A DNA stretch of 64,000 nucleotides. It comes from a virus (lineage: Duplodnaviria; Heunggongvirae; Uroviricota; Caudoviricetes). Below the pieces are notes generated by a model, which was given only the letters and a program-made list of their open reading frames with translations, made no database searches and was not told the DNA's origin. Location of the stretch: IMG/VR virus record IMGVR_UViG_3300042009_000026, positions 224,001 through 288,000 of that record; one strand, 5' to 3'. This document shows, piece by piece, positions 1 through 64,000 of the stretch; positions within the stretch are counted from its first letter, which is position 1, and each line of letters starts with the position of its first letter. A program made the translations under genes and the position numbers.

Positions 1-395
1 ACGATTGTGATGGTAGCTATAACGGTGATAAAGCCGGGCAATCCGCACAGGGTGCATCTAACCATGAAGCAACTACGATGATCATCTACGGTGGACGCTA
101 TGACTACAACGTCAGTGGTGGTATGGTTGTAATCAATACAGCCCGATGTGATATTCATGGGGATACCGAATGGGGACCTGTATACATGCGCTGGAACATG
201 CGCTTAGGTAATACTCTTGGTGTTATCTCTAACCATGGCGGTATTGCCTGGATGGATGAATCAGTCGGGACCGTGACGGGTAATGTCAACGTTCTCGATG
301 GTCAAGGTGTCGGTATTCGTCGTTGGCCGACCGCTACTGTTATCGGTCTAGAGAACATCACTTCTAGTGGCAACGCTTTGCCGGATGCAATTTAA
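1..395 (+). CDS. Tailspike/beta-helix protein, C-terminal part (5' end outside the window)
   Basis: The frame of the 78..395 ORF is open from position 3 (DCDGSYNGDKAGQSAQGASNHEATTMIIYGG...). G/N/V-rich beta-helix-like sequence directly upstream of the tailspike array. Confidence 0.65.
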   Translation, partial: DCDGSYNGDKAGQSAQGASNHEATTMIIYGGRYDYNVSGGMVVINTARCDIHGDTEWGPVYMRWNMRLGNTLGVISNHGGIAWMDESVGTVTGNVNVLDGQGVGIRRWPTATVIGLENITSSGNALPDAI

Positions 396-406
396 AGGAT
401 TTCGCT

Positions 407-3400
407 ATGAGCGCTAATGATGTAGCACCAAACAAAAACATGCTTTCTGGTATGGAATCATTGCTCACAGTGAGCGGTGATGAATTCGCAGAAGTGATTA
501 AACTAACCCCTGAAGGTACATATAAGAACTACCGTGTATTGGTAAGCAAGCTAAGAGCTGTATCCAACGCATATGAGTTCGCTGTACAGAATGGGTTTCA
601 AGGTACACTAACCCAATGGCTGAATTGCACAGAGGCGTTATATACTCTTGATGCATCCGTGCGCGGCATGGTGTTCGTGGCTGATGATAACGGCATTGGC
701 CAATGGACAGAAGTAGGCATTGGTATTATTGATGGACTGCAAGAAGAACTGGATGATGTTTTACGTCGTACCAGTGCTTCTGCTGCTGCTGCCTCGGCTT
801 CAGCCGCTGCGGCTCAACAAGCATTAGTACAAGCTACAGGTGCAGCTACCTCGGCCACAGCCGCTAAGCTCGCGGCGATTAATGCTTCTGGTGCTGCAAG
901 TGGTTACGCTTCTCAGGCAGCCGCTGCTGCGGTTGAAACTGAAGCCGACCGAGTTGTTGTAGTTACTACTCGCGATGAAGTTGCTGTAATTGCAGCATCT
1001 ATAGAAGAAGCGAAAACTGAAGTTGATGCAGATAAAGATGCAGCTGCACTCAGTGCTTCTGCTGCTTTGCTTTCTGAACAACATGCAGCTACTAGTGCAA
1101 CTACAGCTACAACAGCGGCTACGCTGGCTGGCGCTGCTCGTGATACCGCTGTAACATTAGCTGCTGAAATTGAAGCCTCTGTTGATCTGGCCATCGATGC
1201 TAAGAATACCGCAGTCACTTCTGCCGCCGCTGCGCAAACTGCTGCTCTAGAAGCAGCTGCAGCTCGTGATGCTGCAGAAGCAGTTGTTGTTGATGTCACA
1301 GATGCAGTAGCAGAAGTCCAAGGTTACGTTACCGAAGCTGAAGCCGCACGTGATGCAGCACAAGCAACCGTCGCAGTAGTAGTTACTGCCAAAGATCAAG
1401 CTGTAGCCGCTGCAACAGCAGCAGAGACAGCTAAAGATAATACGGTGGTATTAGTTTCATCCGCACAGGTTGCAGCAACCACAGCAGAGTCGGCTAAAAA
1501 TGCAGCAGAAGCCTCTGCATTGCAATCCACCACAGCACGTGATTCTGCCGAAGGCTTTGCAGTTGATGCACTGGCCGCAGTAGGAGAAACACAAAACTTA
1601 GTACTGTTGGCGGATGCAGCAAAAGATGCTGCCGAATTGTCTGCTGCACAAGCTACCACAGCGAAAGAAGCTACTGACGTTGCAGTTATTGCTGCACAGG
1701 GTTCAGCCACGCAGGCCACTACTGCCCGTGATGCGTCAGAAGCATTTGCTGCTAATGCATTGTCTGCAGTGGATGAAGCTCAGGCCCGTGTACTGGAAGC
1801 GCAATTGGCGGCAAGTGAAGCCAAGGCTACTGAAATCCAAGTCACCGAGCTGTCCGAAACAACGGCTGGTTACCGGGATCAATCACTGGCTGCACGTGAT
1901 GATGCTGAAGCTAATTCGATTACTGCATTGGCTGCGGCAGCAGATGCTCAAGCCAGTAAGCTGTTGGCGCAAGCCGCTGTACCAGCTGCAGCAGATGCTG
2001 CACAAGCAGAAGTCGATGCTTTCAAGCAATTACTTGTTGCTACAGGTGTAACACCTGGTGCCACAGTAGTCACTACCATCCAAGGTGGCGATAACGCAGT
2101 GTCTCGGTCTATCCAGGACAAGTTGCTGGAACAAGCTATTTCTGTTGCTGACTTCAAGCTATCGGCTGAAGGGTCCAATATTCGTCCTGCATTAGTCCGT
2201 GCTATTAAAGCAATAAAAGAAAACAAGACTAAGTCGCGTGTATTGTTGATTCCATACACAGTCGGCGAATGGACAGTAGATAGTCAAGTGTTGTTCGACA
2301 TCTCCGATTTCACATTGCTGCTCTATGGTAATGTGCGGTTGACGGCAACGACCCGTCAGAAGACTTTCTTGTTCTCTTCGGATATTATCAATGTACCGGC
2401 AGCAGCCTTGAAGAACGTTGCAGTATTTGGTAACGGCTCTTACGTCAATGGTAATGCCGATCAGATGACGTTTACTTACGCGCATGGCGATGGTTCAGAC
2501 AACGACAGTGCTGTACGCTTTAGTTACATTGACAACCTGCGTGTGTACAACGTGTGGGCAGACAATGGTCCTATTGATTCGTTCTCTACTATGCGGTGCC
2601 GTAACCAGCTCATCGATGGTTGCAAGTTCACCCGGTCTAAAGAAGACAATGGTTTCTCAGCTACTACGGATTGGGGACCAGTGTGGGAATACGGCAACTT
2701 TGATACTTACAGCTACGGCGTAGTATCTAACTGCGTAGCCGAAGACAACCAAGACTTCGGGATGACCGCCTATAATGCTTCGGGTGTCTATTTCTTGAAC
2801 AACCGTAGCCAACGTAACCGTGCTGGGTACAGCTATGAAGATAGCTATGGTGCTCCGGACACCAAGAAATACGATGGTGGCTTCTTTGGCTGCTGGGCAT
2901 GGAACTGTAAAGAGCAGGGGTTCTATATTGACGCAGATGGCATCACAATTGATCCTAACTGTAAGTCATGGAACATTCGCTATATCGGTAGCAACCCTAA
3001 CGGTCTGTTTGGTAACGGCGTAGTTATTGCTAACGTTGCTTCAGCACGAGTAGAAGGTGAACACACTGCTTGCGGTCATGCTGGCTTGGCTATCTTCAAC
3101 GGCACCGGTAATTTGATCCGTGTACATGCCAAAGGTAAGTTCAATGACAACGATGCCTCAGGTATTTTTGGTCGAGGTGTTAGTTTCCTACACATTGAAC
3201 CAGGTACCGAAGTTCGTAGCAATGGTAAAGTTCAGGTGAACGCCCAGTATAACTACGGGGTGAACATCAGCAACTCTGGTGGTGCGAACTATCTGCAAGG
3301 GGCAGGTTTAGTCAAAGTAGATGGTGCGATCATTAGCGGTAATGGCTTAGGTGCTGTCGATATCAACTACGTGAATCTCGTAGACATTCACAATGTGATT

Positions 3401-3886
3401 GGCGTCGATAACGGACAATCCGGTTCTAGCTTAGCTATTCGGGTACAAAATGCCACAACAGCACGTGTATTCGATAACCACATGGAGAGCATAACAGGTA
3501 ACCAGACATTCGTAGTTGATATTGAAGCTACGGTACAGAATGGTTACGAGGGTGGTAACACAGGTACCGGTACTACTGGTCTTGTAGTTAACAATGCCAC
3601 AGTTAAGCGGCAATCCATGCGAGCACAGTACTACGGTAGTTTCACCTACGATGCACCGAGTATTGCAGCTGGTAGTCAGGTAGCTCCGTCCTTCTCTGTC
3701 CTGGGAGCAGAAGTTGGAGACTTTGTGCAGGTGTCCTTCTCTACGGATATTGGCTTGATTTCGGTCAACGCCTTCGTGGTTACAACTGGTAACGTCCTGG
3801 TGTATTTGCGTAACAACACTGCATCGGCGATTGATCTTCCTTCCATGTCTGTACGAGTGCTGGTAACTAAGCGCAACGGCGGTTAA
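407..3886 (+). CDS. Long tailspike/tail fibre: N-terminal anchor, Ala-rich coiled-coil stalk, beta-helix depolymerase domain, C-terminal beta-sandwich
   Basis: RBS AAGGA. N-terminus NKNMLSGMESLLTVSGDE is shared with 16597 and 17838. About 400 aa of Ala-rich stalk, then the tailspike neck motif RSIQDKLLEQAISVADF and N/G/D-ladder beta-helix repeats. Confidence 0.85.
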   Translation: MSANDVAPNKNMLSGMESLLTVSGDEFAEVIKLTPEGTYKNYRVLVSKLRAVSNAYEFAVQNGFQGTLTQWLNCTEALYTLDASVRGMVFVADDNGIGQWTEVGIGIIDGLQEELDDVLRRTSASAAAASASAAAAQQALVQATGAATSATAAKLAAINASGAASGYASQAAAAAVETEADRVVVVTTRDEVAVIAASIEEAKTEVDADKDAAALSASAALLSEQHAATSATTATTAATLAGAARDTAVTLAAEIEASVDLAIDAKNTAVTSAAAAQTAALEAAAARDAAEAVVVDVTDAVAEVQGYVTEAEAARDAAQATVAVVVTAKDQAVAAATAAETAKDNTVVLVSSAQVAATTAESAKNAAEASALQSTTARDSAEGFAVDALAAVGETQNLVLLADAAKDAAELSAAQATTAKEATDVAVIAAQGSATQATTARDASEAFAANALSAVDEAQARVLEAQLAASEAKATEIQVTELSETTAGYRDQSLAARDDAEANSITALAAAADAQASKLLAQAAVPAAADAAQAEVDAFKQLLVATGVTPGATVVTTIQGGDNAVSRSIQDKLLEQAISVADFKLSAEGSNIRPALVRAIKAIKENKTKSRVLLIPYTVGEWTVDSQVLFDISDFTLLLYGNVRLTATTRQKTFLFSSDIINVPAAALKNVAVFGNGSYVNGNADQMTFTYAHGDGSDNDSAVRFSYIDNLRVYNVWADNGPIDSFSTMRCRNQLIDGCKFTRSKEDNGFSATTDWGPVWEYGNFDTYSYGVVSNCVAEDNQDFGMTAYNASGVYFLNNRSQRNRAGYSYEDSYGAPDTKKYDGGFFGCWAWNCKEQGFYIDADGITIDPNCKSWNIRYIGSNPNGLFGNGVVIANVASARVEGEHTACGHAGLAIFNGTGNLIRVHAKGKFNDNDASGIFGRGVSFLHIEPGTEVRSNGKVQVNAQYNYGVNISNSGGANYLQGAGLVKVDGAIISGNGLGAVDINYVNLVDIHNVIGVDNGQSGSSLAIRVQNATTARVFDNHMESITGNQTFVVDIEATVQNGYEGGNTGTGTTGLVVNNATVKRQSMRAQYYGSFTYDAPSIAAGSQVAPSFSVLGAEVGDFVQVSFSTDIGLISVNAFVVTTGNVLVYLRNNTASAIDLPSMSVRVLVTKRNGG

Positions 3887-3895
3887 CACAATACA

Positions 3896-3920
3896 GGGTC
3901 ACCTAGTGGCCCCTTTATTT
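3896..3920 (+). terminator. Hairpin/intrinsic terminator
   Basis: GGGTCAC-CTA-GTGGCCC followed by CTTTATTT. Confidence 0.55.
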
Positions 3921-3934
3921 GACAAGGAAAATTT

Positions 3935-5806
3935 ATGTCATACGAATCTCTTGCTACTGCGGTAGACTTGCTGACTGTTAGTAATAATGAATTAACAGCT
4001 GCAGCTGAGGCAGTGCGCACTGTCGCGGAGAATGCCCGCGATGCAGCGGAAGCGTTCGCGATTAACACCTTGGCTACTGGCACTGAAGTAGATGCCAGTC
4101 GCATCGCGGCAGAACAAGCTGTATTGGCCGCTGGTTCTGCTGGTGCTACAGCTGGCAGTGCTGCTGCTCAAGTCCAAGTCGATGTACTTACAACTTCGAT
4201 GGCCAGCTATACAGATTCTGCCAAAGGGGCTGGTACTCTTGGTTTCGGAATGGCCGTGCCTTATGCACCGAATACACTGGGCGCTCGCGTACGTAACTAT
4301 ACCAAAGGATTTTATACTCCATATGACCATGGTGCTGTGGGCGACGGTATAGCAAACGATACAGCAGCAGTGCAGGCGTGTATTAATGCCATGCCAGTAG
4401 ATAGTGTTCTATGGATACCTGGTGATGCTACCTTTAATATCCCTGGTGGCGTGACGCTCTCCATTCAGGATACACAGATCACTGGTGGTGGTACCTTTAA
4501 GAACGGCCCTTTGATCCTTAACAAAGCAGCCGTGACTGGCGAAATTCGATGCGATATAAACCACATCAAGTTTGTTGGCACAGCATATGCAACCAACGGA
4601 ATCGAGCTTATTGCTGGACGCCGTGTAACCATTACGAATTGTATTTTTGATGCTTTGAATATTGGTGTTCTACGTCGCAGTGACGCTGGTCAAATTTTTC
4701 ACAACGTGGCTATGGTTCGTATCACCAATAACGATTTCAATACCGTTAACTACGCATTGAAAGTAGAACACAACGCTGATGCTAACTCATGGCAATATAC
4801 GAGTGACTGCGCTTTTGACAATAACCAGGTAAACATTGCCAGGGTATGTCAGATTGACATTGCTGGTATTGATGGTGCACACATCACAGGTAATGTGATG
4901 TTCATGGTTGGGTACACGTCAACTGATACAGCCTTAAAAGCTGCGAAAACGCACAATATCAAAATTGGCCAATCGGACTGGATCACCCTAGCTAATAACA
5001 ACTTGTTCGAAGCTGGACTTGAATCAATTCTGCTGGACAAAGCCAAGCACTTTAATATCTCTAACAACCATATTGCCTGGCCTGGCCAACGACAGCCGTG
5101 TGATGCTATTCGGCTAACTGGTACAAGCGAACCTAATGGAGTCATTACTGGTAACACTCTGTCACGATTTACTCGTCACGGTATTGCGGTAGAGGCTAAC
5201 TTAGATAACGCTACCATTACCAATATTAACGTGTTTGGTAATACCATCGAATACATGCTCAATCCACCGTCATATTACGGTACGGATGACATGTCATTGA
5301 TTTCTCATTATTCGATATATCAGCCGAGCAACTCACCGACCTTAGTTTCCAACTATCTCAACGTAGTAACCGGTGGTATTTTCCCGTCCATTCGCTCACG
5401 CTTGGCTGAAGGTATTCGTCTTGGTAGTAAGAGCGCAATTGCCGGTACAGCAGCCATTACCAAAACGGTGACTGCTGCGGAAGGCTTAGCTACATTGACT
5501 TCAGAGTTATCTTCGGCAGTGAGTACTAGCTACGCTGGACTCCTGCAGATTGAAGCGCGAAATTCGCCTGGTACACTTGGGTCCAACTTAGCCAGTTATT
5601 TCCTGCATATCACTAAACAACCAGGTGGTTCTGGCGTTGTGTCGGTAATTTCGCAACAAGGCCTTACTGCTGGTGCTGGTGCTAACCACCCCTCCTTCAC
5701 TTTTACAGTTGTTGGCGATGTGTTGACAGTTACACCTGTTGCCTCTACTACTGGGGCATTCGTGTTTTGGATTACGGCTATCGGCGGAATTGGTGTATAC
5801 ACGTAA
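3935..5806 (+). CDS. Tailspike, pectate-lyase-like beta-helix (MSYE-class anchor)
   Basis: N-terminus MSYESLA. Motif TPYDHGAVGDGIANDTAAVQACIN (Pectate_lyase_3-type start) and repeated ITGN/ISNN ladders. Confidence 0.88.
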   Translation: MSYESLATAVDLLTVSNNELTAAAEAVRTVAENARDAAEAFAINTLATGTEVDASRIAAEQAVLAAGSAGATAGSAAAQVQVDVLTTSMASYTDSAKGAGTLGFGMAVPYAPNTLGARVRNYTKGFYTPYDHGAVGDGIANDTAAVQACINAMPVDSVLWIPGDATFNIPGGVTLSIQDTQITGGGTFKNGPLILNKAAVTGEIRCDINHIKFVGTAYATNGIELIAGRRVTITNCIFDALNIGVLRRSDAGQIFHNVAMVRITNNDFNTVNYALKVEHNADANSWQYTSDCAFDNNQVNIARVCQIDIAGIDGAHITGNVMFMVGYTSTDTALKAAKTHNIKIGQSDWITLANNNLFEAGLESILLDKAKHFNISNNHIAWPGQRQPCDAIRLTGTSEPNGVITGNTLSRFTRHGIAVEANLDNATITNINVFGNTIEYMLNPPSYYGTDDMSLISHYSIYQPSNSPTLVSNYLNVVTGGIFPSIRSRLAEGIRLGSKSAIAGTAAITKTVTAAEGLATLTSELSSAVSTSYAGLLQIEARNSPGTLGSNLASYFLHITKQPGGSGVVSVISQQGLTAGAGANHPSFTFTVVGDVLTVTPVASTTGAFVFWITAIGGIGVYT

Positions 5807-5860
5807 TTCGAGAAGCCTTTAAGGTTCTAACTTAACACTGTTTAACATTAGGAGATGTAC

Positions 5861-7726
5861 ATGTCTTATGAACAACTAGCGGAAGCTGTTGATGCCTTGT
5901 CGGCAGCTAATGCCGTCTTGCGCCAATCGGCAGTCACGGCAATTGCAGACAGCAACACAGCTAAAGAAGCGGCACAACAAGCAGTGCTAGAGGCGGAAGC
6001 TGTTGTTGCAGCGGGTATCAGCGGATTAGCCGATCCAGATGGATCAGAGAAACTGGGCTTTCAGCGCAGTGACCTAGCCGAAACCATCACCAACGTTAAT
6101 CTCATGTTGTCCGGTCTCACCGTGAACATCTGGGAGTACGCAGACCGCATCACCAACAAACCGGGGATATCGCCCAGCACTTGGGATTGGACACCCGCTC
6201 GAAACGCGGCCACTGCCTACGTAAAATCTAAGGGTGGTGGTTGGGTAAAATACCCGGCTGGCACGTATCCACACACTGTGTTCACTAAGTTGCACTCGGT
6301 GAGCGATCTTGGTGATGGGTCAAGCTGCACATACATCACAGCATTACCACGGACTTCTACGGTGCCGTATGGCATGGTGGAGATCGAACGCGGGGCGGTA
6401 TCGTCTTCCCACATCGTGGGCATTCACTTCCAAGGTAGTGTTATCCCAGGCCATGGTCAACCGACACTCAACCCCGACCAATGGGGACTGTACGCCAAAG
6501 CTCAATGGGACGAAGCGTACTTCCATGGCGGTTGGTGGTTCTCGGAATGTCGCGATGTACGGTTCTCCAACTTTAATAAGGGTGGTTGGACTCGTGGGGG
6601 CTACACCAACAATAACTACAAACGCCCTATCCAGTTCCTGACGTTTGACAAGGTGTTCTTCCAAGTCCCTGCGGGTGGCGAAGCCTTGCGTATGACTGGG
6701 CAACATGGACAGATCGATTTCCGGGGCGGTAGTGCTGAAGGACGGGATGGTGTGACGGCCTGGCGATGCATTACGTTGGATTGGGACCCAGATCCAGCTA
6801 CCATGGCTGATCCGGCCAGCGGTCAAGGCGAAGACCCGACCCATATTCCCGGGCAGGCTACGGCGGTGTTGGCTCCGATCAACGTGACGTTCGGCAGTCA
6901 ATTTTCCATGCAGAAGTCCCAGTATGGGATGTACGCACGGAACGTTCGGTCCATCTTCGCTCAAGAATGTTGGTTTGAAGGTATCGGGAAACTATTTACT
7001 CTGGCGGCCAATGCTCAGGTACATGTATCGAAGAACCACTTGGCTAACGCAGCGGATGGGACCAGATTCTTACCGGAAGTTACTAGTGGCTATATTTACA
7101 GCCTCAGTGGTAACGCTTATTTGTCATTCAGTCATGATAATGAATATCAGGGTATCGTGGATAACTACCTCGATCCTGATGTTGACTTTAATGCCATCAA
7201 TGGCTTGAACGTAAAAGGTATGCCATCGGGTAATACACTCGGTAAGTTCAAAGCTTATTCAAACAAAACTTTGCTCTGCGATGGTACAACGCTGGATATC
7301 AAAGCACACAAGTATGCGGTTATTAACCCAGGTGCAGATCCTACGGTCAAGTTAGCCAACCTAACCGCTACAGCCGCTCCTGGTGAAACAGTAATGCTTC
7401 GACCACTCAATGGTACGCTTACGTTAACCAACACCGGAAATATTTCTTTGAACGGTTTGGGTAATTTAACGGTCCCACAATTTGGTGTAGTTACATTGCT
7501 ACGGTTGTTTCAGATTGGTGCATCACCTGCCGAGTGGGTAGTTGTTAGTGCCTCCGATAACTACTCTACGGTGAAACCTGTTAATGGGTTCTACTACTGT
7601 TTGGGTACACGTGTCTGGCAACCTGGCGCAGCGCCTAACACCCCAATGGGTTGGGTATGTACCCAGGCTGGATTGGCTGGCACTACTGCTATCTTCAGAG
7701 ACATGCCAAACGTAGGGACTACTTAA
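5861..7726 (+). CDS. Tailspike/depolymerase (MSYE-class anchor)
   Basis: GGAG RBS 6 nt before ATG 5861. MSYEQLA N-terminus, neck WDWTPA...GGGWVKYPAGTY, beta-helix body. Confidence 0.85.
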   Translation: MSYEQLAEAVDALSAANAVLRQSAVTAIADSNTAKEAAQQAVLEAEAVVAAGISGLADPDGSEKLGFQRSDLAETITNVNLMLSGLTVNIWEYADRITNKPGISPSTWDWTPARNAATAYVKSKGGGWVKYPAGTYPHTVFTKLHSVSDLGDGSSCTYITALPRTSTVPYGMVEIERGAVSSSHIVGIHFQGSVIPGHGQPTLNPDQWGLYAKAQWDEAYFHGGWWFSECRDVRFSNFNKGGWTRGGYTNNNYKRPIQFLTFDKVFFQVPAGGEALRMTGQHGQIDFRGGSAEGRDGVTAWRCITLDWDPDPATMADPASGQGEDPTHIPGQATAVLAPINVTFGSQFSMQKSQYGMYARNVRSIFAQECWFEGIGKLFTLAANAQVHVSKNHLANAADGTRFLPEVTSGYIYSLSGNAYLSFSHDNEYQGIVDNYLDPDVDFNAINGLNVKGMPSGNTLGKFKAYSNKTLLCDGTTLDIKAHKYAVINPGADPTVKLANLTATAAPGETVMLRPLNGTLTLTNTGNISLNGLGNLTVPQFGVVTLLRLFQIGASPAEWVVVSASDNYSTVKPVNGFYYCLGTRVWQPGAAPNTPMGWVCTQAGLAGTTAIFRDMPNVGTT

Positions 7727-7733
7727 CATACGG

Positions 7734-7764
7734 GTGGTCTAAGTTAATAAGTCTCTTAGACCAC
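7734..7764 (+). terminator. Intergenic hairpin
   Basis: GTGGTCTAAG...CTTAGACCAC, a perfect 10-bp stem after the stop codon. Confidence 0.5.
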
Positions 7765-7792
7765 TTAACCAACTAAAAACATCGGAGGTTTC

Positions 7793-9559
7793 ATGTCGTA
7801 CGAACAATTAGCGTCGTCGGTAGCTGCACTGGGTATAGTCAATACCGATTTAAAGAATACGGTACTCACAGTTAAAGACGAAGTAGAAGAAGCTCGTGAT
7901 CAAGCTCAACAAGCTGTATTAGACGCACAAGCGGTGGTTGCTGCTGGCTTAAGTGATCTGTCCGAAAATGGCGGGGATTTGGTTGGGTTCGTACAACCGA
8001 TGGGTCCACCCATGACTATCGGCGAATACCTATTACGTAATAAACTGATGTGCCTAACTGGGGACATGCTTCAAGCTTTCATTAATTTCGCTTCAACCAG
8101 CGGTGGGCGTGATGTGACTCTAGTACCTAACCTAGTCTATGAAATGGGACTAAGTCAACTAGAGATTAAACCAGGTGTTGAACTGAAAACAGACGTTGGT
8201 AATGCCATGTCGGTACAGCATGTGGTCACGAATAATCCACGTGGGTTGGCTACTTTGCGTTTTGGTGCGATCACCACAGATGCAGTATTAGTCAGATCTA
8301 CTGCATTTAATAACAGCCTGCATAGTTTTATTATTGATAACTCGCTACAGGTATCTGGGCATGGTATCCACTGTGATGATTCCGATGGTGTTCAACGGGT
8401 AGGTACCAAAATCCGTAACGTCTTTATTTTCAAACGAGGACTGGGTGCAGGCCTATGGGTTAAACCTGGACATAAAGAAGGTTCAGCTCATGAGGTCTTT
8501 GTTCGTAATGGAGTCGGCATAGCCACAGGTACTGATGCCGAAAAGCTCGCGCAGTTAGCCGGTGACGGTGAATACGGTGTGGTAATAGAATCTGTTGATT
8601 GGGATTCCAATCGCATCCTTTGCGGATTTGCTAAGAAGCGTAGTTTCTTTTATACCGGGGGAGCATGTCGTTTTCGGGATGTTGATGCCTGGGGCAGTCA
8701 AGACATCAATGTTGAATTGATGGGTAGTTCCATTACTATCGATCGTTTGCAAGTAGATGGTGCAGGTAATGGTGGGTTATTGGTTAATGGCGGCGATGAC
8801 GTTGTTATCAACAAATTAATCTCCATCAACAATTGCCTAACAGCCGCAACCCCGACAGACGATATCATTATTCGTGGTGAATGCCGTAGCCTTTCTTTTG
8901 ATCAAGTTCGTTTGCGTGGTAGTCTTGGGAATATCAGGTATGGTATTGCCATGGAAGATACTGCAACTGGTACAGGTAACATTGGTGATCTGAATTTTGC
9001 TTCATCCTATCTGGACGGTATGAATGACAGAGCCCGTGCCTATATCAACGTCTCGGCCACAACTAATGCACTGTCTCCTGCTCGTGGTCACAGCATGCAC
9101 ATTGAGCGCCTAACAGTAAACCCACTCTTTACTAAATGGGCCAATGGGTTGCCTGATGGATACACTATTCGTGGCAGTGCCGTACCAACACAAATCGTCC
9201 CAGCCGGGATGTCCACAGGGAAATATCTTTCCGGATGTCGTGTTGTTTCTGGTGCAGTAGGTGTTAGTGGTATCCAAACGATTCTAGATAAAGACAAATA
9301 TAAAGGTCGTCGGATTTATTGCGGCGGTTGGTTTAAAGGATCGGGTTTGACCTATCTCGGTAACCAGCGGATTCAACTTTTCGATGGCGTCAATACATTC
9401 GTGGAGATTATTCCCAATGACAATCAATGGCATTGGGTAGCAATCGATAAACAAATGGATATCAATGCAACCGATGTCCAGATTCGTTTGGTTGCCGCCA
9501 ATGATACCACAACGGGTCTAATGCTAGAAATGACAGCTGTCTACTCCTGGGCATATTAA
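7793..9559 (+). CDS. Tailspike/depolymerase with C-terminal carbohydrate-binding-like domain (MSYE-class anchor)
   Basis: GGAGG RBS and MSYEQLA N-terminus. Beta-helix body. The C-terminal NPLFTKW..G.PDG...GGWFK...WHWV pattern resembles galactose-binding/CBM4_9-like folds. Confidence 0.82.
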   Translation: MSYEQLASSVAALGIVNTDLKNTVLTVKDEVEEARDQAQQAVLDAQAVVAAGLSDLSENGGDLVGFVQPMGPPMTIGEYLLRNKLMCLTGDMLQAFINFASTSGGRDVTLVPNLVYEMGLSQLEIKPGVELKTDVGNAMSVQHVVTNNPRGLATLRFGAITTDAVLVRSTAFNNSLHSFIIDNSLQVSGHGIHCDDSDGVQRVGTKIRNVFIFKRGLGAGLWVKPGHKEGSAHEVFVRNGVGIATGTDAEKLAQLAGDGEYGVVIESVDWDSNRILCGFAKKRSFFYTGGACRFRDVDAWGSQDINVELMGSSITIDRLQVDGAGNGGLLVNGGDDVVINKLISINNCLTAATPTDDIIIRGECRSLSFDQVRLRGSLGNIRYGIAMEDTATGTGNIGDLNFASSYLDGMNDRARAYINVSATTNALSPARGHSMHIERLTVNPLFTKWANGLPDGYTIRGSAVPTQIVPAGMSTGKYLSGCRVVSGAVGVSGIQTILDKDKYKGRRIYCGGWFKGSGLTYLGNQRIQLFDGVNTFVEIIPNDNQWHWVAIDKQMDINATDVQIRLVAANDTTTGLMLEMTAVYSWAY

Positions 9560-9631
9560 TACCACCCAATAAGACCCAGGTTGAATTAATCATGGATACA
9601 CCTTCTAAAGACTTGTCCGATCGGAGGACCT

Positions 9632-12289
9632 ATGTCATATGAACAATTAGCTCAAGCGGTGACAGAACTGTCTGCCAGTAACACCGCTTTAAAAGAGCAA
9701 GCCGCAGCGGTACTTGATGCCGCTGATGTTGCTTTAGCTGCTGCAGCAGCAAGAACAAAAGTAAACGTAGCCTACCCGTTCACATATGTAGCAGGGCAAG
9801 CGCAATATGACGTTGAAGTAATCTCCGGTGATAATTCAGTCACTACAGCTGGTTTGTCACTATGGGTCGAAGGGGCTATCGAATACGCCTTTACTGTTGA
9901 CACGATGAAAAAGTTCACTCTGTTGAATCCAGAAGTTTATTCTGACGGGCAACAGATGCGGATCATCGTCAATGCACGTTATGACCACATGTTTGATCAG
10001 CTCGATAATTTGTACACCGTCGAGAAAACCAAACGTTCCCAAGACTACCTAACTTACTTAGAAGCAATGGGTTTGGAAACAGAGATCCCATATGCAGCAG
10101 GGATTGATGTGGTACGTACCACACAAGTAGTACGGTACTTAGACGTTAACTATCGTCCATTGCGGGCAGCATTGCCTTTCACCACCAGTACTTGGGTAGA
10201 AGACCAAAGTAAATTGGTACAAGCTGAAGACATTACGTTACGTCAATTCTTGTATGGCCCGCAAGGTTCAGAAGTCTTAGGGTTTACGCGTAGCTCATTG
10301 GCCACAGCCACAGGCACCGTCAATAGAATGTTGTCGGCTCAACCATACAACATCTACGAATTTTCTGATGCCGTTGTTGATCGCCCTGATCTAAATGACC
10401 CCGATACTTGGGATTGGACACCAGCAATAGCCAAAGCCTTTACGGACATTCCGTTGGGTGGAGAGCTAGTATTTACTCCAGGTGTATATCGTTCTTCTGG
10501 TGCTACTCGTATTGGCGCACTGCGTATGTATGCGGGTGGCAATGTTACGTTCTTGCAGATCGCTAACGCACCGACCGTCACACTGAAAGGTCGCTTGGAC
10601 GATATCATCAGTGTTACTACGACTGAAGCTTCGTCATATGACTTCAGTGGTGAAGGCGCAGCAACAGCCTGTACTAAATTGTCCTTTGCTGCAACACCTA
10701 CATGGGTAGTAGGGGATATAATTAAGATTGTAGCAGATGATGTCTTGTTCGGTTCGGCTAACACTGAGCAACGGACAGGTGAGTTCGGTTTCGTAGGTGC
10801 AGTAGTAGACAACGACGTATGGATCACACACTTGCTGCGTGACCCTTATACACTCAATGTTCGAGCTCGTCGTCAAGTCGATGACATGATCGGGCTGTAT
10901 GGATTTACTTTCGATACCTTGGATACGGGTAATGCCAACGGGTGGAACTCCGATCTATTGCAAGTTGTAAACGGTCAAAACTGTGAATTTGAAAACCTGA
11001 CTGCTGAATTCGGTTATGGTATCTTCATGAACTTGCAGAGTATTTTCCGATACAAAGCCAAAGGAATCATGGTCCGTCGGTTAATCAATGATCCTGTTTC
11101 ACAACGGTACGGTTACGGCATCTCGGATAAATCTTGTGCTTTTGGTGTAGTGACTATGTCACACTTCATGGGCTGTCGTCACGGCTATACCACTGGTACT
11201 AGTCGTGTACCAATTGCTGGTAGTGAAGATACCCATCGCTATGGTCGAACCTATGCGACTAAGGTCAGTGACTCTACGGGTATGGGTTGTACTAATGCCC
11301 CCTTCGATGCACACGAACTAGCTGACTCCATTGAGTTCCACAACTGTACAGCACACTCTGGTGTACGTGGTCCACAAAGCAGTGGTGCTGGTTTCCAAAT
11401 GCGTGGTCGTAATGGTGTATTCCATGGGTGTATTGCTTCTCAGATGCGCGTAGGTTTCTCGTTTATCTCGACCTATGCTAATGAGACCAGTAACGTTACT
11501 TTGATCAACTGCGAAGCACGAGGAGTGACTTCACAAGCGGTCATTAACTCTGGTGCTGCTGGGCGCACCATTGACAAGGTAACTATCAAAGGTGGTAAGT
11601 TCAGTTCGATCACTCAGTCGAACCTGTTGTGGATCGATCATCTGATCCTGGACAACCCGACCTTTATAGTACCAGCTGAGTCAGGGGACTATTCCAAATG
11701 CTTGGCCTTTGGGCGTGGTCGTGTAACAGGTACTGTCACTTTTGACCTTTCAAATGTAGACCCTACGTTGACTAACGTACGGTGCTGGTCGATCACCAGT
11801 GCGTTCACTAACATTGATATTGCTGACATGCGTATCATCGGTGCACCCGCTAGTGTGACTTCACAAGCAATCTGCGAAGGACAATTGATCGATCCTGCGT
11901 ACAAGGTGACCTTCCGTAAAGTAGAAGTTGACCGACATACCGAAGGGACTAAAAGTGGACAAACCACAATCGCCTACCGGTATATCAATAGTCAAGAAGG
12001 TACTACCAGTAATTTCATTACTCGGGTATTGACTGCTTCTGGACAATTTGTATCCACTGGTACATTGTACGGTGACATTACACTGAAGCTGTCTGGTGGG
12101 CCATACACTTTGGCAACCCCTGATGCTGGTAAACATGCTGGGCAACGCATGATCATTATCAATGCCGGCACAGCAATCTTGACTATGCCTGCAGGTGGTA
12201 CAACTAACCTTACTGCTAGTCGTGCGATTGCAGCAGGTTCTGCATTGGTCCTGGTGTGGGATGGAACCATCTGGCTCGTTGCCAGTTAA
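9632..12289 (+). CDS. Large tailspike with extra N-terminal domains (MSYE-class anchor)
   Basis: GGAGG RBS and MSYEQLA. Extra beta domain, then a prophage-type neck (LPFTTSTW...LRQFL; DPDTWDWTPA), a beta-helix (GCRHG, FDAHE) and a C-terminal LVWDGTIW domain. Confidence 0.85.
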   Translation: MSYEQLAQAVTELSASNTALKEQAAAVLDAADVALAAAAARTKVNVAYPFTYVAGQAQYDVEVISGDNSVTTAGLSLWVEGAIEYAFTVDTMKKFTLLNPEVYSDGQQMRIIVNARYDHMFDQLDNLYTVEKTKRSQDYLTYLEAMGLETEIPYAAGIDVVRTTQVVRYLDVNYRPLRAALPFTTSTWVEDQSKLVQAEDITLRQFLYGPQGSEVLGFTRSSLATATGTVNRMLSAQPYNIYEFSDAVVDRPDLNDPDTWDWTPAIAKAFTDIPLGGELVFTPGVYRSSGATRIGALRMYAGGNVTFLQIANAPTVTLKGRLDDIISVTTTEASSYDFSGEGAATACTKLSFAATPTWVVGDIIKIVADDVLFGSANTEQRTGEFGFVGAVVDNDVWITHLLRDPYTLNVRARRQVDDMIGLYGFTFDTLDTGNANGWNSDLLQVVNGQNCEFENLTAEFGYGIFMNLQSIFRYKAKGIMVRRLINDPVSQRYGYGISDKSCAFGVVTMSHFMGCRHGYTTGTSRVPIAGSEDTHRYGRTYATKVSDSTGMGCTNAPFDAHELADSIEFHNCTAHSGVRGPQSSGAGFQMRGRNGVFHGCIASQMRVGFSFISTYANETSNVTLINCEARGVTSQAVINSGAAGRTIDKVTIKGGKFSSITQSNLLWIDHLILDNPTFIVPAESGDYSKCLAFGRGRVTGTVTFDLSNVDPTLTNVRCWSITSAFTNIDIADMRIIGAPASVTSQAICEGQLIDPAYKVTFRKVEVDRHTEGTKSGQTTIAYRYINSQEGTTSNFITRVLTASGQFVSTGTLYGDITLKLSGGPYTLATPDAGKHAGQRMIIINAGTAILTMPAGGTTNLTASRAIAAGSALVLVWDGTIWLVAS

Positions 12290-12297
12290 TGAATACC

Positions 12298-12320
12298 AAG
12301 GGCTTTGCATAAGAGCCCTT
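12298..12320 (+). terminator. Intergenic hairpin
   Basis: AAGGGCT...AGCCCTT inverted repeat between genes. Confidence 0.5.
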
Positions 12321-12334
12321 ATACGGAGGTTTGT

Positions 12335-14671
12335 ATGAGTGTTGGTCTACTCACTAAGTTAGCAAAAATAGTTCCTAACCTACTTAAGTTGGTTACCACT
12401 GATGGTGCCAGTGAAATCGGTAGTCCGTCTGGAGTAAACTTAGCTTCAGCTAAAGTCTCTCTTCAGAACATGGCTGCTCTTTTGGTATTGCCAAAACCAG
12501 TGGTAGCAACAGGACGGACATTGGTTGTCTATGTAGCTGGCTACTATGAACAAGGTGATGGCGGAGAAGGCGATTGGTACTGGGCTAGTAACAGCAATGA
12601 AGTACATGATGCCGCCATGGTAGTCAATCCACCGGGTAACGAAGGCGCAGGACGTTGGAAACGAGTCTTAACCGACGAAGTACGGCCTGAATTCTTCGGT
12701 GCTGTTGGTAACTACAGTTGGGATACCAAGCAAGGTACTTTGAATACAGAGGCATTACAAGCGTCACTGTGTTGGTGTAACCGTAAAGGTTCGATCCTAC
12801 GTCCGATGGCTGGTCGTAAATACCTGACCGATACACTGCGTCTACATTACGATGCTGTGTTAAACCCTAATTGGCCTGGTCGTAGTGGCCGAGTCAGTAT
12901 CTTGGGTCATGGTAACGGTCATGCGACTGGTGCACTGGAAGAACCAGGTACTGCCTTTGTGCACATCAATGGATCTAACACACCGCTTATTGAACTCAAA
13001 GGTCTTTTCTCCATTGAGAATCCAACTGGCATGGGTGGTTATTTTTCTTTGATGAACTTCAACCTTGTAGGCGGCACACACAGTGCCGATGTACTACGTT
13101 TACAAGGTGCGCAAGGTAGTATCTTCCTACAGAACTACACTGTTAAAGTACAGAACCCTGCAGGTAATGGTATCGTAGAATCGACTACTTGGGAAACTAC
13201 GCATATTAACGGATTGATCCGTGGTGGTGCATCAGGTACCGGTACATGGACAGGCGTCGGCCTAGATATCACAACTGATGGTTCGTTTGGTCAGACCAAC
13301 ATGAAGTGCTATACTAACGTCGATTGTTACAAAATGGGTTATGGTATCCGTATTGGTCGTCGTGGTGCAGTGCAGGGTACATTCGGTCCACTGGTCTTCA
13401 TTGGCGGCCAAACCTCGCTGGCTGATCAGCATGGCTTGTGGTTAGATGGTGGTGTTATTTCTTTCACTTCTATCGGCCAACAATTCGAAGGTTGTCAGAG
13501 GAATGCCATCAAAATTAGCCGTGAATATGAACCAGGTCTGTTAGCTACGGATATAGTGCGTAATGTTAAGTTCTCGCAGAACTACATCACTGGATCTGGT
13601 TTGGTTGAAGATGGTTCATATGACAGCTATGCGATTCATGTCCAAGATGGTGATTCTATTACCTTCGAAGGGATGACCTTCAACACAATGGGTAGTGGCC
13701 TTGCGTACAACGCTGAACTAGTAACCAATTTGCACATCATCCGTCCATTGATCCGTACTGTTCGCGAATACGGGGCTACATCAGGAACGGGTTTCCATTC
13801 GTATGGCGCAGCGCCAGCTATTCAAAAGTTCGAATGTACTGATGCTGTATTCAATCAGAACCCACTAATACAGTTCAACGCTGCGGCAATTGAACAGTTC
13901 TCACGCTATGCAGCAGGTGGTTATCTCAGTAATGCTGGTCAAACAACGCCAACAGTTTCTATGGGCGGTGCTTGGGCATCAGATTCGATTGATAACATGA
14001 ACTTCAATAACTCAGAACCACTGACAGTGACTAACATTCTGGGTGGACGAACTAAACAAGTACTGAGACTTTCGTTCTCAAATACCTTGACCACTATCGC
14101 CAGTAATGGTAACATCTATTTGCAAGATGGGCGAGACTTTACACCTAAGTCTTCCAAGTCGTCATTAACTCTCCAGTTTGACGGTGCAGTTTGGGTTGAA
14201 CAGGGTCGTAGCAATGGCTCTGAACTAAGAACCATCGTATTGGAAACTAGTGCTGTAGCACGACCACACCCAGGTACAATCACTACGGAACATACTTTCG
14301 TTACAGTAAACATCCCACCTGGTCTACTTGGTCTTAATGGTATCGTTGAAGTTGACGCGGTATTTAGTTATAGTAACAACGCTAATACCAAGACAATGAA
14401 GTATAAGTTCGGTGGAGGTTCATTCTTTTCGACTACTGCCACTGCTACGTCTTCTGCTGCATTTATTAAGAGACTCCAAAACAGAGGTGTCGCTAATAGT
14501 CAACTGGGTGAAGCTGCTAGTAGCCAAGTACAAGGGGGCACTAACGCTAACGCGCCGTACACAGCTGCTATCGATACAACGGCAACGGTGGCTGTAGCTA
14601 TTGTAGGTCAGTTAGCGGTAGGCACTGATACAATGACACTCGAACGATACACTGTCAGGGTTATTGTGTAA
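12335..14671 (+). CDS. Tailspike/depolymerase (LTKLAK-class anchor)
   Basis: GGAGG RBS before ATG 12335, so the track's TTG start at 12305 is unlikely. Tailspike head motif GYYEQGDGGEG.WYW...GRWKR, then PEFFGAVG and a beta-helix. Confidence 0.85.
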   Translation: MSVGLLTKLAKIVPNLLKLVTTDGASEIGSPSGVNLASAKVSLQNMAALLVLPKPVVATGRTLVVYVAGYYEQGDGGEGDWYWASNSNEVHDAAMVVNPPGNEGAGRWKRVLTDEVRPEFFGAVGNYSWDTKQGTLNTEALQASLCWCNRKGSILRPMAGRKYLTDTLRLHYDAVLNPNWPGRSGRVSILGHGNGHATGALEEPGTAFVHINGSNTPLIELKGLFSIENPTGMGGYFSLMNFNLVGGTHSADVLRLQGAQGSIFLQNYTVKVQNPAGNGIVESTTWETTHINGLIRGGASGTGTWTGVGLDITTDGSFGQTNMKCYTNVDCYKMGYGIRIGRRGAVQGTFGPLVFIGGQTSLADQHGLWLDGGVISFTSIGQQFEGCQRNAIKISREYEPGLLATDIVRNVKFSQNYITGSGLVEDGSYDSYAIHVQDGDSITFEGMTFNTMGSGLAYNAELVTNLHIIRPLIRTVREYGATSGTGFHSYGAAPAIQKFECTDAVFNQNPLIQFNAAAIEQFSRYAAGGYLSNAGQTTPTVSMGGAWASDSIDNMNFNNSEPLTVTNILGGRTKQVLRLSFSNTLTTIASNGNIYLQDGRDFTPKSSKSSLTLQFDGAVWVEQGRSNGSELRTIVLETSAVARPHPGTITTEHTFVTVNIPPGLLGLNGIVEVDAVFSYSNNANTKTMKYKFGGGSFFSTTATATSSAAFIKRLQNRGVANSQLGEAASSQVQGGTNANAPYTAAIDTTATVAVAIVGQLAVGTDTMTLERYTVRVIV

Positions 14672-14677
14672 TATTAA

Positions 14678-14696
14678 GGGAGGGCATAAACCTCCC
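14678..14696 (+). terminator. Intergenic hairpin
   Basis: GGGAGG-GCATAAA-CCTCCC. Confidence 0.4.
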
Positions 14697-14729
14697 CCTA
14701 ACCCCCCTAATAAATTTTGAGGTAAACGT

Positions 14730-16559
14730 ATGTCAATTGGTGCTTTAACTAAGTTGGCAAAGCTTGTGCCCAATCTGCTATCTTTGATGGGGATGAATGG
14801 CGCACAAGAAATTAAATACAATGGTCGATCTGTAGCAGCTCGCTTAGACGAATCCCCTAGCTTAACTGATTTCTGGCGTGAAGGTGATGGTGAGGATTGG
14901 CAACCAGCTTTTTCTCGAATAGTGGCGGCAGGTAAGCGTTCAGTTATTGTTCCCAGTGGTAGCTATGGGTTAGGTTCAACAGCATTCTTGCCTGCTGGTT
15001 TCTGGGTCGACTGTGAATCACGCAACGTGACCTTCTTTCATTTGGATACTGGTTCATTCGTAGATGGGTGTCTGTTCATGATCAACACCACGAATGGCAT
15101 TACTTGGTCTACACCATATCCGAATATGAACACGGGTGGGTTTCAGCGATGTAATTTCACCAATCCCCATGGCGTAAATCCTGCTAAGGGTATTAAGTGT
15201 TTTGGTTCAGGGAAGTTCGAACAACTAAAGTTCAATGGGTTAACCCAGAGCATCATGCGTCCGACTGGTTTCTACACAGACAGCTTTCATCTGAGTGATA
15301 TTATTGCTGAGAATCCTCAAGGCAATGAATCGTATCAGTTTGATATCTTAGGGCTTGGTGACGGGTTCATCGCCAAGAATATCCATTGTCCTTATACCGT
15401 GGCCACTGCACAGTCCATGAAAGCTATGCGCTTACGTGGTATTCAAGGCGGAACAGTAGAGGCTTGTATTGGTGGGGATTATCTAGTTGAGCTGTGTGGT
15501 AACATCAACTTCGTTGGCGGACACTTTGAACGTGCACAACATATTTACGATTCGTCTGATGTAACAGTGGATAGTCAGTTCCTTCCAGACACACGTATTC
15601 CGATTATCACCCAAGGTACTTTTGCTTCATCTTCAAATGAATCCAGATTTACTGTTAAGCTTCAGAATACACGCTTCAGGAATGTCGAAGGTCTTATGGA
15701 GTGGACTGGTTTCCATGTACAGCAAGGAGACTCTGTTTCTTTGATTGTGGATAACGCAGTACATCAATGGACAGTGCAAGGCGATTTCCAACGTGATCAA
15801 CAGGCCGGTATCCGTCTCTGTCAAGCGGATGGTATAACTCCTATTCCGAGCTTCAACAATTATTCATATCTGACTTCTCGTAAGAGCATAGTAGATATTC
15901 CTAACATCGTTTCTTTGAATCACGGTGTACGGATGGCTGATGCATCATTCCAAGGAATTGCATCATCTCGAGTAGAAGCCGTGGGTACTCGTTCGACAGG
16001 GGTGAACCAATGGAAAGCAGCGGTTGGCACTTATTACTACAATGTACAAGTGCTCTATGATGCTGGTCGTGCTATTGGACGCAATCCGGTTAATGCTGAA
16101 GCCAGCCTCATTGCTGCATTAGACAAAATGAATGTGCTCAACGTAGGTTTTGCAACTTCACCACGTAATGGGATCATTCGACTCTACCGTGGTACTGCGG
16201 CGGGATCATATACGCACTATGTGGATATCCATTCATTAGGCAGTACATTTATGTTTGATAATGGTGTAGCCGTTAATGGTGTACCGTGGTTAACACGTAC
16301 CGCTGGTGCGATGAACACCATCAACAGTATGGGTAGTTTTATTCGTTTCACTGGTAGCCGAATAAAGCTGGCGTCTGATGCTTTGCCTGGGAATGCTGGT
16401 TCCTTTATCCAAGGGGATCTAGTGGAACGTACTGATGGTGTTATTGATGCTAACTCCATGCTCCTTACCGGGCATAAACGATTAACCACTGGCTCCGGTG
16501 GAGTAATAGGCACCGACTGGGCTTATCTGAGACAGAGTCATGTTTCACCAGCAGTGTAA
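14730..16559 (+). CDS. Tailspike/depolymerase (LTKLAK-class anchor)
   Basis: GAGG RBS. MSIGALTKLAKLVPNLL is near-identical to the 12335 N-terminus. RSVAARLDE...TDF...DWQPAF...VPSGSY neck. Confidence 0.83.
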   Translation: MSIGALTKLAKLVPNLLSLMGMNGAQEIKYNGRSVAARLDESPSLTDFWREGDGEDWQPAFSRIVAAGKRSVIVPSGSYGLGSTAFLPAGFWVDCESRNVTFFHLDTGSFVDGCLFMINTTNGITWSTPYPNMNTGGFQRCNFTNPHGVNPAKGIKCFGSGKFEQLKFNGLTQSIMRPTGFYTDSFHLSDIIAENPQGNESYQFDILGLGDGFIAKNIHCPYTVATAQSMKAMRLRGIQGGTVEACIGGDYLVELCGNINFVGGHFERAQHIYDSSDVTVDSQFLPDTRIPIITQGTFASSSNESRFTVKLQNTRFRNVEGLMEWTGFHVQQGDSVSLIVDNAVHQWTVQGDFQRDQQAGIRLCQADGITPIPSFNNYSYLTSRKSIVDIPNIVSLNHGVRMADASFQGIASSRVEAVGTRSTGVNQWKAAVGTYYYNVQVLYDAGRAIGRNPVNAEASLIAALDKMNVLNVGFATSPRNGIIRLYRGTAAGSYTHYVDIHSLGSTFMFDNGVAVNGVPWLTRTAGAMNTINSMGSFIRFTGSRIKLASDALPGNAGSFIQGDLVERTDGVIDANSMLLTGHKRLTTGSGGVIGTDWAYLRQSHVSPAV

Positions 16560-16596
16560 CATGAACAGTAATTTTATGTAACAAAAGGATTCCGCT

Positions 16597-17196
16597 ATGA
16601 GCACTGAAACAGTACCAAACAAAAATATGCTTTCCGGTATGGAGTCTCTGCTCACACTGAGTGGCGATGAACTTGTGGAAGTGGTAAAGCTTATGCCTGA
16701 TGGTTCGTATAAGAACTATCGCACATTTGCTTCTAAACTCCGTGTAGGTAAAACTGCATTTGACATCGCCGTGGAGAATGGCTTTGTCGGTACAGAGGCC
16801 GAATGGCTTGCAACATTAGTAGGCGAATCCGCTTACGAGACAGCTGTTCGTTTAGGCGAGTTTGTGGGTACTGAAACCGAATGGGTTCAGTCTATGGCTC
16901 CTCTGTATGAACACAACGTTGAATCGAGTGGCCAAGCTTTGGTTGCTGGTGTAGACGGTATCGGTGCATGGACGCAACTCACTGGTGCGCACGTTGGCTT
17001 GGATAAAGTCGACAATACTACGGACATGGAAAAGCCGGTATCCGATCCACAACAAACTGAGTTCGCTCGGTATCTGTTGCGGTCTCGGACAACTACTGAA
17101 GTAATGAAGGTGCTATTGGCACTTCCAGGCATTCGGTATACAGAGGACATGACTGACATCATCTTTGATGAAGGTGTTGTGGCAGTTACCCCTTAA
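16597..17196 (+). CDS. Short tail-fibre anchor/adaptor protein
   Basis: NKNMLSGMESLLTLSGDE anchor, two SAYE-type repeats and a VGLDKVDNTTDMEKPVS fibre motif. No catalytic domain. Confidence 0.75.
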   Translation: MSTETVPNKNMLSGMESLLTLSGDELVEVVKLMPDGSYKNYRTFASKLRVGKTAFDIAVENGFVGTEAEWLATLVGESAYETAVRLGEFVGTETEWVQSMAPLYEHNVESSGQALVAGVDGIGAWTQLTGAHVGLDKVDNTTDMEKPVSDPQQTEFARYLLRSRTTTEVMKVLLALPGIRYTEDMTDIIFDEGVVAVTP

Positions 17197-17224
17197 TTGT
17201 AATACATAGAAGGAACGAACGACA

Positions 17225-17707
17225 ATGATCATCCAAATTAAACGTGGCGTCACAGCAGTAGCAGCAACATGGGTAGGCGTTGAAGGCTCGCTCTTCATCG
17301 ACTTAACTACTAAACTGGTTTACGTGCATGATGGTGTCACAGTTGGTGGTACATTAGTAAGTGGTCTCAGTCAAGCTGCTATTAATCAACTGATTGATAC
17401 TAAGCTAGATGCGCAAACATTGGCTATTGCTGATATCACTGGACTGGAAACTGCTCTAGCCGATACTCTGAAAACTGCAGATATCGGTAACACAGTAGCT
17501 TCCCTGGTCGGTGGCAAGGTGCCTGTTGGACAACTCCCTGATCCAGTTGTGGTTCCGGTTAAAGCAACTGGGGCTGAGCTGATCACTGGTACAGACGACA
17601 CTAAGTTTGCTACGGCAGCTTCATTGTTATTGTTACTTGCCGATATTGGTTTTACCAAAGATGGCAACGGCGAATGGCATCTGGAATCAGGTGTTGTAAC
17701 ACCATAA
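17225..17707 (+). CDS. Small fibre-associated protein with an Mtd_N/hyaluronidase-N-like domain
   Basis: IQIKRG...G.EG.LFIDLTTK.VYVHDGVT.GG matches the Mtd N-terminal pattern. AAGGA RBS. Confidence 0.6.
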   Translation: MIIQIKRGVTAVAATWVGVEGSLFIDLTTKLVYVHDGVTVGGTLVSGLSQAAINQLIDTKLDAQTLAIADITGLETALADTLKTADIGNTVASLVGGKVPVGQLPDPVVVPVKATGAELITGTDDTKFATAASLLLLLADIGFTKDGNGEWHLESGVVTP

Positions 17708-17710
17708 AAA

Positions 17711-17738
17711 CATACGGGAACCTTAGGGTTTCCTTATG
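17711..17738. terminator. CATA-hairpin-TATG element
   Basis: CATAC-GGGAACC-TTAG-GGTTTCC-TTATG. Confidence 0.6.
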
Positions 17739-17837
17739 CCGTCTCAGTATTTTTTAACCTACTGTATGAGTCTTATTTAAGTTTTAGTAAGGCGTCCAGT
17801 TTATTTTACTAAGACTCTCTTTAAAGGAAACATCGCG

Positions 17838-20800
17838 ATGGCTGAGTCAAATAAGAAGGGTATGATCTCAGGAATGGAGTCCCTGTTAACAATCAGTGGT
17901 GAAGAATTCCTTGAAGTCGTCCGTATGGAGACAGATGGTAGCTTCAAGAACTACCGATTGCTCATTTCCAAAATCCGTAACAATGCAGGTCTATCCGCTT
18001 ACGAGATCGCCATTCAAAATGGTTTCGTTGGTACCGTCGAGCAATGGCTAGCGTCACTCGAAGGTAAGACCGCATATCGAATCGCCGTGGACCTTGGGTT
18101 CATCGGTGATGAAGCCGCTTTTATTGCCTCTTTGAAAGGCGACAATGGCGCGGAAGGTAAGTCAATCTACGAGATCGCAATTGATACTGGGTTCGTAGGC
18201 ACCGAAGCAGATTTTCTAGACACGCTTGTAGGTAAGTCCGCTTACGAAACTTACTTAGGTCTTCCGGGTAATGCCGGTAAGACAGAAGCCGAATTTATCC
18301 TTTCGATTAAAGGCGTGAAGGGTGACACAGGCATTCAAGGTATCCAAGGGGAAGATGGTAAATCTGCATTCGAAGTATGGCAAGCCTTGCCGGGTAATAT
18401 CGGTAAAGATGAATCGGAGTACTTATACGCACTGACTGGTGCTGCTGGTGCTTCCGCTTATGAAATTGCTTTGGATGATGGCTTTGTTGGTTCTGAACTG
18501 CAGTGGCTTTCTTCCTTAGAAGGTCCTTCGGCATACGAAGTAGCTAAAGCGGCCAATCCTTCTATTCCTAGTGAAGCTGCATGGTTGGCTTCTTTGGTAG
18601 GTCCATCCGCATTTGCTGTTGCACAAGCGGCAGGATTTGTAGGTACAGAAGCACAATGGCTTGCTTCTTTGGTCGGTGATTCGGCGTATGAAGCTTGGTT
18701 AGCTGAAGGCAATGTTGGTTCAGAAGCACAGTTCCTGGAATCTCTTGAAGGTTCGGATGGTGTGAATGGTACCGATGGCGCTAACGGTGCTTCTGCTTAT
18801 CAGACCTGGCTCGGTCTGCCTGGTAATACCGGCAAAACAGAAGTTGAGTTTATCGCATCCATCAAAGGTGCGACAGGTAATGATGGCATAGACGGTATCA
18901 ATGGTGCCGATGGCGAATCGGCTTACCAAACTTGGTTGGCTTTACCTGGTAACGCTGGTAAGACAGAAGCAGAATTCATTGCTTCTTTGAAAGGCGCTGC
19001 TGGTACTAATGGAACGAATGGTCTCAATGGTAAGTCAGCTTATCAAGTTGCAGTTGAAGATGGTTTCCTCGGTTCTGAAGCCCAATGGCTAGAAAGCCTG
19101 GTTGGTCAAGAAGGTGCCATTGGCCCTGGTCTGAATGTTATTGACACCATTACACAAGAAGAATATGACGATATCGTTACTCAAGGCAATGCACTTGTTG
19201 GTGATGCCTACCTGGTCGAAACTTTCCTCTATGTCTACAATGGCACGAGTTGGGTTAAGTCTAATTCTATCCAAGGTCCAGAAGGCCAAGGTTTAAATTA
19301 TCTTGGTGAATGGCCTACTGCTATCGCCTTGCCACTTGATGTCAATTACGTCTCTGGTGATACTTACGTATGGCGGAGCTCATTGTGGACATTGGTAGAA
19401 CAACCTGATCGTAAATGGGTGGACATTGGTGTACCTGGTCCTCAAGGTAAATCCGCTTATCAAACTTGGCTGGAACTTCCAGGCAATGCTGGTAAGACAG
19501 AAGCAGAATTCATTGCATCACTCAAAGGCCCTAGTGGCGATGATGGTATCAATGGTCAGGATGGTACTAACGGTATCGATGGTGCTAAAGGCGATGATGG
19601 TGAGTCGGCTTACCAAGTTGCAGTACGTGATGGTTTCGTAGGAACCGAATTACAATGGCTTGCCTCCCTGAAAGGTGACCAGGGCGATCAAGGTATTCCT
19701 GCAGTAGCATTCGAAATCAAAGGTACACTTACCGATGTTTCAGAATTACCACGCCCTGGTAATGCTGCGGAAGCCTATTACGTTAACCGTGATTTGTATA
19801 TCTGGATCGTTGATGATGTTGTCCCGGCCAACTCCGACTATCAAAACTTCGGTTCTATTAATGGTGCTTCGGCATATGAGATCGCTGTTGAAGGTGGTTT
19901 TGTTGGTACTGAAGCGCAGTGGCTATTAACACTGAAAGGTACTGACGGGGTAGATGGCACTGACGGTACTAATGGTACAGATGGCCGCAATCTACAGGTC
20001 AAAGGTACCCAAGTTGATTTGGCTGCCATTCAAGCATTACCAACACCAGTCGATCAAGATGCATGGGTAGCATTGGACACAGGTCATCTGCATATCTACG
20101 TAACGGATACATGGATTGATGCTGGTCCTTTCCGTGGTGTGGATGGTACCGACGGCACTAACGGTGTCGATGGTGAATCTGCTTATGAAACCTATAAAGC
20201 CCTTCCGGGTAACTCAGGTAAAACTGAGGCTGAGTTTATCGCTTCGTTAAAAGGGGCAGATGGTGTTGATGGAACGAACGGTACTGACGGTCGTAATGTA
20301 ACTATTAAAGGTTCTGTTGCTAACGTTGGCGCTCTTCCTGGCGATGCTGTTGAACAAGATGCATGGACTACTCTGGACACTGGCATCCTGTACATGTGGA
20401 TTACTGGCGCATGGGTTAACCTAGGTCAGTTCCGCGGTGCTAAGGGTGACGATGGTATTCAGGGTATTGTCGGTAATGATGGTGCTCCAGGTATCGGTAT
20501 CGTTATCAAAGGTGAAGTAAACGTAATTGGGGATCTACCTGATCCATCAACTGCTGATCCAGGTGATGCGTACTACGTAGTTGCAGATAACAAACTGTAC
20601 CAAGTAAACGATGCTAACCTCTACGGCCCTGGTATTACTATTGTCGGCCCTCCGGGTGCTGATGGTATCCAAGGCATTCAAGGCCCTGCTGGTACCTCGA
20701 TCTCCATCATGGGATCTTACGCTACCGAATCGGCTCTGATTGCTGCGCATCCTACAGGTGTTGCTGGTGAAGGTTATTTGGTTGGTGACGATCTATACCT

Positions 20801-21920
20801 CTACGGTGTTAACCCAGTAGGTGGTGCTACCGAATGGTACAATGCTGGTCCTGTACGTGGTCCTAAAGGTGATCCTGGTATTCAGGGTATCCAAGGCTTG
20901 CGTGGTATCCAAGGTCTGACTGGTGAACGTGGTGCATTGTGGCTGACTCTACCAGATGGTGTTGAAGTTCCTACATCTGGCTATGGTCGCGAAGGTGATT
21001 GGGCAGTTAGTGATAACTTCGATACTTTCTACAAAGCTCCAGGCACAGGCTGGGTTCAGATCGGTCGTCTGGTAGCTGGTGATGTTAATTCACCACTGGG
21101 TAGTTTGGGTAAAGTAGTCCGTCTGGGTACCTCATGGGTAGCATTGCCTGTTGATGAAGTTCCTAATCTGGAAACAGGTAAGATCTACGCTCGTCAACTC
21201 AAAGCAGGTGAAACTGATTTGGGTGAATGGGTTGAAGTTACTTTCCCTGCATTCCCAGAACCAGCTGCTGATGATAAGCTTTACGCTCGTCGTCTTGCTA
21301 CTGGTCAGACTATCGGCGGTTGGGTAGAAGTACCTGGTGGTATTGCTGATCTGGTGACTAAAGATAACAAGCAATACATCCGTACCTTCGAGACTGCTGA
21401 CTCTGCTCCGAAATGGAAAGAGGTAGTTATCCCGGCTGGTATCGGTGAAGCTCCAACTACTGCGGGCAAAGTTTATTTGCGTAGTGGCCAGAACAACAAC
21501 TGGGTAGAATACGTTGCTCCTGCTGCTGGTATTGCTGAGGCTCCAACTGATGGTAAACAGTACATCCGTAAGAACTCAGCATGGGTGTCATTTGATCGTT
21601 ACGATCTCCCAGTTACTTCAATCTCTGCAACCGCTACTATTGATCCATTAGTAACTGCGTATATTGATGTAGATAACACTGGAGCCACAGCTAAGACCCT
21701 GACACTAAGTCCGGGTACCACTGGTCGTGCACAAACAGTAGCCATGTTAATTCGCGGCGCTGCAGGCACGATTACTTTCGCAGCAAATGGTGGTGCGGCA
21801 CTTGGTTGGAACACAGGTACGCCTCCATCATTCACTGGTGCGAAAACAGTACTGACATTCCTTTGGACTGGTTCGACTGCTACTGGTTGGATTGGTGCCC
21901 AAGGTGCAGTAGTACCTTAG
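17838..21920 (+). CDS. Collagen-like long tail fibre/scaffold with SAYE repeats, knob repeats and tandem foldon-like motifs
   Basis: MISGMESLLTISGEE anchor. 16 SAY(E/Q)...G(F/N).G.E..(W/F)(L/I).SL.G repeats, G-X-Y runs, and C-terminal GIAEAPTDGKQYIRKNSAWV. Confidence 0.85.
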   Translation: MAESNKKGMISGMESLLTISGEEFLEVVRMETDGSFKNYRLLISKIRNNAGLSAYEIAIQNGFVGTVEQWLASLEGKTAYRIAVDLGFIGDEAAFIASLKGDNGAEGKSIYEIAIDTGFVGTEADFLDTLVGKSAYETYLGLPGNAGKTEAEFILSIKGVKGDTGIQGIQGEDGKSAFEVWQALPGNIGKDESEYLYALTGAAGASAYEIALDDGFVGSELQWLSSLEGPSAYEVAKAANPSIPSEAAWLASLVGPSAFAVAQAAGFVGTEAQWLASLVGDSAYEAWLAEGNVGSEAQFLESLEGSDGVNGTDGANGASAYQTWLGLPGNTGKTEVEFIASIKGATGNDGIDGINGADGESAYQTWLALPGNAGKTEAEFIASLKGAAGTNGTNGLNGKSAYQVAVEDGFLGSEAQWLESLVGQEGAIGPGLNVIDTITQEEYDDIVTQGNALVGDAYLVETFLYVYNGTSWVKSNSIQGPEGQGLNYLGEWPTAIALPLDVNYVSGDTYVWRSSLWTLVEQPDRKWVDIGVPGPQGKSAYQTWLELPGNAGKTEAEFIASLKGPSGDDGINGQDGTNGIDGAKGDDGESAYQVAVRDGFVGTELQWLASLKGDQGDQGIPAVAFEIKGTLTDVSELPRPGNAAEAYYVNRDLYIWIVDDVVPANSDYQNFGSINGASAYEIAVEGGFVGTEAQWLLTLKGTDGVDGTDGTNGTDGRNLQVKGTQVDLAAIQALPTPVDQDAWVALDTGHLHIYVTDTWIDAGPFRGVDGTDGTNGVDGESAYETYKALPGNSGKTEAEFIASLKGADGVDGTNGTDGRNVTIKGSVANVGALPGDAVEQDAWTTLDTGILYMWITGAWVNLGQFRGAKGDDGIQGIVGNDGAPGIGIVIKGEVNVIGDLPDPSTADPGDAYYVVADNKLYQVNDANLYGPGITIVGPPGADGIQGIQGPAGTSISIMGSYATESALIAAHPTGVAGEGYLVGDDLYLYGVNPVGGATEWYNAGPVRGPKGDPGIQGIQGLRGIQGLTGERGALWLTLPDGVEVPTSGYGREGDWAVSDNFDTFYKAPGTGWVQIGRLVAGDVNSPLGSLGKVVRLGTSWVALPVDEVPNLETGKIYARQLKAGETDLGEWVEVTFPAFPEPAADDKLYARRLATGQTIGGWVEVPGGIADLVTKDNKQYIRTFETADSAPKWKEVVIPAGIGEAPTTAGKVYLRSGQNNNWVEYVAPAAGIAEAPTDGKQYIRKNSAWVSFDRYDLPVTSISATATIDPLVTAYIDVDNTGATAKTLTLSPGTTGRAQTVAMLIRGAAGTITFAANGGAALGWNTGTPPSFTGAKTVLTFLWTGSTATGWIGAQGAVVP

Positions 21921-21924
21921 TAAA

Positions 21925-21956
21925 CATAAGCCTCCCTTTGCGGGGAGGCACTTATG
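21925..21956. terminator. CATA-hairpin-TATG element
   Basis: CATAA-GCCTCCC-TTTGCG-GGGAGGC-ACTTATG. Confidence 0.65.
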
Positions 21957-21999
21957 TTATTTTATGAATCATTAACAAATACGTTCTCAAGGAACTAAC

Positions 22000-22650
22000 A
22001 TGACTACAGTCAATCGTACTACCCGTCTGATCGAATCAGATAGCGGCGATTATCCTCTTTACTTAGCTGATCTTCCTTCGCGCGTACCGAATACTTCATT
22101 CCCACAAGTGGTAGATTCCGAGATTCTTTTTGAATTCGGATATGAACCAGTACTAGATGTTGAAGTCCCAGTTAACGATGTGGTTACAGAAGGTGCACCC
22201 GAGCTCCGTGATGGTAGTTGGTATCGTGTCTACAATGCACGTGCATTTAATGAGACCGAAGTAAATACCAATCTAGCTGCCGCTAAAGCTGCATTGAAAA
22301 CACAAGCAGAAGCTAAACGTGTAGCTGATTTTGAAAAAGGTTTTCCTTACCAATTCGGTGAGCAAATCTATCATGTACAGATTCGACCTACTGATCGACA
22401 GAACATCACAGCCTTACGGGTTATTGCAAAAGAAGCAGTAGCTGCCGAAGTGCCAATGCCTATCAACTTTCGTGTCTATGAAAACGTAAGTGTTACCTTG
22501 ACCGCTGCTGAGATGGTAGATGTAGCTAATGCTACTTTCAGTAAGGTAAGTGAAGGCTATGAGGTCATTTGGACTTTCAAAGATCAAGTAGACGCAGCTA
22601 CGACTATTGCGGAATTGCCTGTACTCCCATCCGAATTGTTTACTTTGTAA
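22000..22650 (+). CDS. Tail fibre assembly-associated protein (DUF4376-like)
   Basis: Directly after the fibre gene. The C-terminal half (QIRPTDRQNI...FRVYEN..VTLTAAEM...KDQVDAATT..EL) fits the DUF4376 pattern. Confidence 0.65.
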   Translation: MTTVNRTTRLIESDSGDYPLYLADLPSRVPNTSFPQVVDSEILFEFGYEPVLDVEVPVNDVVTEGAPELRDGSWYRVYNARAFNETEVNTNLAAAKAALKTQAEAKRVADFEKGFPYQFGEQIYHVQIRPTDRQNITALRVIAKEAVAAEVPMPINFRVYENVSVTLTAAEMVDVANATFSKVSEGYEVIWTFKDQVDAATTIAELPVLPSELFTL

Positions 22651-22712
22651 ACATTAGTCTTCCCCGCACAGGTGAGACTTTATACATGTAATACTTAAAC
22701 AGGAGATTACGT

Positions 22713-23702
22713 ATGTTTGAAATGCTCCTATATCCTGGAAGTCAAGGGCAACAATATTTCCCTAATTCCGGTCCTGGTCGCAAAACCCTAAAAGCTGGTA
22801 ATGAGGAAATAGGTTATTTTGGAACTTTGTCTTCTGTTGAATTATTCCAGGGATGGGAAGTCAGTAGTGCTTTAGGATTTACTGCTGGGTTAGTCAACAA
22901 AGAAACAGATAACACATGGATGAAATTTGTTTACCACGGGAAGTTTCTTTTCGTGTGTAAAGAATATACCCGCTATAACCTATCATGGGATGATGTTTAT
23001 AAAGCGGGCGCGATGTATGGTCTTAAGGGCAATGGTCCTTACCCTGTTTCTGGTTTTCCAAAAGACCAATGGACTGTAATGGTTAAAGAAGAATCAGGTG
23101 TTTCCATCCCTTGGAAGTTAGTGCCCCGTACCATCCGAGGAACAAGCGTTGATCCTTATGTTGGTGTTGACTATACTGCATTTGGATTGGCAGAAGGAAA
23201 CGAACACAACGATTTGATTTTTCGTTTATTAACCGATGGTGCGAATAGTCGACCTAATACGGGTATCTTTGAAAAATGGCCAGGTGCAGATTTAGGTATT
23301 AATGGGAACACTAACCATGGCTTCATCCAAGAGACATCTGCTTCTAACGTAGCTAACTCAATGGTACGTGGTCCAACAGGTGCAACTCTCAATCTACCAA
23401 AAGCCACTGTTCGTGCAACTACCGATGGTTGGCGCCCAGTGTTGGAATTGGTTGGGGATGATAATGCTTTCAACCCATACCGGTTATATCAGGAATATAC
23501 TGGTAACCAAGGTCCCCTTAGTGTTGCTGGTCAATTCGTAAATGTGGTATATAGTCCAACTCAATTCAGGGTTACTGATGGGGCTACTATCTTAGCACCT
23601 GCTGTCCAGTCAGTAACATTCGTGGACTATGTACGTAGACCGCAGAACCTATCGGTAGCTAATCCGATCTATCCCGTGTCCATGACTTTCACACGTACCT
23701 AA
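22713..23702 (+). CDS. Virion baseplate/fibre protein, phiKZ gp131-like paralogue 1
   Basis: GPG..TL..G....GYFG...W.KF...GK.LF...SW..Y.AG.MYG core shared with the next three genes. Confidence 0.65.
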   Translation: MFEMLLYPGSQGQQYFPNSGPGRKTLKAGNEEIGYFGTLSSVELFQGWEVSSALGFTAGLVNKETDNTWMKFVYHGKFLFVCKEYTRYNLSWDDVYKAGAMYGLKGNGPYPVSGFPKDQWTVMVKEESGVSIPWKLVPRTIRGTSVDPYVGVDYTAFGLAEGNEHNDLIFRLLTDGANSRPNTGIFEKWPGADLGINGNTNHGFIQETSASNVANSMVRGPTGATLNLPKATVRATTDGWRPVLELVGDDNAFNPYRLYQEYTGNQGPLSVAGQFVNVVYSPTQFRVTDGATILAPAVQSVTFVDYVRRPQNLSVANPIYPVSMTFTRT

Positions 23703-23712
23703 GGAATGAAAT

Positions 23713-24654
23713 ATGAACTTAAAACTTATCTGGACAGATATCAACACTGTAGACGTTACAATTAATATCTATCGCAGCGAAACAACAATTGATACAGCTA
23801 ACCTTCCTGCGCCTGTAGCTACGTTAACTGCGGGTGAAGAAACATGGACCGATCCGGATGCTGTTCGTGGACGTTATTACTACTACGTCTTTAAAACCAC
23901 GAGTGCTGTAGATACTGTAACATCTGCCAACTATCGTATTCAAGCAGTTCCACGATTAGGTCCTGGACCATCCGAATTGAAATATGGTGATTATAACTAC
24001 GGTTATTTTGGGTCTATTCCATCTAACGAATTCATTAACACTGCTAACTTACGTAGTGCAGTGAACTTCCAAGCTGGACCTGGTAACAATGCTGCTCCAA
24101 CATGGCACAAGTACGTACGTAATGGTACTGTATATTTTGTACCTAATACTTGCTTGGGGCAATCGGTGCAATGGACCGAGATTTATGCGGCTGGTATCAT
24201 GTTTGGTATCACTGGATCAGGACCTCATCGAAATGGCGCTACTGCAACAGATCAACGTAAGACAGTGACCATTGGTTCCGATGTCTTCATTGTGCGATGC
24301 ATGAAAGGTTATAGTGATGATGCCACACGTATTGTACCAAATGCCACGGTCAACGAACCTGCTGAATATTCTAATGAATTTAATGATTTTATTTATCCTC
24401 TCGTTAAATTTGTTCCAGCTGCACAACGCTTAGTTAACATTGCTGCGCAAGGAGTTCAAGAAACATTACCTGGCCCATGGAACGGTTATACAAGTGTGGC
24501 TATCCAAGAACTTAGTGACAGTGGTTCTTTGCCTGTAGTTCGACGTGGCGGTGCTTTTGAAACCCGTACAGGTTTAGCCCAGCGATCCAGTAACACCAAC
24601 GCCTATCTATGTTCATGGTATCCAATTTTGGAACTAGTAGCACCAGCTATCTAA
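23713..24654 (+). CDS. Virion baseplate/fibre protein paralogue 2 (FN3-like N-terminus)
   Basis: W....IYRS...LPAP.ATL...WTD...YYY N-domain plus the GPGP..L..G...GYFG core. Confidence 0.65.
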   Translation: MNLKLIWTDINTVDVTINIYRSETTIDTANLPAPVATLTAGEETWTDPDAVRGRYYYYVFKTTSAVDTVTSANYRIQAVPRLGPGPSELKYGDYNYGYFGSIPSNEFINTANLRSAVNFQAGPGNNAAPTWHKYVRNGTVYFVPNTCLGQSVQWTEIYAAGIMFGITGSGPHRNGATATDQRKTVTIGSDVFIVRCMKGYSDDATRIVPNATVNEPAEYSNEFNDFIYPLVKFVPAAQRLVNIAAQGVQETLPGPWNGYTSVAIQELSDSGSLPVVRRGGAFETRTGLAQRSSNTNAYLCSWYPILELVAPAI

Positions 24655-24664
24655 GTGAGGCAAC

Positions 24665-25588
24665 ATGTCAATTACAATTAACTGGCCTGCCACTAACGTA
24701 GGGGTAGCGACAGAAGTACGTATCTACGCTTCTACGGCCAAGATTCCTGATGATACATTACCTGCACCTATTGCCACATTAGCTGGGACAGCAACTTCCT
24801 TTGTATGGTCGTCACCTCCTACTGATAACACGGTATATTACTTTCGAATCGCAATTGATCGTGGAGCAGATTCTTGGCTTAGTGATAACCAGCCCTATGG
24901 TTATTTCTCTACCACTGGACCAGGTTTACAACAACCTGTCCGGGGTAGTTGGGAATTGGGTTACTTTGGACGTGTTCCAGTAGCGGATATGATCTCCGGT
25001 TCAGCTCTAAGAACAGCAATAGGTGCCGGAGCTATTGGTACCGCAATCGCTGATTCTAACATTACGTACTATTACAAATTTGTAAGAGAAGGTAAGATTC
25101 TGTTTTATCCAGCTGGTGCCATTATTACTACTGTAACATGGGACCAGTTATATAACCTCGGTCTGGTGTATGGTACAGATGACAATGGTGCTTATCCAGT
25201 AGGTGCAGCCTTAACTCCAACTAACCAAAAGAAACTGATCACTATCGGTGCTTTTAGTTTCTTGGCCCGTTGTCCGAAAGGCTCTACGTTACCAACTACC
25301 ACATTGGTGACTACTGCAACAGCAGATAAAGAAGGCTCAGAATGGGACCAAACCATGGGTCGTGTGAATCCGAATGCTACGTTGTCATGGAACACCAGTA
25401 TCATGCAAGATGACAACGTAACTATTCCGGCTACTACGCAAGGTACTATTACACAACATTTGTTGGTTGCTAGTGGTACACCTAAGACAGCACTGCATCG
25501 CGGTTCAGCAGCAATTGATGCAATTAACCAAGTGGGCACTGGTACAGCCAGCTATGGCTATGCTCCTTTTCTTGAGCTACAATTTTGA
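24665..25588 (+). CDS. Virion baseplate/fibre protein paralogue 3
   Basis: Same FN3-like plus GPG/GYFG core. Ends in PFLEL. Confidence 0.65.
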   Translation: MSITINWPATNVGVATEVRIYASTAKIPDDTLPAPIATLAGTATSFVWSSPPTDNTVYYFRIAIDRGADSWLSDNQPYGYFSTTGPGLQQPVRGSWELGYFGRVPVADMISGSALRTAIGAGAIGTAIADSNITYYYKFVREGKILFYPAGAIITTVTWDQLYNLGLVYGTDDNGAYPVGAALTPTNQKKLITIGAFSFLARCPKGSTLPTTTLVTTATADKEGSEWDQTMGRVNPNATLSWNTSIMQDDNVTIPATTQGTITQHLLVASGTPKTALHRGSAAIDAINQVGTGTASYGYAPFLELQF

Positions 25589-25598
25589 GGTTTGAACG

Positions 25599-26531
25599 AT
25601 GCCAATTAAACTAGATTGGATTGATCACAACGTCTCGGCAGATAGTCGTAACGTCTACCGATCGACGTCCAAGATCGATCAGGGTAACCTTGGTGTACCT
25701 TTGGTATCATTACCAGGTGACGCCTTGACTTATACTGACAACACCGTGCAACGTGGTGTGACTTATCATTACGTTGTCACCAGTGTTCAGGGTACAGATG
25801 AAGCCCCATCTGCCGAATATGTGATCGCTTATATCCCATATACCGGACCTGGGCCACAGACCTTAGTTCGTGGTACGTGGGACTATGGTTATTTTGGGCG
25901 AGTTCCATTAGAAGATATCTTCTCTTCCACTGAGTTGGTTAAGGGGTGTAATCTGGCCGGAAGTATTACCATCAACACGACTGCTGGTAACTACTGGCAC
26001 AAAGTGGTATACGCTGGAAAGATCTTATTCTTCCCTAATAACTCAATTGGTACAGGGATTTCATACCAGACGTTGTATAACGCTGGATTAGTTTTTGGCG
26101 CTAGACCAAGTTCTGAATGGCCAGCTGCAATCAAAACGCAGTTAGGTACAATAGCACAGAATTTTGTAATTAGTTCTGGTACCCATCGATTTGTAGTAAG
26201 GTTACCTACTTCGCGGTCTAACATGGCCAGTACTAGTGTAGTGGCTACAGATCTACGTGGTGGTGAAGTTGATGCTGTATTTGCAGGCTTCTACATTGGT
26301 CGTGATTTCAATGATGCGAAGCTTCCGCAATTCGATGATTGCACTACTCCATTAGCTAACGGTAACTATTACCATACAGCTGATTATTACGATGGGGCTA
26401 GTCCTAACGCTAACGCCATTTTCAGATTCGGTTCCACTGGTTCGGTAATTGATAGCTTGCCTACTAAATTCTTACTTACTAACCCATCTACTTCTTTCTA
26501 TTGGAAACCAGTATTAGAGTTAGTCTATTAA
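25599..26531 (+). CDS. Virion baseplate/fibre protein paralogue 4
   Basis: Same FN3-like plus GPG/GYFG core. Ends in WKPVLELV. Confidence 0.65.
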   Translation: MPIKLDWIDHNVSADSRNVYRSTSKIDQGNLGVPLVSLPGDALTYTDNTVQRGVTYHYVVTSVQGTDEAPSAEYVIAYIPYTGPGPQTLVRGTWDYGYFGRVPLEDIFSSTELVKGCNLAGSITINTTAGNYWHKVVYAGKILFFPNNSIGTGISYQTLYNAGLVFGARPSSEWPAAIKTQLGTIAQNFVISSGTHRFVVRLPTSRSNMASTSVVATDLRGGEVDAVFAGFYIGRDFNDAKLPQFDDCTTPLANGNYYHTADYYDGASPNANAIFRFGSTGSVIDSLPTKFLLTNPSTSFYWKPVLELVY

Positions 26532-26535
26532 GCGG

Positions 26536-26568
26536 CATAAAGCCTTCCCGTTGGGGAAGGCTAATATG
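26536..26568. terminator. Bidirectional CATA-hairpin-TATG element between convergent genes
   Basis: CATAA-AGCCTTCCC-GTTG-GGGAAGGCT-AATATG. Confidence 0.75.
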
Positions 26569-26573
26569 TCGTC

Positions 26574-27344
26574 TCACTCTGAAAAGCCTTCCACATCTGA
26601 AGGGTTAGGCTCATCAGATTTAGGCTTACCTTTAATATCAATTAGACTGAAGTATCGGGTGTCAATGTAGTTGATATCCATGTTGTGCTGTGTAACTAAA
26701 CGGAAACGGAACAAATCATGTTTCCGTTCTTCTATAGTTAGTTCAGCTGGATCACGATCAAATAACTTTGGATGCACGACGTTAAAGTCGGACATCAGGG
26801 TTCCTACGATTGCAACATGATGATACTTAAACCATTCGGCAAATTCGTAGATAATCATTCCACCGAATTCATCAGCTAAACGTTCAACAGTTAGTTCATG
26901 AATATGGTAGTCCACTAGTTTAACGTTTAATTCAGAACCATACTTCTCCTGGATAATACGTACCAGTTCAGAACGTTCGGCAGGAGACAATACATAAGGG
27001 GCTACATTGATAGCCAGACCAATTTCATCTGTGTGCTTGGTCATGCCATCCATCATATTGATGTCAGCTTCTGCCAGCAATTGATAAAGGAATGGCGCCA
27101 TACCCGTTTCGAAACTTTCATTCAGTGTCTTAGCTGTATTACTACCACCTCGTAATTCATAAGCCTCACGGAATTGATCATTAGTAACCAATCCACCCGT
27201 TAATGCAAACCAATCATCGTAATCGCGTTCCCAGTAAAGAGGATTCATTACTAGTGCTTCAGCGGCTTTCTTATTGATACCCGCCATGACACCTAAACGG
27301 GTATCTAACAAGACATCCAATCCAATCAACATTCGTCTGATCAT
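26574..27344 (-). CDS. Hypothetical jumbo-phage protein
   Basis: 256-aa ORF with ATGA overlap to the upstream gene. The GLDVLLDTR N-terminus is HAD-like but degenerate. Confidence 0.7.
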   Translation of the reverse strand: MIRRMLIGLDVLLDTRLGVMAGINKKAAEALVMNPLYWERDYDDWFALTGGLVTNDQFREAYELRGGSNTAKTLNESFETGMAPFLYQLLAEADINMMDGMTKHTDEIGLAINVAPYVLSPAERSELVRIIQEKYGSELNVKLVDYHIHELTVERLADEFGGMIIYEFAEWFKYHHVAIVGTLMSDFNVVHPKLFDRDPAELTIEERKHDLFRFRLVTQHNMDINYIDTRYFSLIDIKGKPKSDEPNPSDVEGFSE

Positions 27345-27823
27345 CGTGGTGCCTTATTCAAACCATGTTTGACTAGTACACCCACAGTATCCCGCTCAAG
27401 CGTTGAAGCAGCGCAAAGCATAAAGAGCCATGGGTTATCTGTTAGAATGGCTGCCAGTGAGCCTACAGGAGCTTGACGGGACAATGTAGTCGTGTCAACA
27501 ACGTTAGACTTGGTATTGTACATGTCTGTACGGAAACAGAAGTGATTAATTGCCCCTGTGACATCATCTAGTTCCTGCATAAAGGAAGTAGTAGCTGACA
27601 TCAGCAAGATATAAAACTCAGGGATGTTACGGATATCATCAAAGACACGACGGACAAAAGATTCATTCTTGCCTTCACGCAGTAAATGATGAACTCGGAT
27701 ATTAGTGATGACTTGGATTAGGTTAGTGAGCATAGACTTTTCACCGACAGGGTTCAAAGCGATAAACTCTTCCAACCCTTCCACCCAGGCTTTCCGGATG
27801 GAATCAGTTAGACGTGGATTCAT
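27341..27823 (-). CDS. Hypothetical protein
   Basis: 160-aa ORF coupled by ATGA overlaps at both ends. Confidence 0.7.
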   Translation of the reverse strand: MNPRLTDSIRKAWVEGLEEFIALNPVGEKSMLTNLIQVITNIRVHHLLREGKNESFVRRVFDDIRNIPEFYILLMSATTSFMQELDDVTGAINHFCFRTDMYNTKSNVVDTTTLSRQAPVGSLAAILTDNPWLFMLCAASTLERDTVGVLVKHGLNKAPR

Positions 27824-28488
27824 ACGAGGTTATTCCTCAGCATCATTGACGATAGGTATACCGACAACGTTTTGTTGGATTTAACAATACTCGGTGTCTC
27901 AGCCATAATCGAAGTCAACGAAGCTTCACCCGTTTCCATGATCTGTCGGTTCATCTGATTATAAGCCTCAGCGTCACCACCACGGAACTTAACGAGTTCG
28001 AGTACCGCTGTGTTAAGACCTTTCGAAACGTTAACCTGAATCTCAGGACCAGACAACCGAGAACCTTTAGAATCACCGGAGGCTTGACCAGACCGTTCAT
28101 CCACTACGTGGTTAGAACCTGGAATAGAACGTTTCTTCGCGAGCATCTGAACTTGACGACGGAGTGGTAGCATACCGATCAAGTGTTTGTTTGGTGTTAA
28201 GTAAACTTGCCCTGTGGCCTGGTCTGTCAACTTGAGTTGTTGGAACAGTTCAAAACCTAGAGCTTCGGCTACTTTGTAGTTACGTTCGATACTCAGCGTA
28301 ACAGCAGCCAAGTTAGGGGCGAACAATGTAACGTACTCTTTGCCTGATTCTAGATTATCAATCCAGGTGGCAAACTCAGCATCTGACATTCGCTTGAACA
28401 TATCGGCCAGGAGTTGCTTGTTAGGGCTTCCCGGCAAGAACATGTCGATGAAATGCAGTGCATCCTTTTCTGTTGCTTTGCGTGACAT
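27820..28488 (-). CDS. Virion RNA polymerase beta-subunit C-terminal polypeptide (phiKZ gp149-like)
   Basis: KKRS...DERSGQASGDSKGSRLSGPEIQ...LELVKFRGGD aligns by eye with the RpoB C-terminal K.HARS...QP..G...GGQR.GEME...QEML..KSDD region. Confidence 0.82.
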   Translation of the reverse strand: MSRKATEKDALHFIDMFLPGSPNKQLLADMFKRMSDAEFATWIDNLESGKEYVTLFAPNLAAVTLSIERNYKVAEALGFELFQQLKLTDQATGQVYLTPNKHLIGMLPLRRQVQMLAKKRSIPGSNHVVDERSGQASGDSKGSRLSGPEIQVNVSKGLNTAVLELVKFRGGDAEAYNQMNRQIMETGEASLTSIMAETPSIVKSNKTLSVYLSSMMLRNNLV

Positions 28489-28518
28489 CGTATTTCTCCA
28501 TTAATGAATACTATACGA

Positions 28519-28815
28519 TTAGAGAGGATAGATTGGTCTGGCGTCTGCCATTGCTGGTGGCAATCGATTCGCACTGAAGAATGGCAAGATCTGTGTGCGA
28601 TATGTAACGCACCATTGGTCTAGCGTGTAAGGACAATCCTTAATAAACCAGAACCGTGCCCAGTCAGCAGGATACTGTCGGAGAATGTCATTCATGAATT
28701 CAGACATTTCTAAAGTAGTAGTAAGTGGTGTAACCATGCGTCGATTGAGATCTTCAGCTAGTTCAGGGTCAACAGCACGGGTCATCTCGAAGATGAATTG
28801 ATTATAAGAGTTCAT
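28519..28815 (-). CDS. Hypothetical protein
   Basis: 98-aa ORF with a GGA RBS in a co-oriented cluster. Confidence 0.65.
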   Translation of the reverse strand: MNSYNQFIFEMTRAVDPELAEDLNRRMVTPLTTTLEMSEFMNDILRQYPADWARFWFIKDCPYTLDQWCVTYRTQILPFFSANRLPPAMADARPIYPL

Positions 28816-28831
28816 ACGTTGGTCCAGTTAA

Positions 28832-29176
28832 CTAAAGCTCACCGCAATAATTAACTTCTGTTATGTTTGATAGGAATTTGGTGATAAGATGTCGGTGGCA
28901 AAATGTGCCTTCCGGACAATAGCAACCGAATGCAATGTTCTCATGGCTTATCAACCAGTCAAAGAATTCTGGGTAATTGTCGTAACGCCATTCCAGCATC
29001 GCCATGTATTGAGCTTCATATTGCTCAGGAGTAATGCGTTTACTTTTAACGTCCATCACGATCTGCCAAGTGGGGGCTAATTGCCACATACCTGACTTGA
29101 CAGTTGTATCGTAATAAGGAACATTATTAAAGAGTAAGTTCTCCAACTTACCCAACTGAAATGTGTATACGTTCAT
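28832..29176 (-). CDS. DUF488-like protein
   Basis: LAPTW...Y...Y and GCYCPEGTFCHRH motifs typical of DUF488/YeaO-like proteins. Confidence 0.7.
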   Translation of the reverse strand: MNVYTFQLGKLENLLFNNVPYYDTTVKSGMWQLAPTWQIVMDVKSKRITPEQYEAQYMAMLEWRYDNYPEFFDWLISHENIAFGCYCPEGTFCHRHLITKFLSNITEVNYCGEL

Positions 29177-29177
29177 T

Positions 29178-29480
29178 TTATTTACGTGTCGTGATGTTGA
29201 TTGTGTTATTGACTACATGCACTGAAACATCCATTGGTGCATTAATGATTACCTCGCTATTACTGTCAACAGAGATAGCGATCTTTTGACTCTCGAAATA
29301 ATAACGTCCGAACCCAGCGACTTTAGGTGGAGCTGGAGGAGCAACCTTAGGTAATGGGTTGCGTGCAGCTATACGTGCTGGTTCATGTGGACAATTAGGT
29401 TTTAGACAACCTTCAACATTAATGGCGAATTCACATCGATGTTTCCACCACCATTGCTTTAACAACGTAAACAAACTCAT
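29178..29480 (-). CDS. Small hypothetical protein with Cys motif
   Basis: GAGG RBS and ATGA overlap. Contains CLKPNCPHEP. Confidence 0.6.
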   Translation of the reverse strand: MSLFTLLKQWWWKHRCEFAINVEGCLKPNCPHEPARIAARNPLPKVAPPAPPKVAGFGRYYFESQKIAISVDSNSEVIINAPMDVSVHVVNNTINITTRK

Positions 29481-29680
29481 TTGGTTTCCTCTTGGCGCGC
29501 TGCGCGATATCTACGGATGAACTCTTCACCCCTAGTCGGATTTCTTTTGCATTTAGGATGTTCACAATGAAACGTAGCAGGTGCATTCACATTACACCTA
29601 CAAATGCCAGAGAAAGCATCAGGCACAATAAGTGCCCTCAGCGTAATTACGTCCCAGACACGCCAAAGGAAATTACCCAT
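29477..29680 (-). CDS. Small Cys/His-rich hypothetical protein
   Basis: Start overlaps the uvsX stop. CRC...HCEHPKC. Confidence 0.55.
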   Translation of the reverse strand: MGNFLWRVWDVITLRALIVPDAFSGICRCNVNAPATFHCEHPKCKRNPTRGEEFIRRYRAARQEETK

Positions 29681-31091
29681 TGGTTACTTCCAGAGGAACG
29701 ATCTTGGCTTTGTCTTCTTTAGACATCCAGTAAGGTTTGTACTCGAAGCGCAACATGCGGATCAAGTCCATAGTTGACAAGAACTTCTTCTCGCACAGGT
29801 GTTCTTCTTCTTTAACCATCCAATAGCCACGAGTACCCAACAGGACTTCCCAATCGTAGCCCATCTTCACCAAGCCTTCATACAGAGCCGCTGGAGTAGG
29901 TACGTCGAGTTTACGTTGGAACTGGATGAGTTGTAGCATCTCAGATTGAATCTCTACTGCACGACGCAGGAGAGGATCACCGTTAAGCTTCTGCCGTACT
30001 TTGGTACGAGACAGAGCGACGTTAGGACGCAGTTCAACGAAATAGTTCTGTACGTTACCACCGATACCGAAACCATTCTCTTTGCAGTAGTGGAATTCAG
30101 TCAGTGCTGGCAGTACGCCTTCGGATTGCGCAACGATGATCGGGAACAACAAATCAGAGATGCCGCCTTTCGAACGCAGGTTCTTAACTTCCAAAATACG
30201 GAGGTCCGAGTCACCCTGCATTGCGGTAGCGTTGTCTAATGGATAGACAGGCATCTTATCATTGTTCAGTAGTACCTTGTTCGATACGACGTCCCACACG
30301 TTGTTAGGCAGCGAATAGAAACCAGACGATACGCCTTTCAACACGGTATCTTTCTTCATACCGGTCAAGTTACGTTTATCGGTAGGGTACATGTCCATGT
30401 TGATGATGTCACCAACGTGAGCTGTCAAGATGAAATGCGTACCAGTTTTAGCAGCTACCTGAGGCAGTTGGTTAAACAGTTGGTTCTTCGCCTTACCGTT
30501 CGTCATTGCATCGGTGTTGTTCTTGCCATCACCGATCTTGTTCTTGGCGTACATGTCATCAACAGCAGACACGATAAACTTAGAGAAGCTATCGATGAAT
30601 GCAGTGGTTGGCTGTAAGCAGACTTTATGCTTCTTGTCTTTATCAACAAACGGAGTAGTTCTGATGTGCTTCTTCGGATCTTTAGCCTTCTCGTCTAGAG
30701 ACTTACGAAGTTGGAAAAAGAACTCATCGCCAGTGTACTGAGACAAGTCAGTAAACATGAATTGTGGATCATCGTTGAAATCAATTGCTGCGATCTCATC
30801 GAAGTGTTTAGCTACAGCAGAGAAGCGTGCAACTGGATTCAATGTACCTTCTGTGTCATAGACCATCGAGTGGGAACCAGGCATTGCCCGTCGGACCATC
30901 GATAACATGTAAACACCAATAGCCGTTTTGAAGTTGTTTGGTCGAGATACAATCCCATTCAAAGCCCCCAGACCACCGTTGAGGATCATCTCCCCGTGTT
31001 CACCCTCTTCATAATGACCAGACGAAATGTCCATCAAACAGCCGACGTTTACCGCCGGTCGGAATGACGGCTTCTTAAACTCTTGAAACAT
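29673..31091 (-). CDS. uvsX: UvsX/RecA-like recombinase (phiKZ gp152-like)
   Basis: Variant Walker A GIVSRPNNFKT, YDTEG catalytic Glu, Walker B FIDS, ILTAHV and KNLRSK motifs. GAGG RBS. Confidence 0.85.
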   Translation of the reverse strand: MFQEFKKPSFRPAVNVGCLMDISSGHYEEGEHGEMILNGGLGALNGIVSRPNNFKTAIGVYMLSMVRRAMPGSHSMVYDTEGTLNPVARFSAVAKHFDEIAAIDFNDDPQFMFTDLSQYTGDEFFFQLRKSLDEKAKDPKKHIRTTPFVDKDKKHKVCLQPTTAFIDSFSKFIVSAVDDMYAKNKIGDGKNNTDAMTNGKAKNQLFNQLPQVAAKTGTHFILTAHVGDIINMDMYPTDKRNLTGMKKDTVLKGVSSGFYSLPNNVWDVVSNKVLLNNDKMPVYPLDNATAMQGDSDLRILEVKNLRSKGGISDLLFPIIVAQSEGVLPALTEFHYCKENGFGIGGNVQNYFVELRPNVALSRTKVRQKLNGDPLLRRAVEIQSEMLQLIQFQRKLDVPTPAALYEGLVKMGYDWEVLLGTRGYWMVKEEEHLCEKKFLSTMDLIRMLRFEYKPYWMSKEDKAKIVPLEVTNG

Positions 31092-31191
31092 GGTATTTCC
31101 TCTTTGATGTTATAGTACAATCACTTAATTGAGTTCAAGCGTAATTTTATGTCTAGACTTCAAGAATCATTAACACAACAAGGTAGCTACC

Positions 31192-32058
31192 ATGTCCCTC
31201 TTTACTCGTTATGGCGACAACGCAGTTGTATCCAATGAATCAGTCGGTGCTCCAACCGTTGATCCGATCCGTCAGTTTTATTTCGCTTGTGAAAGCATTT
31301 CCATGGAAGCTGCCGAGATGGGTTCCATTGCCGGTTGGTTTGCTCGCATGGGTTCCAACGTATCAATGGCAGTTAAACGTGGCTTCGAATTGATGACCAC
31401 TTATGACTGGGCGCCACTGACCACTCTCTATCCTTCCAACATGAACACAGTAATGCGTTCACTGGATTACATGGAGATCCAATCTAAGCCTGTGTCACAA
31501 CCACGTGGGTTCTCTGGTAACCTGCATGACTACGTGATTGGTTTAGCTCCTCGTATTCAATTGGCATGTGCTATCAAAGCAAATGTTATTGATCCAGCTA
31601 TTCAACGGTTAGGTCACTATGTTACCAATCCAGGTGAACGTGGCGATCGTCGTGACTTCCCAGGTGGTGCAGCTGATATCGGCCAATTGGCTAAACTGTT
31701 AGCAGAAGAAGCAAAGTACTTTAAAGGTGGTTCTGATGCTACTGCTTCGTTTGGTCAACTGTTCTCAAACAATGCTGAATTCGTTAAAGCTGAATTCCAA
31801 ATGGTCGAGTATGGCAAACTGTTAGCTCAGACGCCTCCATCGGCTGTTAAAGCATCGGTAGAACAATTGTCAGCCGTTGCCCAAGGTTTGTTTAAATCGT
31901 TGTCCTCAGAGCGTGACCCTGCGTCTAAGCAACTGATCCAGACAATCGGTAATGAACTGGTAGCCGTAGCTAAGTGGGTTGAATGGTATGCTGTTCAAAT
32001 CACTCGCTTAACTGAAACCAATGCTGTGTTCGCACAGCTTGAGCGTGAACTCCGCTGA
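31192..32058 (+). CDS. Virion head protein (phiKZ gp153-like) with a protease-cleaved propeptide
   Basis: N-terminal S-x-E motifs (VSNE, ISME). Lies between uvsX and RNase H. Confidence 0.65.
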   Translation: MSLFTRYGDNAVVSNESVGAPTVDPIRQFYFACESISMEAAEMGSIAGWFARMGSNVSMAVKRGFELMTTYDWAPLTTLYPSNMNTVMRSLDYMEIQSKPVSQPRGFSGNLHDYVIGLAPRIQLACAIKANVIDPAIQRLGHYVTNPGERGDRRDFPGGAADIGQLAKLLAEEAKYFKGGSDATASFGQLFSNNAEFVKAEFQMVEYGKLLAQTPPSAVKASVEQLSAVAQGLFKSLSSERDPASKQLIQTIGNELVAVAKWVEWYAVQITRLTETNAVFAQLERELR

Positions 32059-32061
32059 AGG

Positions 32062-32093
32062 CATAAAGGCTTCCCCTAGGGGAAGCCAATATG
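32062..32093. terminator. Bidirectional CATA-hairpin-TATG element
   Basis: CATAAA-GGCTTCCC-CTAG-GGGAAGCC-AATATG between convergent genes. Confidence 0.75.
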
Positions 32094-32096
32094 TCG

Positions 32097-32510
32097 TTAT
32101 GCGATAACTACAGGAGACGCACAGATTGCAAACACCCGTTGAATATCATTGCGGAAAGTATCTTCATCAGAGTAACGCAGCCAGCAAGGGATTGCCTTAC
32201 GAATGCGATTCCATCCACAGTCCGGGGAGCTTTTGGCTTCATTTAGACTTGGGATGTCCCTTAAACAATGATCCGCAATGCAAGTAGGAAACTTCAATGC
32301 ATTACCATCACGTACGAGGCACATCTGATCATTCAGTGCCATGGCTTTGCCGTACCGTTCACGAACGACATCACCGCCGACCCACTTAGAGTGGATGATG
32401 GCTAACACACACATCCGTTTAAAATCATTGTCAAGCTTGGCGCAGAAGCGCAACCCGATTCTTGTGAAGAACCGAGCAATGACTTTCTGGAGATAGGTTA
32501 GTAGTTTCAT
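32097..32510 (-). CDS. Hypothetical protein
   Basis: The start is probably ATG 32510 (MKLLTYLQ), 10 nt after the RNase H stop, rather than inside the RNase H gene. Confidence 0.65.
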   Translation of the reverse strand: MKLLTYLQKVIARFFTRIGLRFCAKLDNDFKRMCVLAIIHSKWVGGDVVRERYGKAMALNDQMCLVRDGNALKFPTCIADHCLRDIPSLNEAKSSPDCGWNRIRKAIPCWLRYSDEDTFRNDIQRVFAICASPVVIA

Positions 32511-32520
32511 GGAATACCCG

Positions 32521-33969
32521 CTATTTAGGTAGAATGAACTGCGTATACGGACTCTGGTAAATTGCAGACCCTTCATCCGTCATGAACACAGTCGCGTATG
32601 TGTAGGCACGAGGCCCAACAGCAATGACCAACACTTCTACCTTCGTAAACCCAGCACCAATTCGATTAAGCTGGTTGCGAGTTGGAATGTCCAACCCTAG
32701 GCACAGCTTAAGTTCCACGTCTTGCCCGCGAAACTTAATCTTCGGATTAATCGACTCAGTGTTCTGAGTAATCGATTTCAGAAGTTGTCGGATCTCTTTT
32801 TTCCCAGACGAGACCTGTTCGAAAAATGCGGATGTAATTTCATATGTTTCAACCCCATCACCTAAGTTCCCTGTTAGGTAATCATCCAGTTGTCGCTGGA
32901 GCTGCTGGAATGTCGCTACGGCATCGTTTGCCCGTCGCGGAGGGTTGAGGGTACGGCTAACCAATTTATAATCGGCAGTCGACAATACCATGATGTCTGT
33001 ATGCTTCGACAACAGATCCGCGCTAGCCGATTCAATACGGTTACGGATTTGTGCGTTGAACACGTTCGACAGATTGAGAATCCCCAATTCAGGATTATCA
33101 CTCGGGAAACATGTTGCATGCATATTGATTACTGATTCCAGATAGGTATCTGGTTCGTAAGCTTTATAGACACCAAAGGTTGCTTCGCTGATAGGTCGTC
33201 CGATCAACAGATCAGCTTTCGCTAATTTATCTTTCGGTGTATCCTGCGGTTTAAAACCGTAGTTATGCATACGACCCAGGCTGTACATGTAATAGTAACC
33301 GTCTGGTTCTTCACCTGTATTAAACCCGAACAACAAACGTGATTCCAATACTAATGGATTCACTGGTTGTTTCTTCAGCTTGTTGACTTTCTCGCCTTCT
33401 TGTTTGATTTCTACCGGCGCGGATTTGACTTCATGTCCTGCACCCAATAAAGCATTCGCATCAGCTTTATCGTTACCCATGTCGCCGGAATGACCTTTAA
33501 CCCAAAAGAGGTCAAGCTTACGCTTAGGTTCTTCCCACGACGTCTTCAGTTCAACCAGACGTTTCCAATAGTCAACGTTTGCAACTGGCATCCCATCAGA
33601 TTTCACCCAATCATTTTTCGCCCACTTCGGAACGTACTGCGTCAGACCCTTACGAACATATTCGCTGTCCATTAACATGACCATCGATTTCGCAGGTGTC
33701 TTTAGTGCATATTCAAATGCACCAATCACAGCCCCTAGTTCACCCGTGTTATTCGTAGGGTTCTTCTCGATTGCACCATAAGCATCGATATACTCGATAA
33801 CCGAAACTGTTTCGGCAGCTGGTACATCTTTATACCCTTTCGCTGTCGGTTGTTGTTTCGTCGCTGCTTTAGACGTCATGGCAACGTTGCTATAGGTGTA
33901 ACCGTGAATACCCCAACCTGCTTTATTCTGGCGGAATGAACCGTCAGTATAAAGAACAATACCATCCAT
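32521..33969 (-). CDS. rnhA: Ribonuclease HI with long C-terminal extension (phiKZ gp155-like)
   Basis: YTDGS, TNNTGEL, DSEYV, WVKGHSG..GNDKAD: the full RNase HI catalytic set. Confidence 0.92.
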   Translation of the reverse strand: MDGIVLYTDGSFRQNKAGWGIHGYTYSNVAMTSKAATKQQPTAKGYKDVPAAETVSVIEYIDAYGAIEKNPTNNTGELGAVIGAFEYALKTPAKSMVMLMDSEYVRKGLTQYVPKWAKNDWVKSDGMPVANVDYWKRLVELKTSWEEPKRKLDLFWVKGHSGDMGNDKADANALLGAGHEVKSAPVEIKQEGEKVNKLKKQPVNPLVLESRLLFGFNTGEEPDGYYYMYSLGRMHNYGFKPQDTPKDKLAKADLLIGRPISEATFGVYKAYEPDTYLESVINMHATCFPSDNPELGILNLSNVFNAQIRNRIESASADLLSKHTDIMVLSTADYKLVSRTLNPPRRANDAVATFQQLQRQLDDYLTGNLGDGVETYEITSAFFEQVSSGKKEIRQLLKSITQNTESINPKIKFRGQDVELKLCLGLDIPTRNQLNRIGAGFTKVEVLVIAVGPRAYTYATVFMTDEGSAIYQSPYTQFILPK

Positions 33970-34025
33970 TATGACGTCCTCTGAAGTAATAAAACTGTAC
34001 TAGATAATTAACCAGTCCAGTGTTT

Positions 34026-34430
34026 TTACTTACAGGACCTTTTCCATTCCTGATGAGCTTCAAAAATATCCTTGCGTTCTTGCTCGGCATACTTTTCTAA
34101 AGCTTTAATATGCGCTGTCAAAATCGCATCTTCATCAGGTTCACCGTTCGCTAAAGCTTCAGGACTACTGAATTTTGGACGTGATGGCATTTCACCAGCG
34201 GGGGGTAGAACGAAAGCCGCACATTTTGTACTTGGGGTTTGTACGGTCTTTCGCTTAACTACCTTGGCTGGTTTTTTAGCAGGGGTCTCTTTTATTGTTT
34301 TCGTTGACACTCTAGGAGTATTGGAGACTTTGCTGTCGTGAGTCTCAGTGATAAACACGAAACTTTTCGGCTGATTTAAAACACAACCACTACTCATTAC
34401 AAGTAGCAAAAATAATAAAACATAACGCAT
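34026..34430 (-). CDS. Lipoprotein, candidate o-spanin
   Basis: MRYVLLFLLLVMSSG-C lipobox-like signal, Pro/Lys-rich linker, extra Cys and a C-terminal helix. Confidence 0.55.
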   Translation of the reverse strand: MRYVLLFLLLVMSSGCVLNQPKSFVFITETHDSKVSNTPRVSTKTIKETPAKKPAKVVKRKTVQTPSTKCAAFVLPPAGEMPSRPKFSSPEALANGEPDEDAILTAHIKALEKYAEQERKDIFEAHQEWKRSCK

Positions 34431-34450
34431 GATATACTCCCATTGGTATT

Positions 34451-34738
34451 TTACTTGAGAAGCTCATCTAATCGCCGACGCCGGGCGTCGACATCAGGAG
34501 TGCTGTGAGTAGCCTTGAGGTCCTCCAGTTCCCGAACGATTGCATGTTTCTCAGCTTTAACAGCATCCAACTCGGAACTTACCCAGAAGATCGTAGCAAG
34601 CATAAGCATGATACAGAACAACATGAAAGTAATGTGCCGGTTTTCCAGCATAACCTCTTTAACAGCACGCTCACCGAAGATTGCACGCTTGAGGAAAGGC
34701 CACAAGGAGAGCAAGGCTTGAGTAGTTAGGGCGACCAT
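34451..34738 (-). CDS. Single-TM coiled-coil protein, candidate i-spanin
   Basis: TM segment ITFMLFCIMLMLATIFWV followed by a heptad-rich tail. Immediately upstream of the lipoprotein. Confidence 0.5.
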   Translation of the reverse strand: MVALTTQALLSLWPFLKRAIFGERAVKEVMLENRHITFMLFCIMLMLATIFWVSSELDAVKAEKHAIVRELEDLKATHSTPDVDARRRRLDELLK

Positions 34739-34936
34739 AATAACCTCTAGTCAATATACTAAACTACGCCTACCCGTTAACGCACTAACAGCGTTTCTAT
34801 CGCAAGACAGCTTTTAAAACGGTAGACAATCTTCCCGTGGGAACTCCCCACTCTACCATGACGTTTATCGTTAACACAAGCGGGACTATCAATTTTATAG
34901 ATGGCTTTACCATCGCCCGCTCATGAGGACCGTTAA

Positions 34937-36250
34937 ATGTATAACTTGAAAGGTTTCATTGGATACCCTTCCCTGGTCAGTAACGTACCTGACCAAGTCG
35001 CGAAATTTGGAGAACTGTCCAAGAACAGCTCCACTTACGCAAAAGATGTAACGACCCACACCAGCACGTCAGTACCGAATACGGTGTTCTTTTCCTTTCA
35101 TAGCGTAAGGGATGAAACTCCAGCAGATGTAGATCCAGCAACCAAGGACCTGGTCCTCAAGCTGTCTAAATATCTGTTGGATCAGGCAATTGCTGGTGCG
35201 ATTACACAAGATCCACAAGTCGTAAGACAAATGGTGCTGGCCGAATTCGGTCCACTGCTAGAAAGCTTCTCTACTGGTAAGATGCTTACTAACAACACAA
35301 TCTGGTTACCAGAGTTTGTTGTCTTTGAGATGTCTGCCCCTACTGAATCAAACCGCGTTCAGTTGTGGTATGCCGATGATAGCTTCTCTGGTCAGTATGA
35401 CGAATACGTCATTGAGATTGTTCATCCCCTGATTCCTTACGATGATTTCTTCAATGATCCTCTCGTTGTGATTCAAGCACTGAAAGATTACAACTTCGAT
35501 GAGAAGCTGGAAGAAGCACAGGTCATTCGTGCACAGTACCCGTACACCAACTTACGGTCGATGACTTACGATTACGTCCACCCGACTAATCCTACTATCC
35601 GACAACCTGCTCGTTGGCTTGCATTGCTCTATGGTATTGCTGCCGATAACCAAGACTTTATTAATGACAAGATCATTGCTGAGCTCTTGGCGAATTCTAC
35701 CCATACTCGTGAAGAGTGGGAAAAGATCTTACCTGACTTGTTCAAGAAGACTGAGTTCATCATTACCCCGTTCTGGGAAAACTATTCTGTACCGACTGGT
35801 ATTCTAGGTGCTGGTTTCTATAGCCCTACAATTGATCCACGGAAAGAACTACCGTTGCTCCGTCGTACTGCTCGTGGTCCTGGCTATACACAAGCCTGGG
35901 TTGATGCACAATACGAATTGTCTTCGCACACTTATAAGTCATTGGCATTCGGTGTACTGGGTAACCCACAGAACCGTGAAGGCGTTGTAAGATTTTCTGC
36001 TAAGTTCCCTGACTATCTATTGGTAACTAACGGCACTGCTGACTTTGACCGAGTCGATCCTTTGACTACTGGTGAATGGATGGTGTTGTTTGCTAAGTTG
36101 CTGAAAGAAGCAGAGACTATGGATCGCTACACTTCAGTACCTCTTGGTATTTCCCGTATGATTCGTGATGGTGTCGTTTACGCTACCGCCATGTTCCAAC
36201 GTGTGAACTATCTGGTTGTTACTAAGTCTTCCGTAGAAGAGTATACGTAA
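34937..36250 (+). CDS. Virion structural protein (phiKZ gp157-like)
   Basis: 437-aa ORF with GAGG RBS. The MY.LKGF...FGELS..S.TYAKD N-terminus and position are typical of phiKZ-like virion genes. Confidence 0.65.
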   Translation: MYNLKGFIGYPSLVSNVPDQVAKFGELSKNSSTYAKDVTTHTSTSVPNTVFFSFHSVRDETPADVDPATKDLVLKLSKYLLDQAIAGAITQDPQVVRQMVLAEFGPLLESFSTGKMLTNNTIWLPEFVVFEMSAPTESNRVQLWYADDSFSGQYDEYVIEIVHPLIPYDDFFNDPLVVIQALKDYNFDEKLEEAQVIRAQYPYTNLRSMTYDYVHPTNPTIRQPARWLALLYGIAADNQDFINDKIIAELLANSTHTREEWEKILPDLFKKTEFIITPFWENYSVPTGILGAGFYSPTIDPRKELPLLRRTARGPGYTQAWVDAQYELSSHTYKSLAFGVLGNPQNREGVVRFSAKFPDYLLVTNGTADFDRVDPLTTGEWMVLFAKLLKEAETMDRYTSVPLGISRMIRDGVVYATAMFQRVNYLVVTKSSVEEYT

Positions 36251-36272
36251 GGGGCCTTCGGGCTCCTTTATG
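36251..36272 (+). terminator. UUCG hairpin followed by TTTATG
   Basis: GGGGCC-TTCG-GGCTCC-TTTATG. Confidence 0.6.
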
Positions 36273-36311
36273 CCCAATCTGATGATCCCCTAATTAACAA
36301 AAGGCTGAGTC

Positions 36312-36935
36312 ATGGCTAGCGTAATCCCGCAAATCGGAATTAAAGGTCGATGGGAAGTCCGGAGTCCCTTCTCTACGAAACCAGGCCTTCTATATACCCT
36401 CGGTGCGATTCGTTCATTCATCGATATCGAGAACAACGGCGTAAACGTATTTGAAACGTATTACGGTTCCGTAGCTCTTACCCAGGCACAGTACAGTGAA
36501 GATCGCCGTAATGGTGTAATGCTCCTTACTCTGCTTTCCGACACAGATGCACCGCTATACATTCCATCGTCATTCATTACTGCATTTCCTTCATTGGACT
36601 CGGTAGCGTATCATCATTTGGTTTTGTCTGCATCCTGTGGCGCTTTACCCGTTACAATGTCATTAGATTTCTTGACGACCCAAGTCGCTAAAGTAATCTC
36701 TGATACCATCGGTGTGGTCCCAACTATTAATATTGGGATTGTACCTTTGTTAAGTGTTGTTACTCCTGAACAGCATGAAACAAATGAAGCGTTGCGTGAG
36801 GCGGCAATTTCTAACCGTACTACCGACTACGCTCGTCTCGCTGAAGAACAGCGTAAAAACGCTTTGCTTTCTCAACGCTTGGCAGTTGCCGAGAGTATCA
36901 TCAAGAAACTTAAAGACGAAGGTCTTATCCCTTAA
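36312..36935 (+). CDS. Hypothetical/virion protein
   Basis: 207-aa ORF with a C-terminal coiled coil. Confidence 0.7.
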   Translation: MASVIPQIGIKGRWEVRSPFSTKPGLLYTLGAIRSFIDIENNGVNVFETYYGSVALTQAQYSEDRRNGVMLLTLLSDTDAPLYIPSSFITAFPSLDSVAYHHLVLSASCGALPVTMSLDFLTTQVAKVISDTIGVVPTINIGIVPLLSVVTPEQHETNEALREAAISNRTTDYARLAEEQRKNALLSQRLAVAESIIKKLKDEGLIP

Positions 36936-36947
36936 CGGAGTTTAATA

Positions 36948-37511
36948 ATGTCTTATCTGAATCCGAATAAACTTAAAGCTTTCATGGCCAGCCTGGAAGA
37001 TAGCGATGGTGTAGCGCGTCAAGTAGACGTTACCAATGCTAGTGCTTCAGCAACCAAAGATCATCCTGCCTCACCAGAAGCAGAAGCTAACTCTAATGGT
37101 GAAGCAGCTACTGCTGCCGATACCGTGAAGGTTGGTGATGGCGACGGCGTTACTCCAACTATTCAAGACGCCATCAATGCAGGTGTACAAGTTGGTGAAG
37201 ACATCACTAAGATGGAAGAAGCCAAAGCAGCTTGTGAACATCACATTGGTGAAGTAGCTAACTACATCGACCGTAATGAATCTGTTCCACCATCGTTGGC
37301 TGAAGTAATCAAAGTAAGCTTGGCTCGTCATGACCGCAAGTTCTTTGCTCAGACTGTTCCAGCACTGGAAGCTTTCTCAGCACACACTGGTCGTATGACT
37401 ACTTCCATTGATCTGTTGAAACGACTGAAGTCTGGCGTTGATACCATCAGCCGTGGTCTGGATGCAGCCCGCGAACAAAAAGCTCGACTGGAGGCAATTG
37501 CACATGGCTAA
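36948..37511 (+). CDS. Head-protein propeptide-like module (standalone)
   Basis: ASLE and PALE cleavage-type motifs. IKVSLARHDRKFF..VPALEAF is homologous to the propeptide region of 38442..40202. Confidence 0.7.
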   Translation: MSYLNPNKLKAFMASLEDSDGVARQVDVTNASASATKDHPASPEAEANSNGEAATAADTVKVGDGDGVTPTIQDAINAGVQVGEDITKMEEAKAACEHHIGEVANYIDRNESVPPSLAEVIKVSLARHDRKFFAQTVPALEAFSAHTGRMTTSIDLLKRLKSGVDTISRGLDAAREQKARLEAIAHG

Positions 37512-38040
37512 GGTAAAACTTTCTAAACTGTTGCCTTCATTGGAATCGGAAGACGGTACCGCGGAAGTAGTAGAAGCTAAAGAAGTTAGTGCTGAACTGG
37601 GCAAAGCCGAAGTTCAACAAGTAGCTGACGATGGTTCGGGTAAAGGCGACGTAGCTGAAGCTGCTCAAGAAGTAGAAGTTGATGGCAAGGATTATACCGC
37701 TATCGATGAAGCTTCTAAACGTCAAGGTGAGATCATTCACAAGCAACTCGAACGTCTACAGGAAACCGAAGTATCAGTTGAAGCGTATATCGGTGTATTG
37801 CATACAGCTGCCGCTGCCAGTGATACTATTGGTTCTGGTGCTGCAGCAGTTATCAAATACGATCTGACTTCGCGTTATCCAAAATTCTTTAGTAAGGTTG
37901 TTCCATCTGTAGAGTCTTTCGATGGTGAACATGGTCCTGCTCGTACTACTCGACTAGAACGGGTCCTGCTTGGTAAACTGGGCGAGATCAAAACCAGTAT
38001 TGCTAAGAAACAAGAACAGTTGACAAAGCTAAAAAAGTAG
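37504..38040 (+). CDS. Head-protein propeptide-like module (178 aa), extended by a predicted -1 frameshift
   Basis: GGAGG RBS before ATG 37504. PSLE, VSVE and PSVE motifs. IKYDL...PKFFSKVVPSVESF paralogy. Ends CTA AAA AAG TAG. Confidence 0.75.
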   Translation: MAKVKLSKLLPSLESEDGTAEVVEAKEVSAELGKAEVQQVADDGSGKGDVAEAAQEVEVDGKDYTAIDEASKRQGEIIHKQLERLQETEVSVEAYIGVLHTAAAASDTIGSGAAAVIKYDLTSRYPKFFSKVVPSVESFDGEHGPARTTRLERVLLGKLGEIKTSIAKKQEQLTKLKK

Positions 38041-38057
38041 CAGTCTCGAAAGAGACT
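38031..38057 (+). other. Predicted -1 programmed ribosomal frameshift signal
   Basis: In-register A_AAA_AAG (38031-38037), then the stop codon, then hairpin AGTCTC-GAAA-GAGACT (38042-38057). Confidence 0.75.
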
Positions 38058-38375
38058 TATCTAGAAGGTCCTGATAGTACGTTCACGCATCAAGGTAAAA
38101 CCTACAGCGTAGATCGGTTGTTAGAACTAACCCGTGATCTCCCAGTTGTTCAATTCGACATTACTGAACTCGGATGGATGATCGATGATGATTACGATTT
38201 AAAAAGAATGAAGGCTGCCGATACGTCGGTTCCTATTTGTGTCTATCAACTACCGAAGTCTGGGGCTTGGGTAACAATGGATGGTTATCATCGTGTTATC
38301 AAAGCACTCTACGTTGAGAAGCGTAAAACGATACCAGCCAAGATTGTTACAGAACAGCTACGTAAACAGCTTTAA
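38037..38375 (+). CDS. ParB/Srx-like domain, predicted to be translated as the -1 frameshift extension of 37504
   Basis: RMKAADTSVPICV...MDGYHRVIKA...IPAKIV ParB-N motif. The frame is open from 38007 with no start codon until an RBS-less TTG at 38118. Confidence 0.72.
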   Translation, partial: VAVSKETYLEGPDSTFTHQGKTYSVDRLLELTRDLPVVQFDITELGWMIDDDYDLKRMKAADTSVPICVYQLPKSGAWVTMDGYHRVIKALYVEKRKTIPAKIVTEQLRKQL

Positions 38376-38441
38376 CTAAATCATTCGGTTGGTGCCTCTG
38401 GTACCAACCTTATGTAACTTTAATCCGCGGAGTAACACCAC

Positions 38442-40202
38442 ATGGCTAAGCCAGTAACTAAGAAACCAGCAGTCAAGCCTGCTGTCAAAAAACGTTTTCA
38501 AGATGCAATGGGCTTCCTGGCCTCAATGGAATCTGTAGCTATTGCTGAAGACAAGAATGTATCCGTTGACGCCCCTGTTCAAAAGGACGTCAAAATCGAA
38601 ATCACTGATACCGTTAAACCTAACGATGAAGTTGGTGCTTCCGTAACGAACACCCAGACCAAAGAACTGAAAGATACTACTCAGTCTGGTCTTGCCCAAA
38701 CCCAAGACGTTGGTAAAGTCTCTGTTAAAGAAACTACCGATGCTGGTAATGCTGGCGAAGAAGATGCTGTAACTAACAAAACTCCTGATGCTGTCAAGGC
38801 AGGCGAGAAAGATCTGACCACTGGTGTTGTTTCCCAGGAAGATGCTATCGAAGCCAATGAAACAGAACACCTTGAACCAAAAGAAGCTGATGATGCTGTA
38901 ATGAACGTCGAGCATGCTGTTGAAGAACTCGAAGCTAATGGTATTACGGCTGGTTCCGATAACGCTTTGCAGAAAGCTGAATCGGTAGGGAACGACCTGG
39001 AGAATATCTCTAAAGTAGAAGCTGCTCTGGAACAATATCAAACTCTGTTGGTTGGTATGCGTAAGAAAGGTGTTAAGCCTACTCCCGAGCTGGCCCGCGC
39101 TATCAAGATCTCTCTGGAATCCCATGACCGCAATTTCTTCCGTCCTATCGTTAGCTCGCTAGAAGACTTCGCCCGCCCTGATACCCGTCTGGTTGCTAGC
39201 CGTGGTTTGGAAGCAGCTATCGGTGACAAACTGAAAGACCTGGGTGCTGCTGCCGGTAATGCTCTGCAACGTCTGATCGAAATGCTGATCGATGCTTGGA
39301 ACCACTTCACTCGTGACACTCCTAAGCTGATCGAAGAACTGGATAAGACCATCAAAGCTGTACAAGGTGCTGAACTTGCTGCTGGCGAAGACCTGCAAGT
39401 TAAGTCTGCTGGTCGTCTGATGATCAATGGTAACTTTGCTGGTGATTCTGTTGACGTTGTTAAGAACGTTGAGAAGACCGCACAACAACTGCTGGTTGAC
39501 TGGCCACAAGCTCTGATCCAACTCGTACAGACCATCGAAGCTTCCGGTAAGCAAGTAGCTGTGTCTAACGAAGACTCTGCTGGCTCTGCCCATGGCGTTG
39601 AAGAAGCTGCACAGAAAGCTCTCGAAGCTACTTTCTCTCAGTTTACCCAAGTTGATTCCGGTGAAGCCCCTAGTTCGATGGGTGCCTATGAAATCGTAAC
39701 TCGTTCGCCTGTCATGCCTGGTAACAAAGCCATGTTCATTGGTATTGGTTCCGGTACTAGTGCGGCTGAGAACGTTGCCGATAAGAACTTCATGAAGTTT
39801 GAATTCGCTTCTACTGGTGATGCTGAGTCTGGTGAAGCTGGTGTTAAGATCCCTTCGAAAGAACGTGCCGTTGCTGCTCTGAATGCTGTTAAAGGCATCG
39901 TTGCTAACCTGATCGGTAAAGATACTTCGATGGGTGCTCTGAAGAACCTACGTAAGACTATCACTTCTGGTAATCCTACCGCTAAGGGTGCTGTTCAAGC
40001 TGCTCTGATGCAACACCGGATGTTCATGGGTTATCTGACCACTCTGGTTAAATCCTACATCGCATTCTATGGTCAAGTGGCTGCTGAAAGTACTGGTAAA
40101 GGCGTTGCTGTTCGTGAGAACAACCAAGCTGCTCCAACTGACGGCAAAACTAAAGACCGTACCAAAGAAGCGGATGATGAATCCGTAGTCTCCGTACAGT
40201 AA
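38442..40202 (+). CDS. Internal head protein with a long acidic propeptide (phiKZ gp162/gp93-family-like)
   Basis: Many S/A/G-x-E motifs (ASME, VSQE, AALE, ISLE, SSLE, RGLE). High-expression codon bias. Lies upstream of PAAR and spike. Confidence 0.7.
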   Translation: MAKPVTKKPAVKPAVKKRFQDAMGFLASMESVAIAEDKNVSVDAPVQKDVKIEITDTVKPNDEVGASVTNTQTKELKDTTQSGLAQTQDVGKVSVKETTDAGNAGEEDAVTNKTPDAVKAGEKDLTTGVVSQEDAIEANETEHLEPKEADDAVMNVEHAVEELEANGITAGSDNALQKAESVGNDLENISKVEAALEQYQTLLVGMRKKGVKPTPELARAIKISLESHDRNFFRPIVSSLEDFARPDTRLVASRGLEAAIGDKLKDLGAAAGNALQRLIEMLIDAWNHFTRDTPKLIEELDKTIKAVQGAELAAGEDLQVKSAGRLMINGNFAGDSVDVVKNVEKTAQQLLVDWPQALIQLVQTIEASGKQVAVSNEDSAGSAHGVEEAAQKALEATFSQFTQVDSGEAPSSMGAYEIVTRSPVMPGNKAMFIGIGSGTSAAENVADKNFMKFEFASTGDAESGEAGVKIPSKERAVAALNAVKGIVANLIGKDTSMGALKNLRKTITSGNPTAKGAVQAALMQHRMFMGYLTTLVKSYIAFYGQVAAESTGKGVAVRENNQAAPTDGKTKDRTKEADDESVVSVQ

Positions 40203-40211
40203 GGTATTCCC

Positions 40212-41375
40212 ATGGCCGATATCACTCTAACACAGGTTGACGCTGACCTGGCCCGACTGAACCAGTACAACCTGGCTCTCGAAGGTTTCCAGCGTGTGAT
40301 GGAAGGTCGTGAGATCGTTACTGGTCCACTGGCGGTGGCAATGCGCATCGCCTTGGAGGACGCTGAAGTTGATCAGGATGATGACAAAGGCGTTACGGGT
40401 AAAGACATTGCGACTGGATTTAAGAAAGTAGCTATTACTGTTAAGAACATTATTCAGTGGCTATTGCGTACAATTGGTAAGCTGGTTGAGAAACTCGGCC
40501 TTGGGATGCAACGTCTGGGTGAGAAAGGCCGTAAGGTTAAACAAGCTCTAGCGGAAATGCCTGAAGCTGCCCGTGCCAGTCTGGGTAAAGGTGATGCTTC
40601 TGAGATTCCTCAGGACGTCTTACAACCAGAGATGCTTGCTATTGCTGGTGAATTTGTAGGCAATGACATTGAAGCAATTAACAACGTCATTAAGATGGGT
40701 ACTTACATCAATGGAGATTTCCCTAAGATGTTTGACCAGATCATGGGCACTACTGAGCAATTAGCTCGTAAGCACATGAATGATGATACCTCTGAAGAAT
40801 TCTTTAAAGCTTTGGCTGCAACACTTAGTACAGGTCTCAAACGCCCTACTGTTCCTTTCAGTGGTGATCATTTTGCTGCTGCTGTAGCTAATGAAGAAGA
40901 CACAATCAACACTGTTCCTTTGATGGGTGACCAAGGTTTCGTAATGCCTGATCCGAAAGGCTCCGGTACACTAAACGAAAACAACCCTATTGAACAGCTG
41001 CGTGGTTATTTTGTATGGCACTTCGGTGACTACAATACTAAGAGCACAGGTTCTGTTGATATCCCAGTAGTTGACTTCGCAACAATCTCTAAGATTACCG
41101 ATTTGATCGATAAGTCTATCAATGATAATATCGATAGTTCTAGTGAACTTAAGTCATTGATGGATAAACGTGTAAGTGCAACTAATGCATTACTCGATGA
41201 AATGGCAAAAGGAGATGGCCCTGGTGCACGTGGTGAGATCGCTATGTGTGTCGGTGTAATGCTTCAACGCTTCGCTGATTGCCTAACGAATATTCATGGT
41301 TGGTACGCACGTACATTGACACAAGAACTTGGTTATCTGAATACTTGCATCGATGTAGCCTCTAAAGGCAAATAA
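40212..41375 (+). CDS. Internal head protein (phiKZ gp163-like paralogue)
   Basis: LALE and IALE motifs. ML.IAGEFVGND resembles LMINGNFAGD in the upstream gene. Confidence 0.68.
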   Translation: MADITLTQVDADLARLNQYNLALEGFQRVMEGREIVTGPLAVAMRIALEDAEVDQDDDKGVTGKDIATGFKKVAITVKNIIQWLLRTIGKLVEKLGLGMQRLGEKGRKVKQALAEMPEAARASLGKGDASEIPQDVLQPEMLAIAGEFVGNDIEAINNVIKMGTYINGDFPKMFDQIMGTTEQLARKHMNDDTSEEFFKALAATLSTGLKRPTVPFSGDHFAAAVANEEDTINTVPLMGDQGFVMPDPKGSGTLNENNPIEQLRGYFVWHFGDYNTKSTGSVDIPVVDFATISKITDLIDKSINDNIDSSSELKSLMDKRVSATNALLDEMAKGDGPGARGEIAMCVGVMLQRFADCLTNIHGWYARTLTQELGYLNTCIDVASKGK

Positions 41376-41378
41376 CGA

Positions 41379-41410
41379 CATAGTGGCTTCCCTTGCGGGA
41401 AGCCTTTATG
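41379..41410. terminator. Bidirectional CATA-hairpin-TATG element
   Basis: CATAGT-GGCTTCCC-TTGC-GGGAAGCC-TTTATG between convergent genes. Confidence 0.75.
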
Positions 41411-41415
41411 CTGTC

Positions 41416-41679
41416 TCATGCTGAGCACGTATGCTTAGGGTCACCAGTGGCTTCATGGTTACATGTAGCACGCATTCCCGCTAGCACTACGGGAATGCCA
41501 TTGATTGTAAAGATCGCACTGCCTTGCGGCATTATAGCGCTTGCATGGGAACCACTACCATGTCCAGTTACACTTGCCCCCATCGTAGCGATAGGGACAC
41601 CATTGATTGTAGCGATGGATTGGGTGGGTTGGATAATCCCACCTGCTGTATCAATACCTGCTCTTGCAATACCACTCAT
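41416..41679 (-). CDS. PAAR-repeat spike tip protein
   Basis: GIARAG.D.AGG, INGVPIA..G..V..HG...H, INGIPV..AG..ATC.H metal-binding PAAR pattern. Confidence 0.92.
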   Translation of the reverse strand: MSGIARAGIDTAGGIIQPTQSIATINGVPIATMGASVTGHGSGSHASAIMPQGSAIFTINGIPVVLAGMRATCNHEATGDPKHTCSA

Positions 41680-41682
41680 ATG

Positions 41683-42549
41683 TCACCCTACGATTGCGAA
41701 ACCACCAGATGCTTTAATCAAAACCTTACCGCCACCGATAGTGACGTCAGGAGCCGCTATGTTGACTGTTTGTGACGTACTGGTAACATTAGTCGTCTGA
41801 GTACTTACCGTGTCAGGAGTGAGCTTATAGACGGTCCCACCTACGGTTAACGTAATAGATTCTGCAGCAAACAATTCAATTGTCTTTCTTTCGATCTTAA
41901 TGAAGGTACCATCGGCATTCTTCATTTGGATTCGGTTCTCACGGGAAACAATTTCGATCTCGTTATTGATATCATCCGTAATTGTGAATTCACCGGTATC
42001 TGTATTGAACTGTTGGGTATAAGCATACGGTTCACCGTTCGCTTTGGATGTACCAAAGGTAAAGTGTTTGTCATGTGCTGATACGGCCATGTAATAACAC
42101 GTATTGAAGTCAACGCCTGCACCACCAGGAGTAGGAGAAGCATTCCAGGTATAGACAACAGATTCTAATGCCCGTAGTTCGTTCTTTAAGGCCAGTGAGC
42201 GCCAATAGTATTTGTCTGAGTCTCCTAGTCGCCATACTTCTACGAGTTCGTTACGCATGATGTCAGGAGGTGTAGCACGGTTATCCTCAGAAGGTAACCA
42301 TTCACAGGGAACAGATCGTTCAGCTGTTGTTTTGACTTGGTGAGTTGCTCCGCTAGTGTCTTGCCATTCCCTTACGGTTTCTTTGGGATCAAATTTGATT
42401 TCCCCATCAGTAGCCATTGCCTTCTCGTTCATGAGAACGTTCAGTGTTTTAGACTTGCGGGGCTTGTTCTCTTTAGACGTACCGATAGAAACTAATCGGA
42501 ACATGGATGCGGCTTGGCCGCTTATTGGTTTCTGTGAAGCTTGTTCCAT
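41683..42549 (-). CDS. Baseplate central spike (gpV/gp138-like; phiKZ gp164-like)
   Basis: OB-fold-like N-part (CEWLP....RATPPD...E.V.V) and beta-strand-repeat C-terminus. Adjacent to PAAR. AAGGA RBS before ATG 42549. Confidence 0.78.
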   Translation of the reverse strand: MEQASQKPISGQAASMFRLVSIGTSKENKPRKSKTLNVLMNEKAMATDGEIKFDPKETVREWQDTSGATHQVKTTAERSVPCEWLPSEDNRATPPDIMRNELVEVWRLGDSDKYYWRSLALKNELRALESVVYTWNASPTPGGAGVDFNTCYYMAVSAHDKHFTFGTSKANGEPYAYTQQFNTDTGEFTITDDINNEIEIVSRENRIQMKNADGTFIKIERKTIELFAAESITLTVGGTVYKLTPDTVSTQTTNVTSTSQTVNIAAPDVTIGGGKVLIKASGGFAIVG

Positions 42550-42631
42550 TTTGATATCCTTGAAGATTATACTCAAGAGCCAGATCTAATGTAGACAACG
42601 GCGCTAAGAATAAGGAAGGGGGCTTTTTACT

Positions 42632-45124
42632 GTGTATCTAAGTTTAGTAAAGTTAGAGCGATACAAACGATTGATGTTATCGAACATCCAAAGTTTGGAA
42701 TGGACACCAACAAAGAACCTGATGGTAATTATTGGTAGCAATGGTTCGGGTAAGTCCTCATTGCTTGATGAGCTATCCCCACTACCTTCTCATCACTCTC
42801 AATTCGAGAAAGATGGCAGTAAGACAGTACACTGCATGCACCGTAATGCTCGGTATGTATTGCATTCACATTACGATCGTGGTACAGGTCATCATTCATT
42901 TATCCGTGATGACATTGAACTGAATGAAGGTGGTACCTATCAAATTCAACTTGATCTCTGTAAGCAAGAGTTCGGGTTACAGCAAGACATCCAAGATTTG
43001 ATGACTGGACGTACTAAGTTCTCTCAGCTCCCAGTTAACAAACGTCGTGATTGGTTGACTCGTGCATCTCCAGTAGACCTGGGTTATGCGTTTAACATAT
43101 TGTCCAAAGTTACAGATGCTGCCCGTGCACAGAAGAATGTTATCGATCACATGACTAAGCGTCTAGCGAATGAAAACATTGATATGCTGGATGACTCAGA
43201 GATTTCTCGACTGCGTCAAGAACGTCAGCGGTTGACTGATCGGGTTAACACATTGTTCCTGCATCGGAATCCTTCATCCAAACGTGGCTTTGCTCACAAC
43301 GGACATGCTAAAGAAGAACTGGATGCACTCATCTACGATGCCAAGTGGCTACTGCGCCAATACCCACGCCTGACTGATAACACTCGGGTTGTCAATAAAG
43401 GCGAGTATAACCAGATCGTTAACCAACGTCTGGCTAACGTACAAGCTGCGCAAGCAGTAATTGATCGGTTGTTAGAAGAACTTGAAACTATTCGTGCTAC
43501 AACACCAGCACAGATGGATAAGATCTCACCTGAGGATCTAGCTGAGTTGAAAGAGAGATTGCAACATCACTTAACAACTGCGAATGAACAAAGCAGTGTG
43601 ATGAAAGCTTATCAAGGCTCGATCCCTTTGTGTCGTACAGGATTATTTGGTGATCAACATGCTCGGTTAGAAGATGCATTTGATCGTGCTTACGGTATTG
43701 TGATGTCCATCCCTAACAACGAAGATGGGGAAATGTCCACAGCCATTGCGCAAAACAAAAAAGAACAACTGAAAGAGTTCAAACATAAACTGCGTAGCAT
43801 CGAAGAGTTTATCTCCGAGACAATGCGTCGCATTGCTACATTAAAAGGATGCGACCATGTACAGTGTCCAAATTGCCAACACACATTCGCTCCTGGTGTA
43901 GATCCGAAAGATATACCGCAACTGGAAGAAAGACTGCGAAAAGCCTCCGAGGCAGAAGCTCATTTCCAACGTGAGATAAAAGCCATTGATGAGTACTTGG
44001 AACGGTATGTTGATTATGCTGGCTATGTACAGCAATTCCAACAAATTACCAGGGATCATCGTGACTACGCGGCAGTATGGGAATGGATGGTCGGTGAAGG
44101 TAGACTGTTCCGTTCACCTAAGTCGATTGCCACAGATGTAATTAGCTGGCACACTGCACAACAGGCGATGATCGAAACAGAAATCCAGATCGAACACAGT
44201 AAGCAGATAGAAGCTCGTTTGAAAGTTATCGAAGAGATTGACTTTGATGCTGCAGGTTACATGATGCAACGAGCTATAGACCTGGAAACAGAAGTCAATG
44301 TTAAACTGTTGCAACAACAATCTACTCGGGATGCAATCGAAGCATATATGCATTCGGGTAATGATGTTGATGTATTCATTGGTAAAGTGAATGGTTGTTT
44401 GGAATCATTTGCTAAATGGCGCGAACTGGCTCTGCAACATGCCGAGTGGTTGTTGGACCAAGCGTTTACTTCTGAGATCGATGCTACTCACCAACAACTA
44501 GCCACTACTGGTAATCGTTTGCGTGAAGCAGAACGTCGGGATACAGAAATTCGTTTGCTGGAAGATACGGTAGCTGATGCAGCTGATGCTTATACAGACT
44601 TACAACTCCTGGCTAAAGCGCTTTCCCCTAAAGGTGGATTGATTGGTCAGTACATGTTGGGGTTTTTGCAGGGGGTAACTAAATTGGTTAATACAGTCAT
44701 CGAAGATGTCTGGACTTACCCAATGGAAGTATTGCCTTCGAAGATTGATAAAGAAGATCTGGATTATAAGTTCCCATTGAACGTATCAAATGGTGCTGTG
44801 GAACCTACCGATATCGATTTGGGTTCTGATTCACAGAAAGAGATCGTTAACTTTGCCTTCCGTATTGCATTGTTAAAGTTCATGGGCTTTGACGACTTCC
44901 CTTTGATGCTGGATGAATTCGGTCGTACCTTCGATGAACAACATCGGGCTAACTTGATTCCATTCATTTCACGCATGATTGAGATGGGGCAATACCAACA
45001 GATTTTTTATATCAGTCACTACCAGAACACACATGGTGCCTTCAACCAAGCTGAGATTGTTGTACTTGATCCAACTAACGTTACAGTGCCAGAGCAATTC
45101 AATAAAAACATGGTGATGACATGA
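42632..45124 (+). CDS. sbcC: SbcC/Rad50-like SMC ATPase (phiKZ gp165-like)
   Basis: Walker A GSNGSGKS, coiled coils with a CPNC zinc hook, variant signature GSDSQ, Walker B LMLDE and H-loop ISH. Confidence 0.9.
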   Translation: MYLSLVKLERYKRLMLSNIQSLEWTPTKNLMVIIGSNGSGKSSLLDELSPLPSHHSQFEKDGSKTVHCMHRNARYVLHSHYDRGTGHHSFIRDDIELNEGGTYQIQLDLCKQEFGLQQDIQDLMTGRTKFSQLPVNKRRDWLTRASPVDLGYAFNILSKVTDAARAQKNVIDHMTKRLANENIDMLDDSEISRLRQERQRLTDRVNTLFLHRNPSSKRGFAHNGHAKEELDALIYDAKWLLRQYPRLTDNTRVVNKGEYNQIVNQRLANVQAAQAVIDRLLEELETIRATTPAQMDKISPEDLAELKERLQHHLTTANEQSSVMKAYQGSIPLCRTGLFGDQHARLEDAFDRAYGIVMSIPNNEDGEMSTAIAQNKKEQLKEFKHKLRSIEEFISETMRRIATLKGCDHVQCPNCQHTFAPGVDPKDIPQLEERLRKASEAEAHFQREIKAIDEYLERYVDYAGYVQQFQQITRDHRDYAAVWEWMVGEGRLFRSPKSIATDVISWHTAQQAMIETEIQIEHSKQIEARLKVIEEIDFDAAGYMMQRAIDLETEVNVKLLQQQSTRDAIEAYMHSGNDVDVFIGKVNGCLESFAKWRELALQHAEWLLDQAFTSEIDATHQQLATTGNRLREAERRDTEIRLLEDTVADAADAYTDLQLLAKALSPKGGLIGQYMLGFLQGVTKLVNTVIEDVWTYPMEVLPSKIDKEDLDYKFPLNVSNGAVEPTDIDLGSDSQKEIVNFAFRIALLKFMGFDDFPLMLDEFGRTFDEQHRANLIPFISRMIEMGQYQQIFYISHYQNTHGAFNQAEIVVLDPTNVTVPEQFNKNMVMT

Positions 45125-45198
45125 CCGCTGCTGCTGTTGTTATTATCGGAGGTGGCCTTGTGGTCGCCTACCGACGGTTACAAAAATTAATGTCGTAA
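45121..45198 (+). CDS. Putative 25-aa membrane micropeptide
   Basis: ATGA overlap with the sbcC stop. Translates as MTAAAVVIIGGGLVVAYRRLQKLMS. Not in the ORF track. Confidence 0.45.
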   Translation: MTAAAVVIIGGGLVVAYRRLQKLMS

Positions 45199-45215
45199 TG
45201 CATTAATTCTCAGAT

Positions 45216-45236
45216 CTATATTACAACTGTGAATCT
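45216..45236 (+). promoter_or_regulatory. phiKZ-type early promoter (TATATTAC)
   Basis: CTATATTACAACTGTGAATCT, 20/21 identical to 46626-46646. Precedes an AAGGA RBS and small genes. Confidence 0.8.
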
Positions 45237-45254
45237 GAACCCTTAAGGACCATC

Positions 45255-45764
45255 ATGTCTACTACCTATTCACTGAAAGCATTCGCCTCAAGTTATTCCC
45301 TGTCAATCGAACAGTTGTTCGATCGTAGCTGGATGCTCTACGATGTTACGAAACTGCGGATACTTCATCTGGGTAATCCGATCACGTTTATCCATGATGG
45401 CAATCAGATACCTGAGTTCTTTGAGTATCGTAAACCTGGCGTTAATGGACACCAAGTTCGTGGTTCGTTTATGAACCAGGTTCATGATTTGACAGTTAAC
45501 AAACGTGATATCCAAGCATGGTTTGATGCAGCTACAGGCAATCGTGATCAACGTGCAACCAATCCCTACCGATCAAAGGATCTTTGCACTTATGGACATA
45601 CCTGGTTCGAAACCATTCTGGCTACGATGAAATCCCCGAACAGTTTGTTGTGCTGGCATATCACCAACCGCAATCAACAAATCGAAGATATCAAGAATCC
45701 CCCTCCAACGAAAGAAGCTAAGCCGAGTTTCTTCGACAACATCAAGAAAAAGCTGTTCGCTTAA
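45255..45764 (+). CDS. Early hypothetical protein
   Basis: 169 aa, AAGGA RBS, first gene after the early promoter. Confidence 0.75.
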   Translation: MSTTYSLKAFASSYSLSIEQLFDRSWMLYDVTKLRILHLGNPITFIHDGNQIPEFFEYRKPGVNGHQVRGSFMNQVHDLTVNKRDIQAWFDAATGNRDQRATNPYRSKDLCTYGHTWFETILATMKSPNSLLCWHITNRNQQIEDIKNPPPTKEAKPSFFDNIKKKLFA

Positions 45765-45772
45765 GGTATTAC

Positions 45773-46177
45773 ATGGAACGCGATTACTTCAAAGAAACCC
45801 TACCAGAATTCCGTACCCCTCGTGCCAATGGTGGACTGTGGCAAAAGGATGATGTTGCACGTCATGTGACAACATGGGTTTGTACCCTGACAAACTCGCT
45901 TGAACGTGACACTTGGTTCTTTGCCGTTAAGGTAAAGCATGTTGGTGGTGAACTCGATGGACAAGAGGAAGTGCATTTCTTTCTTGATGAACGAGATGCT
46001 TGGTTGTACCGTGCAGATCGAATGGGCTCTAAAGAAGTGCACTGGGTTTCCTATGAGCGCTTCATTAACATGCAACGCAAAGTTGTAGAAGAAGGCGAAA
46101 TCAAAACGATGGACTTTTCAGCCCGTACCCTGTGGGATGGCTATACGCTACAGGAAATCCGTAATCTAAAAGTGTGA
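45773..46177 (+). CDS. Early hypothetical protein
   Basis: 134 aa, AAGGT RBS. Confidence 0.72.
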   Translation: MERDYFKETLPEFRTPRANGGLWQKDDVARHVTTWVCTLTNSLERDTWFFAVKVKHVGGELDGQEEVHFFLDERDAWLYRADRMGSKEVHWVSYERFINMQRKVVEEGEIKTMDFSARTLWDGYTLQEIRNLKV

Positions 46178-46178
46178 G

Positions 46179-46400
46179 GTGGTTATGTTAACTGCTTATA
46201 AAGTCGCTGTACTGATGGTGGTATACGGTATGATCTTCTATCTGTTCTGGATTGATGATTATCGCCGTTTGCTGACGAAACTTGTTGATCACCGCCGTGA
46301 CCAACTGGGTCACTACATCAACACAACCATGGGCTGTATCCATATCGCAATGGGTATCTACATCTTCGGCTGTGTTGTCCACTTAGTCTGGAATCTATAA
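46179..46400 (+). CDS. Early small membrane protein (2 TM)
   Basis: Two hydrophobic segments. Start is GTG 46179 or ATG 46185 after GAGGT. Confidence 0.62.
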   Translation: MVMLTAYKVAVLMVVYGMIFYLFWIDDYRRLLTKLVDHRRDQLGHYINTTMGCIHIAMGIYIFGCVVHLVWNL

Positions 46401-46607
46401 ATGACTGAAACAGCACGCATGTTAAAACTGGTTACAGAACAAGGTCGCAGTATATCTACGGATAAACTGTCCCTGCTCTGTATTACTGCCGATTCAATAG
46501 CTGCCGCTAATCCAGAGATCGCCAAGCGGGTTACTTCATTTGAAATGGAATGGCGCGAGATCTCTGGTACCGTGGTGCCCTTCGTAAGAATGACATTCAA
46601 TGGTTGA
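46401..46607 (+). CDS. Early hypothetical protein
   Basis: 68 aa, abuts the upstream stop (TAA ATG). Confidence 0.6.
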   Translation: MTETARMLKLVTEQGRSISTDKLSLLCITADSIAAANPEIAKRVTSFEMEWREISGTVVPFVRMTFNG

Positions 46608-46625
46608 TTGAAACTTTTTAAACAG

Positions 46626-46646
46626 CTATATTACAATTGTGAATCT
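46626..46646 (+). promoter_or_regulatory. phiKZ-type early promoter (TATATTAC)
   Basis: CTATATTACAATTGTGAATCT with upstream TTTTTAAA. Confidence 0.8.
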
Positions 46647-46669
46647 AGCCTATTAAAAGGAATCCAATC

Positions 46670-46837
46670 ATGTCGACGATCAAAATCGGTAAAGTTTCGC
46701 TCAACCTCAAAACCGGTAAAGTAAATATTGATCGCCGCACGATCAAGAAAGCTGATCCTTCTTGGCATCATGCTGCATATGTAGTAATCGGTCTGGTGGC
46801 TACAGTTGTAGTTGCCGATTATATCCGCAACAAATAA
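46670..46837 (+). CDS. Early 55-aa basic protein with C-terminal TM segment
   Basis: AAGGA RBS. MSTIKIGKVSLNLKTGKVNIDRRTIKKADPSWHHAAYVVIGLVATVVVADYIRNK. Below the track cutoff. Confidence 0.7.
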   Translation: MSTIKIGKVSLNLKTGKVNIDRRTIKKADPSWHHAAYVVIGLVATVVVADYIRNK

Positions 46838-46870
46838 ACTGAACCTCAAAAATCAAAACGGAGTAACACA

Positions 46871-47044
46871 ATGAAATTTTCTACCCTCGCTGCTGTAGCT
46901 GGTATCGGTGCTGTTGGTTTCCTGGCGTACCGCTTCCTGACTGGCAACGAAGTTCTTGAAGTTCCAACTCCAGAAGAAGCTCTTCCGGAAACTCCAGTGC
47001 TGCTTCTGCCAGCACCGACCGTGGTTGAAACTCAAGCAGAGTGA
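46871..47044 (+). CDS. Early 57-aa protein with N-terminal TM and an acidic Pro-rich tail
   Basis: GGAG RBS. MKFSTLAAVAGIGAVGFLAYRFLTGNEVLEVPTPEEALPETPVLLLPAPTVVETQAE. Confidence 0.72.
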   Translation: MKFSTLAAVAGIGAVGFLAYRFLTGNEVLEVPTPEEALPETPVLLLPAPTVVETQAE

Positions 47045-47051
47045 CATACCA

Positions 47052-47073
47052 CCCCCTCCTTCACGGGAGGGGG
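47052..47073. terminator. Hairpin terminator between convergent genes
   Basis: CCCCCTCC-TTCACG-GGAGGGGG, preceded by CATA. Confidence 0.7.
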
Positions 47074-47090
47074 CAGGTTCAATTTTCTTT

Positions 47091-47546
47091 TTATTCGTCT
47101 TGCTCTTGAGCTTCTCGGATTAGCTTCATGCGATCCTGGAATTGATCAGATGTTTCATTAACCAAACCAATGTGTTCTTCACCCTCAGCATGTTCGAAAT
47201 TACCCAGATCTTCAAGCTTGAGTTCTGGCACACGGCCTTCTGGTACATTGTGAATTTCGCCGGGTTGAATAGCAAACGGGTTCTGGTTCTTAGCTTGACG
47301 GATAATCTCAGCCATAGCGCCCAACAGATCGTTGTTAGACTTGTTGCCTTCTTGCTCGATCTGGTTACGCTTAGCAGCAATAGCAGTTTGAGTATGGTCT
47401 TTTGTAGCTTTAAGGATAATGTCAATATCATCCTTGTCGCATACACCTAGGCCTTTGGACATCTTCTCGATTACGATGCTCTCACGGATCTCTTGACCCC
47501 AGGCTAATTGTTCGTCATATGTCATGGCTTGAGCGGCGTGACTCAT
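47091..47546 (-). CDS. Hypothetical protein
   Basis: 151 aa, AAGGA RBS. Confidence 0.72.
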   Translation of the reverse strand: MSHAAQAMTYDEQLAWGQEIRESIVIEKMSKGLGVCDKDDIDIILKATKDHTQTAIAAKRNQIEQEGNKSNNDLLGAMAEIIRQAKNQNPFAIQPGEIHNVPEGRVPELKLEDLGNFEHAEGEEHIGLVNETSDQFQDRMKLIREAQEQDE

Positions 47547-47629
47547 GGTGTGCTTCCTTATTCTTTGCGAGTAATCAAATACTCAACTGATTAACAATAT
47601 ACCGTAAACGGCATTCTGGAGTTCATAAG

Positions 47630-48181
47630 ATGTTCTCGAAGATCATCAATAAATACAGGGCCTGGCGATTAAATTCCAAGCTCGAACAATATGCGGAGAT
47701 CCTCGAAGACATCGACGGGGCAAACTGCAAACCTGAAGACTACCCCGTAAAACTCAAAGAATTCTGGCGGTTGTTTGATATGTCACTGTTGGATGACCTA
47801 GTCATTCGTGATGTGATGGGGCACACCGGGCAGCTAAGGCACCGTAACTTCGCACAACTCCACCAGTTGTTGTTGGATGTAAACGATGCTATTGCCAACC
47901 AGCAAGACTCCCGGATTGAATACGTAAGTCGAACAGGCGTAATGCATCAAGCAGAAGTTGAGCTCGATAATTACTTCTTCGATCCGATCCATGGTCACTT
48001 GAACATCAAAGAGTGCCTGGAGCAACTGCGTCAACTGTTACAAGCCCATTGTGGTATCCTAGAGAACATCGAAGATACGTATGGGCAGCGCAAGATGCTA
48101 CATGTGTACTATGACATCTATACGTTGTCAGATTTGATCATTGATATCCTTCACGATAAAGGAGAAGCCTTATTCCACTAG
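47630..48181 (+). CDS. Hypothetical protein
   Basis: 183 aa, GGAG RBS. Confidence 0.72.
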   Translation: MFSKIINKYRAWRLNSKLEQYAEILEDIDGANCKPEDYPVKLKEFWRLFDMSLLDDLVIRDVMGHTGQLRHRNFAQLHQLLLDVNDAIANQQDSRIEYVSRTGVMHQAEVELDNYFFDPIHGHLNIKECLEQLRQLLQAHCGILENIEDTYGQRKMLHVYYDIYTLSDLIIDILHDKGEALFH

Positions 48182-48223
48182 ACAGGTTTTAGCACTACCA
48201 AACCCTCTTAACATCCACCGTAG

Positions 48224-48982
48224 GTGAATAGCAACATGGAATCCGTAAAAGATCTACTGACTGATCCGCTTAAAGGTAAGAATCGTGCTCAAGGTGTATT
48301 GTGCTATCTCTTTCGAGAAGTACTGCTTTGGCGACGTGTGAATCAGATCGTTTGGAATAAGCGACTGAACGCATACTTTGAAAAACCACATAACCAAGAA
48401 AAGCCAGATAAAGGAAACTTGAATAAAGCTCTCCTGAATGATGACTTGCCTTGGGCTGGGTTTAAGAAGGCGATGGATTTCCTCTCACCACTTGAAGCTA
48501 AGCTGGTGATGGATTTTACTTGGCGTGATGGCAGTAGCACTTCGTACGAGATCGTGATCGATCCAGCTGGGGATGAGAAGCTCCAGTATAAAGACGTCTT
48601 CACGTATGAAGGTTGTGACGTATTCAACAAAGCCAAAAAACCGGTATCGACATTAGCGTATCTGTTCCGACATATCATCGCCCAAGAAGGAATAGATGAG
48701 ACGCAATGGGAACAGTTGTTTAATGACTATGCTGAAAATCCTGTTAATCAAGTTGGGGTTAAGAAATCCGAACTGAACGGCACCATCAGCATGATGAAGC
48801 GAGCACTCCTAGATGGGAAACTCTCGTGGAACGTGTTTAGACGTGGTGTACTGTTGCTGAAGCCACAAAAAGAAGTGTACACCTTGAAGTTGAAGTGGAC
48901 CACAGACCCACACTTGATCAATAGCATGCCCGATCAAGAATGGTCAGCCACTATCGAAGACCCGTACAGTGAGAAAGCGTAA
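48224..48982 (+). CDS. Hypothetical protein with an internal tandem domain duplication
   Basis: L.YLFR......W......Y.E.P.NQ...ALL...L.W..F......L.P......W occurs twice. The start may be ATG 48236. Confidence 0.75.
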   Translation: MNSNMESVKDLLTDPLKGKNRAQGVLCYLFREVLLWRRVNQIVWNKRLNAYFEKPHNQEKPDKGNLNKALLNDDLPWAGFKKAMDFLSPLEAKLVMDFTWRDGSSTSYEIVIDPAGDEKLQYKDVFTYEGCDVFNKAKKPVSTLAYLFRHIIAQEGIDETQWEQLFNDYAENPVNQVGVKKSELNGTISMMKRALLDGKLSWNVFRRGVLLLKPQKEVYTLKLKWTTDPHLINSMPDQEWSATIEDPYSEKA

Positions 48983-49365
48983 TGCAAAAAGTTCTGAACC
49001 TGAGCACCATCTCCCGTGATAACCCTTTCTCGGTAGATAACCAAACTCCAAAACAAACTGCGACTGGTTTGAACTTCCGCACATACCGCGGACTCCGTAT
49101 GTATCTCATCACGGGCTCTATGGAGCCTGGATGGCTTCGTGCTGTTTACCCTCATGACTTTGCTGCCCTACATCAGAAACAAGCCGCTTACGTGTTCGTA
49201 CGCGATCTGAAGGAAATCATGAGTGGTGCTTTGCAACGTGACATCGCCACTCGACCAATGGTTGGATTGATTGCTAATCGTAAAACGGAAGTAGTTACGG
49301 CTGGCAATACATCTTCTGATTATGAATGGCGCGATATTGTTAAAGAGGTTGTAGCAGGCTTGTAA
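48982..49365 (+). CDS. Hypothetical protein
   Basis: 127 aa, TAATG coupling with the upstream gene. Confidence 0.68.
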   Translation: MQKVLNLSTISRDNPFSVDNQTPKQTATGLNFRTYRGLRMYLITGSMEPGWLRAVYPHDFAALHQKQAAYVFVRDLKEIMSGALQRDIATRPMVGLIANRKTEVVTAGNTSSDYEWRDIVKEVVAGL

Positions 49366-49377
49366 CTCCAAACAAGT

Positions 49378-49404
49378 GGCTTCCCTTCGGGGAAGCTGCT
49401 TATG
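49378..49404 (+). terminator. UUCG hairpin followed by TTATG
   Basis: GGCTTCCC-TTCG-GGGAAGCT-GCTTATG. Confidence 0.7.
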
Positions 49405-49452
49405 CCAGATCTTATGATCCTCATATTTTTTTTTTACTTCAAGGTGAGCAAA

Positions 49453-50520
49453 ATGGCAGCAATTGCACTTCCGTCTTTTCTGGGTACACCAGAAGACGCA
49501 ACAAAAGTAGTAGACGCATACGGTGAAACTAGTTCAGAACTCCGTACACAACTCTCTTCTAAGATTACATCGTTCTCTTCTGGCCTAGGTGGCGTGTTCG
49601 ATAAGACGGTTGGTATTGCTAAAGGTATCGGTAATAAGCTCCGTACTAATGCCATCGACTTACCATCAGCCATGCGGCGCGTACAAGGGGCACTGAAGGG
49701 CTCTCGATCAGATATTACTAGGATTGCTAGCTCTACTGAAAAGATGATCATGAGTGAGCTCACAGGCTCTGATAAGAACACCAACTACATCAAGACTGTA
49801 ACCGATGTAGCGAAGGGTTTAGAACTCATGGTAGGTGATGGTCGTCAAGTTATCGACTCCTTTAAGAATGGGGGTTATAACCAAGTCAGTGCAATGGTTG
49901 GGTTTATCTCTGATCTAACCGATAGTCCTAACTTAAAGCTATTCGACTTAGGTGCAGAAGCGGCTATCTTGCGTGGTGTAGTAGAAGAAGTATCTGCATG
50001 GGGCGTTCCTAGTCTGGTCGATAAGATCATGAAGGATCAACCAGATGCTACCAAGTATGCGGTAATCAAACGTTCTGCTGATCGTATCTCTTACACCAGT
50101 TCACTAGACGTATTATTGTCTTATGCCAATGTAGAGTCCAGCAAGAATATCGGCACCGAGCAAGATCCAAGATATGCTAACATTGGAGCTGGTGCACTTA
50201 ATGCCAACACCCCTGACTTTGCTATTAAGGTATTGTCTAACTTTGCATTCGTTCAAGGAATTACCGTAGGGGATTATCCAACACAACTAGCTAAGCTTGT
50301 AGAACTAATGAACAAATTAAAACCTGATTGGTTCTGGACATTACGTGGACAACAGCAAGTGTGGAACTTAGGTACTCTGGCGACAGCGTCAGAAGATGCA
50401 GTGAAGCTTTTCCTATCGTCCCCAGTATATCGGGATGCTATCTTAACCGCTCCATTCTATTCGCCAATGCGCGTGGATGAATTAGTAGATACCATGTATC
50501 CTTTAACTACAACAGCATAA
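49453..50520 (+). CDS. Virion structural protein (phiKZ gp174-like by position)
   Basis: AAGGTG RBS before ATG 49453. The track's 49402 start runs through the terminator and poly-T region. Confidence 0.6.
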   Translation: MAAIALPSFLGTPEDATKVVDAYGETSSELRTQLSSKITSFSSGLGGVFDKTVGIAKGIGNKLRTNAIDLPSAMRRVQGALKGSRSDITRIASSTEKMIMSELTGSDKNTNYIKTVTDVAKGLELMVGDGRQVIDSFKNGGYNQVSAMVGFISDLTDSPNLKLFDLGAEAAILRGVVEEVSAWGVPSLVDKIMKDQPDATKYAVIKRSADRISYTSSLDVLLSYANVESSKNIGTEQDPRYANIGAGALNANTPDFAIKVLSNFAFVQGITVGDYPTQLAKLVELMNKLKPDWFWTLRGQQQVWNLGTLATASEDAVKLFLSSPVYRDAILTAPFYSPMRVDELVDTMYPLTTTA

Positions 50521-50523
50521 CGA

Positions 50524-50554
50524 CATAATGGCTACCCTTCGGGGTAGCCTTATG
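50524..50554. terminator. Bidirectional CATA-hairpin-TATG element
   Basis: CATAAT-GGCTACCC-TTCG-GGGTAGCC-TTATG between convergent genes. Confidence 0.78.
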
Positions 50555-50567
50555 CTGTATTTTTTTG

Positions 50568-51398
50568 TTACGACATGTAGCGAGGGCGCCGAGTAGCTGG
50601 ACGACGTTCCCAACCCAGATTAGTAATCAGGTCAGATACATCGAGATGGCTAGCAGATTCCAAACCTTGAGCTTTACGCTTCTCAGCTTCATCTTGCAAG
50701 GCCCACAGAGTAGTCGGGTTAATCGTCATTTCTGTTTCAGCGAATGATTCTAGTGCAGGAGAGTTGTGCTTACCCGCTACATAGATACCACCTTCACCAA
50801 CGAAGTCCCAGGTAGAGATTTCACGAGTGTACTTAATACCACGCATTACATCGTCTTGGGTAATCGAACGTACTGAGCAATAAGTGTTGATGTGTGGATT
50901 GGTAATAGATGCTTCGAACTCTTTAGCGAAAGGACCGTAAGGTTTAACTTCAGCAATAACGAGTTTGCAAGGACGACCATTCTCATCTCGGCCATCGACA
51001 ATAGTCAATGCACGGATGTGTGCGCAAACACGATCATCATCGATCTTACGGATACGACCCAGGTATTCCCGATCGTCCATATAGCGTTTGCATTTCTCAC
51101 CATCTTTCAGAACCCATTCCCAAGGCTCAGGGTGTTTGAATTCCATGTACAGCACTTGCTTGAGCAAGCGGCGCATTAATGGAGAACCAGGTGTAAACAT
51201 TGATACACCTGATGCGGCATCATAAAACATACCGGCAGAGTTTTGGGTGCCATAAGCGCCAACGCAGAGAGTGTAATACCCATCTGCGTCAGGAGTCAGG
51301 ATGCCTTTCTTACCACCGGCAGTCAGAAGACTACCGCTAATACGTACTTGGTTACCGGCTTGCTTCTGGACACCAAAGTAATCTTGAGCTGTGCTCAT
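50568..51398 (-). CDS. Prohead (head maturation) serine protease (phiKZ gp175-like)
   Basis: EFKHP (His), CSVRS (Ser) and TWDFV (Asp) as in T4 gp21-type proteases. C-terminal autocleavage-type motifs PALE and QGLE. Confidence 0.88.
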   Translation of the reverse strand: MSTAQDYFGVQKQAGNQVRISGSLLTAGGKKGILTPDADGYYTLCVGAYGTQNSAGMFYDAASGVSMFTPGSPLMRRLLKQVLYMEFKHPEPWEWVLKDGEKCKRYMDDREYLGRIRKIDDDRVCAHIRALTIVDGRDENGRPCKLVIAEVKPYGPFAKEFEASITNPHINTYCSVRSITQDDVMRGIKYTREISTWDFVGEGGIYVAGKHNSPALESFAETEMTINPTTLWALQDEAEKRKAQGLESASHLDVSDLITNLGWERRPATRRPRYMS

Positions 51399-51409
51399 AA
51401 TGGTGTTCC

Positions 51410-52123
51410 TTACGTACGAAGAATTTCTTCAATCAGTTCTACAGACTCACTCGGGTTAACTACCGCTGTGTTGATAGCGTCAGCAAAGTAAGCACCGTTC
51501 AATCGGCTAGTGGTATCGGAGGTGTTCCAAACTACAGAGCGGAAAGGAATAACTTTAGGTGGGTTGGTGACAACATCCGAATGGTTATTCAGAATGTGTC
51601 GGTACAGTCGTGTCAGGTCGTCTTTATCACGAGCAGTTGTCGAGATAATCAGTTCCAAGATCGCACGTGAACCCAAGTTAACACCAGCATGCAGCGAAGC
51701 AGTGTCAAACATCTTGGCCATGTCGTAATAGTTCATGTACCACGGAATGTTCCCTTTAGCGACTAGTTCATCGTAAAGGTAATAAGTCAGTGTATCGTTC
51801 ACTACGAGTTGGTTGTTCACAAATACCACATCACCAGGTTCAAAAGAGAACTCAAAGTAATCAGTACCACGAACTGTAACTTTCTTAGTCGAGCTTGGAC
51901 GGATCTGCATCATTGCAATTGTGTTATCAACACCGTAATATTGGTCATTCACAATGAGAGCATAGAACCCAACGATAAAAACTTCAGAACCTAGGATCGC
52001 TAGGTCCTTATTCTGAAATCGTACAGGCACATGAATCTTAACAGGAGCATCTGTAACAGTGCTCCCATTCTCTTGTAGATGTAGGTGTTGGAACACACGC
52101 TTTGCATCGCGTGTTAACTCCAT
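51410..52123 (-). CDS. Virion RNAP-associated subunit (phiKZ gp176-like)
   Basis: 237 aa, lying between the protease and the gp177/178 homologues. The C-terminal SRL.GAYF......V.E...IE.IL resembles the RpoC tail. Confidence 0.62.
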   Translation of the reverse strand: MELTRDAKRVFQHLHLQENGSTVTDAPVKIHVPVRFQNKDLAILGSEVFIVGFYALIVNDQYYGVDNTIAMMQIRPSSTKKVTVRGTDYFEFSFEPGDVVFVNNQLVVNDTLTYYLYDELVAKGNIPWYMNYYDMAKMFDTASLHAGVNLGSRAILELIISTTARDKDDLTRLYRHILNNHSDVVTNPPKVIPFRSVVWNTSDTTSRLNGAYFADAINTAVVNPSESVELIEEILRT

Positions 52124-52395
52124 TACTTGGTCCCCTTGATCTCTTTCTCAACCTTAGCTAAGTCAGCCTTAAATTGTTTCAGTGCTTCCGCAAGATCTTC
52201 CTCATCGGAGAGATACCAGGATTCACAGATACGATCATAAGCTTTCTCTTTCTTAGCATCACCATTGGTAGACGCATTCAGTACTTCCATGCGTGCAATC
52301 AATGGCTCCATTTCTTTAGGATACTTAGAAGCGAGGTTACGTACACGGGTTGACTGGCAACCCGCTTTATGAATACGTTGATCAAGGGTTAACGC
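52123..52395 (-). CDS. 90-aa helical module, predicted -1 frameshift extension of the gp177-like protein
   Basis: The frame is open from 52416 (...GKALTLDQRIHKAGCQSTRVRNLASKYPKEMEPLIAR...). The first ATG (52311) lacks an RBS. Confidence 0.65.
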   Translation of the reverse strand, partial: ALTLDQRIHKAGCQSTRVRNLASKYPKEMEPLIARMEVLNASTNGDAKKEKAYDRICESWYLSDEEDLAEALKQFKADLAKVEKEIKGTK

Positions 52396-52401
52396 TTTCC
52401 C
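52346..52401 (-). other. Predicted -1 programmed ribosomal frameshift signal
   Basis: In-register G_GGA_AAG (52401-52395) one codon before TAA. Downstream AACCC/GGGTT pairing and the hairpin CGGGTTG-CCAGT-CAACCCG (52364-52346). Confidence 0.7.
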
Positions 52402-54014
52402 GAGTGTGCCTCGAGACTAGCATCAGTATCTTCGTCTTCAGCATCCAGTTCATCGGCTTCATCAGTCTCTTCGACCAAAGGACCTTCACCGGTAGCTGCA
52501 TCAGCGATAGCGCCTTCTGCTTCACCACCTGTAGGCTCCTCTAGTGCTGCTGGAGCTTGTTCGATAACTTCAGGCTTGAACCGTTCGACTTGGATCTGAC
52601 TGGCTGCCCAGACAGCGTACAGAGAGAACAGTGCGTTAGTGGACAGTTCACGACGAGAAGCTTCAGGAGCTTCTTGGCCAGCCTTATCCATCAGTTGCAT
52701 ATATTCCCAGTAAGTAGATTCAGGGAAGTAGATACGGCAGATCAGTTGACCGAAAGCAACGAACTCATTGCACAGTTGTTCTGGACGAACAGCACGGATA
52801 GCATCAACGACTTTATCACGCAGACCATCTACTTGCATTTCAGCAAGAGTACCTTGACCAGCTTGATTAACGAATGCTTCGATCATGTCTTGACGACGGG
52901 AACGTTCAGCATTGTCAGTAGCAGCTTGTTGGATCAGTGGATAGATAGCTTGGAACTTCTGAATGAAGTAGACCTTACGCTCTTCTAGTCGAGCTATGGT
53001 TTGGCTACCACTGTTTTCCAGAGCAGAACCCAGGACAGCAGACAGGTCGCCATTAGCAGCACGCCATTGTGGTTCAACGTCACCATTCAGCCATACCACT
53101 AGACGACGGTTCTCGATTGCATTAGCTGCTTCAGCGCGGAGTACCAGCACGCCATTGCGCTGGTCTTCAGCACGACGCTGATAAGCACGCAACAGATAAG
53201 CACCAATCATCTCGTGAAGCATACGCATCACATGCATCCATTCTTCGTAGCCTACATTCATCTCGCCTACTGGTTCGCATGGGTTCTCACCCAGGTGACC
53301 ACACAGGAAGTATGCCAGCAACAGACCATCAATGTTGAAAGGAGCATTAGTCCCAACAACGAAAGAAAGTTCACCAACAGTAAGAGCTTTGTTACGATTG
53401 AACAAGTCAGCATAAGTACGGCTGATGACTTCTGGATCTACACCCAGCAACCATTCGGTAATTTGTTCACGTTCAGCATGTGGGTTATTGATCGAGACCA
53501 TTTCGATGATCTGTTCAACACCTTGAGCTGGGAGAATAAATGTACGGTATTGAGGTTGTGGATTTACGTTTGCATAGTTCTGCAAATGAGAAGTCAAACG
53601 TGGTTCCGAATGGATAGCATTGTAACGGAAGATGTCAGCACGAATATCAGCAGAAGTAGAAGCTTGCTGACGTTCATTGAAGTCACGTACCATCGAGTCA
53701 ATACCCGGAATAACAACGTTGGCTACATTGTACTGGATCTTACCCAGAGCAGCAGCAACCAGACTGACCATATCCTTGTTGTCTTCTTCGACAGTGATAG
53801 GTTGTTCTTCGTTCATTTCGGTAAAGTGATCTTCAACCGATGCAACGAGTTCATCGGATACTTCTGGACCGGCGGTAGGTTCATCTACAGCATAGCCGCT
53901 TGCGAACTGAGCAACAGGAAACTCAGGATTCGGAACGACCAGCACTTGACTCGATTCAGTCAGTTGTTGTGCAATCAGTTTTACAGACTGCACGGTGTTG
54001 GCGATATCAGACAT
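52389..54014 (-). CDS. Virion head protein (phiKZ gp177-like) with an acidic C-terminal tail
   Basis: AAAGGA RBS before ATG 54014 (MSDIANTV). Ends ...EDEDTDASLEAHSGKR. Confidence 0.72.
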   Translation of the reverse strand: MSDIANTVQSVKLIAQQLTESSQVLVVPNPEFPVAQFASGYAVDEPTAGPEVSDELVASVEDHFTEMNEEQPITVEEDNKDMVSLVAAALGKIQYNVANVVIPGIDSMVRDFNERQQASTSADIRADIFRYNAIHSEPRLTSHLQNYANVNPQPQYRTFILPAQGVEQIIEMVSINNPHAEREQITEWLLGVDPEVISRTYADLFNRNKALTVGELSFVVGTNAPFNIDGLLLAYFLCGHLGENPCEPVGEMNVGYEEWMHVMRMLHEMIGAYLLRAYQRRAEDQRNGVLVLRAEAANAIENRRLVVWLNGDVEPQWRAANGDLSAVLGSALENSGSQTIARLEERKVYFIQKFQAIYPLIQQAATDNAERSRRQDMIEAFVNQAGQGTLAEMQVDGLRDKVVDAIRAVRPEQLCNEFVAFGQLICRIYFPESTYWEYMQLMDKAGQEAPEASRRELSTNALFSLYAVWAASQIQVERFKPEVIEQAPAALEEPTGGEAEGAIADAATGEGPLVEETDEADELDAEDEDTDASLEAHSGKR

Positions 54015-54024
54015 GATGTTTCCT

Positions 54025-54222
54025 TTAGATTGCGAGTTGTTTAGCAATACGGGCAGCCAGGGCTTCCTGGATGTCTTGCTTAGTTAGGAATACCCCGTTC
54101 AATGTGGACGAAGTATGTTCGGTGCCGAGGATGCGCAGAATTGCTTCTGCGCCCAGTTCGACAGCGGCAGACAGAATCGAAAGATTCTGCCCGTGTGCGA
54201 CGTTGTTACTTAGATTTTGCAT
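54025..54222 (-). CDS. Small hypothetical protein
   Basis: AGAGGA RBS before ATG 54222, overlapping the end of the RNAP gene. Confidence 0.62.
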   Translation of the reverse strand: MQNLSNNVAHGQNLSILSAAVELGAEAILRILGTEHTSSTLNGVFLTKQDIQEALAARIAKQLAI

Positions 54223-57200
54223 TTGCAGTTCCTCTGTAGACACCTACCAGGTGCTTTGACAATTCAGCAAGAAGGATAGTGGTTGTTCCGATCAGCTTAG
54301 GGCTCAGTACCATCCGTTCTTCAACGGAAGTGTTACCGAAGATAAGGTCGATATCCAATCCAGATTTAGTCTGGTTAACGCCACGCATCACACGAGAGAA
54401 TACAGTCTTCATCTGGTTAGCAACTACACCTTTGTCACCGACACCACAAGGGATATCGTGATCGATGTAAACGTTGATTACCAATGACTGAGGTTCAAGA
54501 CCATTACCACGGATGCGGTATTCATGATCCACTTCACCGGAGAAATATTCGTGACCGCGAGATTTAGCTTGCTTCTCACGTTCTTGGTCAGAAGCATAAG
54601 CTACTTGACGAAGGCTATCGGACATCTCATCACGATCGCCGTGATAGAAACATTCGATCTTGGATACGTAACCAACAACCTTGGCACGTGGTGTATAGTT
54701 GGATAGTTTCGCGAGTGTTTCACGCGATACCTCATCAAACACTGAACTCTTACCCGAGTCGGAATCGATAATCGTACATAGAATTGAATCCAAATCCACG
54801 TGATCCCCGATCTTCACCATGCCTTCGATGTTTTGATCAAAGCGTACAGAGATCGATTTGATCTTCGTAGTCTGGGTATTCATCTTAGCGGCACAGCTTT
54901 CGGAAATAACCGATCCGTCTTCCAGTGTGTCCAAGTTGTCACTAAATGCAACGACTGTGTTGACACCGGCTTTCCAGATTACTTGCCCAGGGGACATGCG
55001 ATCGTTCTGGAAATACTTCTCATTATAAGCCAGTGTTTGCCCACGTTTAAATGAATCACCAGCTTTCAGGTCTGAGACGATTGAGTGCGGGTAATGTGTA
55101 CCTGCAGCAGATCCGTGGATCTTACCCATTTGGTACGATGTAGTTTCACCATTCGCATACTCGACAGTAATCCCATGGTCATCAACGGCAACAACCTTAC
55201 CGTCGTCTTCCGCCGCAGAAGCAAAGATGGAGCTAGTCCGCTGAGCAACAATCTGTTCATACCCAGTACGGAGAGGAGTCGGTTCATATCCATCAGCATA
55301 AATCCCTTGTTGTTGTTGGATTGAGATAAAGTTGATACGCTTAGTATCGTCGTTCGTTGTAGCCACACCCAACAGTGCACAAGTCGACAGTTGTCGAGCT
55401 GGACCATCGGTAGTAGGATCGAATGGACGAGTAGTACCACGCATCGTATTGAAGTTAGCATCTGGTGTCAGATAAGCAATAACGCCCACGTCACCGGAGT
55501 CAACTGTAGACTCAGATACTACACCTACGTCAGCTTCACCGTACACACGAGTACGAGCAACCATCGATGTAGTTGAACGACCACCATCACCACGATAGGT
55601 CATGGATTCCTGTTCACGAATGTTAGCCAGTGGGTTAGAATCTTCCACCACCATTACGGTTGGATCTTGACAGATCTTCTTCCATACAACCGAAGGGTCC
55701 ATCACGACTTGAACAGCAGCAGAACCAGTAGCGCCATTGAAACGCTTCACTGCTTTGTTGAGTTCATTATAAACAGCACCCGCCATACGCTCGTAACCAC
55801 GATAACGCATGTATGCACCATCTACTTCAGCAGGCGACCAGTCGATCAGTAACATATCAACAGCACGATACAGCAAGCCGTCAAATGTAGTAGGTTCACC
55901 CATCTGCTTTAACAGACCTTCAGTAATCGGGTCCATCCAAGCTGCGAACAAAGCATCGATCTCTTTAGTGAATCGAGCAGTCATCCCAGTTTCTAACAAG
56001 AGACGCTGATAAACATCAGGCTTATCGAAATCATAGATCGAGAAGTTAGGTAACAGTTTAGCGTATTTCCGCATACCGCCAAGAATCAGTTGTGTACGGT
56101 AATCCCCACGATCAAACACCAGTACTTCGTCTTGGAAGGCGAGTACATAGTTGTCAGAAGAAAGAGGAATACGTTCACCACGACGGTGACGAGTGAACTT
56201 AGCATTCAAACGTTTCAGTGTTGCGGTCAAGCCATACCGGTAACCCAATACGAAAGCCAGTGGAAGATCTTTCGAACCCACGTTCATGAAGGCGCCTTCG
56301 AGTGGAGCTTTGGCTTGATCTAAGCCCAGCATCTCTACAACCGATCCGAGTGGTTCAAGATTGTCCTGGCTCTTAATATAGAACTGACCTGTCTTGTCTA
56401 CTAGGATTGGCGTCTTGCCGTTATGAACACCAACCATCGTGTACTGTTTTGTTTCGTGCTTGGTAGCATCGATCTTGTACTTGGTCTGGAAGTATTCAAT
56501 GTGGTCATCGAACTTGAAGTACAAGAACATAGGACCAGAAGTGAAACCACGGAAAGCAGAACCCAGTTGCGTGTAGACACGAGGCAGTGCATATTCGGAT
56601 TGATCGAGTTCAGCGTAGAGTACGTGAGTAATGCGATCGTCTTCCGGATCTAGACCACGTTCACGAATCTGACGAGTAATCCAAGCATCGTAGTTGTGGG
56701 CGGCCAAATGCGAACGAGTAATGAACGTCTTGTTGTAATACGATGTCATCGCTACTGTATCAGGCTTCACCTTACGGATAGGCAAGTCAGCGCGTTGCAT
56801 ACGCATCCGGTAAGTAACACCGTTAGACATGAATCGACCATCACGGTCAACCACAGGAATACGGAAATAAATAACACCGGACTTACCACGTACAGGCTTC
56901 AATGTAACTTTGTGAATCTCGTAGTGGTTCATTGCGTTACGCACTTCTTCCACTTCGTAGTTCACTACAGAAGTACCTTGTTTCTGTACCGAGAGTACAG
57001 CGTTAATCAAGTCCTTATTACGAAGGGAAGTCTGATACTTACGCTGCATCGCTTTTAGCTTAGAACCCAACATGGACTTGTCGAGTACTGTAGGCGAATC
57101 AGCTAATACCGTATCAGCAGGTAGTTCATAATCTTCTTGAGCATATTCCATCGCTTCTTCAAGAGACTTGTTTGAACCGAATGGATCTTTGATGGTGCGA

Positions 57201-58690
57201 TACGACTGTGCATCAGTCATGGCTTGTTCGAATGTACGTGGAGCAATGATACCCAACTTGTACAGATCGTAAGCCGGTTGAGCAACGCCAGCTACAATGG
57301 GGACTGCTTCAGCCACTTCAGCAGGGATGGCATCGATTCGCTGAGTTTCGACCTTAAGCTCCCGTGGCCGATGAGCCAAGTCAGCATCACCTTCAATTTG
57401 GAGCTTCGTCGTGAAGAGCTCAGCATCCGGCGGTGTATAAGTTGCTCCATCTTCGGAGAAGTCAAGAGTGGGGAGACTAAAGGCCGGGAGATCGAGAGTG
57501 TCTTCGACGTGTGTACTGTCGACTTGACCATCCTCAGTTTCTGTTTCAACACCGTCTTCTTCTTGTTCCTCGTCCAGCTCATCTTTGTGCTTCCCGTTCT
57601 CATCCTCTTCAACATCTACTAATGAGGAGTGATCGATTACTGTGCTCATTACCTCAGCTTGATGACTATATTCTGTCATCGCTGTAAGCAGAGATAATAC
57701 TCGGCGTTGCATAACTGCTGGGGGGAAGAAAGCTTCCATACCCAGGGAATCTACAAAAGACTCAGTAGCAACTTGATTGGTCAAACCGTATTCTTGCATG
57801 ACCCGATGGATGTGATTAAAAGCAGGTTGTTCTTCTGCTTTAATATCCTCGTAGCCGATATCAAAAACTTCTTTACCGAAACGAGTGATAAACTCTTCAA
57901 CCGATACTTCTACATCCGCATCTTTAGAACCATCACGCCATTCATCTAGTGCACCCATGTTCAAAACAATGAACCGATCACGAGCACGGACCAAGAACCA
58001 GATCTTGCTGTACATATCCGGTTGAACTACCGACATCATCGACTGTTCACGGAATGGACCTAACCAACGATACAGATCCCAAATAGAGAACTGTTGTGGC
58101 GTAGTAAACGTCTCCAGCATGGTTTGGTTCTGGTTATCCGACATCCGTTTAAAGGAAGCCAGATCAGGCATGTTCTCTGGAAGATGAATCTCTACGAACT
58201 GTTCCCAACCGAAACGACGGTGAGAAGCAGCAACGTTTTGCCAGAAGGTACGCTGGTTGTTAGACCAACGCAGATACTGGGCTTTGAAGTTATTCTGATA
58301 GATCCACTGAGGGTCCAGCAGATTGTAGTTGAACACCATGACGTTGAGCGGGTTGATTGACAACGCCGCATCTTTAGTCAGGGGTTTGAAGAATGCATTC
58401 TGTTGACGGAACTCCGCCATCAGCTTAGTACCAGTCAATGCACTCTTACGTGGGTTGCCTTCTGTAGATACCAGATGTGACACATGTTCGATGTAGACCT
58501 TACCCATCACGTTGTTAAACAACGGATCAGTTTGGCTAGGTCCACGAACAGCAGTGTTAGGATCAGAGAAGTGAACCACTGAACGATGAGGCAGGAATAG
58601 CTTGTTCAGTGGATGAAGCTTGGGGTTTTGAAGTTTGCCTTGTTCGAAGACAGTATACTGTTTCCGAAACTGTTCAATTGCTAAGCGCAT
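54206..58690 (-). CDS. Virion RNA polymerase beta-subunit N-terminal/major polypeptide (phiKZ gp178-like)
   Basis: G.FMSNG..Y, ESTVDSGDVG, TTNDDTKRI..ISIQQQQ, LRTGYE, LEDGSVISES, VGDKG....QMK and IDLIF are all RpoB landmark motifs. Confidence 0.92.
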   Translation of the reverse strand: MRLAIEQFRKQYTVFEQGKLQNPKLHPLNKLFLPHRSVVHFSDPNTAVRGPSQTDPLFNNVMGKVYIEHVSHLVSTEGNPRKSALTGTKLMAEFRQQNAFFKPLTKDAALSINPLNVMVFNYNLLDPQWIYQNNFKAQYLRWSNNQRTFWQNVAASHRRFGWEQFVEIHLPENMPDLASFKRMSDNQNQTMLETFTTPQQFSIWDLYRWLGPFREQSMMSVVQPDMYSKIWFLVRARDRFIVLNMGALDEWRDGSKDADVEVSVEEFITRFGKEVFDIGYEDIKAEEQPAFNHIHRVMQEYGLTNQVATESFVDSLGMEAFFPPAVMQRRVLSLLTAMTEYSHQAEVMSTVIDHSSLVDVEEDENGKHKDELDEEQEEDGVETETEDGQVDSTHVEDTLDLPAFSLPTLDFSEDGATYTPPDAELFTTKLQIEGDADLAHRPRELKVETQRIDAIPAEVAEAVPIVAGVAQPAYDLYKLGIIAPRTFEQAMTDAQSYRTIKDPFGSNKSLEEAMEYAQEDYELPADTVLADSPTVLDKSMLGSKLKAMQRKYQTSLRNKDLINAVLSVQKQGTSVVNYEVEEVRNAMNHYEIHKVTLKPVRGKSGVIYFRIPVVDRDGRFMSNGVTYRMRMQRADLPIRKVKPDTVAMTSYYNKTFITRSHLAAHNYDAWITRQIRERGLDPEDDRITHVLYAELDQSEYALPRVYTQLGSAFRGFTSGPMFLYFKFDDHIEYFQTKYKIDATKHETKQYTMVGVHNGKTPILVDKTGQFYIKSQDNLEPLGSVVEMLGLDQAKAPLEGAFMNVGSKDLPLAFVLGYRYGLTATLKRLNAKFTRHRRGERIPLSSDNYVLAFQDEVLVFDRGDYRTQLILGGMRKYAKLLPNFSIYDFDKPDVYQRLLLETGMTARFTKEIDALFAAWMDPITEGLLKQMGEPTTFDGLLYRAVDMLLIDWSPAEVDGAYMRYRGYERMAGAVYNELNKAVKRFNGATGSAAVQVVMDPSVVWKKICQDPTVMVVEDSNPLANIREQESMTYRGDGGRSTTSMVARTRVYGEADVGVVSESTVDSGDVGVIAYLTPDANFNTMRGTTRPFDPTTDGPARQLSTCALLGVATTNDDTKRINFISIQQQQGIYADGYEPTPLRTGYEQIVAQRTSSIFASAAEDDGKVVAVDDHGITVEYANGETTSYQMGKIHGSAAGTHYPHSIVSDLKAGDSFKRGQTLAYNEKYFQNDRMSPGQVIWKAGVNTVVAFSDNLDTLEDGSVISESCAAKMNTQTTKIKSISVRFDQNIEGMVKIGDHVDLDSILCTIIDSDSGKSSVFDEVSRETLAKLSNYTPRAKVVGYVSKIECFYHGDRDEMSDSLRQVAYASDQEREKQAKSRGHEYFSGEVDHEYRIRGNGLEPQSLVINVYIDHDIPCGVGDKGVVANQMKTVFSRVMRGVNQTKSGLDIDLIFGNTSVEERMVLSPKLIGTTTILLAELSKHLVGVYRGTANAKSK

Positions 58691-58692
58691 GT

Positions 58693-60345
58693 TTAAGTCC
58701 TTGGTTTTGGATCGCCAGTCATATACCGGAGTACCAGGTTAACGGTGTGAATGGTTGAACTAAAAGCCAGACCACCCGTAGCATTCATGTAAGCAATGCG
58801 GGAGCGGAAGAAGTTATCCATTTCCTCGATAGACTCTTTACCGTAAACAATGTTCACCGATACCGTGTCACCGTCGAAGTCCGCACCCAGAGGGGAAAGG
58901 ATAGAAGGCGATACAGAAGTCGAGTCGTGCCATTGTGCAGCCTTACCCACTTCAAGGATAGGGTACTCAAGAGCAGTAGGGGCATCAGGATCACGTTTAA
59001 AGTCTGGACCGAGTGGATAGCGTAGTTCACCTGTCACAGTAGTCTTCACGTAGATAGACACTGGGATAGAACTGTTGTAGTTTTCTACGGGGTAACGAGT
59101 TACGAACCCACGCAGTTTATACCACATATTTAATCCGCTCAGGTAGATCAGCTCGGAGTAAGTAATCGGGCGTGCCCACTTCTGATCGAAACCAGGTGGG
59201 ATATCGTTGATGTCTCGAATGATACGATAGTTCTTCTTATCATCCAAATACACCAAAGCTAGATAGTGATCAGCAACTTCAATAGGACGTGAACGTTTCT
59301 CGATAACTTCGAGTTCATTCATTACACGCTCCAAACCCTGAGGTGTAGACCATGTATCCATATCGTCAACCGATACATCCACCCATTCACGCACTAACGT
59401 CTTCTTGTTAACCAGTTCTACTCGGTTAGACATTGTATCGAAGATATCTCCGATCACTGAAGTACGCATGCCATAGATCGTCTTAGGAGCTGCACCACGA
59501 GAAGCTTGGTGTAGGCCAATCACACAGTCTTTAAACTTAGGACGGTTAGGTTCACCCAAGTCAGCTGCGTTAGTATCCATAGAAGAGATAACGTTACGAG
59601 TGCCGTTGAACACTCGACGAGAAGCCCACTTAGATTGTACATAACCTGACTTACCAGAAATCAGTTTCTCGAAGTGGTCGTAGATCTCCTGTACCTTCAG
59701 CTGCATGGCTACACGACGGCGATCATACATCGACAGATCAGCCCCTTGACCGAAGTGTTCTGGGATACCTGTAGACTGTTGCAGCAATACGCGATAGATG
59801 TCATTGATCTCATCGTATTCGATTCGACCATCGGGGTTAGGCTCAGCATCACGATAACCAGCAGGGATAACCAACATGGAATCCATAGTGGAACGATCAC
59901 GGTTCTCATTGACCAACTTCAAACGAACTCGACGAATATCAGAATCCGTTTCCTTAAATACTACACGCTTCCAATTATCAAAGAAGAACGTATAACCTGT
60001 TTGTCCATCCAACTCAGATGCTTTAACAAAATCTTTGGTCTCTTCATCGAATACGGCATAAGCACGACCGAGCAAGATTTCCTCATAGAAGCCTTTCAGC
60101 TTCAGGATGTTACGATACACTAGGGGATGGATTACAGGGAGACCCAATTTGATGTAACCGAAGTTACTCTCCCGTTCGTGACTGCCTGGCCGTCCGAAGA
60201 TAGAAACGGAGAACAAGCCCTCTTCATGGAAGTTGCCCCCACTACCCACGAAGATCTCGTGTGAGGTTACTCGCCCTAAACGGGAGAGCATATTTCTGTC
60301 TGGGATTAGCAGAGCAATGTTGAAAGGTAATAACGCCTTTTTCAT
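58693..60345 (-). CDS. Virion RNA polymerase beta'-subunit catalytic polypeptide (phiKZ gp180-like)
   Basis: GLFS..IFG, FGYIKL, GKSG.V...RRV....RNVI, TRYP and the catalytic ADFDGD. Start is ATG 60345 (MKKALLPF). Confidence 0.93.
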   Translation of the reverse strand: MKKALLPFNIALLIPDRNMLSRLGRVTSHEIFVGSGGNFHEEGLFSVSIFGRPGSHERESNFGYIKLGLPVIHPLVYRNILKLKGFYEEILLGRAYAVFDEETKDFVKASELDGQTGYTFFFDNWKRVVFKETDSDIRRVRLKLVNENRDRSTMDSMLVIPAGYRDAEPNPDGRIEYDEINDIYRVLLQQSTGIPEHFGQGADLSMYDRRRVAMQLKVQEIYDHFEKLISGKSGYVQSKWASRRVFNGTRNVISSMDTNAADLGEPNRPKFKDCVIGLHQASRGAAPKTIYGMRTSVIGDIFDTMSNRVELVNKKTLVREWVDVSVDDMDTWSTPQGLERVMNELEVIEKRSRPIEVADHYLALVYLDDKKNYRIIRDINDIPPGFDQKWARPITYSELIYLSGLNMWYKLRGFVTRYPVENYNSSIPVSIYVKTTVTGELRYPLGPDFKRDPDAPTALEYPILEVGKAAQWHDSTSVSPSILSPLGADFDGDTVSVNIVYGKESIEEMDNFFRSRIAYMNATGGLAFSSTIHTVNLVLRYMTGDPKPRT

Positions 60346-60398
60346 CTTTCGGGTCCTTTTGGGGTTAACGATATGAAGTTCATGTCTGGAGTTTGACC

Positions 60399-63300
60399 AT
60401 GGCAAGCAATAAAACAAAATTAGCAGAAGCTAGTAATAAGTCAGCATTTGATTTCGATGATGACTTTGGTGGCTTCGATGATGATCCGCTTGGTGGCAGT
60501 AAAAAGTCTCCTGTCCAGCAATTCATGTCCGGTTTTAAAGACGGGATCATCGATACAAGTAAAAATAAAAGTCTGTTAAAAGCATTTTTAACAAACGGCG
60601 CCCCTAAGGGTTATGACCGCTTATTCGGCATGTACGATTCAGCGAAGTCATCCGTAGGTTCTTTGAAAGATCACTTGGAGAGAACTAACCCAGGTGACCT
60701 GCAATACCTTTTCAAACGAGCAGAGTCTTTCTTGCCGTCAATGAAAGGTAAACTATCCGAGACAACTTACGATCGGATTAATACGGCTCTATCCAATAAG
60801 GCTGAGCAGTACAAATATCAAATTGAAGCGAACCAAGATCAGGGTCGTTTAGCTATCCGTCGTCAGAAGGTGGAAGACGAAGCAACGATCAAACAAGGCT
60901 TGGGTGAAGATCTTCGTAGTGCAGTAGACCAAGGGACTGTTGTTCAACGCAATTTGTTCAACATGGGTCAGGAAGCTGACCAGCGTCGCTGGGACCTCGA
61001 ACGTATTGAACGTGGCCTACGTGACCAAGTCGATAACAAACACCAGCAGAACGTAGCACGTGGGCTTGCACAGGCAGTTGATGCACTGACTCGCACATCG
61101 TCTTACATGGAACAAGTAGATTACGATTTTAAACGTAAAGGTTTGGAATTACAGTTCCGTTCGTATCAAGCACTGCGTGATATGTCCAAGATGGCTGAAG
61201 CTTCTCTGCAAATGCAGAACAAAGCATTCCAAGCTCTGGTTCGTAACACTGGATTACCTGACCACTTAAAGTCTTCAATGAAAGACTTAGTCGGTATGAA
61301 CGTACGTCAAGGCATGGCTAATGCCGGTACTTCGATGGTGGGTAGATCCCTATCGAGTTTCCTCGGTGGCTATGGCAGTGATGTACAGAATCGCGTTAAT
61401 AGTAAAGCATCTGGTGCACTGAGTGGAATTGTACAGGGTCTACAAACTGGCGAGTCCATGTCAGGTATGTGGGGTCAACGTTATCAACTGGCTGGTAACT
61501 TAGCAGCTGATGGTGTTCACAGTTTAGCTCGTAACACCATTGCACCGATCTTAGGACGTATGGCTCGTCCTGCTATGACCCGGATGTCTAATAAACACGG
61601 TAAGGGCAAACACAACCAAATCGGCTATATGGCTGATAACATGCCAGCCATGCTGCAAGAGTTCGTGAACAACTATCAGAACTCGTATGGCGCTAAAGGC
61701 GTACTGCAGGATATGCTGCGTCCATTCGCTCCGCAATTCGGTTTGGATCAATCTACCAAAGCAGGCAGCTATCAAACAATTGGCCAGCACACAGCCTTCA
61801 ACCAATTGTCACAGCGTTCCCTGACTGAGATCCTCCCAGGATTCCAAGCTCGTATCTTACGTGAACTGCGTATGATGCGCACAGGTAAAGACGATGTTCC
61901 TTTAGAAGTGTTCGATATCACTAAAGGTATTTTCACTACTTCTAAAGATGCACAGAGTAGCATCAAAGATCGTATTGTCTCTAAAGGCGTTACGCGAATG
62001 GTATCTGGTCAGATCAACGATACCATGGACCATATCGACTCCGAAGGTAAGTTGTCACCTGGTGCCCGTAAGGCATTGAGCGAACGTCTGTTGCGGGATG
62101 CTTCTTCTAACAAACGTTTCGATCCAATGAAGTACGGGTCGAAGTATGGTTATAAAGAAGGGACTTCTAAGGAAACTTTACAAGAACTGGAAGACTTCTT
62201 TAATAGTCAGTTTGAAAAGGATTCGAAAGGTAAGTTTGCTGATACCGCTAAGAACCATGAGAAACGTAAAGGCATGTCGGACAAGTTCCTAGACATCCGT
62301 AACGTATCGCGTGATCCAGCACAAGAGATCCACCGTTTGATCGAAGCTGGTGATACTGGCCAACTCCGTGAATTGGGTATCTTGACGACTGAGCAAGGTG
62401 TCGATCGTATCAACTACCAGATGCTGTGGAAAATGATGTCAGCAGACGTCAGCATGAAACATGCTGGTACTGGTGCGAATTACCATGATGCAGCCAGTGA
62501 CTCAAGTAATAAGAACTTTGTTGGTCCACACTTCCCTGGGGCTTTCTCGGCCCGTGCTCAGAATGGCGCTATCCAGTTCATGGATAAGAATGGCCAACGC
62601 ATGAAAGATGGTGCTAAACGCATCGGTAGTGGCGCTCGTGATCTCATGGATCAGTTTAAGTCTGACCCAATGCAGTTTATGCGGGATCAGTACAATCAAG
62701 GTTCTACCGCTGTTAAAGGCCGGGTAGATAATCTACGTGATTCGGCTAGTGCCGCAGCTGCAGCAGCTCAAGCTGGTGGGCTCCCAGCGATTATGGAACA
62801 CTTCTCTGCTCAAGAGAAACTTGACTTTGCTAAAGCTTTGCTGAACAACGTTATCGATAAAGAACCTCCAGCAATGAAGGAAGCTCGGTTGCAGATGGCT
62901 CAGGCTATTATCAACTCGATTTCGTCTGGTAAAGAAGCTGGTCAGAAATTGTTGGCAACTGAGGGTGGTCAGAAAGCATTAGCAGCAGGTAACAATGCTT
63001 TAGCTTTAGGTCATGACAAAATTGACCAAATCCGTCAGTCTCAGGCTATGGGTATTGTCGATCTTAAACTAGAAGGTGCTAACGATACGCTTATTAAAGC
63101 TATCGACATTATCCAAGGTAAGTTGATTGACGTTAATACCGGTAAACTCATTGAGAAAGCTTCTGACATTACGGGTGAAGTTCGTAACCACTTAGGTCAA
63201 CAAGTTGCATCCGCTGAAGAAGTAGCCCGTGGTCTTTATGACAACCGTGGCCAACTGATGGCGCAAGCCAAGTCAAAACTTGATGCAGTGCAGAAAGTTA

Positions 63301-64000
63301 TTGCAGCCCATGCACAGAAAGGAGTAGACACAGCCAAAGCTAAGATGGATGACATGAAAGATTGGTGCCTTGAAGGTTCCGATAAAGTCATCATCAAAGC
63401 ACGTGATCTGATCGAAGGTAATATCATCGATGAAGAAACTGGACAACCAATCTATTCGTTGGATGACATCAAAGGCAATATCACAGACAAATACGGTTTG
63501 TTGATTGCTACCGCTCAGGAACTGGGTCGCGGCTTGCGTTCCACTGATAATACCAAGTTCGATATGGCTGATGTCAAATCGAAAGCTGCTAAGATGGCTT
63601 CACAACTCTGGCGTGGGAATACCACACAGAACATCTTTGCTGGTATGAAAACAGCTGGGCGTGTGGCTTGGATGTTAGCCCGTAATACCGCTACTCGACT
63701 CATGGGTGATCGTGATGCTTATCTACCAGGTAAACTCAAGCCAGTCCTTACAGTTGAGAAACTGAAAGAAGGCGGGTACCTAGATGGTGATCATAAACCA
63801 TACACTTCGTTCTCCGATATCAATGGTCCTGTATTTGATGCAGAATCTGGTGAACCTATCCTGGACAAAGATGAGTTGAAATTACTCGTTGAGTCCACAG
63901 GTAAGACACACAAGATCGCTAAGAATCGTGGTTTGATGCGTCGTGTGATGAAAGCGACTGTGGGTAAAGCTGCAGCCGGTTACTGGAACCTTACCAAGAA
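60399..64000 (+). CDS. Tape-measure/tail lysin protein, N-terminal part (phiKZ gp181-like; runs off the window)
   Basis: GGAG RBS and ATG 60399 (MASNKTKLAEASNKSAFDFDDDFGGFDDD...). The same frame is coding where I checked it at 63060-63880. Divergent from the beta' gene. Presumably absent from the ORF track because it has no stop in the window. Confidence 0.8.
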   Translation, partial: MASNKTKLAEASNKSAFDFDDDFGGFDDDPLGGSKKSPVQQFMSGFKDGIIDTSKNKSLLKAFLTNGAPKGYDRLFGMYDSAKSSVGSLKDHLERTNPGDLQYLFKRAESFLPSMKGKLSETTYDRINTALSNKAEQYKYQIEANQDQGRLAIRRQKVEDEATIKQGLGEDLRSAVDQGTVVQRNLFNMGQEADQRRWDLERIERGLRDQVDNKHQQNVARGLAQAVDALTRTSSYMEQVDYDFKRKGLELQFRSYQALRDMSKMAEASLQMQNKAFQALVRNTGLPDHLKSSMKDLVGMNVRQGMANAGTSMVGRSLSSFLGGYGSDVQNRVNSKASGALSGIVQGLQTGESMSGMWGQRYQLAGNLAADGVHSLARNTIAPILGRMARPAMTRMSNKHGKGKHNQIGYMADNMPAMLQEFVNNYQNSYGAKGVLQDMLRPFAPQFGLDQSTKAGSYQTIGQHTAFNQLSQRSLTEILPGFQARILRELRMMRTGKDDVPLEVFDITKGIFTTSKDAQSSIKDRIVSKGVTRMVSGQINDTMDHIDSEGKLSPGARKALSERLLRDASSNKRFDPMKYGSKYGYKEGTSKETLQELEDFFNSQFEKDSKGKFADTAKNHEKRKGMSDKFLDIRNVSRDPAQEIHRLIEAGDTGQLRELGILTTEQGVDRINYQMLWKMMSADVSMKHAGTGANYHDAASDSSNKNFVGPHFPGAFSARAQNGAIQFMDKNGQRMKDGAKRIGSGARDLMDQFKSDPMQFMRDQYNQGSTAVKGRVDNLRDSASAAAAAAQAGGLPAIMEHFSAQEKLDFAKALLNNVIDKEPPAMKEARLQMAQAIINSISSGKEAGQKLLATEGGQKALAAGNNALALGHDKIDQIRQSQAMGIVDLKLEGANDTLIKAIDIIQGKLIDVNTGKLIEKASDITGEVRNHLGQQVASAEEVARGLYDNRGQLMAQAKSKLDAVQKVIAAHAQKGVDTAKAKMDDMKDWCLEGSDKVIIKARDLIEGNIIDEETGQPIYSLDDIKGNITDKYGLLIATAQELGRGLRSTDNTKFDMADVKSKAAKMASQLWRGNTTQNIFAGMKTAGRVAWMLARNTATRLMGDRDAYLPGKLKPVLTVEKLKEGGYLDGDHKPYTSFSDINGPVFDAESGEPILDKDELKLLVESTGKTHKIAKNRGLMRRVMKATVGKAAAGYWNLTK

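What the first reader, a model, noticed from the sequence alone, without database searches (positions are those of the whole stretch)
36948..54014. Candidate 'frameshift-fuse, package, cleave' system for loading low-copy cargo proteins into the jumbo-phage head
Seen: two unrelated head-protein genes on opposite strands share one architecture. (1) Each has a perfect in-register X_XXY_YYZ heptamer within one codon of its stop. (2) Each has downstream hairpin potential. (3) Each is followed by a -1 frame ORF that reads as protein right up to the heptamer but has no RBS-supported start. (4) Each has an S-x-E motif within 6 residues of the junction (VAVSKE|T just after, DASLE|A just before). Known: A_AAA_AAG (E. 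coli dnaX, IS3 family) and G_GGA_AAG (lambda G-T) are classic -1 sites, and phiKZ-type prohead proteases cut after S/A/G-x-E; that protease is encoded at 50568-51398. Inference: a minority of carrier molecules get a C-terminal passenger, which is packaged with the carrier and released by the protease. Frameshift efficiency would then set the copy number of an ejected effector. I know of no description of this in phiKZ-like phages.
Basis: partly seen in the sequence, partly recalled or inferred. Interest (0 to 1): 0.92.

Follow-up and report, generated by a model that had tools for sequence, protein, structure and literature searches.

The report
Frameshift-fused, protease-released head cargo domains
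Two genes for proteins packed inside the head of this giant Pseudomonas phage very probably use a conserved one-base backward ribosome slip to attach a small extra domain, followed or preceded by a head-protease cutting site. This is the logic of retroviral Gag-Pol, and I found no description of it in phages.

Summary

**Site 1 (+ strand).** A 178-aa internal-head-protein (IP) propeptide-like gene ends CTA_AAA_AAG_TAG.
- The -1 frame is open from there and encodes a ParB/sulfiredoxin-fold domain. Its first canonical start is 27 codons in.
- In 12 distinct relatives the carrier gene ends in A_AAG (once G_AAG, once A_AAA) 0-1 codon before the stop. Seven of the 12 have perfect heptamers, with X = A, G or C.
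- The 17-codon startless linker varies at 17/17 third positions but only 5/17 first and 5/17 second positions (pN/pS 0.18).
- S-x-E is kept in 12/12 loci and is absent from two standalone versions.

**Site 2 (- strand).** The phiKZ gp177 homolog ends TCG_GGA_AAG_CGT_TAA. phiKZ gp177 is published as a cleaved, injected virion protein.
- The same motif occurs in 6/6 loci that carry the -1 ORF and is missing in two that lack it.
- The -1 ORF is a confidently folded 90-aa helical domain that begins 3 codons after the slip.
- A metagenomic ortholog in the same synteny carries this domain fused in frame.

**What is weak or untested.** Downstream hairpins are weak evidence. Frameshifting, packaging, cleavage and ejection are untested. 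I found no published description. This scan noted similar cases earlier on other phiKZ-like DNA.

The parts
36948..37511 (+). First 'propeptide-only' internal-head-protein (IP) paralog, 187 aa. Its stop overlaps the ATG of carrier 1.
   Evidence: PF12699 phiKZ_IP E 2.3e-6, phrog_8282 E 2.5e-11; only the N-terminal part of the profile is matched.
37504..38040 (+). Carrier 1: a 178-aa IP-like protein consisting of the N-terminal (propeptide-side) module plus a 40-aa tail. Its orthologs in 9 relatives are IPs of 341-473 aa.
   Evidence: phrog_8282 E 3.2e-7. Orthologs align over the first ~150 residues. Orthologs carry PF12699.
38031..38037 (+). Slip site 1: A_AAA_AAG, followed directly by TAG (38038-38040).
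   Evidence: In 12 loci the carrier ends in A_AAG (10 loci), G_AAG (1) or A_AAA (1), 0-1 codon before the stop. Seven loci have perfect heptamers.
38042..38057 (+). Hairpin AGUCUC-GAAA-GAGACU, 4 nt after the heptamer; it encodes part of VSKET.
   Evidence: Psa21 has UGCCUC-CCAG-GAGGCA at the same place, with two pairs changed on both sides. It is absent in six other relatives, and there is no consensus structure here.
38046..38054 (+). S-K-E, the predicted Peptidase_S80 site in the -1 frame. Cleavage would leave T-Y-L-E-G-P-D... as the cargo N-terminus.
   Evidence: S-x-E sits at this column in 12/12 frameshift-type loci and is absent in standalone P0035 and P0040. Standalone EL gp75 starts M-AYQEYGSTFVH.
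38037..38375 (+). Passenger 1: -1 frame ORF (112 codons plus stop) encoding a minimal ParB/sulfiredoxin-fold domain with an invariant DGxHRxxKA motif.
   Evidence: phrog_17560 E 2.9e-21, aligned from residue 5. Linker pN/pS is 0.18. AF2 pLDDT 80.7. All top Foldseek hits are Srx, ParB, KorB, Noc or SbnI; best E 3e-3. UniRef name 'ParB/Sulfiredoxin domain-containing'.
52389..54014 (-). Carrier 2: a homolog of phiKZ gp177, 541 aa from ATG 54014.
   Evidence: phrog_3841 E 1.2e-98. tblastn gives 43% identity to PHIKZ177. gp177 is published as cleaved, inner-body-associated and injected (PMC10449902).
52410..52418 (-). S-L-E, the predicted Peptidase_S80 site five residues before the slip.
   Evidence: [SG]-x-E-[AG]-[HY]-S-G-K is kept in 6/6 loci with the -1 ORF. 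In-frame relatives have VSLE|D (P0018) and VSFE|S (P0012) before the domain.
52395..52401 (-). Slip site 2: G_GGA_AAG, then CGT and TAA (52391-52389).
   Evidence: Identical TCGGGAAAG in Psa21, L020, L021, L032 and the distant L030, whose flanks are diverged. The tail is absent in D6 and RVTF4, which lack the -1 ORF.
52339..52378 (-). Extended hairpin (6 bp, internal loop, 8 bp, 5-nt loop) starting 16 nt after the heptamer, inside a 54-nt block that is nearly invariant.
   Evidence: Variable columns are 5/54 here against 20/48 downstream. Third positions vary at 3/18 against 9/16 (my count on A2). z = -2.0 to -2.8; no pair changed on both sides.
52123..52395 (-). Passenger 2: -1 frame ORF (90 codons plus stop) encoding a five-helix domain with conserved G-C-x-S-T-R and C-x-x-W-Y motifs. 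Its stop overlaps the ATG of the next gene (TAATG).
   Evidence: The domain occurs standalone or as an in-frame C-terminal domain in 22 cluster representatives. AF2 pLDDT 95.7, with helices 1-2 lying upstream of ATG 52311. No structural match found.
51410..52123 (-). Virion structural protein (237 aa), between passenger 2 and the protease.
   Evidence: phrog_2926 E 7.5e-93.
50568..51398 (-). Prohead (head maturation) protease.
   Evidence: PF20034 Peptidase_S80 E 1.7e-88; phrog_3014 E 7.7e-80.

Best explanation
Both sites are programmed -1 ribosomal frameshift sites at the 3' ends of genes for head-internal proteins.

At site 1, tRNA-Lys on AAG slips back onto AAA while the 0-frame stop is next to be decoded. 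In the window and six relatives the tRNA on the preceding codon can re-pair too, as in a full heptamer. Translation then continues into a ParB/Srx-fold domain.

At site 2, a lambda G-T-type G_GGA_AAG slip carries ribosomes from the gp177-like gene into a 90-aa helical domain.

The products would be a 290-aa fusion (against 178 aa without the slip) and a 630-aa fusion (against 541 aa). Each fusion enters the prohead through its carrier part. The Peptidase_S80 protease then cuts at the conserved S-x-E next to the junction. That frees a cargo of about 106 aa (site 1) or 95 aa (site 2) inside the capsid, probably to be ejected with the DNA. Slip efficiency would set the cargo copy number.

Shown here: the motifs, the coding constraint in the startless stretches, the conservation patterns, the homologies and the in-frame fusions.

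Inferred: that slipping occurs and at what rate, packaging, cleavage, ejection, and what the domains do.
For: Site 1:
- 12 distinct loci (window, Psa21, D6, RVTF4, L013-L016, L022, L024, L026, L028) keep the passenger in the -1 frame.
- The slip motifs are A_AAA_AAG, A_GCA_AAG, G_GGA_AAG (three loci), C_CCA_AAG, T_TCA_AAG, A_GAA_AAG, G_GCA_AAG, C_GAA_AAG, G_GGG_AAG and A_AAA_AAA. Each lies 0-1 codon before the stop, although the carrier C-termini differ.
- The codon before AAG ends in A in 10 of 12 loci, across six different amino acids.
- In the linker, variable columns by codon position are 5/17, 5/17 and 17/17. pN/pS is 0.18 in the -1 frame against 1.8 and 1.7 in the other frames.
- L013 has no ATG, GTG, TTG, CTG or ATH in the whole linker.
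- The internal Met is absent in the window, L022, L024 and L026.
- Domain homologs cover the linker: Machina gp10, EL gp75, PA5oct gp343, P0007 and L018.
- S-x-E is present in 12/12 frameshift-type loci and 0/2 standalone forms. The junction P-S-x-E-A-Y resembles the IPs' own V-P-S-V-E-A/S-F/Y-D-G.

Site 2:
- 6/6 loci keep TCG_GGA_AAG_NNN_TAA, including L030, which is only 45% identical in the domain.
- The two relatives without the ORF lack the tail.
- ATG positions are not conserved.
- The conserved L-x-x-R-[LI]-x-x-A-G-C starts at residue 4 of the -1 ORF.
- The P0018 ortholog (35% identity over 535 aa, E 2e-103, same synteny next to Peptidase_S80) has the domain in frame after VSLE|D.
- P0012, which sits in an IP gene array, is a propeptide-like region followed by VSFE|S and the domain.

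General:
- A_AA.G is the most shift-prone tetramer, and A_AAA_AAG and G_GGA_AAG are established motifs in E. coli (PMC4066793).
- The phiKZ protease motif S/A/G-X-E, refined to LSxE, and the injection of gp177 are published (PMC10449902).
Against: - There is no experimental datum for this phage or its clade: no transframe peptide, no reporter assay.
- Five site-1 loci have only the A_AAG tetramer, and L022 has G_AAG. Tetramers alone shift barely above background in E. coli without a stimulator (PMC4066793).
- No conserved stimulatory RNA structure was found at site 1.
- The site-2 hairpin starts 16 nt downstream, farther than the usual 5-9 nt (my own knowledge), and has no covariation.
- The site-2 heptamer is invariant, so it offers no compensatory-type evidence, and four of the six loci are close relatives.
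- NCBI annotation of Psa21 does not mark gp219, gp241 or gp242 as virion proteins.
- The function of both passenger domains is unknown. Pfam ParBc does not hit passenger 1.
Confidence: 0.72

Rival explanations
1. The frameshifts are real, but the appended domains are not released cargo. They could be C-terminal assembly, targeting or regulatory modules that stay on the carrier or are discarded as propeptides. Under this reading the frameshift creates two functional classes of carrier rather than loading an effector.
For: - The SPN3US protease removes its own 64-residue C-terminal propeptide (PMC10052503).
- The P0004-like domain sits at the C-terminus of at least four unrelated protein families, as a generic module would.
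- No enzymatic or effector function could be assigned to it.
Against: - Both domains also exist as standalone proteins (P0008, P0010, P0017; Machina gp10, EL gp75, L018).
- P0012 has the classical IP layout of propeptide, S-x-E, then domain, in which the C-terminal part is the mature packaged product.
- S-x-E is conserved exactly at the domain boundary.
- Passenger 1 has an invariant ParB/Srx nucleotide-binding-type motif.
Confidence: 0.14
2. There is no frameshift. The small ORFs are separate genes translated by non-canonical initiation or by termination-reinitiation, and the S-x-E and slippery motifs are incidental.
For: - Eight of the 12 site-1 loci have a Met 19 codons into the linker.
- L026 and L028 have ATGs nearer the junction, and L028 has an AGGA 7 nt upstream of its ATG.
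- Standalone versions with their own SD and ATG exist (L018, Viktualia).
- Public annotation treats these ORFs as separate genes.
Against: - The conserved, selected coding sequence starts at the junction, upstream of every such Met.
- Four site-1 loci lack the Met.
- L013 has no canonical or near-cognate start in the linker.
- Start positions differ between site-2 loci, and the only near-cognate codon (ATT) is ATC in L021 and L032.
- In L024 and L013 the -1 frame is closed by a stop 0-3 codons before the slip motif, so no upstream start is possible.
- This reading leaves unexplained why the preceding codon always ends in A and why the stop always abuts AAG.
Confidence: 0.09
3. The passenger ORFs are decaying remnants of former in-frame C-terminal domains that were knocked out of frame by a 1-nt indel. 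Alternatively the frame changes are assembly errors.
For: - In-frame fused orthologs exist (P0018, RP12 ORF042), so an ancestral in-frame state is plausible.
- The window has lost the internal Met.
Against: - Twelve independent assemblies for site 1 and six for site 2 share the same frame relation.
- pN/pS is 0.18-0.21 across the passenger.
- Both domains give intact, confidently predicted folds.
- The slippery motif is maintained through sequence turnover.
Confidence: 0.03
4. The frame change is made by RNA polymerase slippage on the A-run, not by the ribosome.
For: The window has six A's (AAAAAAG) and L026 has seven.
Against: The other site-1 loci have runs of only 2-4 A's, and site 2 has GGGAAAG. 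From my own knowledge, bacterial transcriptional slippage generally needs longer homopolymers. phiKZ-type RNA polymerases have not been tested for this.
Confidence: 0.02

Closest known systems
Retroviral and totiviral Gag-Pol -1 frameshifting (reviewed in PMC5009743)
   Same: - A slip at the 3' end of a structural (assembly-competent) gene fuses a second product to it.
- The carrier part takes the passenger into the assembling particle.
- A virus-encoded protease then releases the passenger.
- Slip efficiency sets the stoichiometry.
   Different: - This is a dsDNA tailed phage.
- The carriers are head-internal ejection-type proteins, not the shell protein.
- The passengers are ~100-aa domains of unknown function, not replication enzymes.
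- The protease is Peptidase_S80, cutting after S/A/G-x-E.
- There is no homology to Gag-Pol; the resemblance is analogy only.
Lambda G/GT tail assembly chaperone frameshift (G_GGA_AAG) and other phage structural-gene frameshifts (T7 10A/10B, Listeria phage PSA cps/tsh)
   Same: - Site 2 uses the same heptamer.
- The slip is near the 3' end of a late morphogenetic gene and gives a minor C-terminally extended form at a fixed ratio.
   Different: - G and GT are absent from virions.
- The T7 and PSA extensions stay on the capsid protein.
- None of these has a protease site at the junction, and none delivers a separable domain into the head interior.
E. coli dnaX and IS3-family A_AAA_AAG sites; B. 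subtilis cdd and IS1222 CGA_AAG sites (Mejlhede et al. 1999, cited in PMC5009743); 'shifty stops' (Weiss et al. 1987)
   Same: - Site 1 in the window is A_AAA_AAG followed by a hairpin.
- The relatives use NNA_AAG, where only tRNA-Lys re-pairs well.
- The 0-frame stop directly follows the slip codon.
   Different: - No conserved upstream SD-like or downstream structured stimulator was found at site 1.
- The hairpin spacing in the window is 4 nt.
phiKZ/SPN3US internal head and ejection proteins with N-terminal propeptides cut by the prohead protease (PMC10449902, PMC10052503, PMC5694885); T4 IP capsid targeting sequence
   Same: - The carriers belong to these families (phiKZ_IP, gp177).
- The layout is propeptide or carrier, then S-x-E, then mature domain.
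- P0012 is an in-frame IP of exactly this kind carrying the site-2 domain.
   Different: In the known cases the whole precursor is read in one frame. Here the mature domain lies in another frame behind a slip site.

Membership tests
Bacterial programmed -1 ribosomal frameshift site (X_XXZ_ZZN heptamer or Z_ZZN tetramer) | Slippery motif in register with the 0 frame | tested here: met
   A_AAA_AAG at 38031-38037 and G_GGA_AAG at 52401-52395. Both are motifs with measured shiftiness in E. coli (PMC4066793).
Bacterial programmed -1 ribosomal frameshift site (X_XXZ_ZZN heptamer or Z_ZZN tetramer) | A -1 frame ORF that continues from the motif, is under coding selection and lacks its own start | tested here: met
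   Site 1: linker pN/pS 0.18, third positions variable at 17/17, no conserved start. Site 2: the conserved domain begins 3 codons after the slip, ATGs are not conserved, and helices 1-2 lie upstream of the ATG.
Bacterial programmed -1 ribosomal frameshift site (X_XXZ_ZZN heptamer or Z_ZZN tetramer) | Motif conserved in relatives while its surroundings diverge | tested here: met
   Site 1: 12 loci, with A_AAG in 10, and perfect heptamers with X = A, G or C in seven. Site 2: 6/6 loci identical, including the distant L030.
Bacterial programmed -1 ribosomal frameshift site (X_XXZ_ZZN heptamer or Z_ZZN tetramer) | Stimulatory element (downstream structure or upstream SD-like sequence) | tested here: inconclusive
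   Site 1: a hairpin in the window and Psa21 only, no consensus structure, z about -1.6; the adjacent stop codon is the only invariant context. Site 2: a conserved hairpin at a 16-nt spacer, with reduced synonymous variation but no covariation.
Bacterial programmed -1 ribosomal frameshift site (X_XXZ_ZZN heptamer or Z_ZZN tetramer) | Transframe protein observed | not testable with these tools
   Needs mass spectrometry, western blot or a reporter assay.
phiKZ-like internal head proteins (PF12699 / phrog_8282), carrier 1 | Significant profile match | tested here: inconclusive
   P0001 matches phrog_8282 at E 3.2e-7, N-terminal part only, with no Pfam hit. Its 452-461-aa orthologs in L022, L024 and L028 carry PF12699, and the L026 ortholog hits phrog_8282. 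It is a truncated member.
phiKZ gp177 family (phrog_3841), carrier 2 | Full-length homology and synteny next to the protease | tested here: met
   phrog_3841 E 1.2e-98, aligned over 16-490. 43% identity to PHIKZ177. The gene order vRNAP beta, small ORF, gp177-like, virion protein, Peptidase_S80 is kept.
Substrates of the Peptidase_S80 prohead protease | S/A/G-x-E motif at a conserved position | tested here: met
   12/12 loci at site 1 and 6/6 at site 2 (S-x-E in five, G-L-E in L030 and L032). The motif is defined in PMC10449902.
Substrates of the Peptidase_S80 prohead protease | Cleavage observed | not testable with these tools
   Needs semi-tryptic peptide mapping of virions.
ParB/sulfiredoxin superfamily, passenger 1 | ParB/Srx fold and the DGxHR-type motif | tested here: met
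   D82 G83 H85 R86 K89 A90 are invariant in 17 sequences. The top 45 Foldseek hits are Srx, ParB, KorB, Noc, SbnI or SerK; best E 3e-3, probability about 1.0, TM 0.4-0.5.
ParB/sulfiredoxin superfamily, passenger 1 | Match to Pfam ParBc (PF02195) | tested here: not met
   No Pfam hit at E <= 0.1. Only phrog_17560 matches, and for PA5oct gp343 a weak phrog_1033 ParB-like hit. This is a divergent minimal member by fold, not by profile.

The most novel reading that the evidence does not exclude
phiKZ-type (chimalli-like) jumbo phages use -1 ribosomal frameshifting as a modular cargo loader, which is Gag-Pol logic in a dsDNA phage. Small effector domains exist in three interchangeable states: standalone gene, in-frame C-terminal fusion, or frameshift-coupled fusion to an internal head protein. 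In the coupled state the slip rate sets how many copies are packed, released by the prohead protease and injected with the DNA. There they would act before the phage nucleus forms. The two examples here are a ParB/Srx nucleotide-binding-type domain and a new Cys-bearing helical domain.
Probability: 0.5. Interest if true: 0.88.

Novelty: new variant of a known kind. Interest (0 to 1): 0.8.

Why it matters
**Significance.** If confirmed, this would be the first frameshift-controlled loading of protease-released cargo into a phage head that I know of. It would be an independent invention of the Gag-Pol strategy.

**Consequences for annotation and proteomics:**
- Jumbo-phage annotation currently truncates or mis-starts these ORFs. 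Psa21 gp219 and gp241 and the window's own gene calls are examples.
- Virion proteomics searched against standard gene calls would miss or mis-assign the transframe products.

**New material for study:**
- Two new candidate injected proteins for the earliest, least understood stage of nucleus-forming phage infection.
- A natural, tunable handle for packaging foreign proteins into jumbo-phage capsids.
- A set of natural slip-site variants (A_AAG plus an adjacent stop, with or without a full heptamer) for studying the rules of bacterial -1 frameshifting in Pseudomonas.

Tried and rejected
**Alternative routes to translating the passengers**
- Independent start codons. I looked for canonical and near-cognate starts in every linker. 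None is conserved, and L013 has none at all.
- Nucleotide-level rather than protein-level conservation of the site-1 linker. The third-position pattern and pN/pS reject it.

**RNA and transcription signals**
- A conserved frameshift-stimulating structure at site 1. RNAalifold places no pairs near the slip, and single folds have z of +0.5 to -1.6.
- Same-strand promoter or terminator between carrier and passenger. The sigma-70/intrinsic-terminator scan found none. That scan does not cover phiKZ-type promoters.

**Other candidates**
- A third instance in this genome. The only other candidate (genome 187287-187679) is a spurious ORF overlapping an ordinary ATG-started gene.

**Function of passenger 2**
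- Pfam found nothing.
- The PHROG hit was weak and is of unknown function.
- Foldseek against PDB and BFVD found only its Psa21 ortholog.
- ESM Atlas gave nothing usable.

**Searches that came back empty or unusable**
- P0018 DNA could not be fetched, so its in-frame state rests on the gene call.
- The P0011 locus is cut by a contig end.
- The script machine was lost. Later counts (site-2 variable columns, junctions of L022-L032) were read by hand from tool outputs.

Full report
**Setting.** The window is bases 224001-288000 of a single 317,367-bp contig with 45.5% GC. Its nearest public relatives are the Pseudomonas syringae jumbo phages Psa21, D6 and RVTF4, at 69-80% nucleotide identity. These are phiKZ-type phages. 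The stretch holds an array of internal head protein (IP) genes on the + strand. On the - strand the order is virion RNA polymerase beta, a small ORF, a gp177-like gene, a small ORF, a virion protein, and the Peptidase_S80 prohead protease.

**Observation.**
- Carrier 1 (37504-38040, 178 aa) ends CTA_AAA_AAG_TAG. The -1 frame reads KK-VAVSKE-TYLEGPDSTFTHQGKTYSVD... up to 38375, and its first ATG/GTG/TTG is TTG 38118.
- Carrier 2 (54014-52389, 541 aa) ends ...DASLE-AHSGKR*, spelled TCG_GGA_AAG_CGT_TAA. The -1 frame reads GK-ALTLDQRIHKAGCQSTRV... up to 52123, and its first start is ATG 52311.
- I scanned the whole genome (720 ORFs of 80 aa or more). Only these two real genes combine a terminal slippery motif with a long -1 extension that has no start.

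**Site 1, comparative test.**
- Loci. I collected 12 distinct loci: three GenBank phages, IMG/VR contigs L013-L016, and assemblies L022, L024, L026 and L028.
- Carriers. The upstream gene is an IP of 341-473 aa in nine of them. Only the window, Psa21 and L023-type contigs have short carriers, and the window and Psa21 keep only the N-terminal ~140-residue module.
- Frame and motif. In all 12 the ParB-like ORF is in the -1 frame. The carrier ends with A_AAA_AAG, A_GCA_AAG, G_GGA_AAG (D6, L028, and L024 with one extra AAG codon), C_CCA_AAG, T_TCA_AAG, A_GAA_AAG, G_GCA_AAG, C_GAA_AAG, G_GGG_AAG or A_AAA_AAA. The stop follows at once in 11 of them.
- What varies and what does not. The last residues of the carriers differ (TKLKK, ATLAK, VEDSK, GSGSEK, MTMAK, LKGEK, RAEGK, MTAPK and others). 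Yet the penultimate codon ends in A in 10 of 12, across six amino acids. Where a full heptamer exists, its X bases are A, G or C. A slip site under selection would look like this.
- Coding constraint. The 17 codons between the junction and the Met that public annotation uses as the start vary at 17/17 third positions but only 5/17 first and 5/17 second positions. pN/pS is 0.18 in the -1 frame against 1.8 and 1.7 in the other two frames. The value downstream of the Met is 0.21.
- No alternative start. That Met is missing in the window, L022, L024 and L026. L013 has no canonical or near-cognate start anywhere in the linker. In L013 and L024 a -1 frame stop lies 0-3 codons before the motif, so no upstream start can serve.
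- The linker is part of the domain. Its residues align with standalone or in-frame homologs. Machina gp10 starts at residue 3. EL gp75 begins M-AYQEYGSTFVH. PA5oct virion protein gp343 has ...SYSEGKHSTVTH. P0007 has DSWFGHDGETY. In the AlphaFold model the first three strands lie there.

I conclude that the linker is translated and that a -1 shift is the only conserved way to reach it.

**Site 1, protease site.** S-x-E occupies the same column in 12/12 frameshift-type loci: VSKE, ASQE, PSTE, PSLE, PSNE, TSNE, PSVE, TSLE, PSQE. It is absent in the two relatives with their own SD and ATG, which read M-S/A-G-S-K-T/A-V-Y-T-E-G. The junction P-S-x-E-A-Y-S-E-G resembles the IPs' own V-P-S-V-E-A/S-F/Y-D-G at the end of the N-terminal module. 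Cleavage would give an N-terminus equal to that of standalone EL gp75. The phiKZ protease motif S/A/G-X-E (LSxE enriched) is published (PMC10449902). The SPN3US enzyme uses A-X-E (PMC10052503).

**Site 2, comparative test.**
- Motif. Six loci carry the -1 ORF: the window, Psa21, L020, L021, L032 and L030. All have TCG_GGA_AAG_(CGT/CGC/TTC)_TAA preceded by [SG]-x-E-[AG]-[HY]. In L030 the domain is only 45% identical and both flanks are diverged.
- Co-occurrence. D6 and RVTF4 lack both the ORF and the tail.
- Starts. The first ATG sits at different codons (KEM-EPL against KEV-EPM). The only near-cognate codon upstream (ATT) is ATC in L021 and L032.
- Domain boundary. A search of 1.8 billion cluster representatives found the domain standalone (87-91 aa, starting 3-5 residues before the conserved L-x-x-R-L-x-x-A-G-C) or as an in-frame C-terminal domain of longer proteins. 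The conserved core starts at residue 4 of the -1 ORF.
- Fold. AlphaFold gives pLDDT 95.7 for all 90 residues, with helices 1 and 2 upstream of ATG 52311.
- In-frame orthologs. P0018 (695 aa) is an ortholog of carrier 2: 35% identity over 535 aa, E 2e-103, in the same synteny next to Peptidase_S80. It carries the domain in frame after VSLE|DAGKK. P0012 lies in an IP array and reads as a propeptide-like region, then DVSFE|S, then the domain.
- Carrier. Carrier 2 is the homolog of phiKZ gp177 (43% identity). gp177 is reported as protease-cleaved, inner-body-associated and injected (PMC10449902).

**RNA context.**
- Site 1. The window and Psa21 share a 6-bp hairpin 4 nt after the heptamer, with two pairs changed on both sides. 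The other loci have none, and shuffles fold nearly as well. The invariant context is the stop codon next to A_AAG. By my own knowledge of 'shifty stops' (Weiss et al. 1987, cited in PMC5009743) this can promote slippage of the tRNA on AAG. A_AA.G is the best tetramer in E. coli but is weak without a stimulator (PMC4066793), so efficiency in the tetramer-only loci is uncertain.
- Site 2. A 54-nt block after the heptamer is nearly invariant, with 5 variable columns against 20 in the next 48. Third positions vary at 3/18 against 9/16 (hand count). The block folds into an extended hairpin starting 16 nt downstream. L030 has a different 8-bp/5-nt-loop hairpin 18 nt downstream. This is suggestive only.

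**Passengers.**
- Passenger 1 has a ParB/sulfiredoxin fold. All top Foldseek hits are of that fold (best E 3e-3), DGxHRxxKA is invariant, and UniRef gives it that name. Pfam ParBc does not hit it. The same domain is fused in frame to an RNA polymerase beta-subunit fragment in Ralstonia phage RP12 and to a virion protein of PA5oct.
- Passenger 2 is a five-helix domain with no structural or family match.

**Mechanism and rivals.** The best model is -1 frameshift fusion, co-assembly through the carrier, S80 cleavage at S-x-E and probable ejection. Its main variant is that the extensions are retained or discarded modules rather than cargo. Independent initiation, pseudogenes and transcriptional slippage each conflict with several observations above.

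**Novelty.** Full-text searches found no report of frameshifting in jumbo-phage head or ejection protein genes. The logic matches Gag-Pol (PMC5009743). Earlier notes of this scan describe similar frameshift-appended domains on IP genes of other uncultured phiKZ-like phages, and an IP-like leader on the PCH45 ParB/Srx protein. I did not verify those. They suggest the theme is wider than this clade.

Noticed in passing
window 38387-38441 (+): A 10-bp hairpin (GGTTGGTGCC-tct-GGTACCAACC) sits right after the ParB/Srx-like ORF. It is followed by TTATGTAACTTTAATCCGCGGAGTAAC up to the ATG of the next IP gene. The element is almost identical in Psa21, D6 and RVTF4, and is likely a terminator plus a promoter/RBS unit.
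   Followed up: partly
window 36948-38040 (+): The window and Psa21 have two tandem 'propeptide-only' IP genes (187 and 178 aa). D6, RVTF4 and the IMG/VR relatives have IPs of ~450-473 aa at these positions, so the mature C-terminal domains have been deleted. The last codons that carry the slip site are kept.
   Followed up: partly
window 38042-38057 (-): The site-1 hairpin plus the complement of the A-run scores as an intrinsic-terminator-like site on the minus strand. Relatives lack the A-run, so this is probably fortuitous.
   Followed up: no
L035 836-2830 (Ralstonia phage RP12 ORF042): An RNA polymerase beta-subunit fragment (phrog_2986, residues 1-538) carries the same ParB/Srx-like domain fused in frame at its C-terminus (residues 557-658).
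   Followed up: partly
L011 2690-3252 (phage Viktualia); P0021: Viktualia has an extra 80-aa ORF between the gp177-like gene and a 107-aa standalone passenger-2 homolog, whose N-terminus reads ...CLSLE|AIEPSRSKE.... The metagenomic protein P0021 (192 aa) is an in-frame fusion of that 80-aa ORF's homolog with the domain.
   Followed up: partly
L004 3230-3242; L005 3210-3221: D6 and RVTF4 lack passenger 2 entirely, so the gp177-like gene directly abuts the virion protein gene. Passenger 2 is therefore an accessory insertion or deletion within this phage group.
   Followed up: yes
window 38181-38375 and 52123-52311: Automated gene calls truncate both passenger ORFs. The collection holds a 65-aa product starting MIDDDYD for passenger 1, and the ESM Atlas holds passenger 2 only from residue 29. 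That shorter form has a poor model (pLDDT 0.59), against 95.7 for the 90-aa form; the two models came from different methods.
   Followed up: partly

Follow-up and report, generated by a model that had tools for sequence, protein, structure and literature searches.

In phages, programmed frameshifts are known from tail chaperones and from a small number of capsid proteins. The slip in Escherichia coli dnaX depends on the better pairing of tRNA-Lys with AAA than with AAG. The internal head proteins (IHPs) of phiKZ, 201phi2-1 and SPN3US carry N-terminal propeptides that are cut after S/A-x-E, and phiKZ-type prohead proteases cut after this motif, e.g., at gp93 SLE-13 and gp86 SQE-122 (PMC5694885, PMC10052503). 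For DdrB-like domains, an early role following injection has been proposed, either as NTP-dependent DNases or as sensors of nucleotides (Iyer et al. 2017, PMC5512222). In the searchable literature, we found no description of a frameshift-appended domain in phiKZ-type IHPs. Here, comparison of a 64-kb window (the whole stretch analysed, positions 224,001 to 288,000 of IMG/VR record IMGVR_UViG_3300042009_000026) with related loci suggests such a case: a programmed −1 frameshift at the end of an IHP gene of this giant Pseudomonas-type phage probably appends a ParB/sulfiredoxin (Srx)-fold domain that would be packaged as cargo and released by the prohead protease. The initial annotation had proposed a −1 slip that fuses a head module to a ParB/Srx-like domain, followed by protease release, and this proposal gained support from sequence comparison.

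The zero-frame gene (37504..38040, + strand) encodes a 178-aa product, which was assigned as the N-terminal module of a phiKZ-type IHP by its match to PHROG 8282 “internal head protein” (E 3.2e-07) and by aligning it to the genes that precede the domain at 11 related loci. Homologues that are ~450-470 aa long (D6, RVTF4, metagenomic) align to it over their first ~160 residues, after which it ends in a short divergent tail. S-L-E is present near residue 12-14. The Pfam family PF12699 was matched by neighbouring genes and not by the 178-aa product itself. In-frame fusions between an IHP and the domain were sought in close relatives and not found, the only hit being a 560-aa protein of different architecture.

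As read from the sequence, the zero frame of this gene ends with TTG ACA AAG CTA AAA AAG TAG. The initial annotation had described the ending CTA AAA AAG TAG, followed by the hairpin AGTCTC-GAAA-GAGACT, exactly as it stands in the sequence. The codons before the stop contain the slippery heptamer A_AAA_AAG (38031..38037, + strand), which is in register with the gene as X_XXY_YYZ, and the zero-frame TAG (38038..38040, + strand) adjoins the slip codon in a “shifty stop” arrangement; the relatives have TAA at this position. Only three copies of AAAAAAG exist in the 64-kb window vs 11.7 ± 3.1 expected, and since the other two are out of register, the copy at 38031-38037 is the sole in-register one. 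Furthermore, all ORFs of the 317-kb genome with 100 aa or more (502 in total) were scanned for an in-register canonical heptamer within the last three codons combined with a long −1 frame without an early start. This combination was found at two sites only, the one at 38031-38037 and one other. Together, the rarity of AAAAAAG and the genome-wide scarcity of such sites indicate that the slip-site arrangement goes beyond chance. A third candidate from the scan (genome 187287-187679, A_AAG) was rejected because it is a normal gene that overlaps its neighbour and starts at an ATG preceded by a Shine-Dalgarno motif.

We compared 12 distinct loci in detail, namely the window, Psa21, D6, RVTF4 and eight loci of metagenomic or IMG/VR origin, and additionally inspected L026 and L028, making a total of 14 distinct loci that are related to each other and hence not fully independent observations. 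All 14 have the domain positioned after a head-protein gene, in its −1 frame and overlapping its stop codon, and this layout and the slip site are shared despite quite different upstream sequences. The final sense codon is AAG in all 12 loci analysed in detail, with equal use of AAA and AAG in these genes (254:248), and the penultimate codon ends in A in 11 of the 12 (six different codons) vs a third-position A frequency of 23%. In the remaining locus, G_GGA_AAG lies one codon further upstream, and A_AAG, the part of the slip site common to most relatives, is found within the last two codons of every analysed locus. Otherwise, the last 10 codons of the upstream gene are unconserved (pairwise difference 0.64/0.62/0.60 by codon position). 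Canonical heptamers occur in the window, in D6, L015 and L014 (G_GGA_AAG), in RVTF4 and L017 (C_CCA_AAG) and in L028 (A_AAA_AAA); L026 has a G_GGG run. Where several relatives offer just the four-base A_AAG, or L026 its G_GGG, slip efficiency may be low. In the window and Psa21, the upstream gene has been shortened by a deletion that preserved the −1 relation and a slip site. Transcriptional slippage was ruled out, as the A-run in most relatives is just 3-4 A long. The frameshift is annotated in no public record of Psa21, D6 or RVTF4.

The −1 frame extension (38037..38375, + strand) comprises 112 codons plus a stop, which ribosomes would reach only by slipping, and translation of the zero and −1 frames yields the 178-aa and 290-aa products that had been predicted at the outset. 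Its first possible start is the TTG at 38118: the 27 open codons at 38037-38117, already noted to be devoid of starts, indeed contain no ATG, GTG or TTG, and the same is true for the 10 open −1 codons preceding 38037. Across the 12 loci analysed in detail, just 3-19 open −1 codons precede the junction, again without ATG, GTG or TTG. There is likewise no start codon upstream of the junction in the −1 frame of L028, and L026 is the sole locus with one, an ATG without a Shine-Dalgarno motif within the upstream gene. The −1 frame and the shift-prone site in the related loci, together with the lack of a start codon in 13 of them, thus strongly support a frameshift. Between the slip site and the ATG annotated in the relatives lie 19 codons, in which variation amounts to 0.108/0.158/0.451 by codon position across the 12 loci, and to 0.028/0.102/0.466 in codons 7-18. 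Such third-position-dominated variation across the junction indicates that it is translated. The 19 codons encode V-x-x-S-x-E and then the true N-terminus of the domain, where Y8, E10, H18, G20 and Y23 are nearly invariant among 40 diverse homologues; stand-alone homologues begin 1-10 residues before Y8. That the codons upstream of TTG 38118 belong to the domain had been suspected from the beginning. We checked whether homologues align only from LLELTRD onward and found that their alignment starts earlier, at extension residue 5-8 (PHROG 17560; family alignment).

The hairpin (38042..38057, + strand; 6-bp stem, GAAA loop), identified by folding and by comparison with Psa21, starts 4 nt past the heptamer, a shorter spacer than the classical 5-9 nt between slip site and structure. 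Folded within a 51-nt stretch, it reaches −11.2 kcal/mol with z = −2.0, which is modest taken alone. Psa21 has the same hairpin with two compensatory pair changes, and it is absent from the 10 other loci among the 12 compared: at this position, D6 folds worse than shuffled sequences and the remaining loci have weak, non-homologous structures. Two of the base pairs arise automatically from the S-x-E codons for Ser (TC) and Glu (GA). As the hairpin forms in just the window and Psa21, a role as general stimulator was ruled out; it is possibly a lineage-specific one.

The putative cargo (38055..38372, + strand) is a 106-aa domain of the PHROG 17560 family, for which a model and structure matches predict a small ParB/Srx fold. 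The AlphaFold2 model (pLDDT 83.3) retrieved by Foldseek from the PDB a top 48 consisting entirely of Srx, SbnI, Noc, ParB, KorB, PadC or serine kinase structures (best E 9.2e-4), and all VIA-align matches were ParB/Srx as well (Z 5-6.5 over 70-84 residues), with fold-match scores that are moderate throughout (Foldseek E 9e-4, TM 0.46-0.56, Z at most 6.5). The ParB/Srx-type phosphate-binding motif, of the kind D-G-x-H-R / G-x-x-R-x-x-A, is encoded at 38280..38294 (+ strand) as D-G-Y-H-R, and the family alignments A1 and A2 show no or almost no variation at D82, G83, H85, R86, K89 and A90. Thus, the designation “ParB-like” in the initial annotation is upheld by the predicted fold and the D-G-x-H-R motif but not by an HMM match: a Pfam search with the 112-aa extension returned no match to ParB_N (PF02195) or another ParB model and nothing at E <= 1, and a Pfam ParB match was obtained for only one of 40 relatives (E 0.0034). 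A sequence-profile search of the PDB gave chance matches only and no solved structure. Membership in the DdrB-like ParB family was rejected after hhalign of the family profile (A2) against P1 DdrB (probability 0.6%). Judged by its sequence, the domain is a separate small family (PHROG 17560), for which a profile search found 611 relatives. It is fused in frame within PA5oct gp343, a virion protein found in virions by MS, and is carried by the virion-RNAP subunit of RP12, where it is immediately preceded by A-L-E; further in-frame fusions involve MuF plus RNAP, portal plus pyrophosphatase, and GH19. Stand-alone genes occur next to thymidylate synthase (Xoo-sp14), among tRNA genes (Machina) and near DnaB (EL). 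The domain is probably a nucleotide-binding enzyme or nuclease.

The S-K-E codons directly before the domain (38046..38054, + strand) constitute a predicted prohead-protease site, at which a cut after Glu would generate a new N-terminus, T-Y-L-E-G... in the window and A-Y-T-E-G-P... in Psa21, and is predicted to recreate nearly exactly that of the stand-alone proteins. S-x-E occupies extension residues 4-6 in 12/12 frameshift loci, with S and E invariant and the middle residue variable, and is rare among stand-alone homologues (2/38). Nothing can be concluded from a depletion of S/A/G-x-E within the cargo domain, as just 0.4-0.9 motifs are expected by chance.

Taken together, these features suggest the following course of events. 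With tRNA-Lys on the last sense codon AAG and the stop next, a fraction of ribosomes would move back by one nucleotide and pair with AAA; in the window, this may take the form of a tandem slip on A_AAA_AAG, with the hairpin 4 nt downstream possibly helping. Slipped ribosomes would read V-A-V-S-K-E and the 106-aa domain, producing the 290-aa fusion beside the 178-aa product. Like other phiKZ-type internal head proteins, the N-terminal IHP module would carry the fusion into the prohead, where the gp175-like prohead protease of the phage would cut after S-x-E and free the domain. The latter would then be ejected with the DNA, in a copy number set by frameshift efficiency. The sequence anatomy, the conserved layout, the coding signature across the junction and the predicted fold are observations, whereas the slip and its frequency, packaging, cleavage, ejection and biochemical activity are inferred.

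A different reading dispenses with the frameshift: the downstream ORF could be an ordinary small gene, starting at TTG 38118 or at the ATG that most relatives have in frame 19 codons past the junction, and the conservation upstream could reflect a regulatory or RNA element. The homologues in Psa21 (gp219), D6 and RVTF4 are indeed publicly annotated as separate genes from that ATG, and the TTG ORF of the window is open over 85 aa. We nevertheless regard this reading as distinctly unlikely, given that the 19 codons upstream vary like coding sequence and belong to the domain in all stand-alone homologues, and that the ATG is missing in the window, L014, L026 and L028 (Gln in the first three and Glu in L028, at a position that is variable family-wide). 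There is also no Shine-Dalgarno motif before the ATG or TTG, whereas true stand-alone loci have one: L013 and L020 combine it with an ATG, lack S-x-E, and follow a non-IHP gene that stops before the ATG of the domain. Moreover, a TTG-initiated product would be devoid of three beta-strands of the model. The downstream ATG of most relatives could still give a truncated product, and in L028, with an ATG immediately before the domain, independent initiation may occur alongside the frameshift.

Accepting the frameshift, one could also imagine that the extension is not released cargo, but stays on the IHP or acts in the cytoplasm, and that S-x-E is conserved for another reason. The stand-alone genes in the non-structural contexts of Xoo-sp14, Machina and EL are in line with this idea; yet S-x-E is invariant at the junction in the frameshift loci only, fits the protease motif of this phage group and lies where a cut restores the native N-terminus, and the domain is often fused in frame to virion proteins. 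Therefore, we consider an unreleased extension unlikely. Finally, the 6-A run in the window might hint at an assembly or homopolymer error, the true run being 7 A and the fusion constitutive, or the gene could be a decaying pseudogene that has lost its start. Both are extremely improbable: the −1 relation recurs in 13 further, independently assembled loci, 11 of which have runs of just 3-4 A, purifying selection acts on the domain, and the source record is a complete genome with terminal repeats. A homopolymer sequencing error, named early on as an observation that would overturn the frameshift, is excluded by the recurrence of the −1 arrangement, slip site and S-x-E in 14 related loci.

If the preferred reading of a frameshifted, packaged and released cargo is true, it would explain how a protein without its own start codon or targeting sequence enters the capsid and in which dose, add an overlooked member to the proteins that nucleus-forming phages inject when infection begins, and correct mis-annotated, truncated genes across a whole clade. 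Furthermore, minimal frameshift sites of the A_AAG-plus-stop kind could be studied in these loci in their natural setting, and the series of carrier, slip site, S-x-E and cargo suggests a simple, testable design rule for loading proteins into phage heads. A second site of the same type in this genome is located on another head gene (near 52395-52401, − strand). We see about an even chance that “frameshift, package, cleave” is a general modular cargo-loading system of Psa21-like jumbo phages, applicable to any IHP gene by attaching cargo behind S-x-E in the −1 frame, with an early-acting NTP-dependent nuclease or nucleotide-sensing enzyme as its present cargo. Low-copy enzymes would then be loaded into capsids and co-injected with the DNA at a dose determined by slip efficiency, a bacterial-virus counterpart of Gag-Pol.

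Among the known systems, lambda G/G-T and T7 10A/10B likewise have a conserved −1 shift that lies at the end of a structural-module gene and yields a C-terminally extended minor product, and D6, L014 and L015 even share the lambda G/G-T heptamer G_GGA_AAG. However, the lambda and T7 products serve tail assembly or capsid decoration, whereas here an enzyme-like domain follows a predicted protease site within a jumbo-phage IHP cluster. The A_AAA_AAG heptamer is identical to that of E. coli dnaX, which also has a hairpin downstream. In dnaX, the shift leads into a stop, shortens the protein and makes use of an upstream Shine-Dalgarno-like element; here, it would lengthen the protein and the zero-frame stop is adjacent, with most relatives having only A_AAG plus the stop. 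The carrier belongs to the same family as the IHPs of phiKZ, 201phi2-1 and SPN3US (PF12699 neighbours, PHROG 8282), and its S-L-E resembles gp93 SLE-13 (PMC5694885, PMC10052503). The cargo resembles the DdrB-like ParB domains of injected polyvalent proteins in being a small phage ParB/Srx domain often found beside or fused to virion proteins (MuF, lysozyme, pyrophosphatase, virion RNAP). As in retroviral and totiviral Gag-Pol, ribosomes slipping shortly before the end of a gene for a capsid-targeted structural protein would add an enzyme at low stoichiometry, and the fusion would be packaged via its structural part and the enzyme freed by a capsid protease, steps that in our case go beyond the sequence anatomy. 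In contrast to Gag-Pol, the host of this arrangement is a bacterial virus, its carrier is an internal head (inner body) protein instead of a shell protein, and its cargo is a ~12-kDa domain with a predicted ParB/Srx fold.

The internal head protein (IHP) gene at 37504..38040 (+ strand; 178 aa) ends with CTA AAA AAG TAG, which places the slippery heptamer A_AAA_AAG (38031-38037, + strand) in register, and folding gives a hairpin, AGTCTC-GAAA-GAGACT, at 38042-38057 (+ strand). A -1 shift would continue translation from 38037 to 38375 on the same strand, adding 112 residues to yield a fusion of 290 aa; in all these features the sequence agrees with the initial annotation. The -1 frame opens at 38007 and contains no ATG, GTG or TTG until the TTG at 38118. 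AAAAAAG is depleted approximately four-fold in the window (3 copies vs 11.7 expected), as expected if shift-prone heptamers are avoided in a densely coding phage genome, and the remaining two copies are out of register. We scanned all 502 genomic ORFs that reach 100 aa for an in-register canonical heptamer within the last three codons and an extended -1 frame with no start codon near its beginning, and only this site and one other matched. Thus, the slip site of gene 37504..38040 is no chance feature.

The other match belongs to the head gene 54047..52389 (minus strand), whose 3' end (52389-52401, minus strand), ...TCG GGA AAG CGT TAA, holds an in-register G_GGA_AAG. Its -1 extension (52395..52126, minus strand; 90 codons) has the first start codon 28 codons in. 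In Psa21, conservation of these 90 aa sets in at residue 1, and the extension spans two annotated genes.

The window comes from a complete IMG/VR virus record of 317,367 bp with terminal repeats, a jumbo phage whose DNA is ~69-73% identical to the Pseudomonas phages Psa21 and D6. Since none of its 10 tRNA genes encodes tRNA-Lys, the slip site is decoded by host tRNA-Lys. A phiKZ-type IHP gene cluster (PF12699 / PHROG 8282) extends over 36.9-41.4 kb. Two adjacent genes therein, 36948-37511 (187 aa) and 37504-38040 (178 aa), are versions consisting of the N-terminal module only; their counterparts in D6 and other relatives have ~457 and 468 aa, and Psa21 shows the same truncations. The first truncated gene (36948-37511) lacks an appended -1 frame.

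Homologous loci were drawn from Psa21, D6 and RVTF4, seven IMG/VR contigs, seven metagenome contigs and two further contigs. This comprised 14 distinct loci of the same architecture, 12 of which were quantified and two (L026 and L028) read directly. In all 14, the domain is encoded in frame -1 relative to the upstream gene, and the conserved peptide starts at the upstream stop. The upstream genes are diverse (178 to 473 aa; C-termini of no fewer than four unrelated sequence types). Although their last ten codons are unconserved at each codon position (0.64/0.62/0.60), the gene end itself is tightly constrained: the terminal codon is AAG in 12/12 loci, with Lys usage in these genes of 254 AAA : 248 AAG, and it is preceded by A in 11/12, originating from six different codons (third-position A, 23%). 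In the one remaining locus, G_GGA_AAG sits a codon further upstream. The individual sites are A_AAA_AAG (window), G_GGA_AAG (D6, L014, L015), C_CCA_AAG (RVTF4, L017) and solely A_AAG plus stop (six loci), joined by A_AAA_AAA in L028 and a G_GGG run ahead of AAG-stop in L026. The element common to the loci is a slippery Lys codon adjoining the stop, the classical "shifty stop" situation.

Over the 19 codons from the junction to the publicly annotated ATG start, variation by codon position was 0.108/0.158/0.451, and 0.028/0.102/0.466 for codons 7-18, a clear signature of translation in the -1 frame. In the 12 analysed loci this frame opens 3-19 codons 5' of the junction without any start codon; two loci have only three open codons, which in these pins the shift to A_AAG or G_GGA_AAG itself. 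No start codon was found upstream of the junction in L028, and L026 has one ATG in the -1 frame within the upstream gene, without a Shine-Dalgarno motif. The annotated ATG is not a conserved initiator, because its position varies across the family (Gln in the window, L014 and L026; Glu in L028). Together with the -1 relation and the constrained slip site, these data support the initial reading of a frameshift fusion. The existing 65-aa gene call (P0016, window 38181-38375) matches the domain's C-terminal portion without a difference; covering only the last 58% of the domain, it misses most of the protein.

A more distant relative was found in L028 (2475-2510, Logan SRR25078858 contig) and L029. 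Its upstream gene (341 aa, no PF12699 match on record) ends with TCA AAA AAA TAA, and the -1 frame reads I-I-P-S-L-E-M-Y-Q-E-G. With both a frameshift including S-L-E and an ATG at the domain start available, L028 possibly represents an intermediate state.

The upstream gene of the window and of Psa21 corresponds to the first ~160 residues of the relatives' ~460-aa IHP plus a short new tail. The deletion took the mature part and yet kept the -1 relation and a slip site, which favours the fusion as the product under selection and the N-terminal module as a sufficient carrier. The 6-bp tetraloop hairpin, initially considered part of the slip mechanism, is shared by the window and Psa21, which differ in it by two compensatory pair changes, but is absent from the other ten of the 12 analysed loci; the Ser and Glu codons by themselves dictate two of its six pairs. 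It is lineage-specific, possibly an enhancer, and no defining element.

All 12 analysed loci share the junction peptide V-x-x-S-x-E-x-Y-x-E-G-P..., with invariant S and E and a free middle residue, and S-x-E likewise precedes the domain in L028. A profile search among 1.8 billion representatives yielded 611 relatives, mostly stand-alone proteins of ~110 aa. In 40 diverse relatives Y-x-E-G-x-x-S-T-F-T-H-x-G is nearly invariant, with N-termini 1-10 residues before its Tyr, and the PHROG 17560 match begins at residue 5. Judged from this alignment and these starts, the 27 codons ahead of the window's TTG, which lack a start codon and had been suspected to belong to the domain, can be assigned to it, with three predicted beta-strands in the model, and a cut after S-x-E would restore the natural N-terminus. 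By the same comparison, S-x-E is specific to frameshift loci (12/12 vs 2/38 stand-alone proteins). The stand-alone copies in L013 and L020 have an ATG with a Shine-Dalgarno sequence, lack S-x-E, and follow a non-IHP gene that ends ahead of this ATG. In phiKZ, 201phi2-1 and SPN3US, the prohead protease is documented to cleave C-terminal to Glu in S/A-x-E, for example gp93 at SLE-13 and gp86 at SQE-122 (PMC5694885, PMC10052503). S-L-E also occurs at residues 12-14 in the upstream proteins of the loci studied here.

A Pfam search of the extension returned no matching model. The AlphaFold2 model (pLDDT 83.3, first five residues disordered) matched solely structures of the ParB/Srx superfamily (sulfiredoxin, SbnI, Noc, ParB, KorB, PadC and free serine kinase; Foldseek E down to 9e-4, VIA-align Z 5-6.5), and the family has the conserved core D-G-Y-H-R-x-x-K-A, in line with the ParB-like domain originally proposed. 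No relationship to P1 DdrB was detectable. The domain also occurs in PA5oct gp343, a virion protein by mass spectrometry, and, in Ralstonia phage RP12 ORF042 (L006:2300-2830), as the C-terminus of a 665-aa virion RNAP subunit annotated as RNA polymerase beta subunit. There, A-L-E immediately precedes the domain start G-Y-Q-E-E-E-G, which suggests release by protease. As stand-alone copies are also found in non-structural contexts, virion delivery is one of several deployments. A 1401-aa representative (P0022) with profile matches in 13 separate stretches and odd weak Pfam matches might be built of repeats or be a chimeric prediction.

As the mechanism, a conserved programmed -1 frameshift is most likely; it would append a predicted ParB/Srx-fold cargo, releasable by protease at S-x-E, to an IHP carrier. 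The cargo family shares genomic habits with the ParB domains of injected polyvalent proteins (Iyer et al., PMC5512222). It is fused in frame between MuF and T7-like RNA polymerase, between portal protein and inorganic pyrophosphatase, or between a GH19 lysozyme-like domain and canonical ParB_N in the large metagenomic proteins P0056, P0078 and P0044, respectively, which have polyvalent-protein-like architectures. Gag-Pol would be a functional analogue of the proposed IHP-cargo frameshift.

Follow-up and report, generated by a model that had tools for sequence, protein, structure and literature searches.

Giant nucleus-forming phages inject dozens of proteins together with their DNA, and how the low-copy ones are chosen, dosed and loaded is an open question. 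One locus raises this question in a compact form. An open frame of 90 codons begins, in the -1 frame, at the very end of a gene for a head protein of the injected kind. Is this frame translated, and by what route? The window analyzed is the whole 64,000-nucleotide stretch of DNA, and its source is a giant Pseudomonas phage with a phiKZ gp177 homologue upstream of the slip site. Sequence comparison suggests that a programmed -1 ribosomal frameshift at the end of the gp177-family gene probably appends a 90-residue domain. Feature coordinates are reported in Table 1.

Table 1. Coordinates of the features discussed, numbered from the first letter of the window
Feature	Position	Strand	Remarks
phiKZ gp177-family head/ejection protein gene	52389..54014	minus	ATG 54014, TAA 52391-52389
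N-terminal S-V-E, residues 59-61 of the gp177-family protein	53832..53840	minus	corresponds to the mapped phiKZ gp177 SVE-60 site
S-L-E, presumed prohead-protease site of S/A/G-x-E type	52410..52418	minus	five residues before the slip
Slippery heptamer G GGA AAG, 0-frame register	52401-52395	minus	GGA and AAG are 0-frame codons
0-frame stop TAA	52389..52391	minus	exactly one codon past the heptamer
-1 frame extension (P0002), 90 codons, predicted five-helix domain without its own start codon	52126..52395	minus	stop 52125-52123
Predicted extended hairpin	52339..52378	minus	6-bp lower stem, 8-bp upper stem, 5-nt loop; RNAalifold, RNAfold
gp176-family gene, candidate fifth subunit of the virion RNA polymerase	51410..52123	minus	phrog_2926, E 7e-93
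Second site of the same design	38031-38037		A AAA AAG, then stop

The gp177-family gene is preceded by an AAGGA Shine-Dalgarno sequence, and its 0-frame product, counted from ATG 54014, is 541 aa. This product is 43% identical to PHIKZ177, with full-length homology, and matches phrog_3841 (E 1e-98). The surrounding gene order matches phiKZ gp178/177.1/177/176/175, where gp175 is the protease. phiKZ gp177 is an injected head protein that is processed by protease (PMC10449902, PMC5694885). The prohead protease cuts it at SVE-60 and cuts 201phi2-1 gp271 at AVE-61 (PMC5694885). V60 and E61 of the corresponding N-terminal site are invariant in the family alignment. The gene that follows had been labeled a gp176-like RNA polymerase subunit, consistent with the assignment of SPN3US gp244 as the homologue of phiKZ gp176 (PMC5105663).

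On the minus strand, the 0 frame ends AGT CTC GAG GCA CAC TCG GGA AAG CGT TAA (S-L-E-A-H-S-G-K-R-stop). An earlier, sequence-only reading of the window had proposed that a -1 slip at G GGA AAG extends the gp177-like protein just past SLE, and all computable tests support this. Its product lengths of 541 and 630 aa were reproduced, the trans-frame product being 540+90 residues. The heptamer, the preceding TC and the following NNN-TAA are invariant in 7/7 genomes with the 90-residue module, and these seven independent assemblies concur in sequence at the slip site. Loss of the heptamer register in relatives bearing the ORF had been named as evidence against the proposal; the register is kept in 7/7 and is gone where the ORF is gone. 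One relative (L043) keeps heptamer, spacing and TAA though its gp177 is only 53% identical. No in-register heptamer was found in the last 120 nt of the gene in any of the 10 relatives without the module. Heptamer and extension co-occurred, at the time of the count, in 14/14 genomes versus 0/10. The one-codon spacing between heptamer and TAA holds in 7/7 genomes with G GGA AAG and in 8/8 with the heptamer C CCU UUR.

GGGAAAG is observed 4 times in the window versus 5.7 expected. Among ORFs of at least 100 aa in the whole phage, 8/502 have an in-register XXXYYYZ at most 25 nt from the stop, and 5 of these 8 have a -1 continuation of at least 40 codons. The -1 frame is open for at least 80 codons beyond the stop in 20% of phage ORFs. 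A heptamer plus a -1 ORF is thus not rare in this phage, and the pattern is not beyond chance in one genome; the case therefore rests on comparison among genomes.

Upstream, the -1 frame is bounded by TAG 52419-52417 and then stays open until TAA 52125-52123. Its first ATG, GTG or TTG is ATG 52311, 28 codons in, which opens a 62-aa ORF. The 28 codons before this ATG have a pN/pS of 0.28 in the -1 frame versus 0.88 and 2.1 in the other frames, and the codons after it also have 0.28 in the -1 frame. For the first 19 extension codons the -1 frame value is 0.17; over all these comparisons the other frames give 0.84–4.5. The most conserved motif of the family falls within the 28 pre-ATG codons. The L043 extension is 47% identical, contains no stops and aligns without gaps from the first post-slip residue. 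Judged by this conservation, the -1 frame is coding from the heptamer onward.

An ordinary small gene with its own start, at ATG 52311 (62 aa) or another internal codon, would make the heptamer incidental. Gene callers annotate it so: Psa21 gp241 is called as 60 aa, and the ORFs of clusters P0004, P0008 and P0009 are also called as small genes. Some independent initiation may occur in L043, which has a TTG at extension residue 8 with a weak AAAGG upstream, and in L006, which has an ATG at residue 14. Standalone homologues of the domain also occur elsewhere. P0007 has a GGGGGAG Shine-Dalgarno sequence and an ATG exactly at the slip-equivalent position, and Viktualia carries a 107-aa standalone form; both speak for the 90 residues being a single unit. 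The start position nevertheless varies among the genomes with the extension. Depending on the genome, extension residue 29, 32 or 14 is the first in-frame Met, and ATG 52311 is replaced by GTT or GTA in 4/6 close relatives. No Shine-Dalgarno sequence precedes the candidate internal starts in six close genomes. An internal start would also leave unexplained why the codons upstream of it are equally selected, why the heptamer and stop spacing are invariant across 53% identity, and why the heptamer is absent where the ORF is absent.

The predicted fold bears on the same point. AF2 modeled the 90-aa extension with a pLDDT of 90.4 and a pTM of 0.79, and the 62-aa form with 78.1 and 0.59. Helices 1 and 2 of the predicted five-helix unit precede ATG 52311, and by this model the entire 90 residues are one folding unit. 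The 62-aa product starting at 52311, which the sequence-only reading had set as the rival to its own proposal, is accordingly unlikely: its ATG varies among relatives and lacks a Shine-Dalgarno sequence, and the codons upstream are under selection and part of the predicted fold. Own-start initiation in general, at whatever codon, is given a low probability.

Two routes might bring the frame change about without a ribosomal slip: polymerase slippage on the RNA, or restart past the TAA at a non-standard codon. The stop lies one codon past the heptamer, so terminating ribosomes would be near the new frame, and transcription in these phages relies on unusual RNA polymerases of their own. The tracts known for RNA slippage are, however, far longer than three G and three A (or than four C and three T). 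Restart would find no ATG, GTG or TTG near the stop in the -1 frame, and the sole ATT there (residue 8) is ATC in two genomes. Protein conservation also begins directly at the heptamer. Both routes are considered very improbable.

The frame could also be a decaying relic, an ancestral in-frame fusion broken by a one-base mutation with the downstream part no longer made. An in-frame fusion does exist in a distant relative, P0023 (695 aa; gp177-family, E 2e-103), where the domain is fused behind S-L-E in the same gene order as in the window; as a Rosetta-stone case this fusion also favors the frameshift reading. Many close relatives do without the module, so it is dispensable. Against decay, seven genomes preserve an unbroken ORF with the pN/pS given above, and the L043 extension, at 47% identity, is free of gaps and stops in a lineage where gp177 stands at 53%. 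The break would have to coincide with a perfect slippery heptamer every time, and the design recurs with another heptamer and another cargo in eight genomes. This is the least probable of the explanations weighed, and programmed frameshifting is retained as the preferred one.

The function of the appended domain was sought by sequence and by structure. Pfam gave no match for it. PHROGs gave just a weak match to phrog_1034, whose function is unknown. The ESM Atlas returned generic helical look-alikes only. A Foldseek search of PDB and BFVD found only the Psa21 orthologue at E ≤0.001. The best VIA-align wide hits were designed helical bundles (Z 6.3), which is within noise for helical proteins. 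No further copies of the domain were found in the phage.

S/A/G-x-E is the motif of substrates of the phiKZ-type prohead protease (Peptidase_S80) (PMC10449902, PMC5694885), and such a motif lies at the junction. The S-L-E position reads S-L-E, S-T-E, S-M-E or G-L-E in 7/7 module genomes. The acidic tail around it is the least conserved stretch, and the motif is kept nonetheless. An S-x-E also stands 12–17 residues ahead of the domain core in P0023, L028, P0010, P0017 and Viktualia. Release of the domain is likely, we infer, because the motif always flanks the junction. The specific claim that a cargo of roughly 95 residues is released after SLE is plausible, since the motif is kept, the family is a known protease substrate and the N-terminal S-V-E is conserved too.

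RNA signals around the slip site were sought as well. The predicted hairpin begins 16 nt past the heptamer, has a z-score of -1.4, which is not significant, and shows one-sided changes only, with no compensatory ones. None of the hairpins predicted for the window, L043 or the C CCU UUR group reached a significant z-score or showed convincing covariation. No canonical stimulatory structure was found 5–9 nt downstream of the heptamer, and no conserved Shine-Dalgarno-like element was seen upstream of it among the relatives. The hairpin sits in a 60-nt island with a mean pairwise identity of 93–94% versus 65–71% in the flanks. Synonymous divergence is 0.16 in the first 19 extension codons versus 0.65 later, and this conservation spans 57 nt. 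No promoter-like or terminator-like site and no Rfam family was found in the island.

At its far end, the extension meets the gp176-family gene. The overlap noted earlier agrees in coordinates: the extension TAA (52125-52123) and the gp176-family ATG (52123-52121) share one base (TAATG). It had been suggested that frameshifting ribosomes could tune translation of this coupled gene. The case for this is weak because the gp176-family gene has its own Shine-Dalgarno sequence, AAGGGG (52137-52132), which is found in every relative, extension-less ones included, and because the extension stop lies 16 nt upstream of the gp176-family ATG in Psa21 and L005.

The same geometry occurs with other cargo in eight other genomes, among them PhiPA3, 201phi2-1 and Phabio, where the heptamer is C CCU UUR. 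Their -1 extensions span 105–405 codons, are homologous from the heptamer on and have a pN/pS of 0.42–0.49 in the -1 frame only. The cargo includes a weak GNAT match in one relative. Homology between the 90-aa domain and the C CCU UUR-type extensions was rejected (hhalign probability 0.2). A "ParB-like" label for the phrog_17560 module, given by eye from an L-D-G-[FY]-H-R motif, was dropped when Pfam gave no support. The second site in the window (Table 1), being of the same design, also counts in favor of the frameshift reading; its counterpart in Psa21 reads GCA AAG and then stop. The host lysine tRNA set influences slippage on A AAG, and no Lys or Gly tRNA genes are encoded by the phage.

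For the frameshift reading, we infer the slip itself, its efficiency, the packaging, the cleavage and the action of the domain, in the following sequence. Near the gene end, the P site of a ribosome would hold GGA and its A site AAG. The majority of ribosomes would end at TAA and yield the 541-aa protein. A minority would slip by -1 on G GGA AAG, re-pair on GGG AAA and miss the TAA one codon on. These ribosomes would read 90 further codons, giving a 630-aa protein with a C-terminal five-helix domain. Proteins of the gp177 family become part of the prohead, are trimmed at S/A/G-x-E and are injected; the fusion is therefore expected to take the small domain along into the capsid, at a low and fixed ratio. 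The protease would then free a product of about 95 residues at the conserved S-L-E.

More tentatively, with the balance leaning slightly against it, "slip, fuse, package, cleave" may be a general mode of modular cargo loading in giant phages of the phiKZ-like, nucleus-forming kind. The carriers would be internal head or ejection proteins, and a slip on G GGA AAG, C CCU UUR or A AAA AAG next to the stop would set a low copy number. Cuts at S-x-E would free interchangeable cargo: the 90-aa five-helix module, the phrog_17560 module or, in one relative, the GNAT-like domain. The freed cargo would be injected with the DNA and act in the first moments of infection.

In the literature searched, no frameshift was found for gp177, gp271, gp208 or the ejection proteins of giant phages. 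As far as found, the gp177-family slip site and extension are unannotated, and unpublished for these phages. If the proposal is true, such recoding, which couples exchangeable domains to an injected head protein beside a protease site, would be a simple and testable answer to the loading question. The annotation of PhiPA3 would be corrected, its 313-nt "gap" being coding. The annotated small ORFs 201phi2-1 gp270, Psa21 gp241 and Phabio gp260 would start too late; the mass spectrometry identifications listed for 201phi2-1 do not include gp270. A set of injected effectors, hidden until now, would come to light, and with it a bacterial-virus counterpart of the Gag-Pol strategy. Psa21, PhiPA3, 201phi2-1 and Phabio are all cultured, so direct tests are possible.

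Several known systems share parts of this arrangement. A slip of Lys-tRNA on A AAG by the end of the frame is known from Bacillus subtilis cdd and from E. coli dnaX, and bears on the second site (A AAA AAG). Both need an upstream Shine-Dalgarno-like element, and dnaX also a hairpin; no conserved equivalent was found here.

Phage lambda G/G-T uses the identical heptamer, G GGA AAG, for a -1 tandem slip near the 3′ end of the gene, and makes a minor longer product at a fixed ratio. It frameshifts without need for an obvious downstream stimulator, and the window site, too, may do without one. The window locus, unlike that of lambda, does not encode a pair of tail chaperones, and no tape-measure gene follows it. 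Its neighbors are the virion RNA polymerase, gp176 and prohead protease genes, with no tail genes, so it is not a G/GT-type chaperone locus. Here an injected protein of the head interior would be the carrier, and what it gains is a self-contained predicted domain beside a putative protease site. A 0-frame stop exactly one codon past the heptamer, in 15/15 genomes, is a further difference from lambda.

In T7 and T3 gene 10A/10B, a -1 frameshift near the 3′ end of a head gene gives a minor, C-terminally extended virion protein, as is proposed here. What T7 adds is a short tail on the major capsid protein, which brings neither a protease site nor an independent domain. Here, an internal ejection protein would carry a cargo module that is also known standalone and fused elsewhere. 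The internal proteins of T4 resemble the proposed delivery: a targeting part brings small proteins into the prohead and is removed by the gp21 prohead protease, and injection follows. The T4 targeting peptide is in frame at the N terminus of the cargo, whereas here a whole head protein would do the targeting, joined by recoding only.

In its logic, the proposed system matches retroviral (and totivirus) Gag-Pol. There, the slip comes at the end of the gene of a capsid-incorporated protein and the fusion rides in on the structural part, as is proposed for the window. In both, the particle's own protease would be expected to free the added part, and slip frequency would set the stoichiometry. The present system differs in using a bacterial ribosome and a dsDNA phage; a pseudoknot is not demonstrated here and cleavage is presumed. 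The cargo differs as well, being a 90-aa domain in the window and up to 405 codons, including the weak GNAT match, in its relatives.

Comparison with relatives indicates that a slippery site is conserved at the end of the window's gp177-family gene, separated from the stop by one codon, and that the -1 frame is under coding selection immediately beyond that site. From ATG 54014, preceded by the Shine-Dalgarno sequence AAGGA, the product is 541 aa in the 0 frame and 630 aa upon a -1 slip; an alternative start, TTG 54047, would overlap the small gene upstream. The heptamer, frames, product lengths, and TAATG overlap described in a sequence-only reading were all correct when the DNA was read again. 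The phage genome containing the window is a complete IMG/VR genome with terminal repeats, and window DNA is ~81% identical to Pseudomonas phage Psa21, genus Tepukevirus. The carrier is homologous to phiKZ gp177 (43% identity; phrog_3841), and the genes at its locus are ordered as in phiKZ: RNA polymerase beta subunit, gp177.1, gp177, gp176, and prohead protease gp175. The prohead protease cleaves phiKZ gp177, a head protein, at SVE-60 (PMC5694885), and this protein is validated as injected into the host (PMC10449902). The window carrier retains S-V-E at residues 59-61, and V and E are invariant across the family.

Coordinates of the putative frameshift sites and associated features in the window and in relatives' loci
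Feature	Position	Strand	Details
gp177-family gene	54014-52389	minus	3' end AGT CTC GAG GCA CAC TCG GGA AAG CGT TAA
Heptamer G GGA AAG	52401-52395	minus	0-frame register; one codon, then TAA
Upstream TAG of -1 frame	52419-52417	minus	-1 frame open beyond TAG until 52125-52123
First ATG/GTG/TTG of -1 frame	52311	minus	ATG; start of the 62-aa ORF
Gene downstream of extension	51410-52123	minus	ATG overlaps extension stop (TAATG)
C CCT TT(A/G) locus, PhiPA3 (L009)	4285-4611
C CCT TT(A/G) locus, 201phi2-1 (L029)	4869-5231
C CCT TT(A/G) locus, Phabio (L012)	2492-2857
C CCT TT(A/G) locus, Viktualia (L007)	3085-3429
C CCT TT(A/G) loci L027, L039
C CCT TT(A/G) locus L028, very long -1 extension	4971-6080		366 codons
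C CCT TT(A/G) locus L031, very long -1 extension	5022-6248		405 codons
Internal-head-protein-like gene and -1 ORF	37504-38375	plus	phrog_8282; flanked by PF12699 genes
Heptamer A AAA AAG	38031-38037	plus	gene ends CTA AAA AAG TAG; stop 38038-38040

Within a single genome, a heptamer followed by an open -1 frame is not beyond chance. The window has 4 occurrences of GGGAAAG, with 5.7 expected. Across the whole 317-kb phage, the -1 frame is open for ≥80 codons past the stop in 20% of ORFs of ≥100 aa; such openings are common because the next gene often occupies that frame. In-register XXXYYYZ heptamers lie ≤25 nt from the stop in 8 of these 502 ORFs, and five of these eight have a long -1 continuation. 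The case therefore depends on comparison with relatives.

The extension is present in seven independent genomes: the window, Psa21 (loci L001/L004), IMG/VR genomes L005 and L006, Logan contigs L034 and L043, and metagenome contig L035. The sequence-only reading expected the heptamer register to be conserved wherever the ORF occurs, and the intergenic comparison found this in all seven, each keeping TC-GGGAAAG, three variable bases, and TAA. The codon separating heptamer from stop differs among them (CGT, CGC, or TTC). The hardest test is L043, with a gp177 53% identical and an extension 47% identical to those of the window. Its extension aligns gap-free with the window's from the first post-slip residue, and around the heptamer L043 shares 18 identical bases with L005 and L034. 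Across the locus, mean pairwise identity is lowest in the acidic tail just before the heptamer (65-68%, with indels) and highest over the heptamer and the 60 nt that follow (93-94%).

Extension-less relatives comprise D6, RVTF4, phiKZ, PA1C, five metagenomic genomes, and locus L044. Their acidic tail runs directly into the gp176 gene or a short spacer, and in all ten the last 120 nt lack an in-register slippery heptamer. About 17 further protein clusters, 70-83% identical to window gp177, lack the H-S-G-K-[RF] ending. Heptamer and extension are therefore present or absent together, at 14/14 vs 0/10 when counted (Fisher p = 5e-7, without phylogenetic correction). The 90-residue module is accessory.

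Initiation at ATG 52311 would instead yield a 62-residue product. This position reads GTT or GTA in Psa21, L005, L034, and L035, where the first Met is three codons later, at the window's TTG; in L006 it is extension residue 14. No Shine-Dalgarno sequence precedes the first Met in the window or in these five relatives. The 28 codons before ATG 52311 have a pN/pS of 0.28 in the -1 frame, equal to the remaining 60 codons, and 0.88 and 2.1 in the other two frames. They hold the most conserved family motif (A-G-C-Q-S) and the first of two conserved cysteines. These comparisons argue that protein coding in the -1 frame begins at the heptamer and that the extension has no start of its own. A TTG with a weak AAAGG is present at extension residue 8 of L043 (4132-4395).

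AlphaFold2 (seven-row alignment) models the 90 residues as five helices (mean pLDDT 90.4, pTM 0.79), with helices 1 and 2 (pLDDT above 90) preceding ATG 52311. The 62-residue form, modeled with the same rows, gave pLDDT 78.1 and pTM 0.59. The models thus predict one domain that needs the pre-ATG codons. In L043 neither conserved cysteine is kept (Cys to Asn and Cys to Ser), and this joint replacement suggests that the two act as a pair, via a disulfide or metal. Family and fold searches with the domain gave no informative match.

A profile search found the domain standalone and as the C terminus of larger proteins. In standalone homologue P0007 (55% identical, from another genomic context), an ATG with a strong Shine-Dalgarno sequence stands precisely at the slip-equivalent position, and the second residue of P0007 aligns with the window's first post-slip Ala. 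At the same locus, phage Viktualia encodes a standalone form of 107 aa whose leader ends in S-L-E. In P0023 (695 aa; Logan SRR13325288 contig), a gp177-family protein (35% identity, E 2e-103) with the window's gene order (small gene, gp177, 245-aa gene, Peptidase_S80), the domain is fused in frame behind S-L-E. What the window would produce by slipping is thus encoded elsewhere by an ordinary gene. In P0015 the domain is also C-terminal, and the P0015 gene adjoins a phiKZ_IP internal head protein gene. Another standalone homologue (L033 30-299, JGI 3300049255 contig; 89 aa) has a strong Shine-Dalgarno sequence and adjoins resolvase and DUF6998/DUF8168 genes. This context is unrelated, so the module also circulates outside giant-phage head gene clusters.

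The same design occurs with a second heptamer. In eight genomes (Viktualia, PhiPA3, Phabio, 201phi2-1, three IMG/VR genomes, and one metagenome contig), gp177 genes end in C CCT TT(A/G), one codon, and TAA, and all eight -1 frames continue for 105 to 405 codons. The -1 products are mutually homologous from the heptamer on, with S-x-E about ten residues past the slip and the first Met 36 codons in. In the -1 frame, pN/pS is 0.42-0.49, vs 1.2-1.9 in the others. Direct comparison shows this cargo to be unrelated to the window's domain. The L028 and L031 extensions read as putative polyproteins, with S-x-E motifs at module borders. Both hold a phrog_17560 module and the common C CCU UUR-type module. 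A window-type five-helix domain forms the last part of the L028 extension, behind S-x-E, and the end of the L031 extension weakly matches a GNAT acetyltransferase (E 3e-4, below the Pfam cut-off). Current annotations miss these extensions: PhiPA3 has a 313-nt gap over the -1 coding region, and for 201phi2-1 gp270 and Phabio gp260 the annotated start is an internal Met.

The window holds a second candidate -1 frameshift of the same design. Its -1 frame stays open through 38375 (112 codons), the earliest start being TTG 38118, and S-K-E lies six residues past the slip. Against phrog_17560, the module that long gp177 extensions also contain, the -1 product scores E 3e-21. The equivalent position reads GCA AAG TAA in Psa21 and G GGA AAG TAA in D6, where the upstream gene is different. 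In both, the frame relation is kept and the -1 product is homologous to that of the window from the slip on, with S-x-E.

The downstream gene belongs to the gp176 family (phrog_2926), and for its SPN3US homologue, gp244, a role as fifth virion RNA polymerase subunit has been proposed (PMC5105663). Tuning of its translation by frameshifting ribosomes, as the sequence-only reading proposed, is unsupported as a conserved feature, because the gene has its own Shine-Dalgarno sequence, AAGGGG, in every relative, whether or not it has the extension, and the extension stops 16 nt upstream of its ATG in Psa21 and L005.

The heptamer-to-stop distance is one codon in 15/15 genomes across both heptamer types, which suggests that the stop may contribute to the slip, perhaps by pausing. 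Synonymous divergence is 0.16 in the first 19 extension codons (52339-52395, minus strand) vs 0.65 later, four times lower; a further constraint therefore acts here. The best candidate is a predicted hairpin at 52378-52339, with an analogous 8-bp hairpin 18 nt past the heptamer in L043. Its spacing from the heptamer exceeds that of classical stimulators, z-scores are not significant, and changes are one-sided only. Outside the window, the phage has a cluster of 10 tRNA genes (G000:C1 57763-63717; Thr, Cys, Ser, Leu-UAG, Leu-UAA, Trp, Asn, Ile, Asp, and His), none of which decodes the slip site's Gly or Lys codons. Its Leu-UAA tRNA would read UUA of the relatives' C CCU UUA heptamer.

In the proposed mechanism, Gly and Lys tRNAs would slip back by -1 in tandem on G GGA AAG. 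The fusion would co-assemble into the prohead through its gp177 part, and a cut at S-L-E would free ~95 residues. The motif before the slip is kept as S-L-E, S-T-E, S-M-E, or G-L-E within an otherwise unconstrained tail, in agreement with the published S/A/G-x-E rule (PMC10449902, PMC5694885). Full-text literature searches, of incomplete coverage, turned up no earlier account of recoding in gp177, gp271, gp208, or giant-phage ejection proteins. By likeness to lambda G/GT, where slip frequency is low, slippage at the window site would also be infrequent. The -1 frameshift mechanism is of a known kind; its proposed use here, to attach cargo that a protease could release to a head protein that is injected, would be new.
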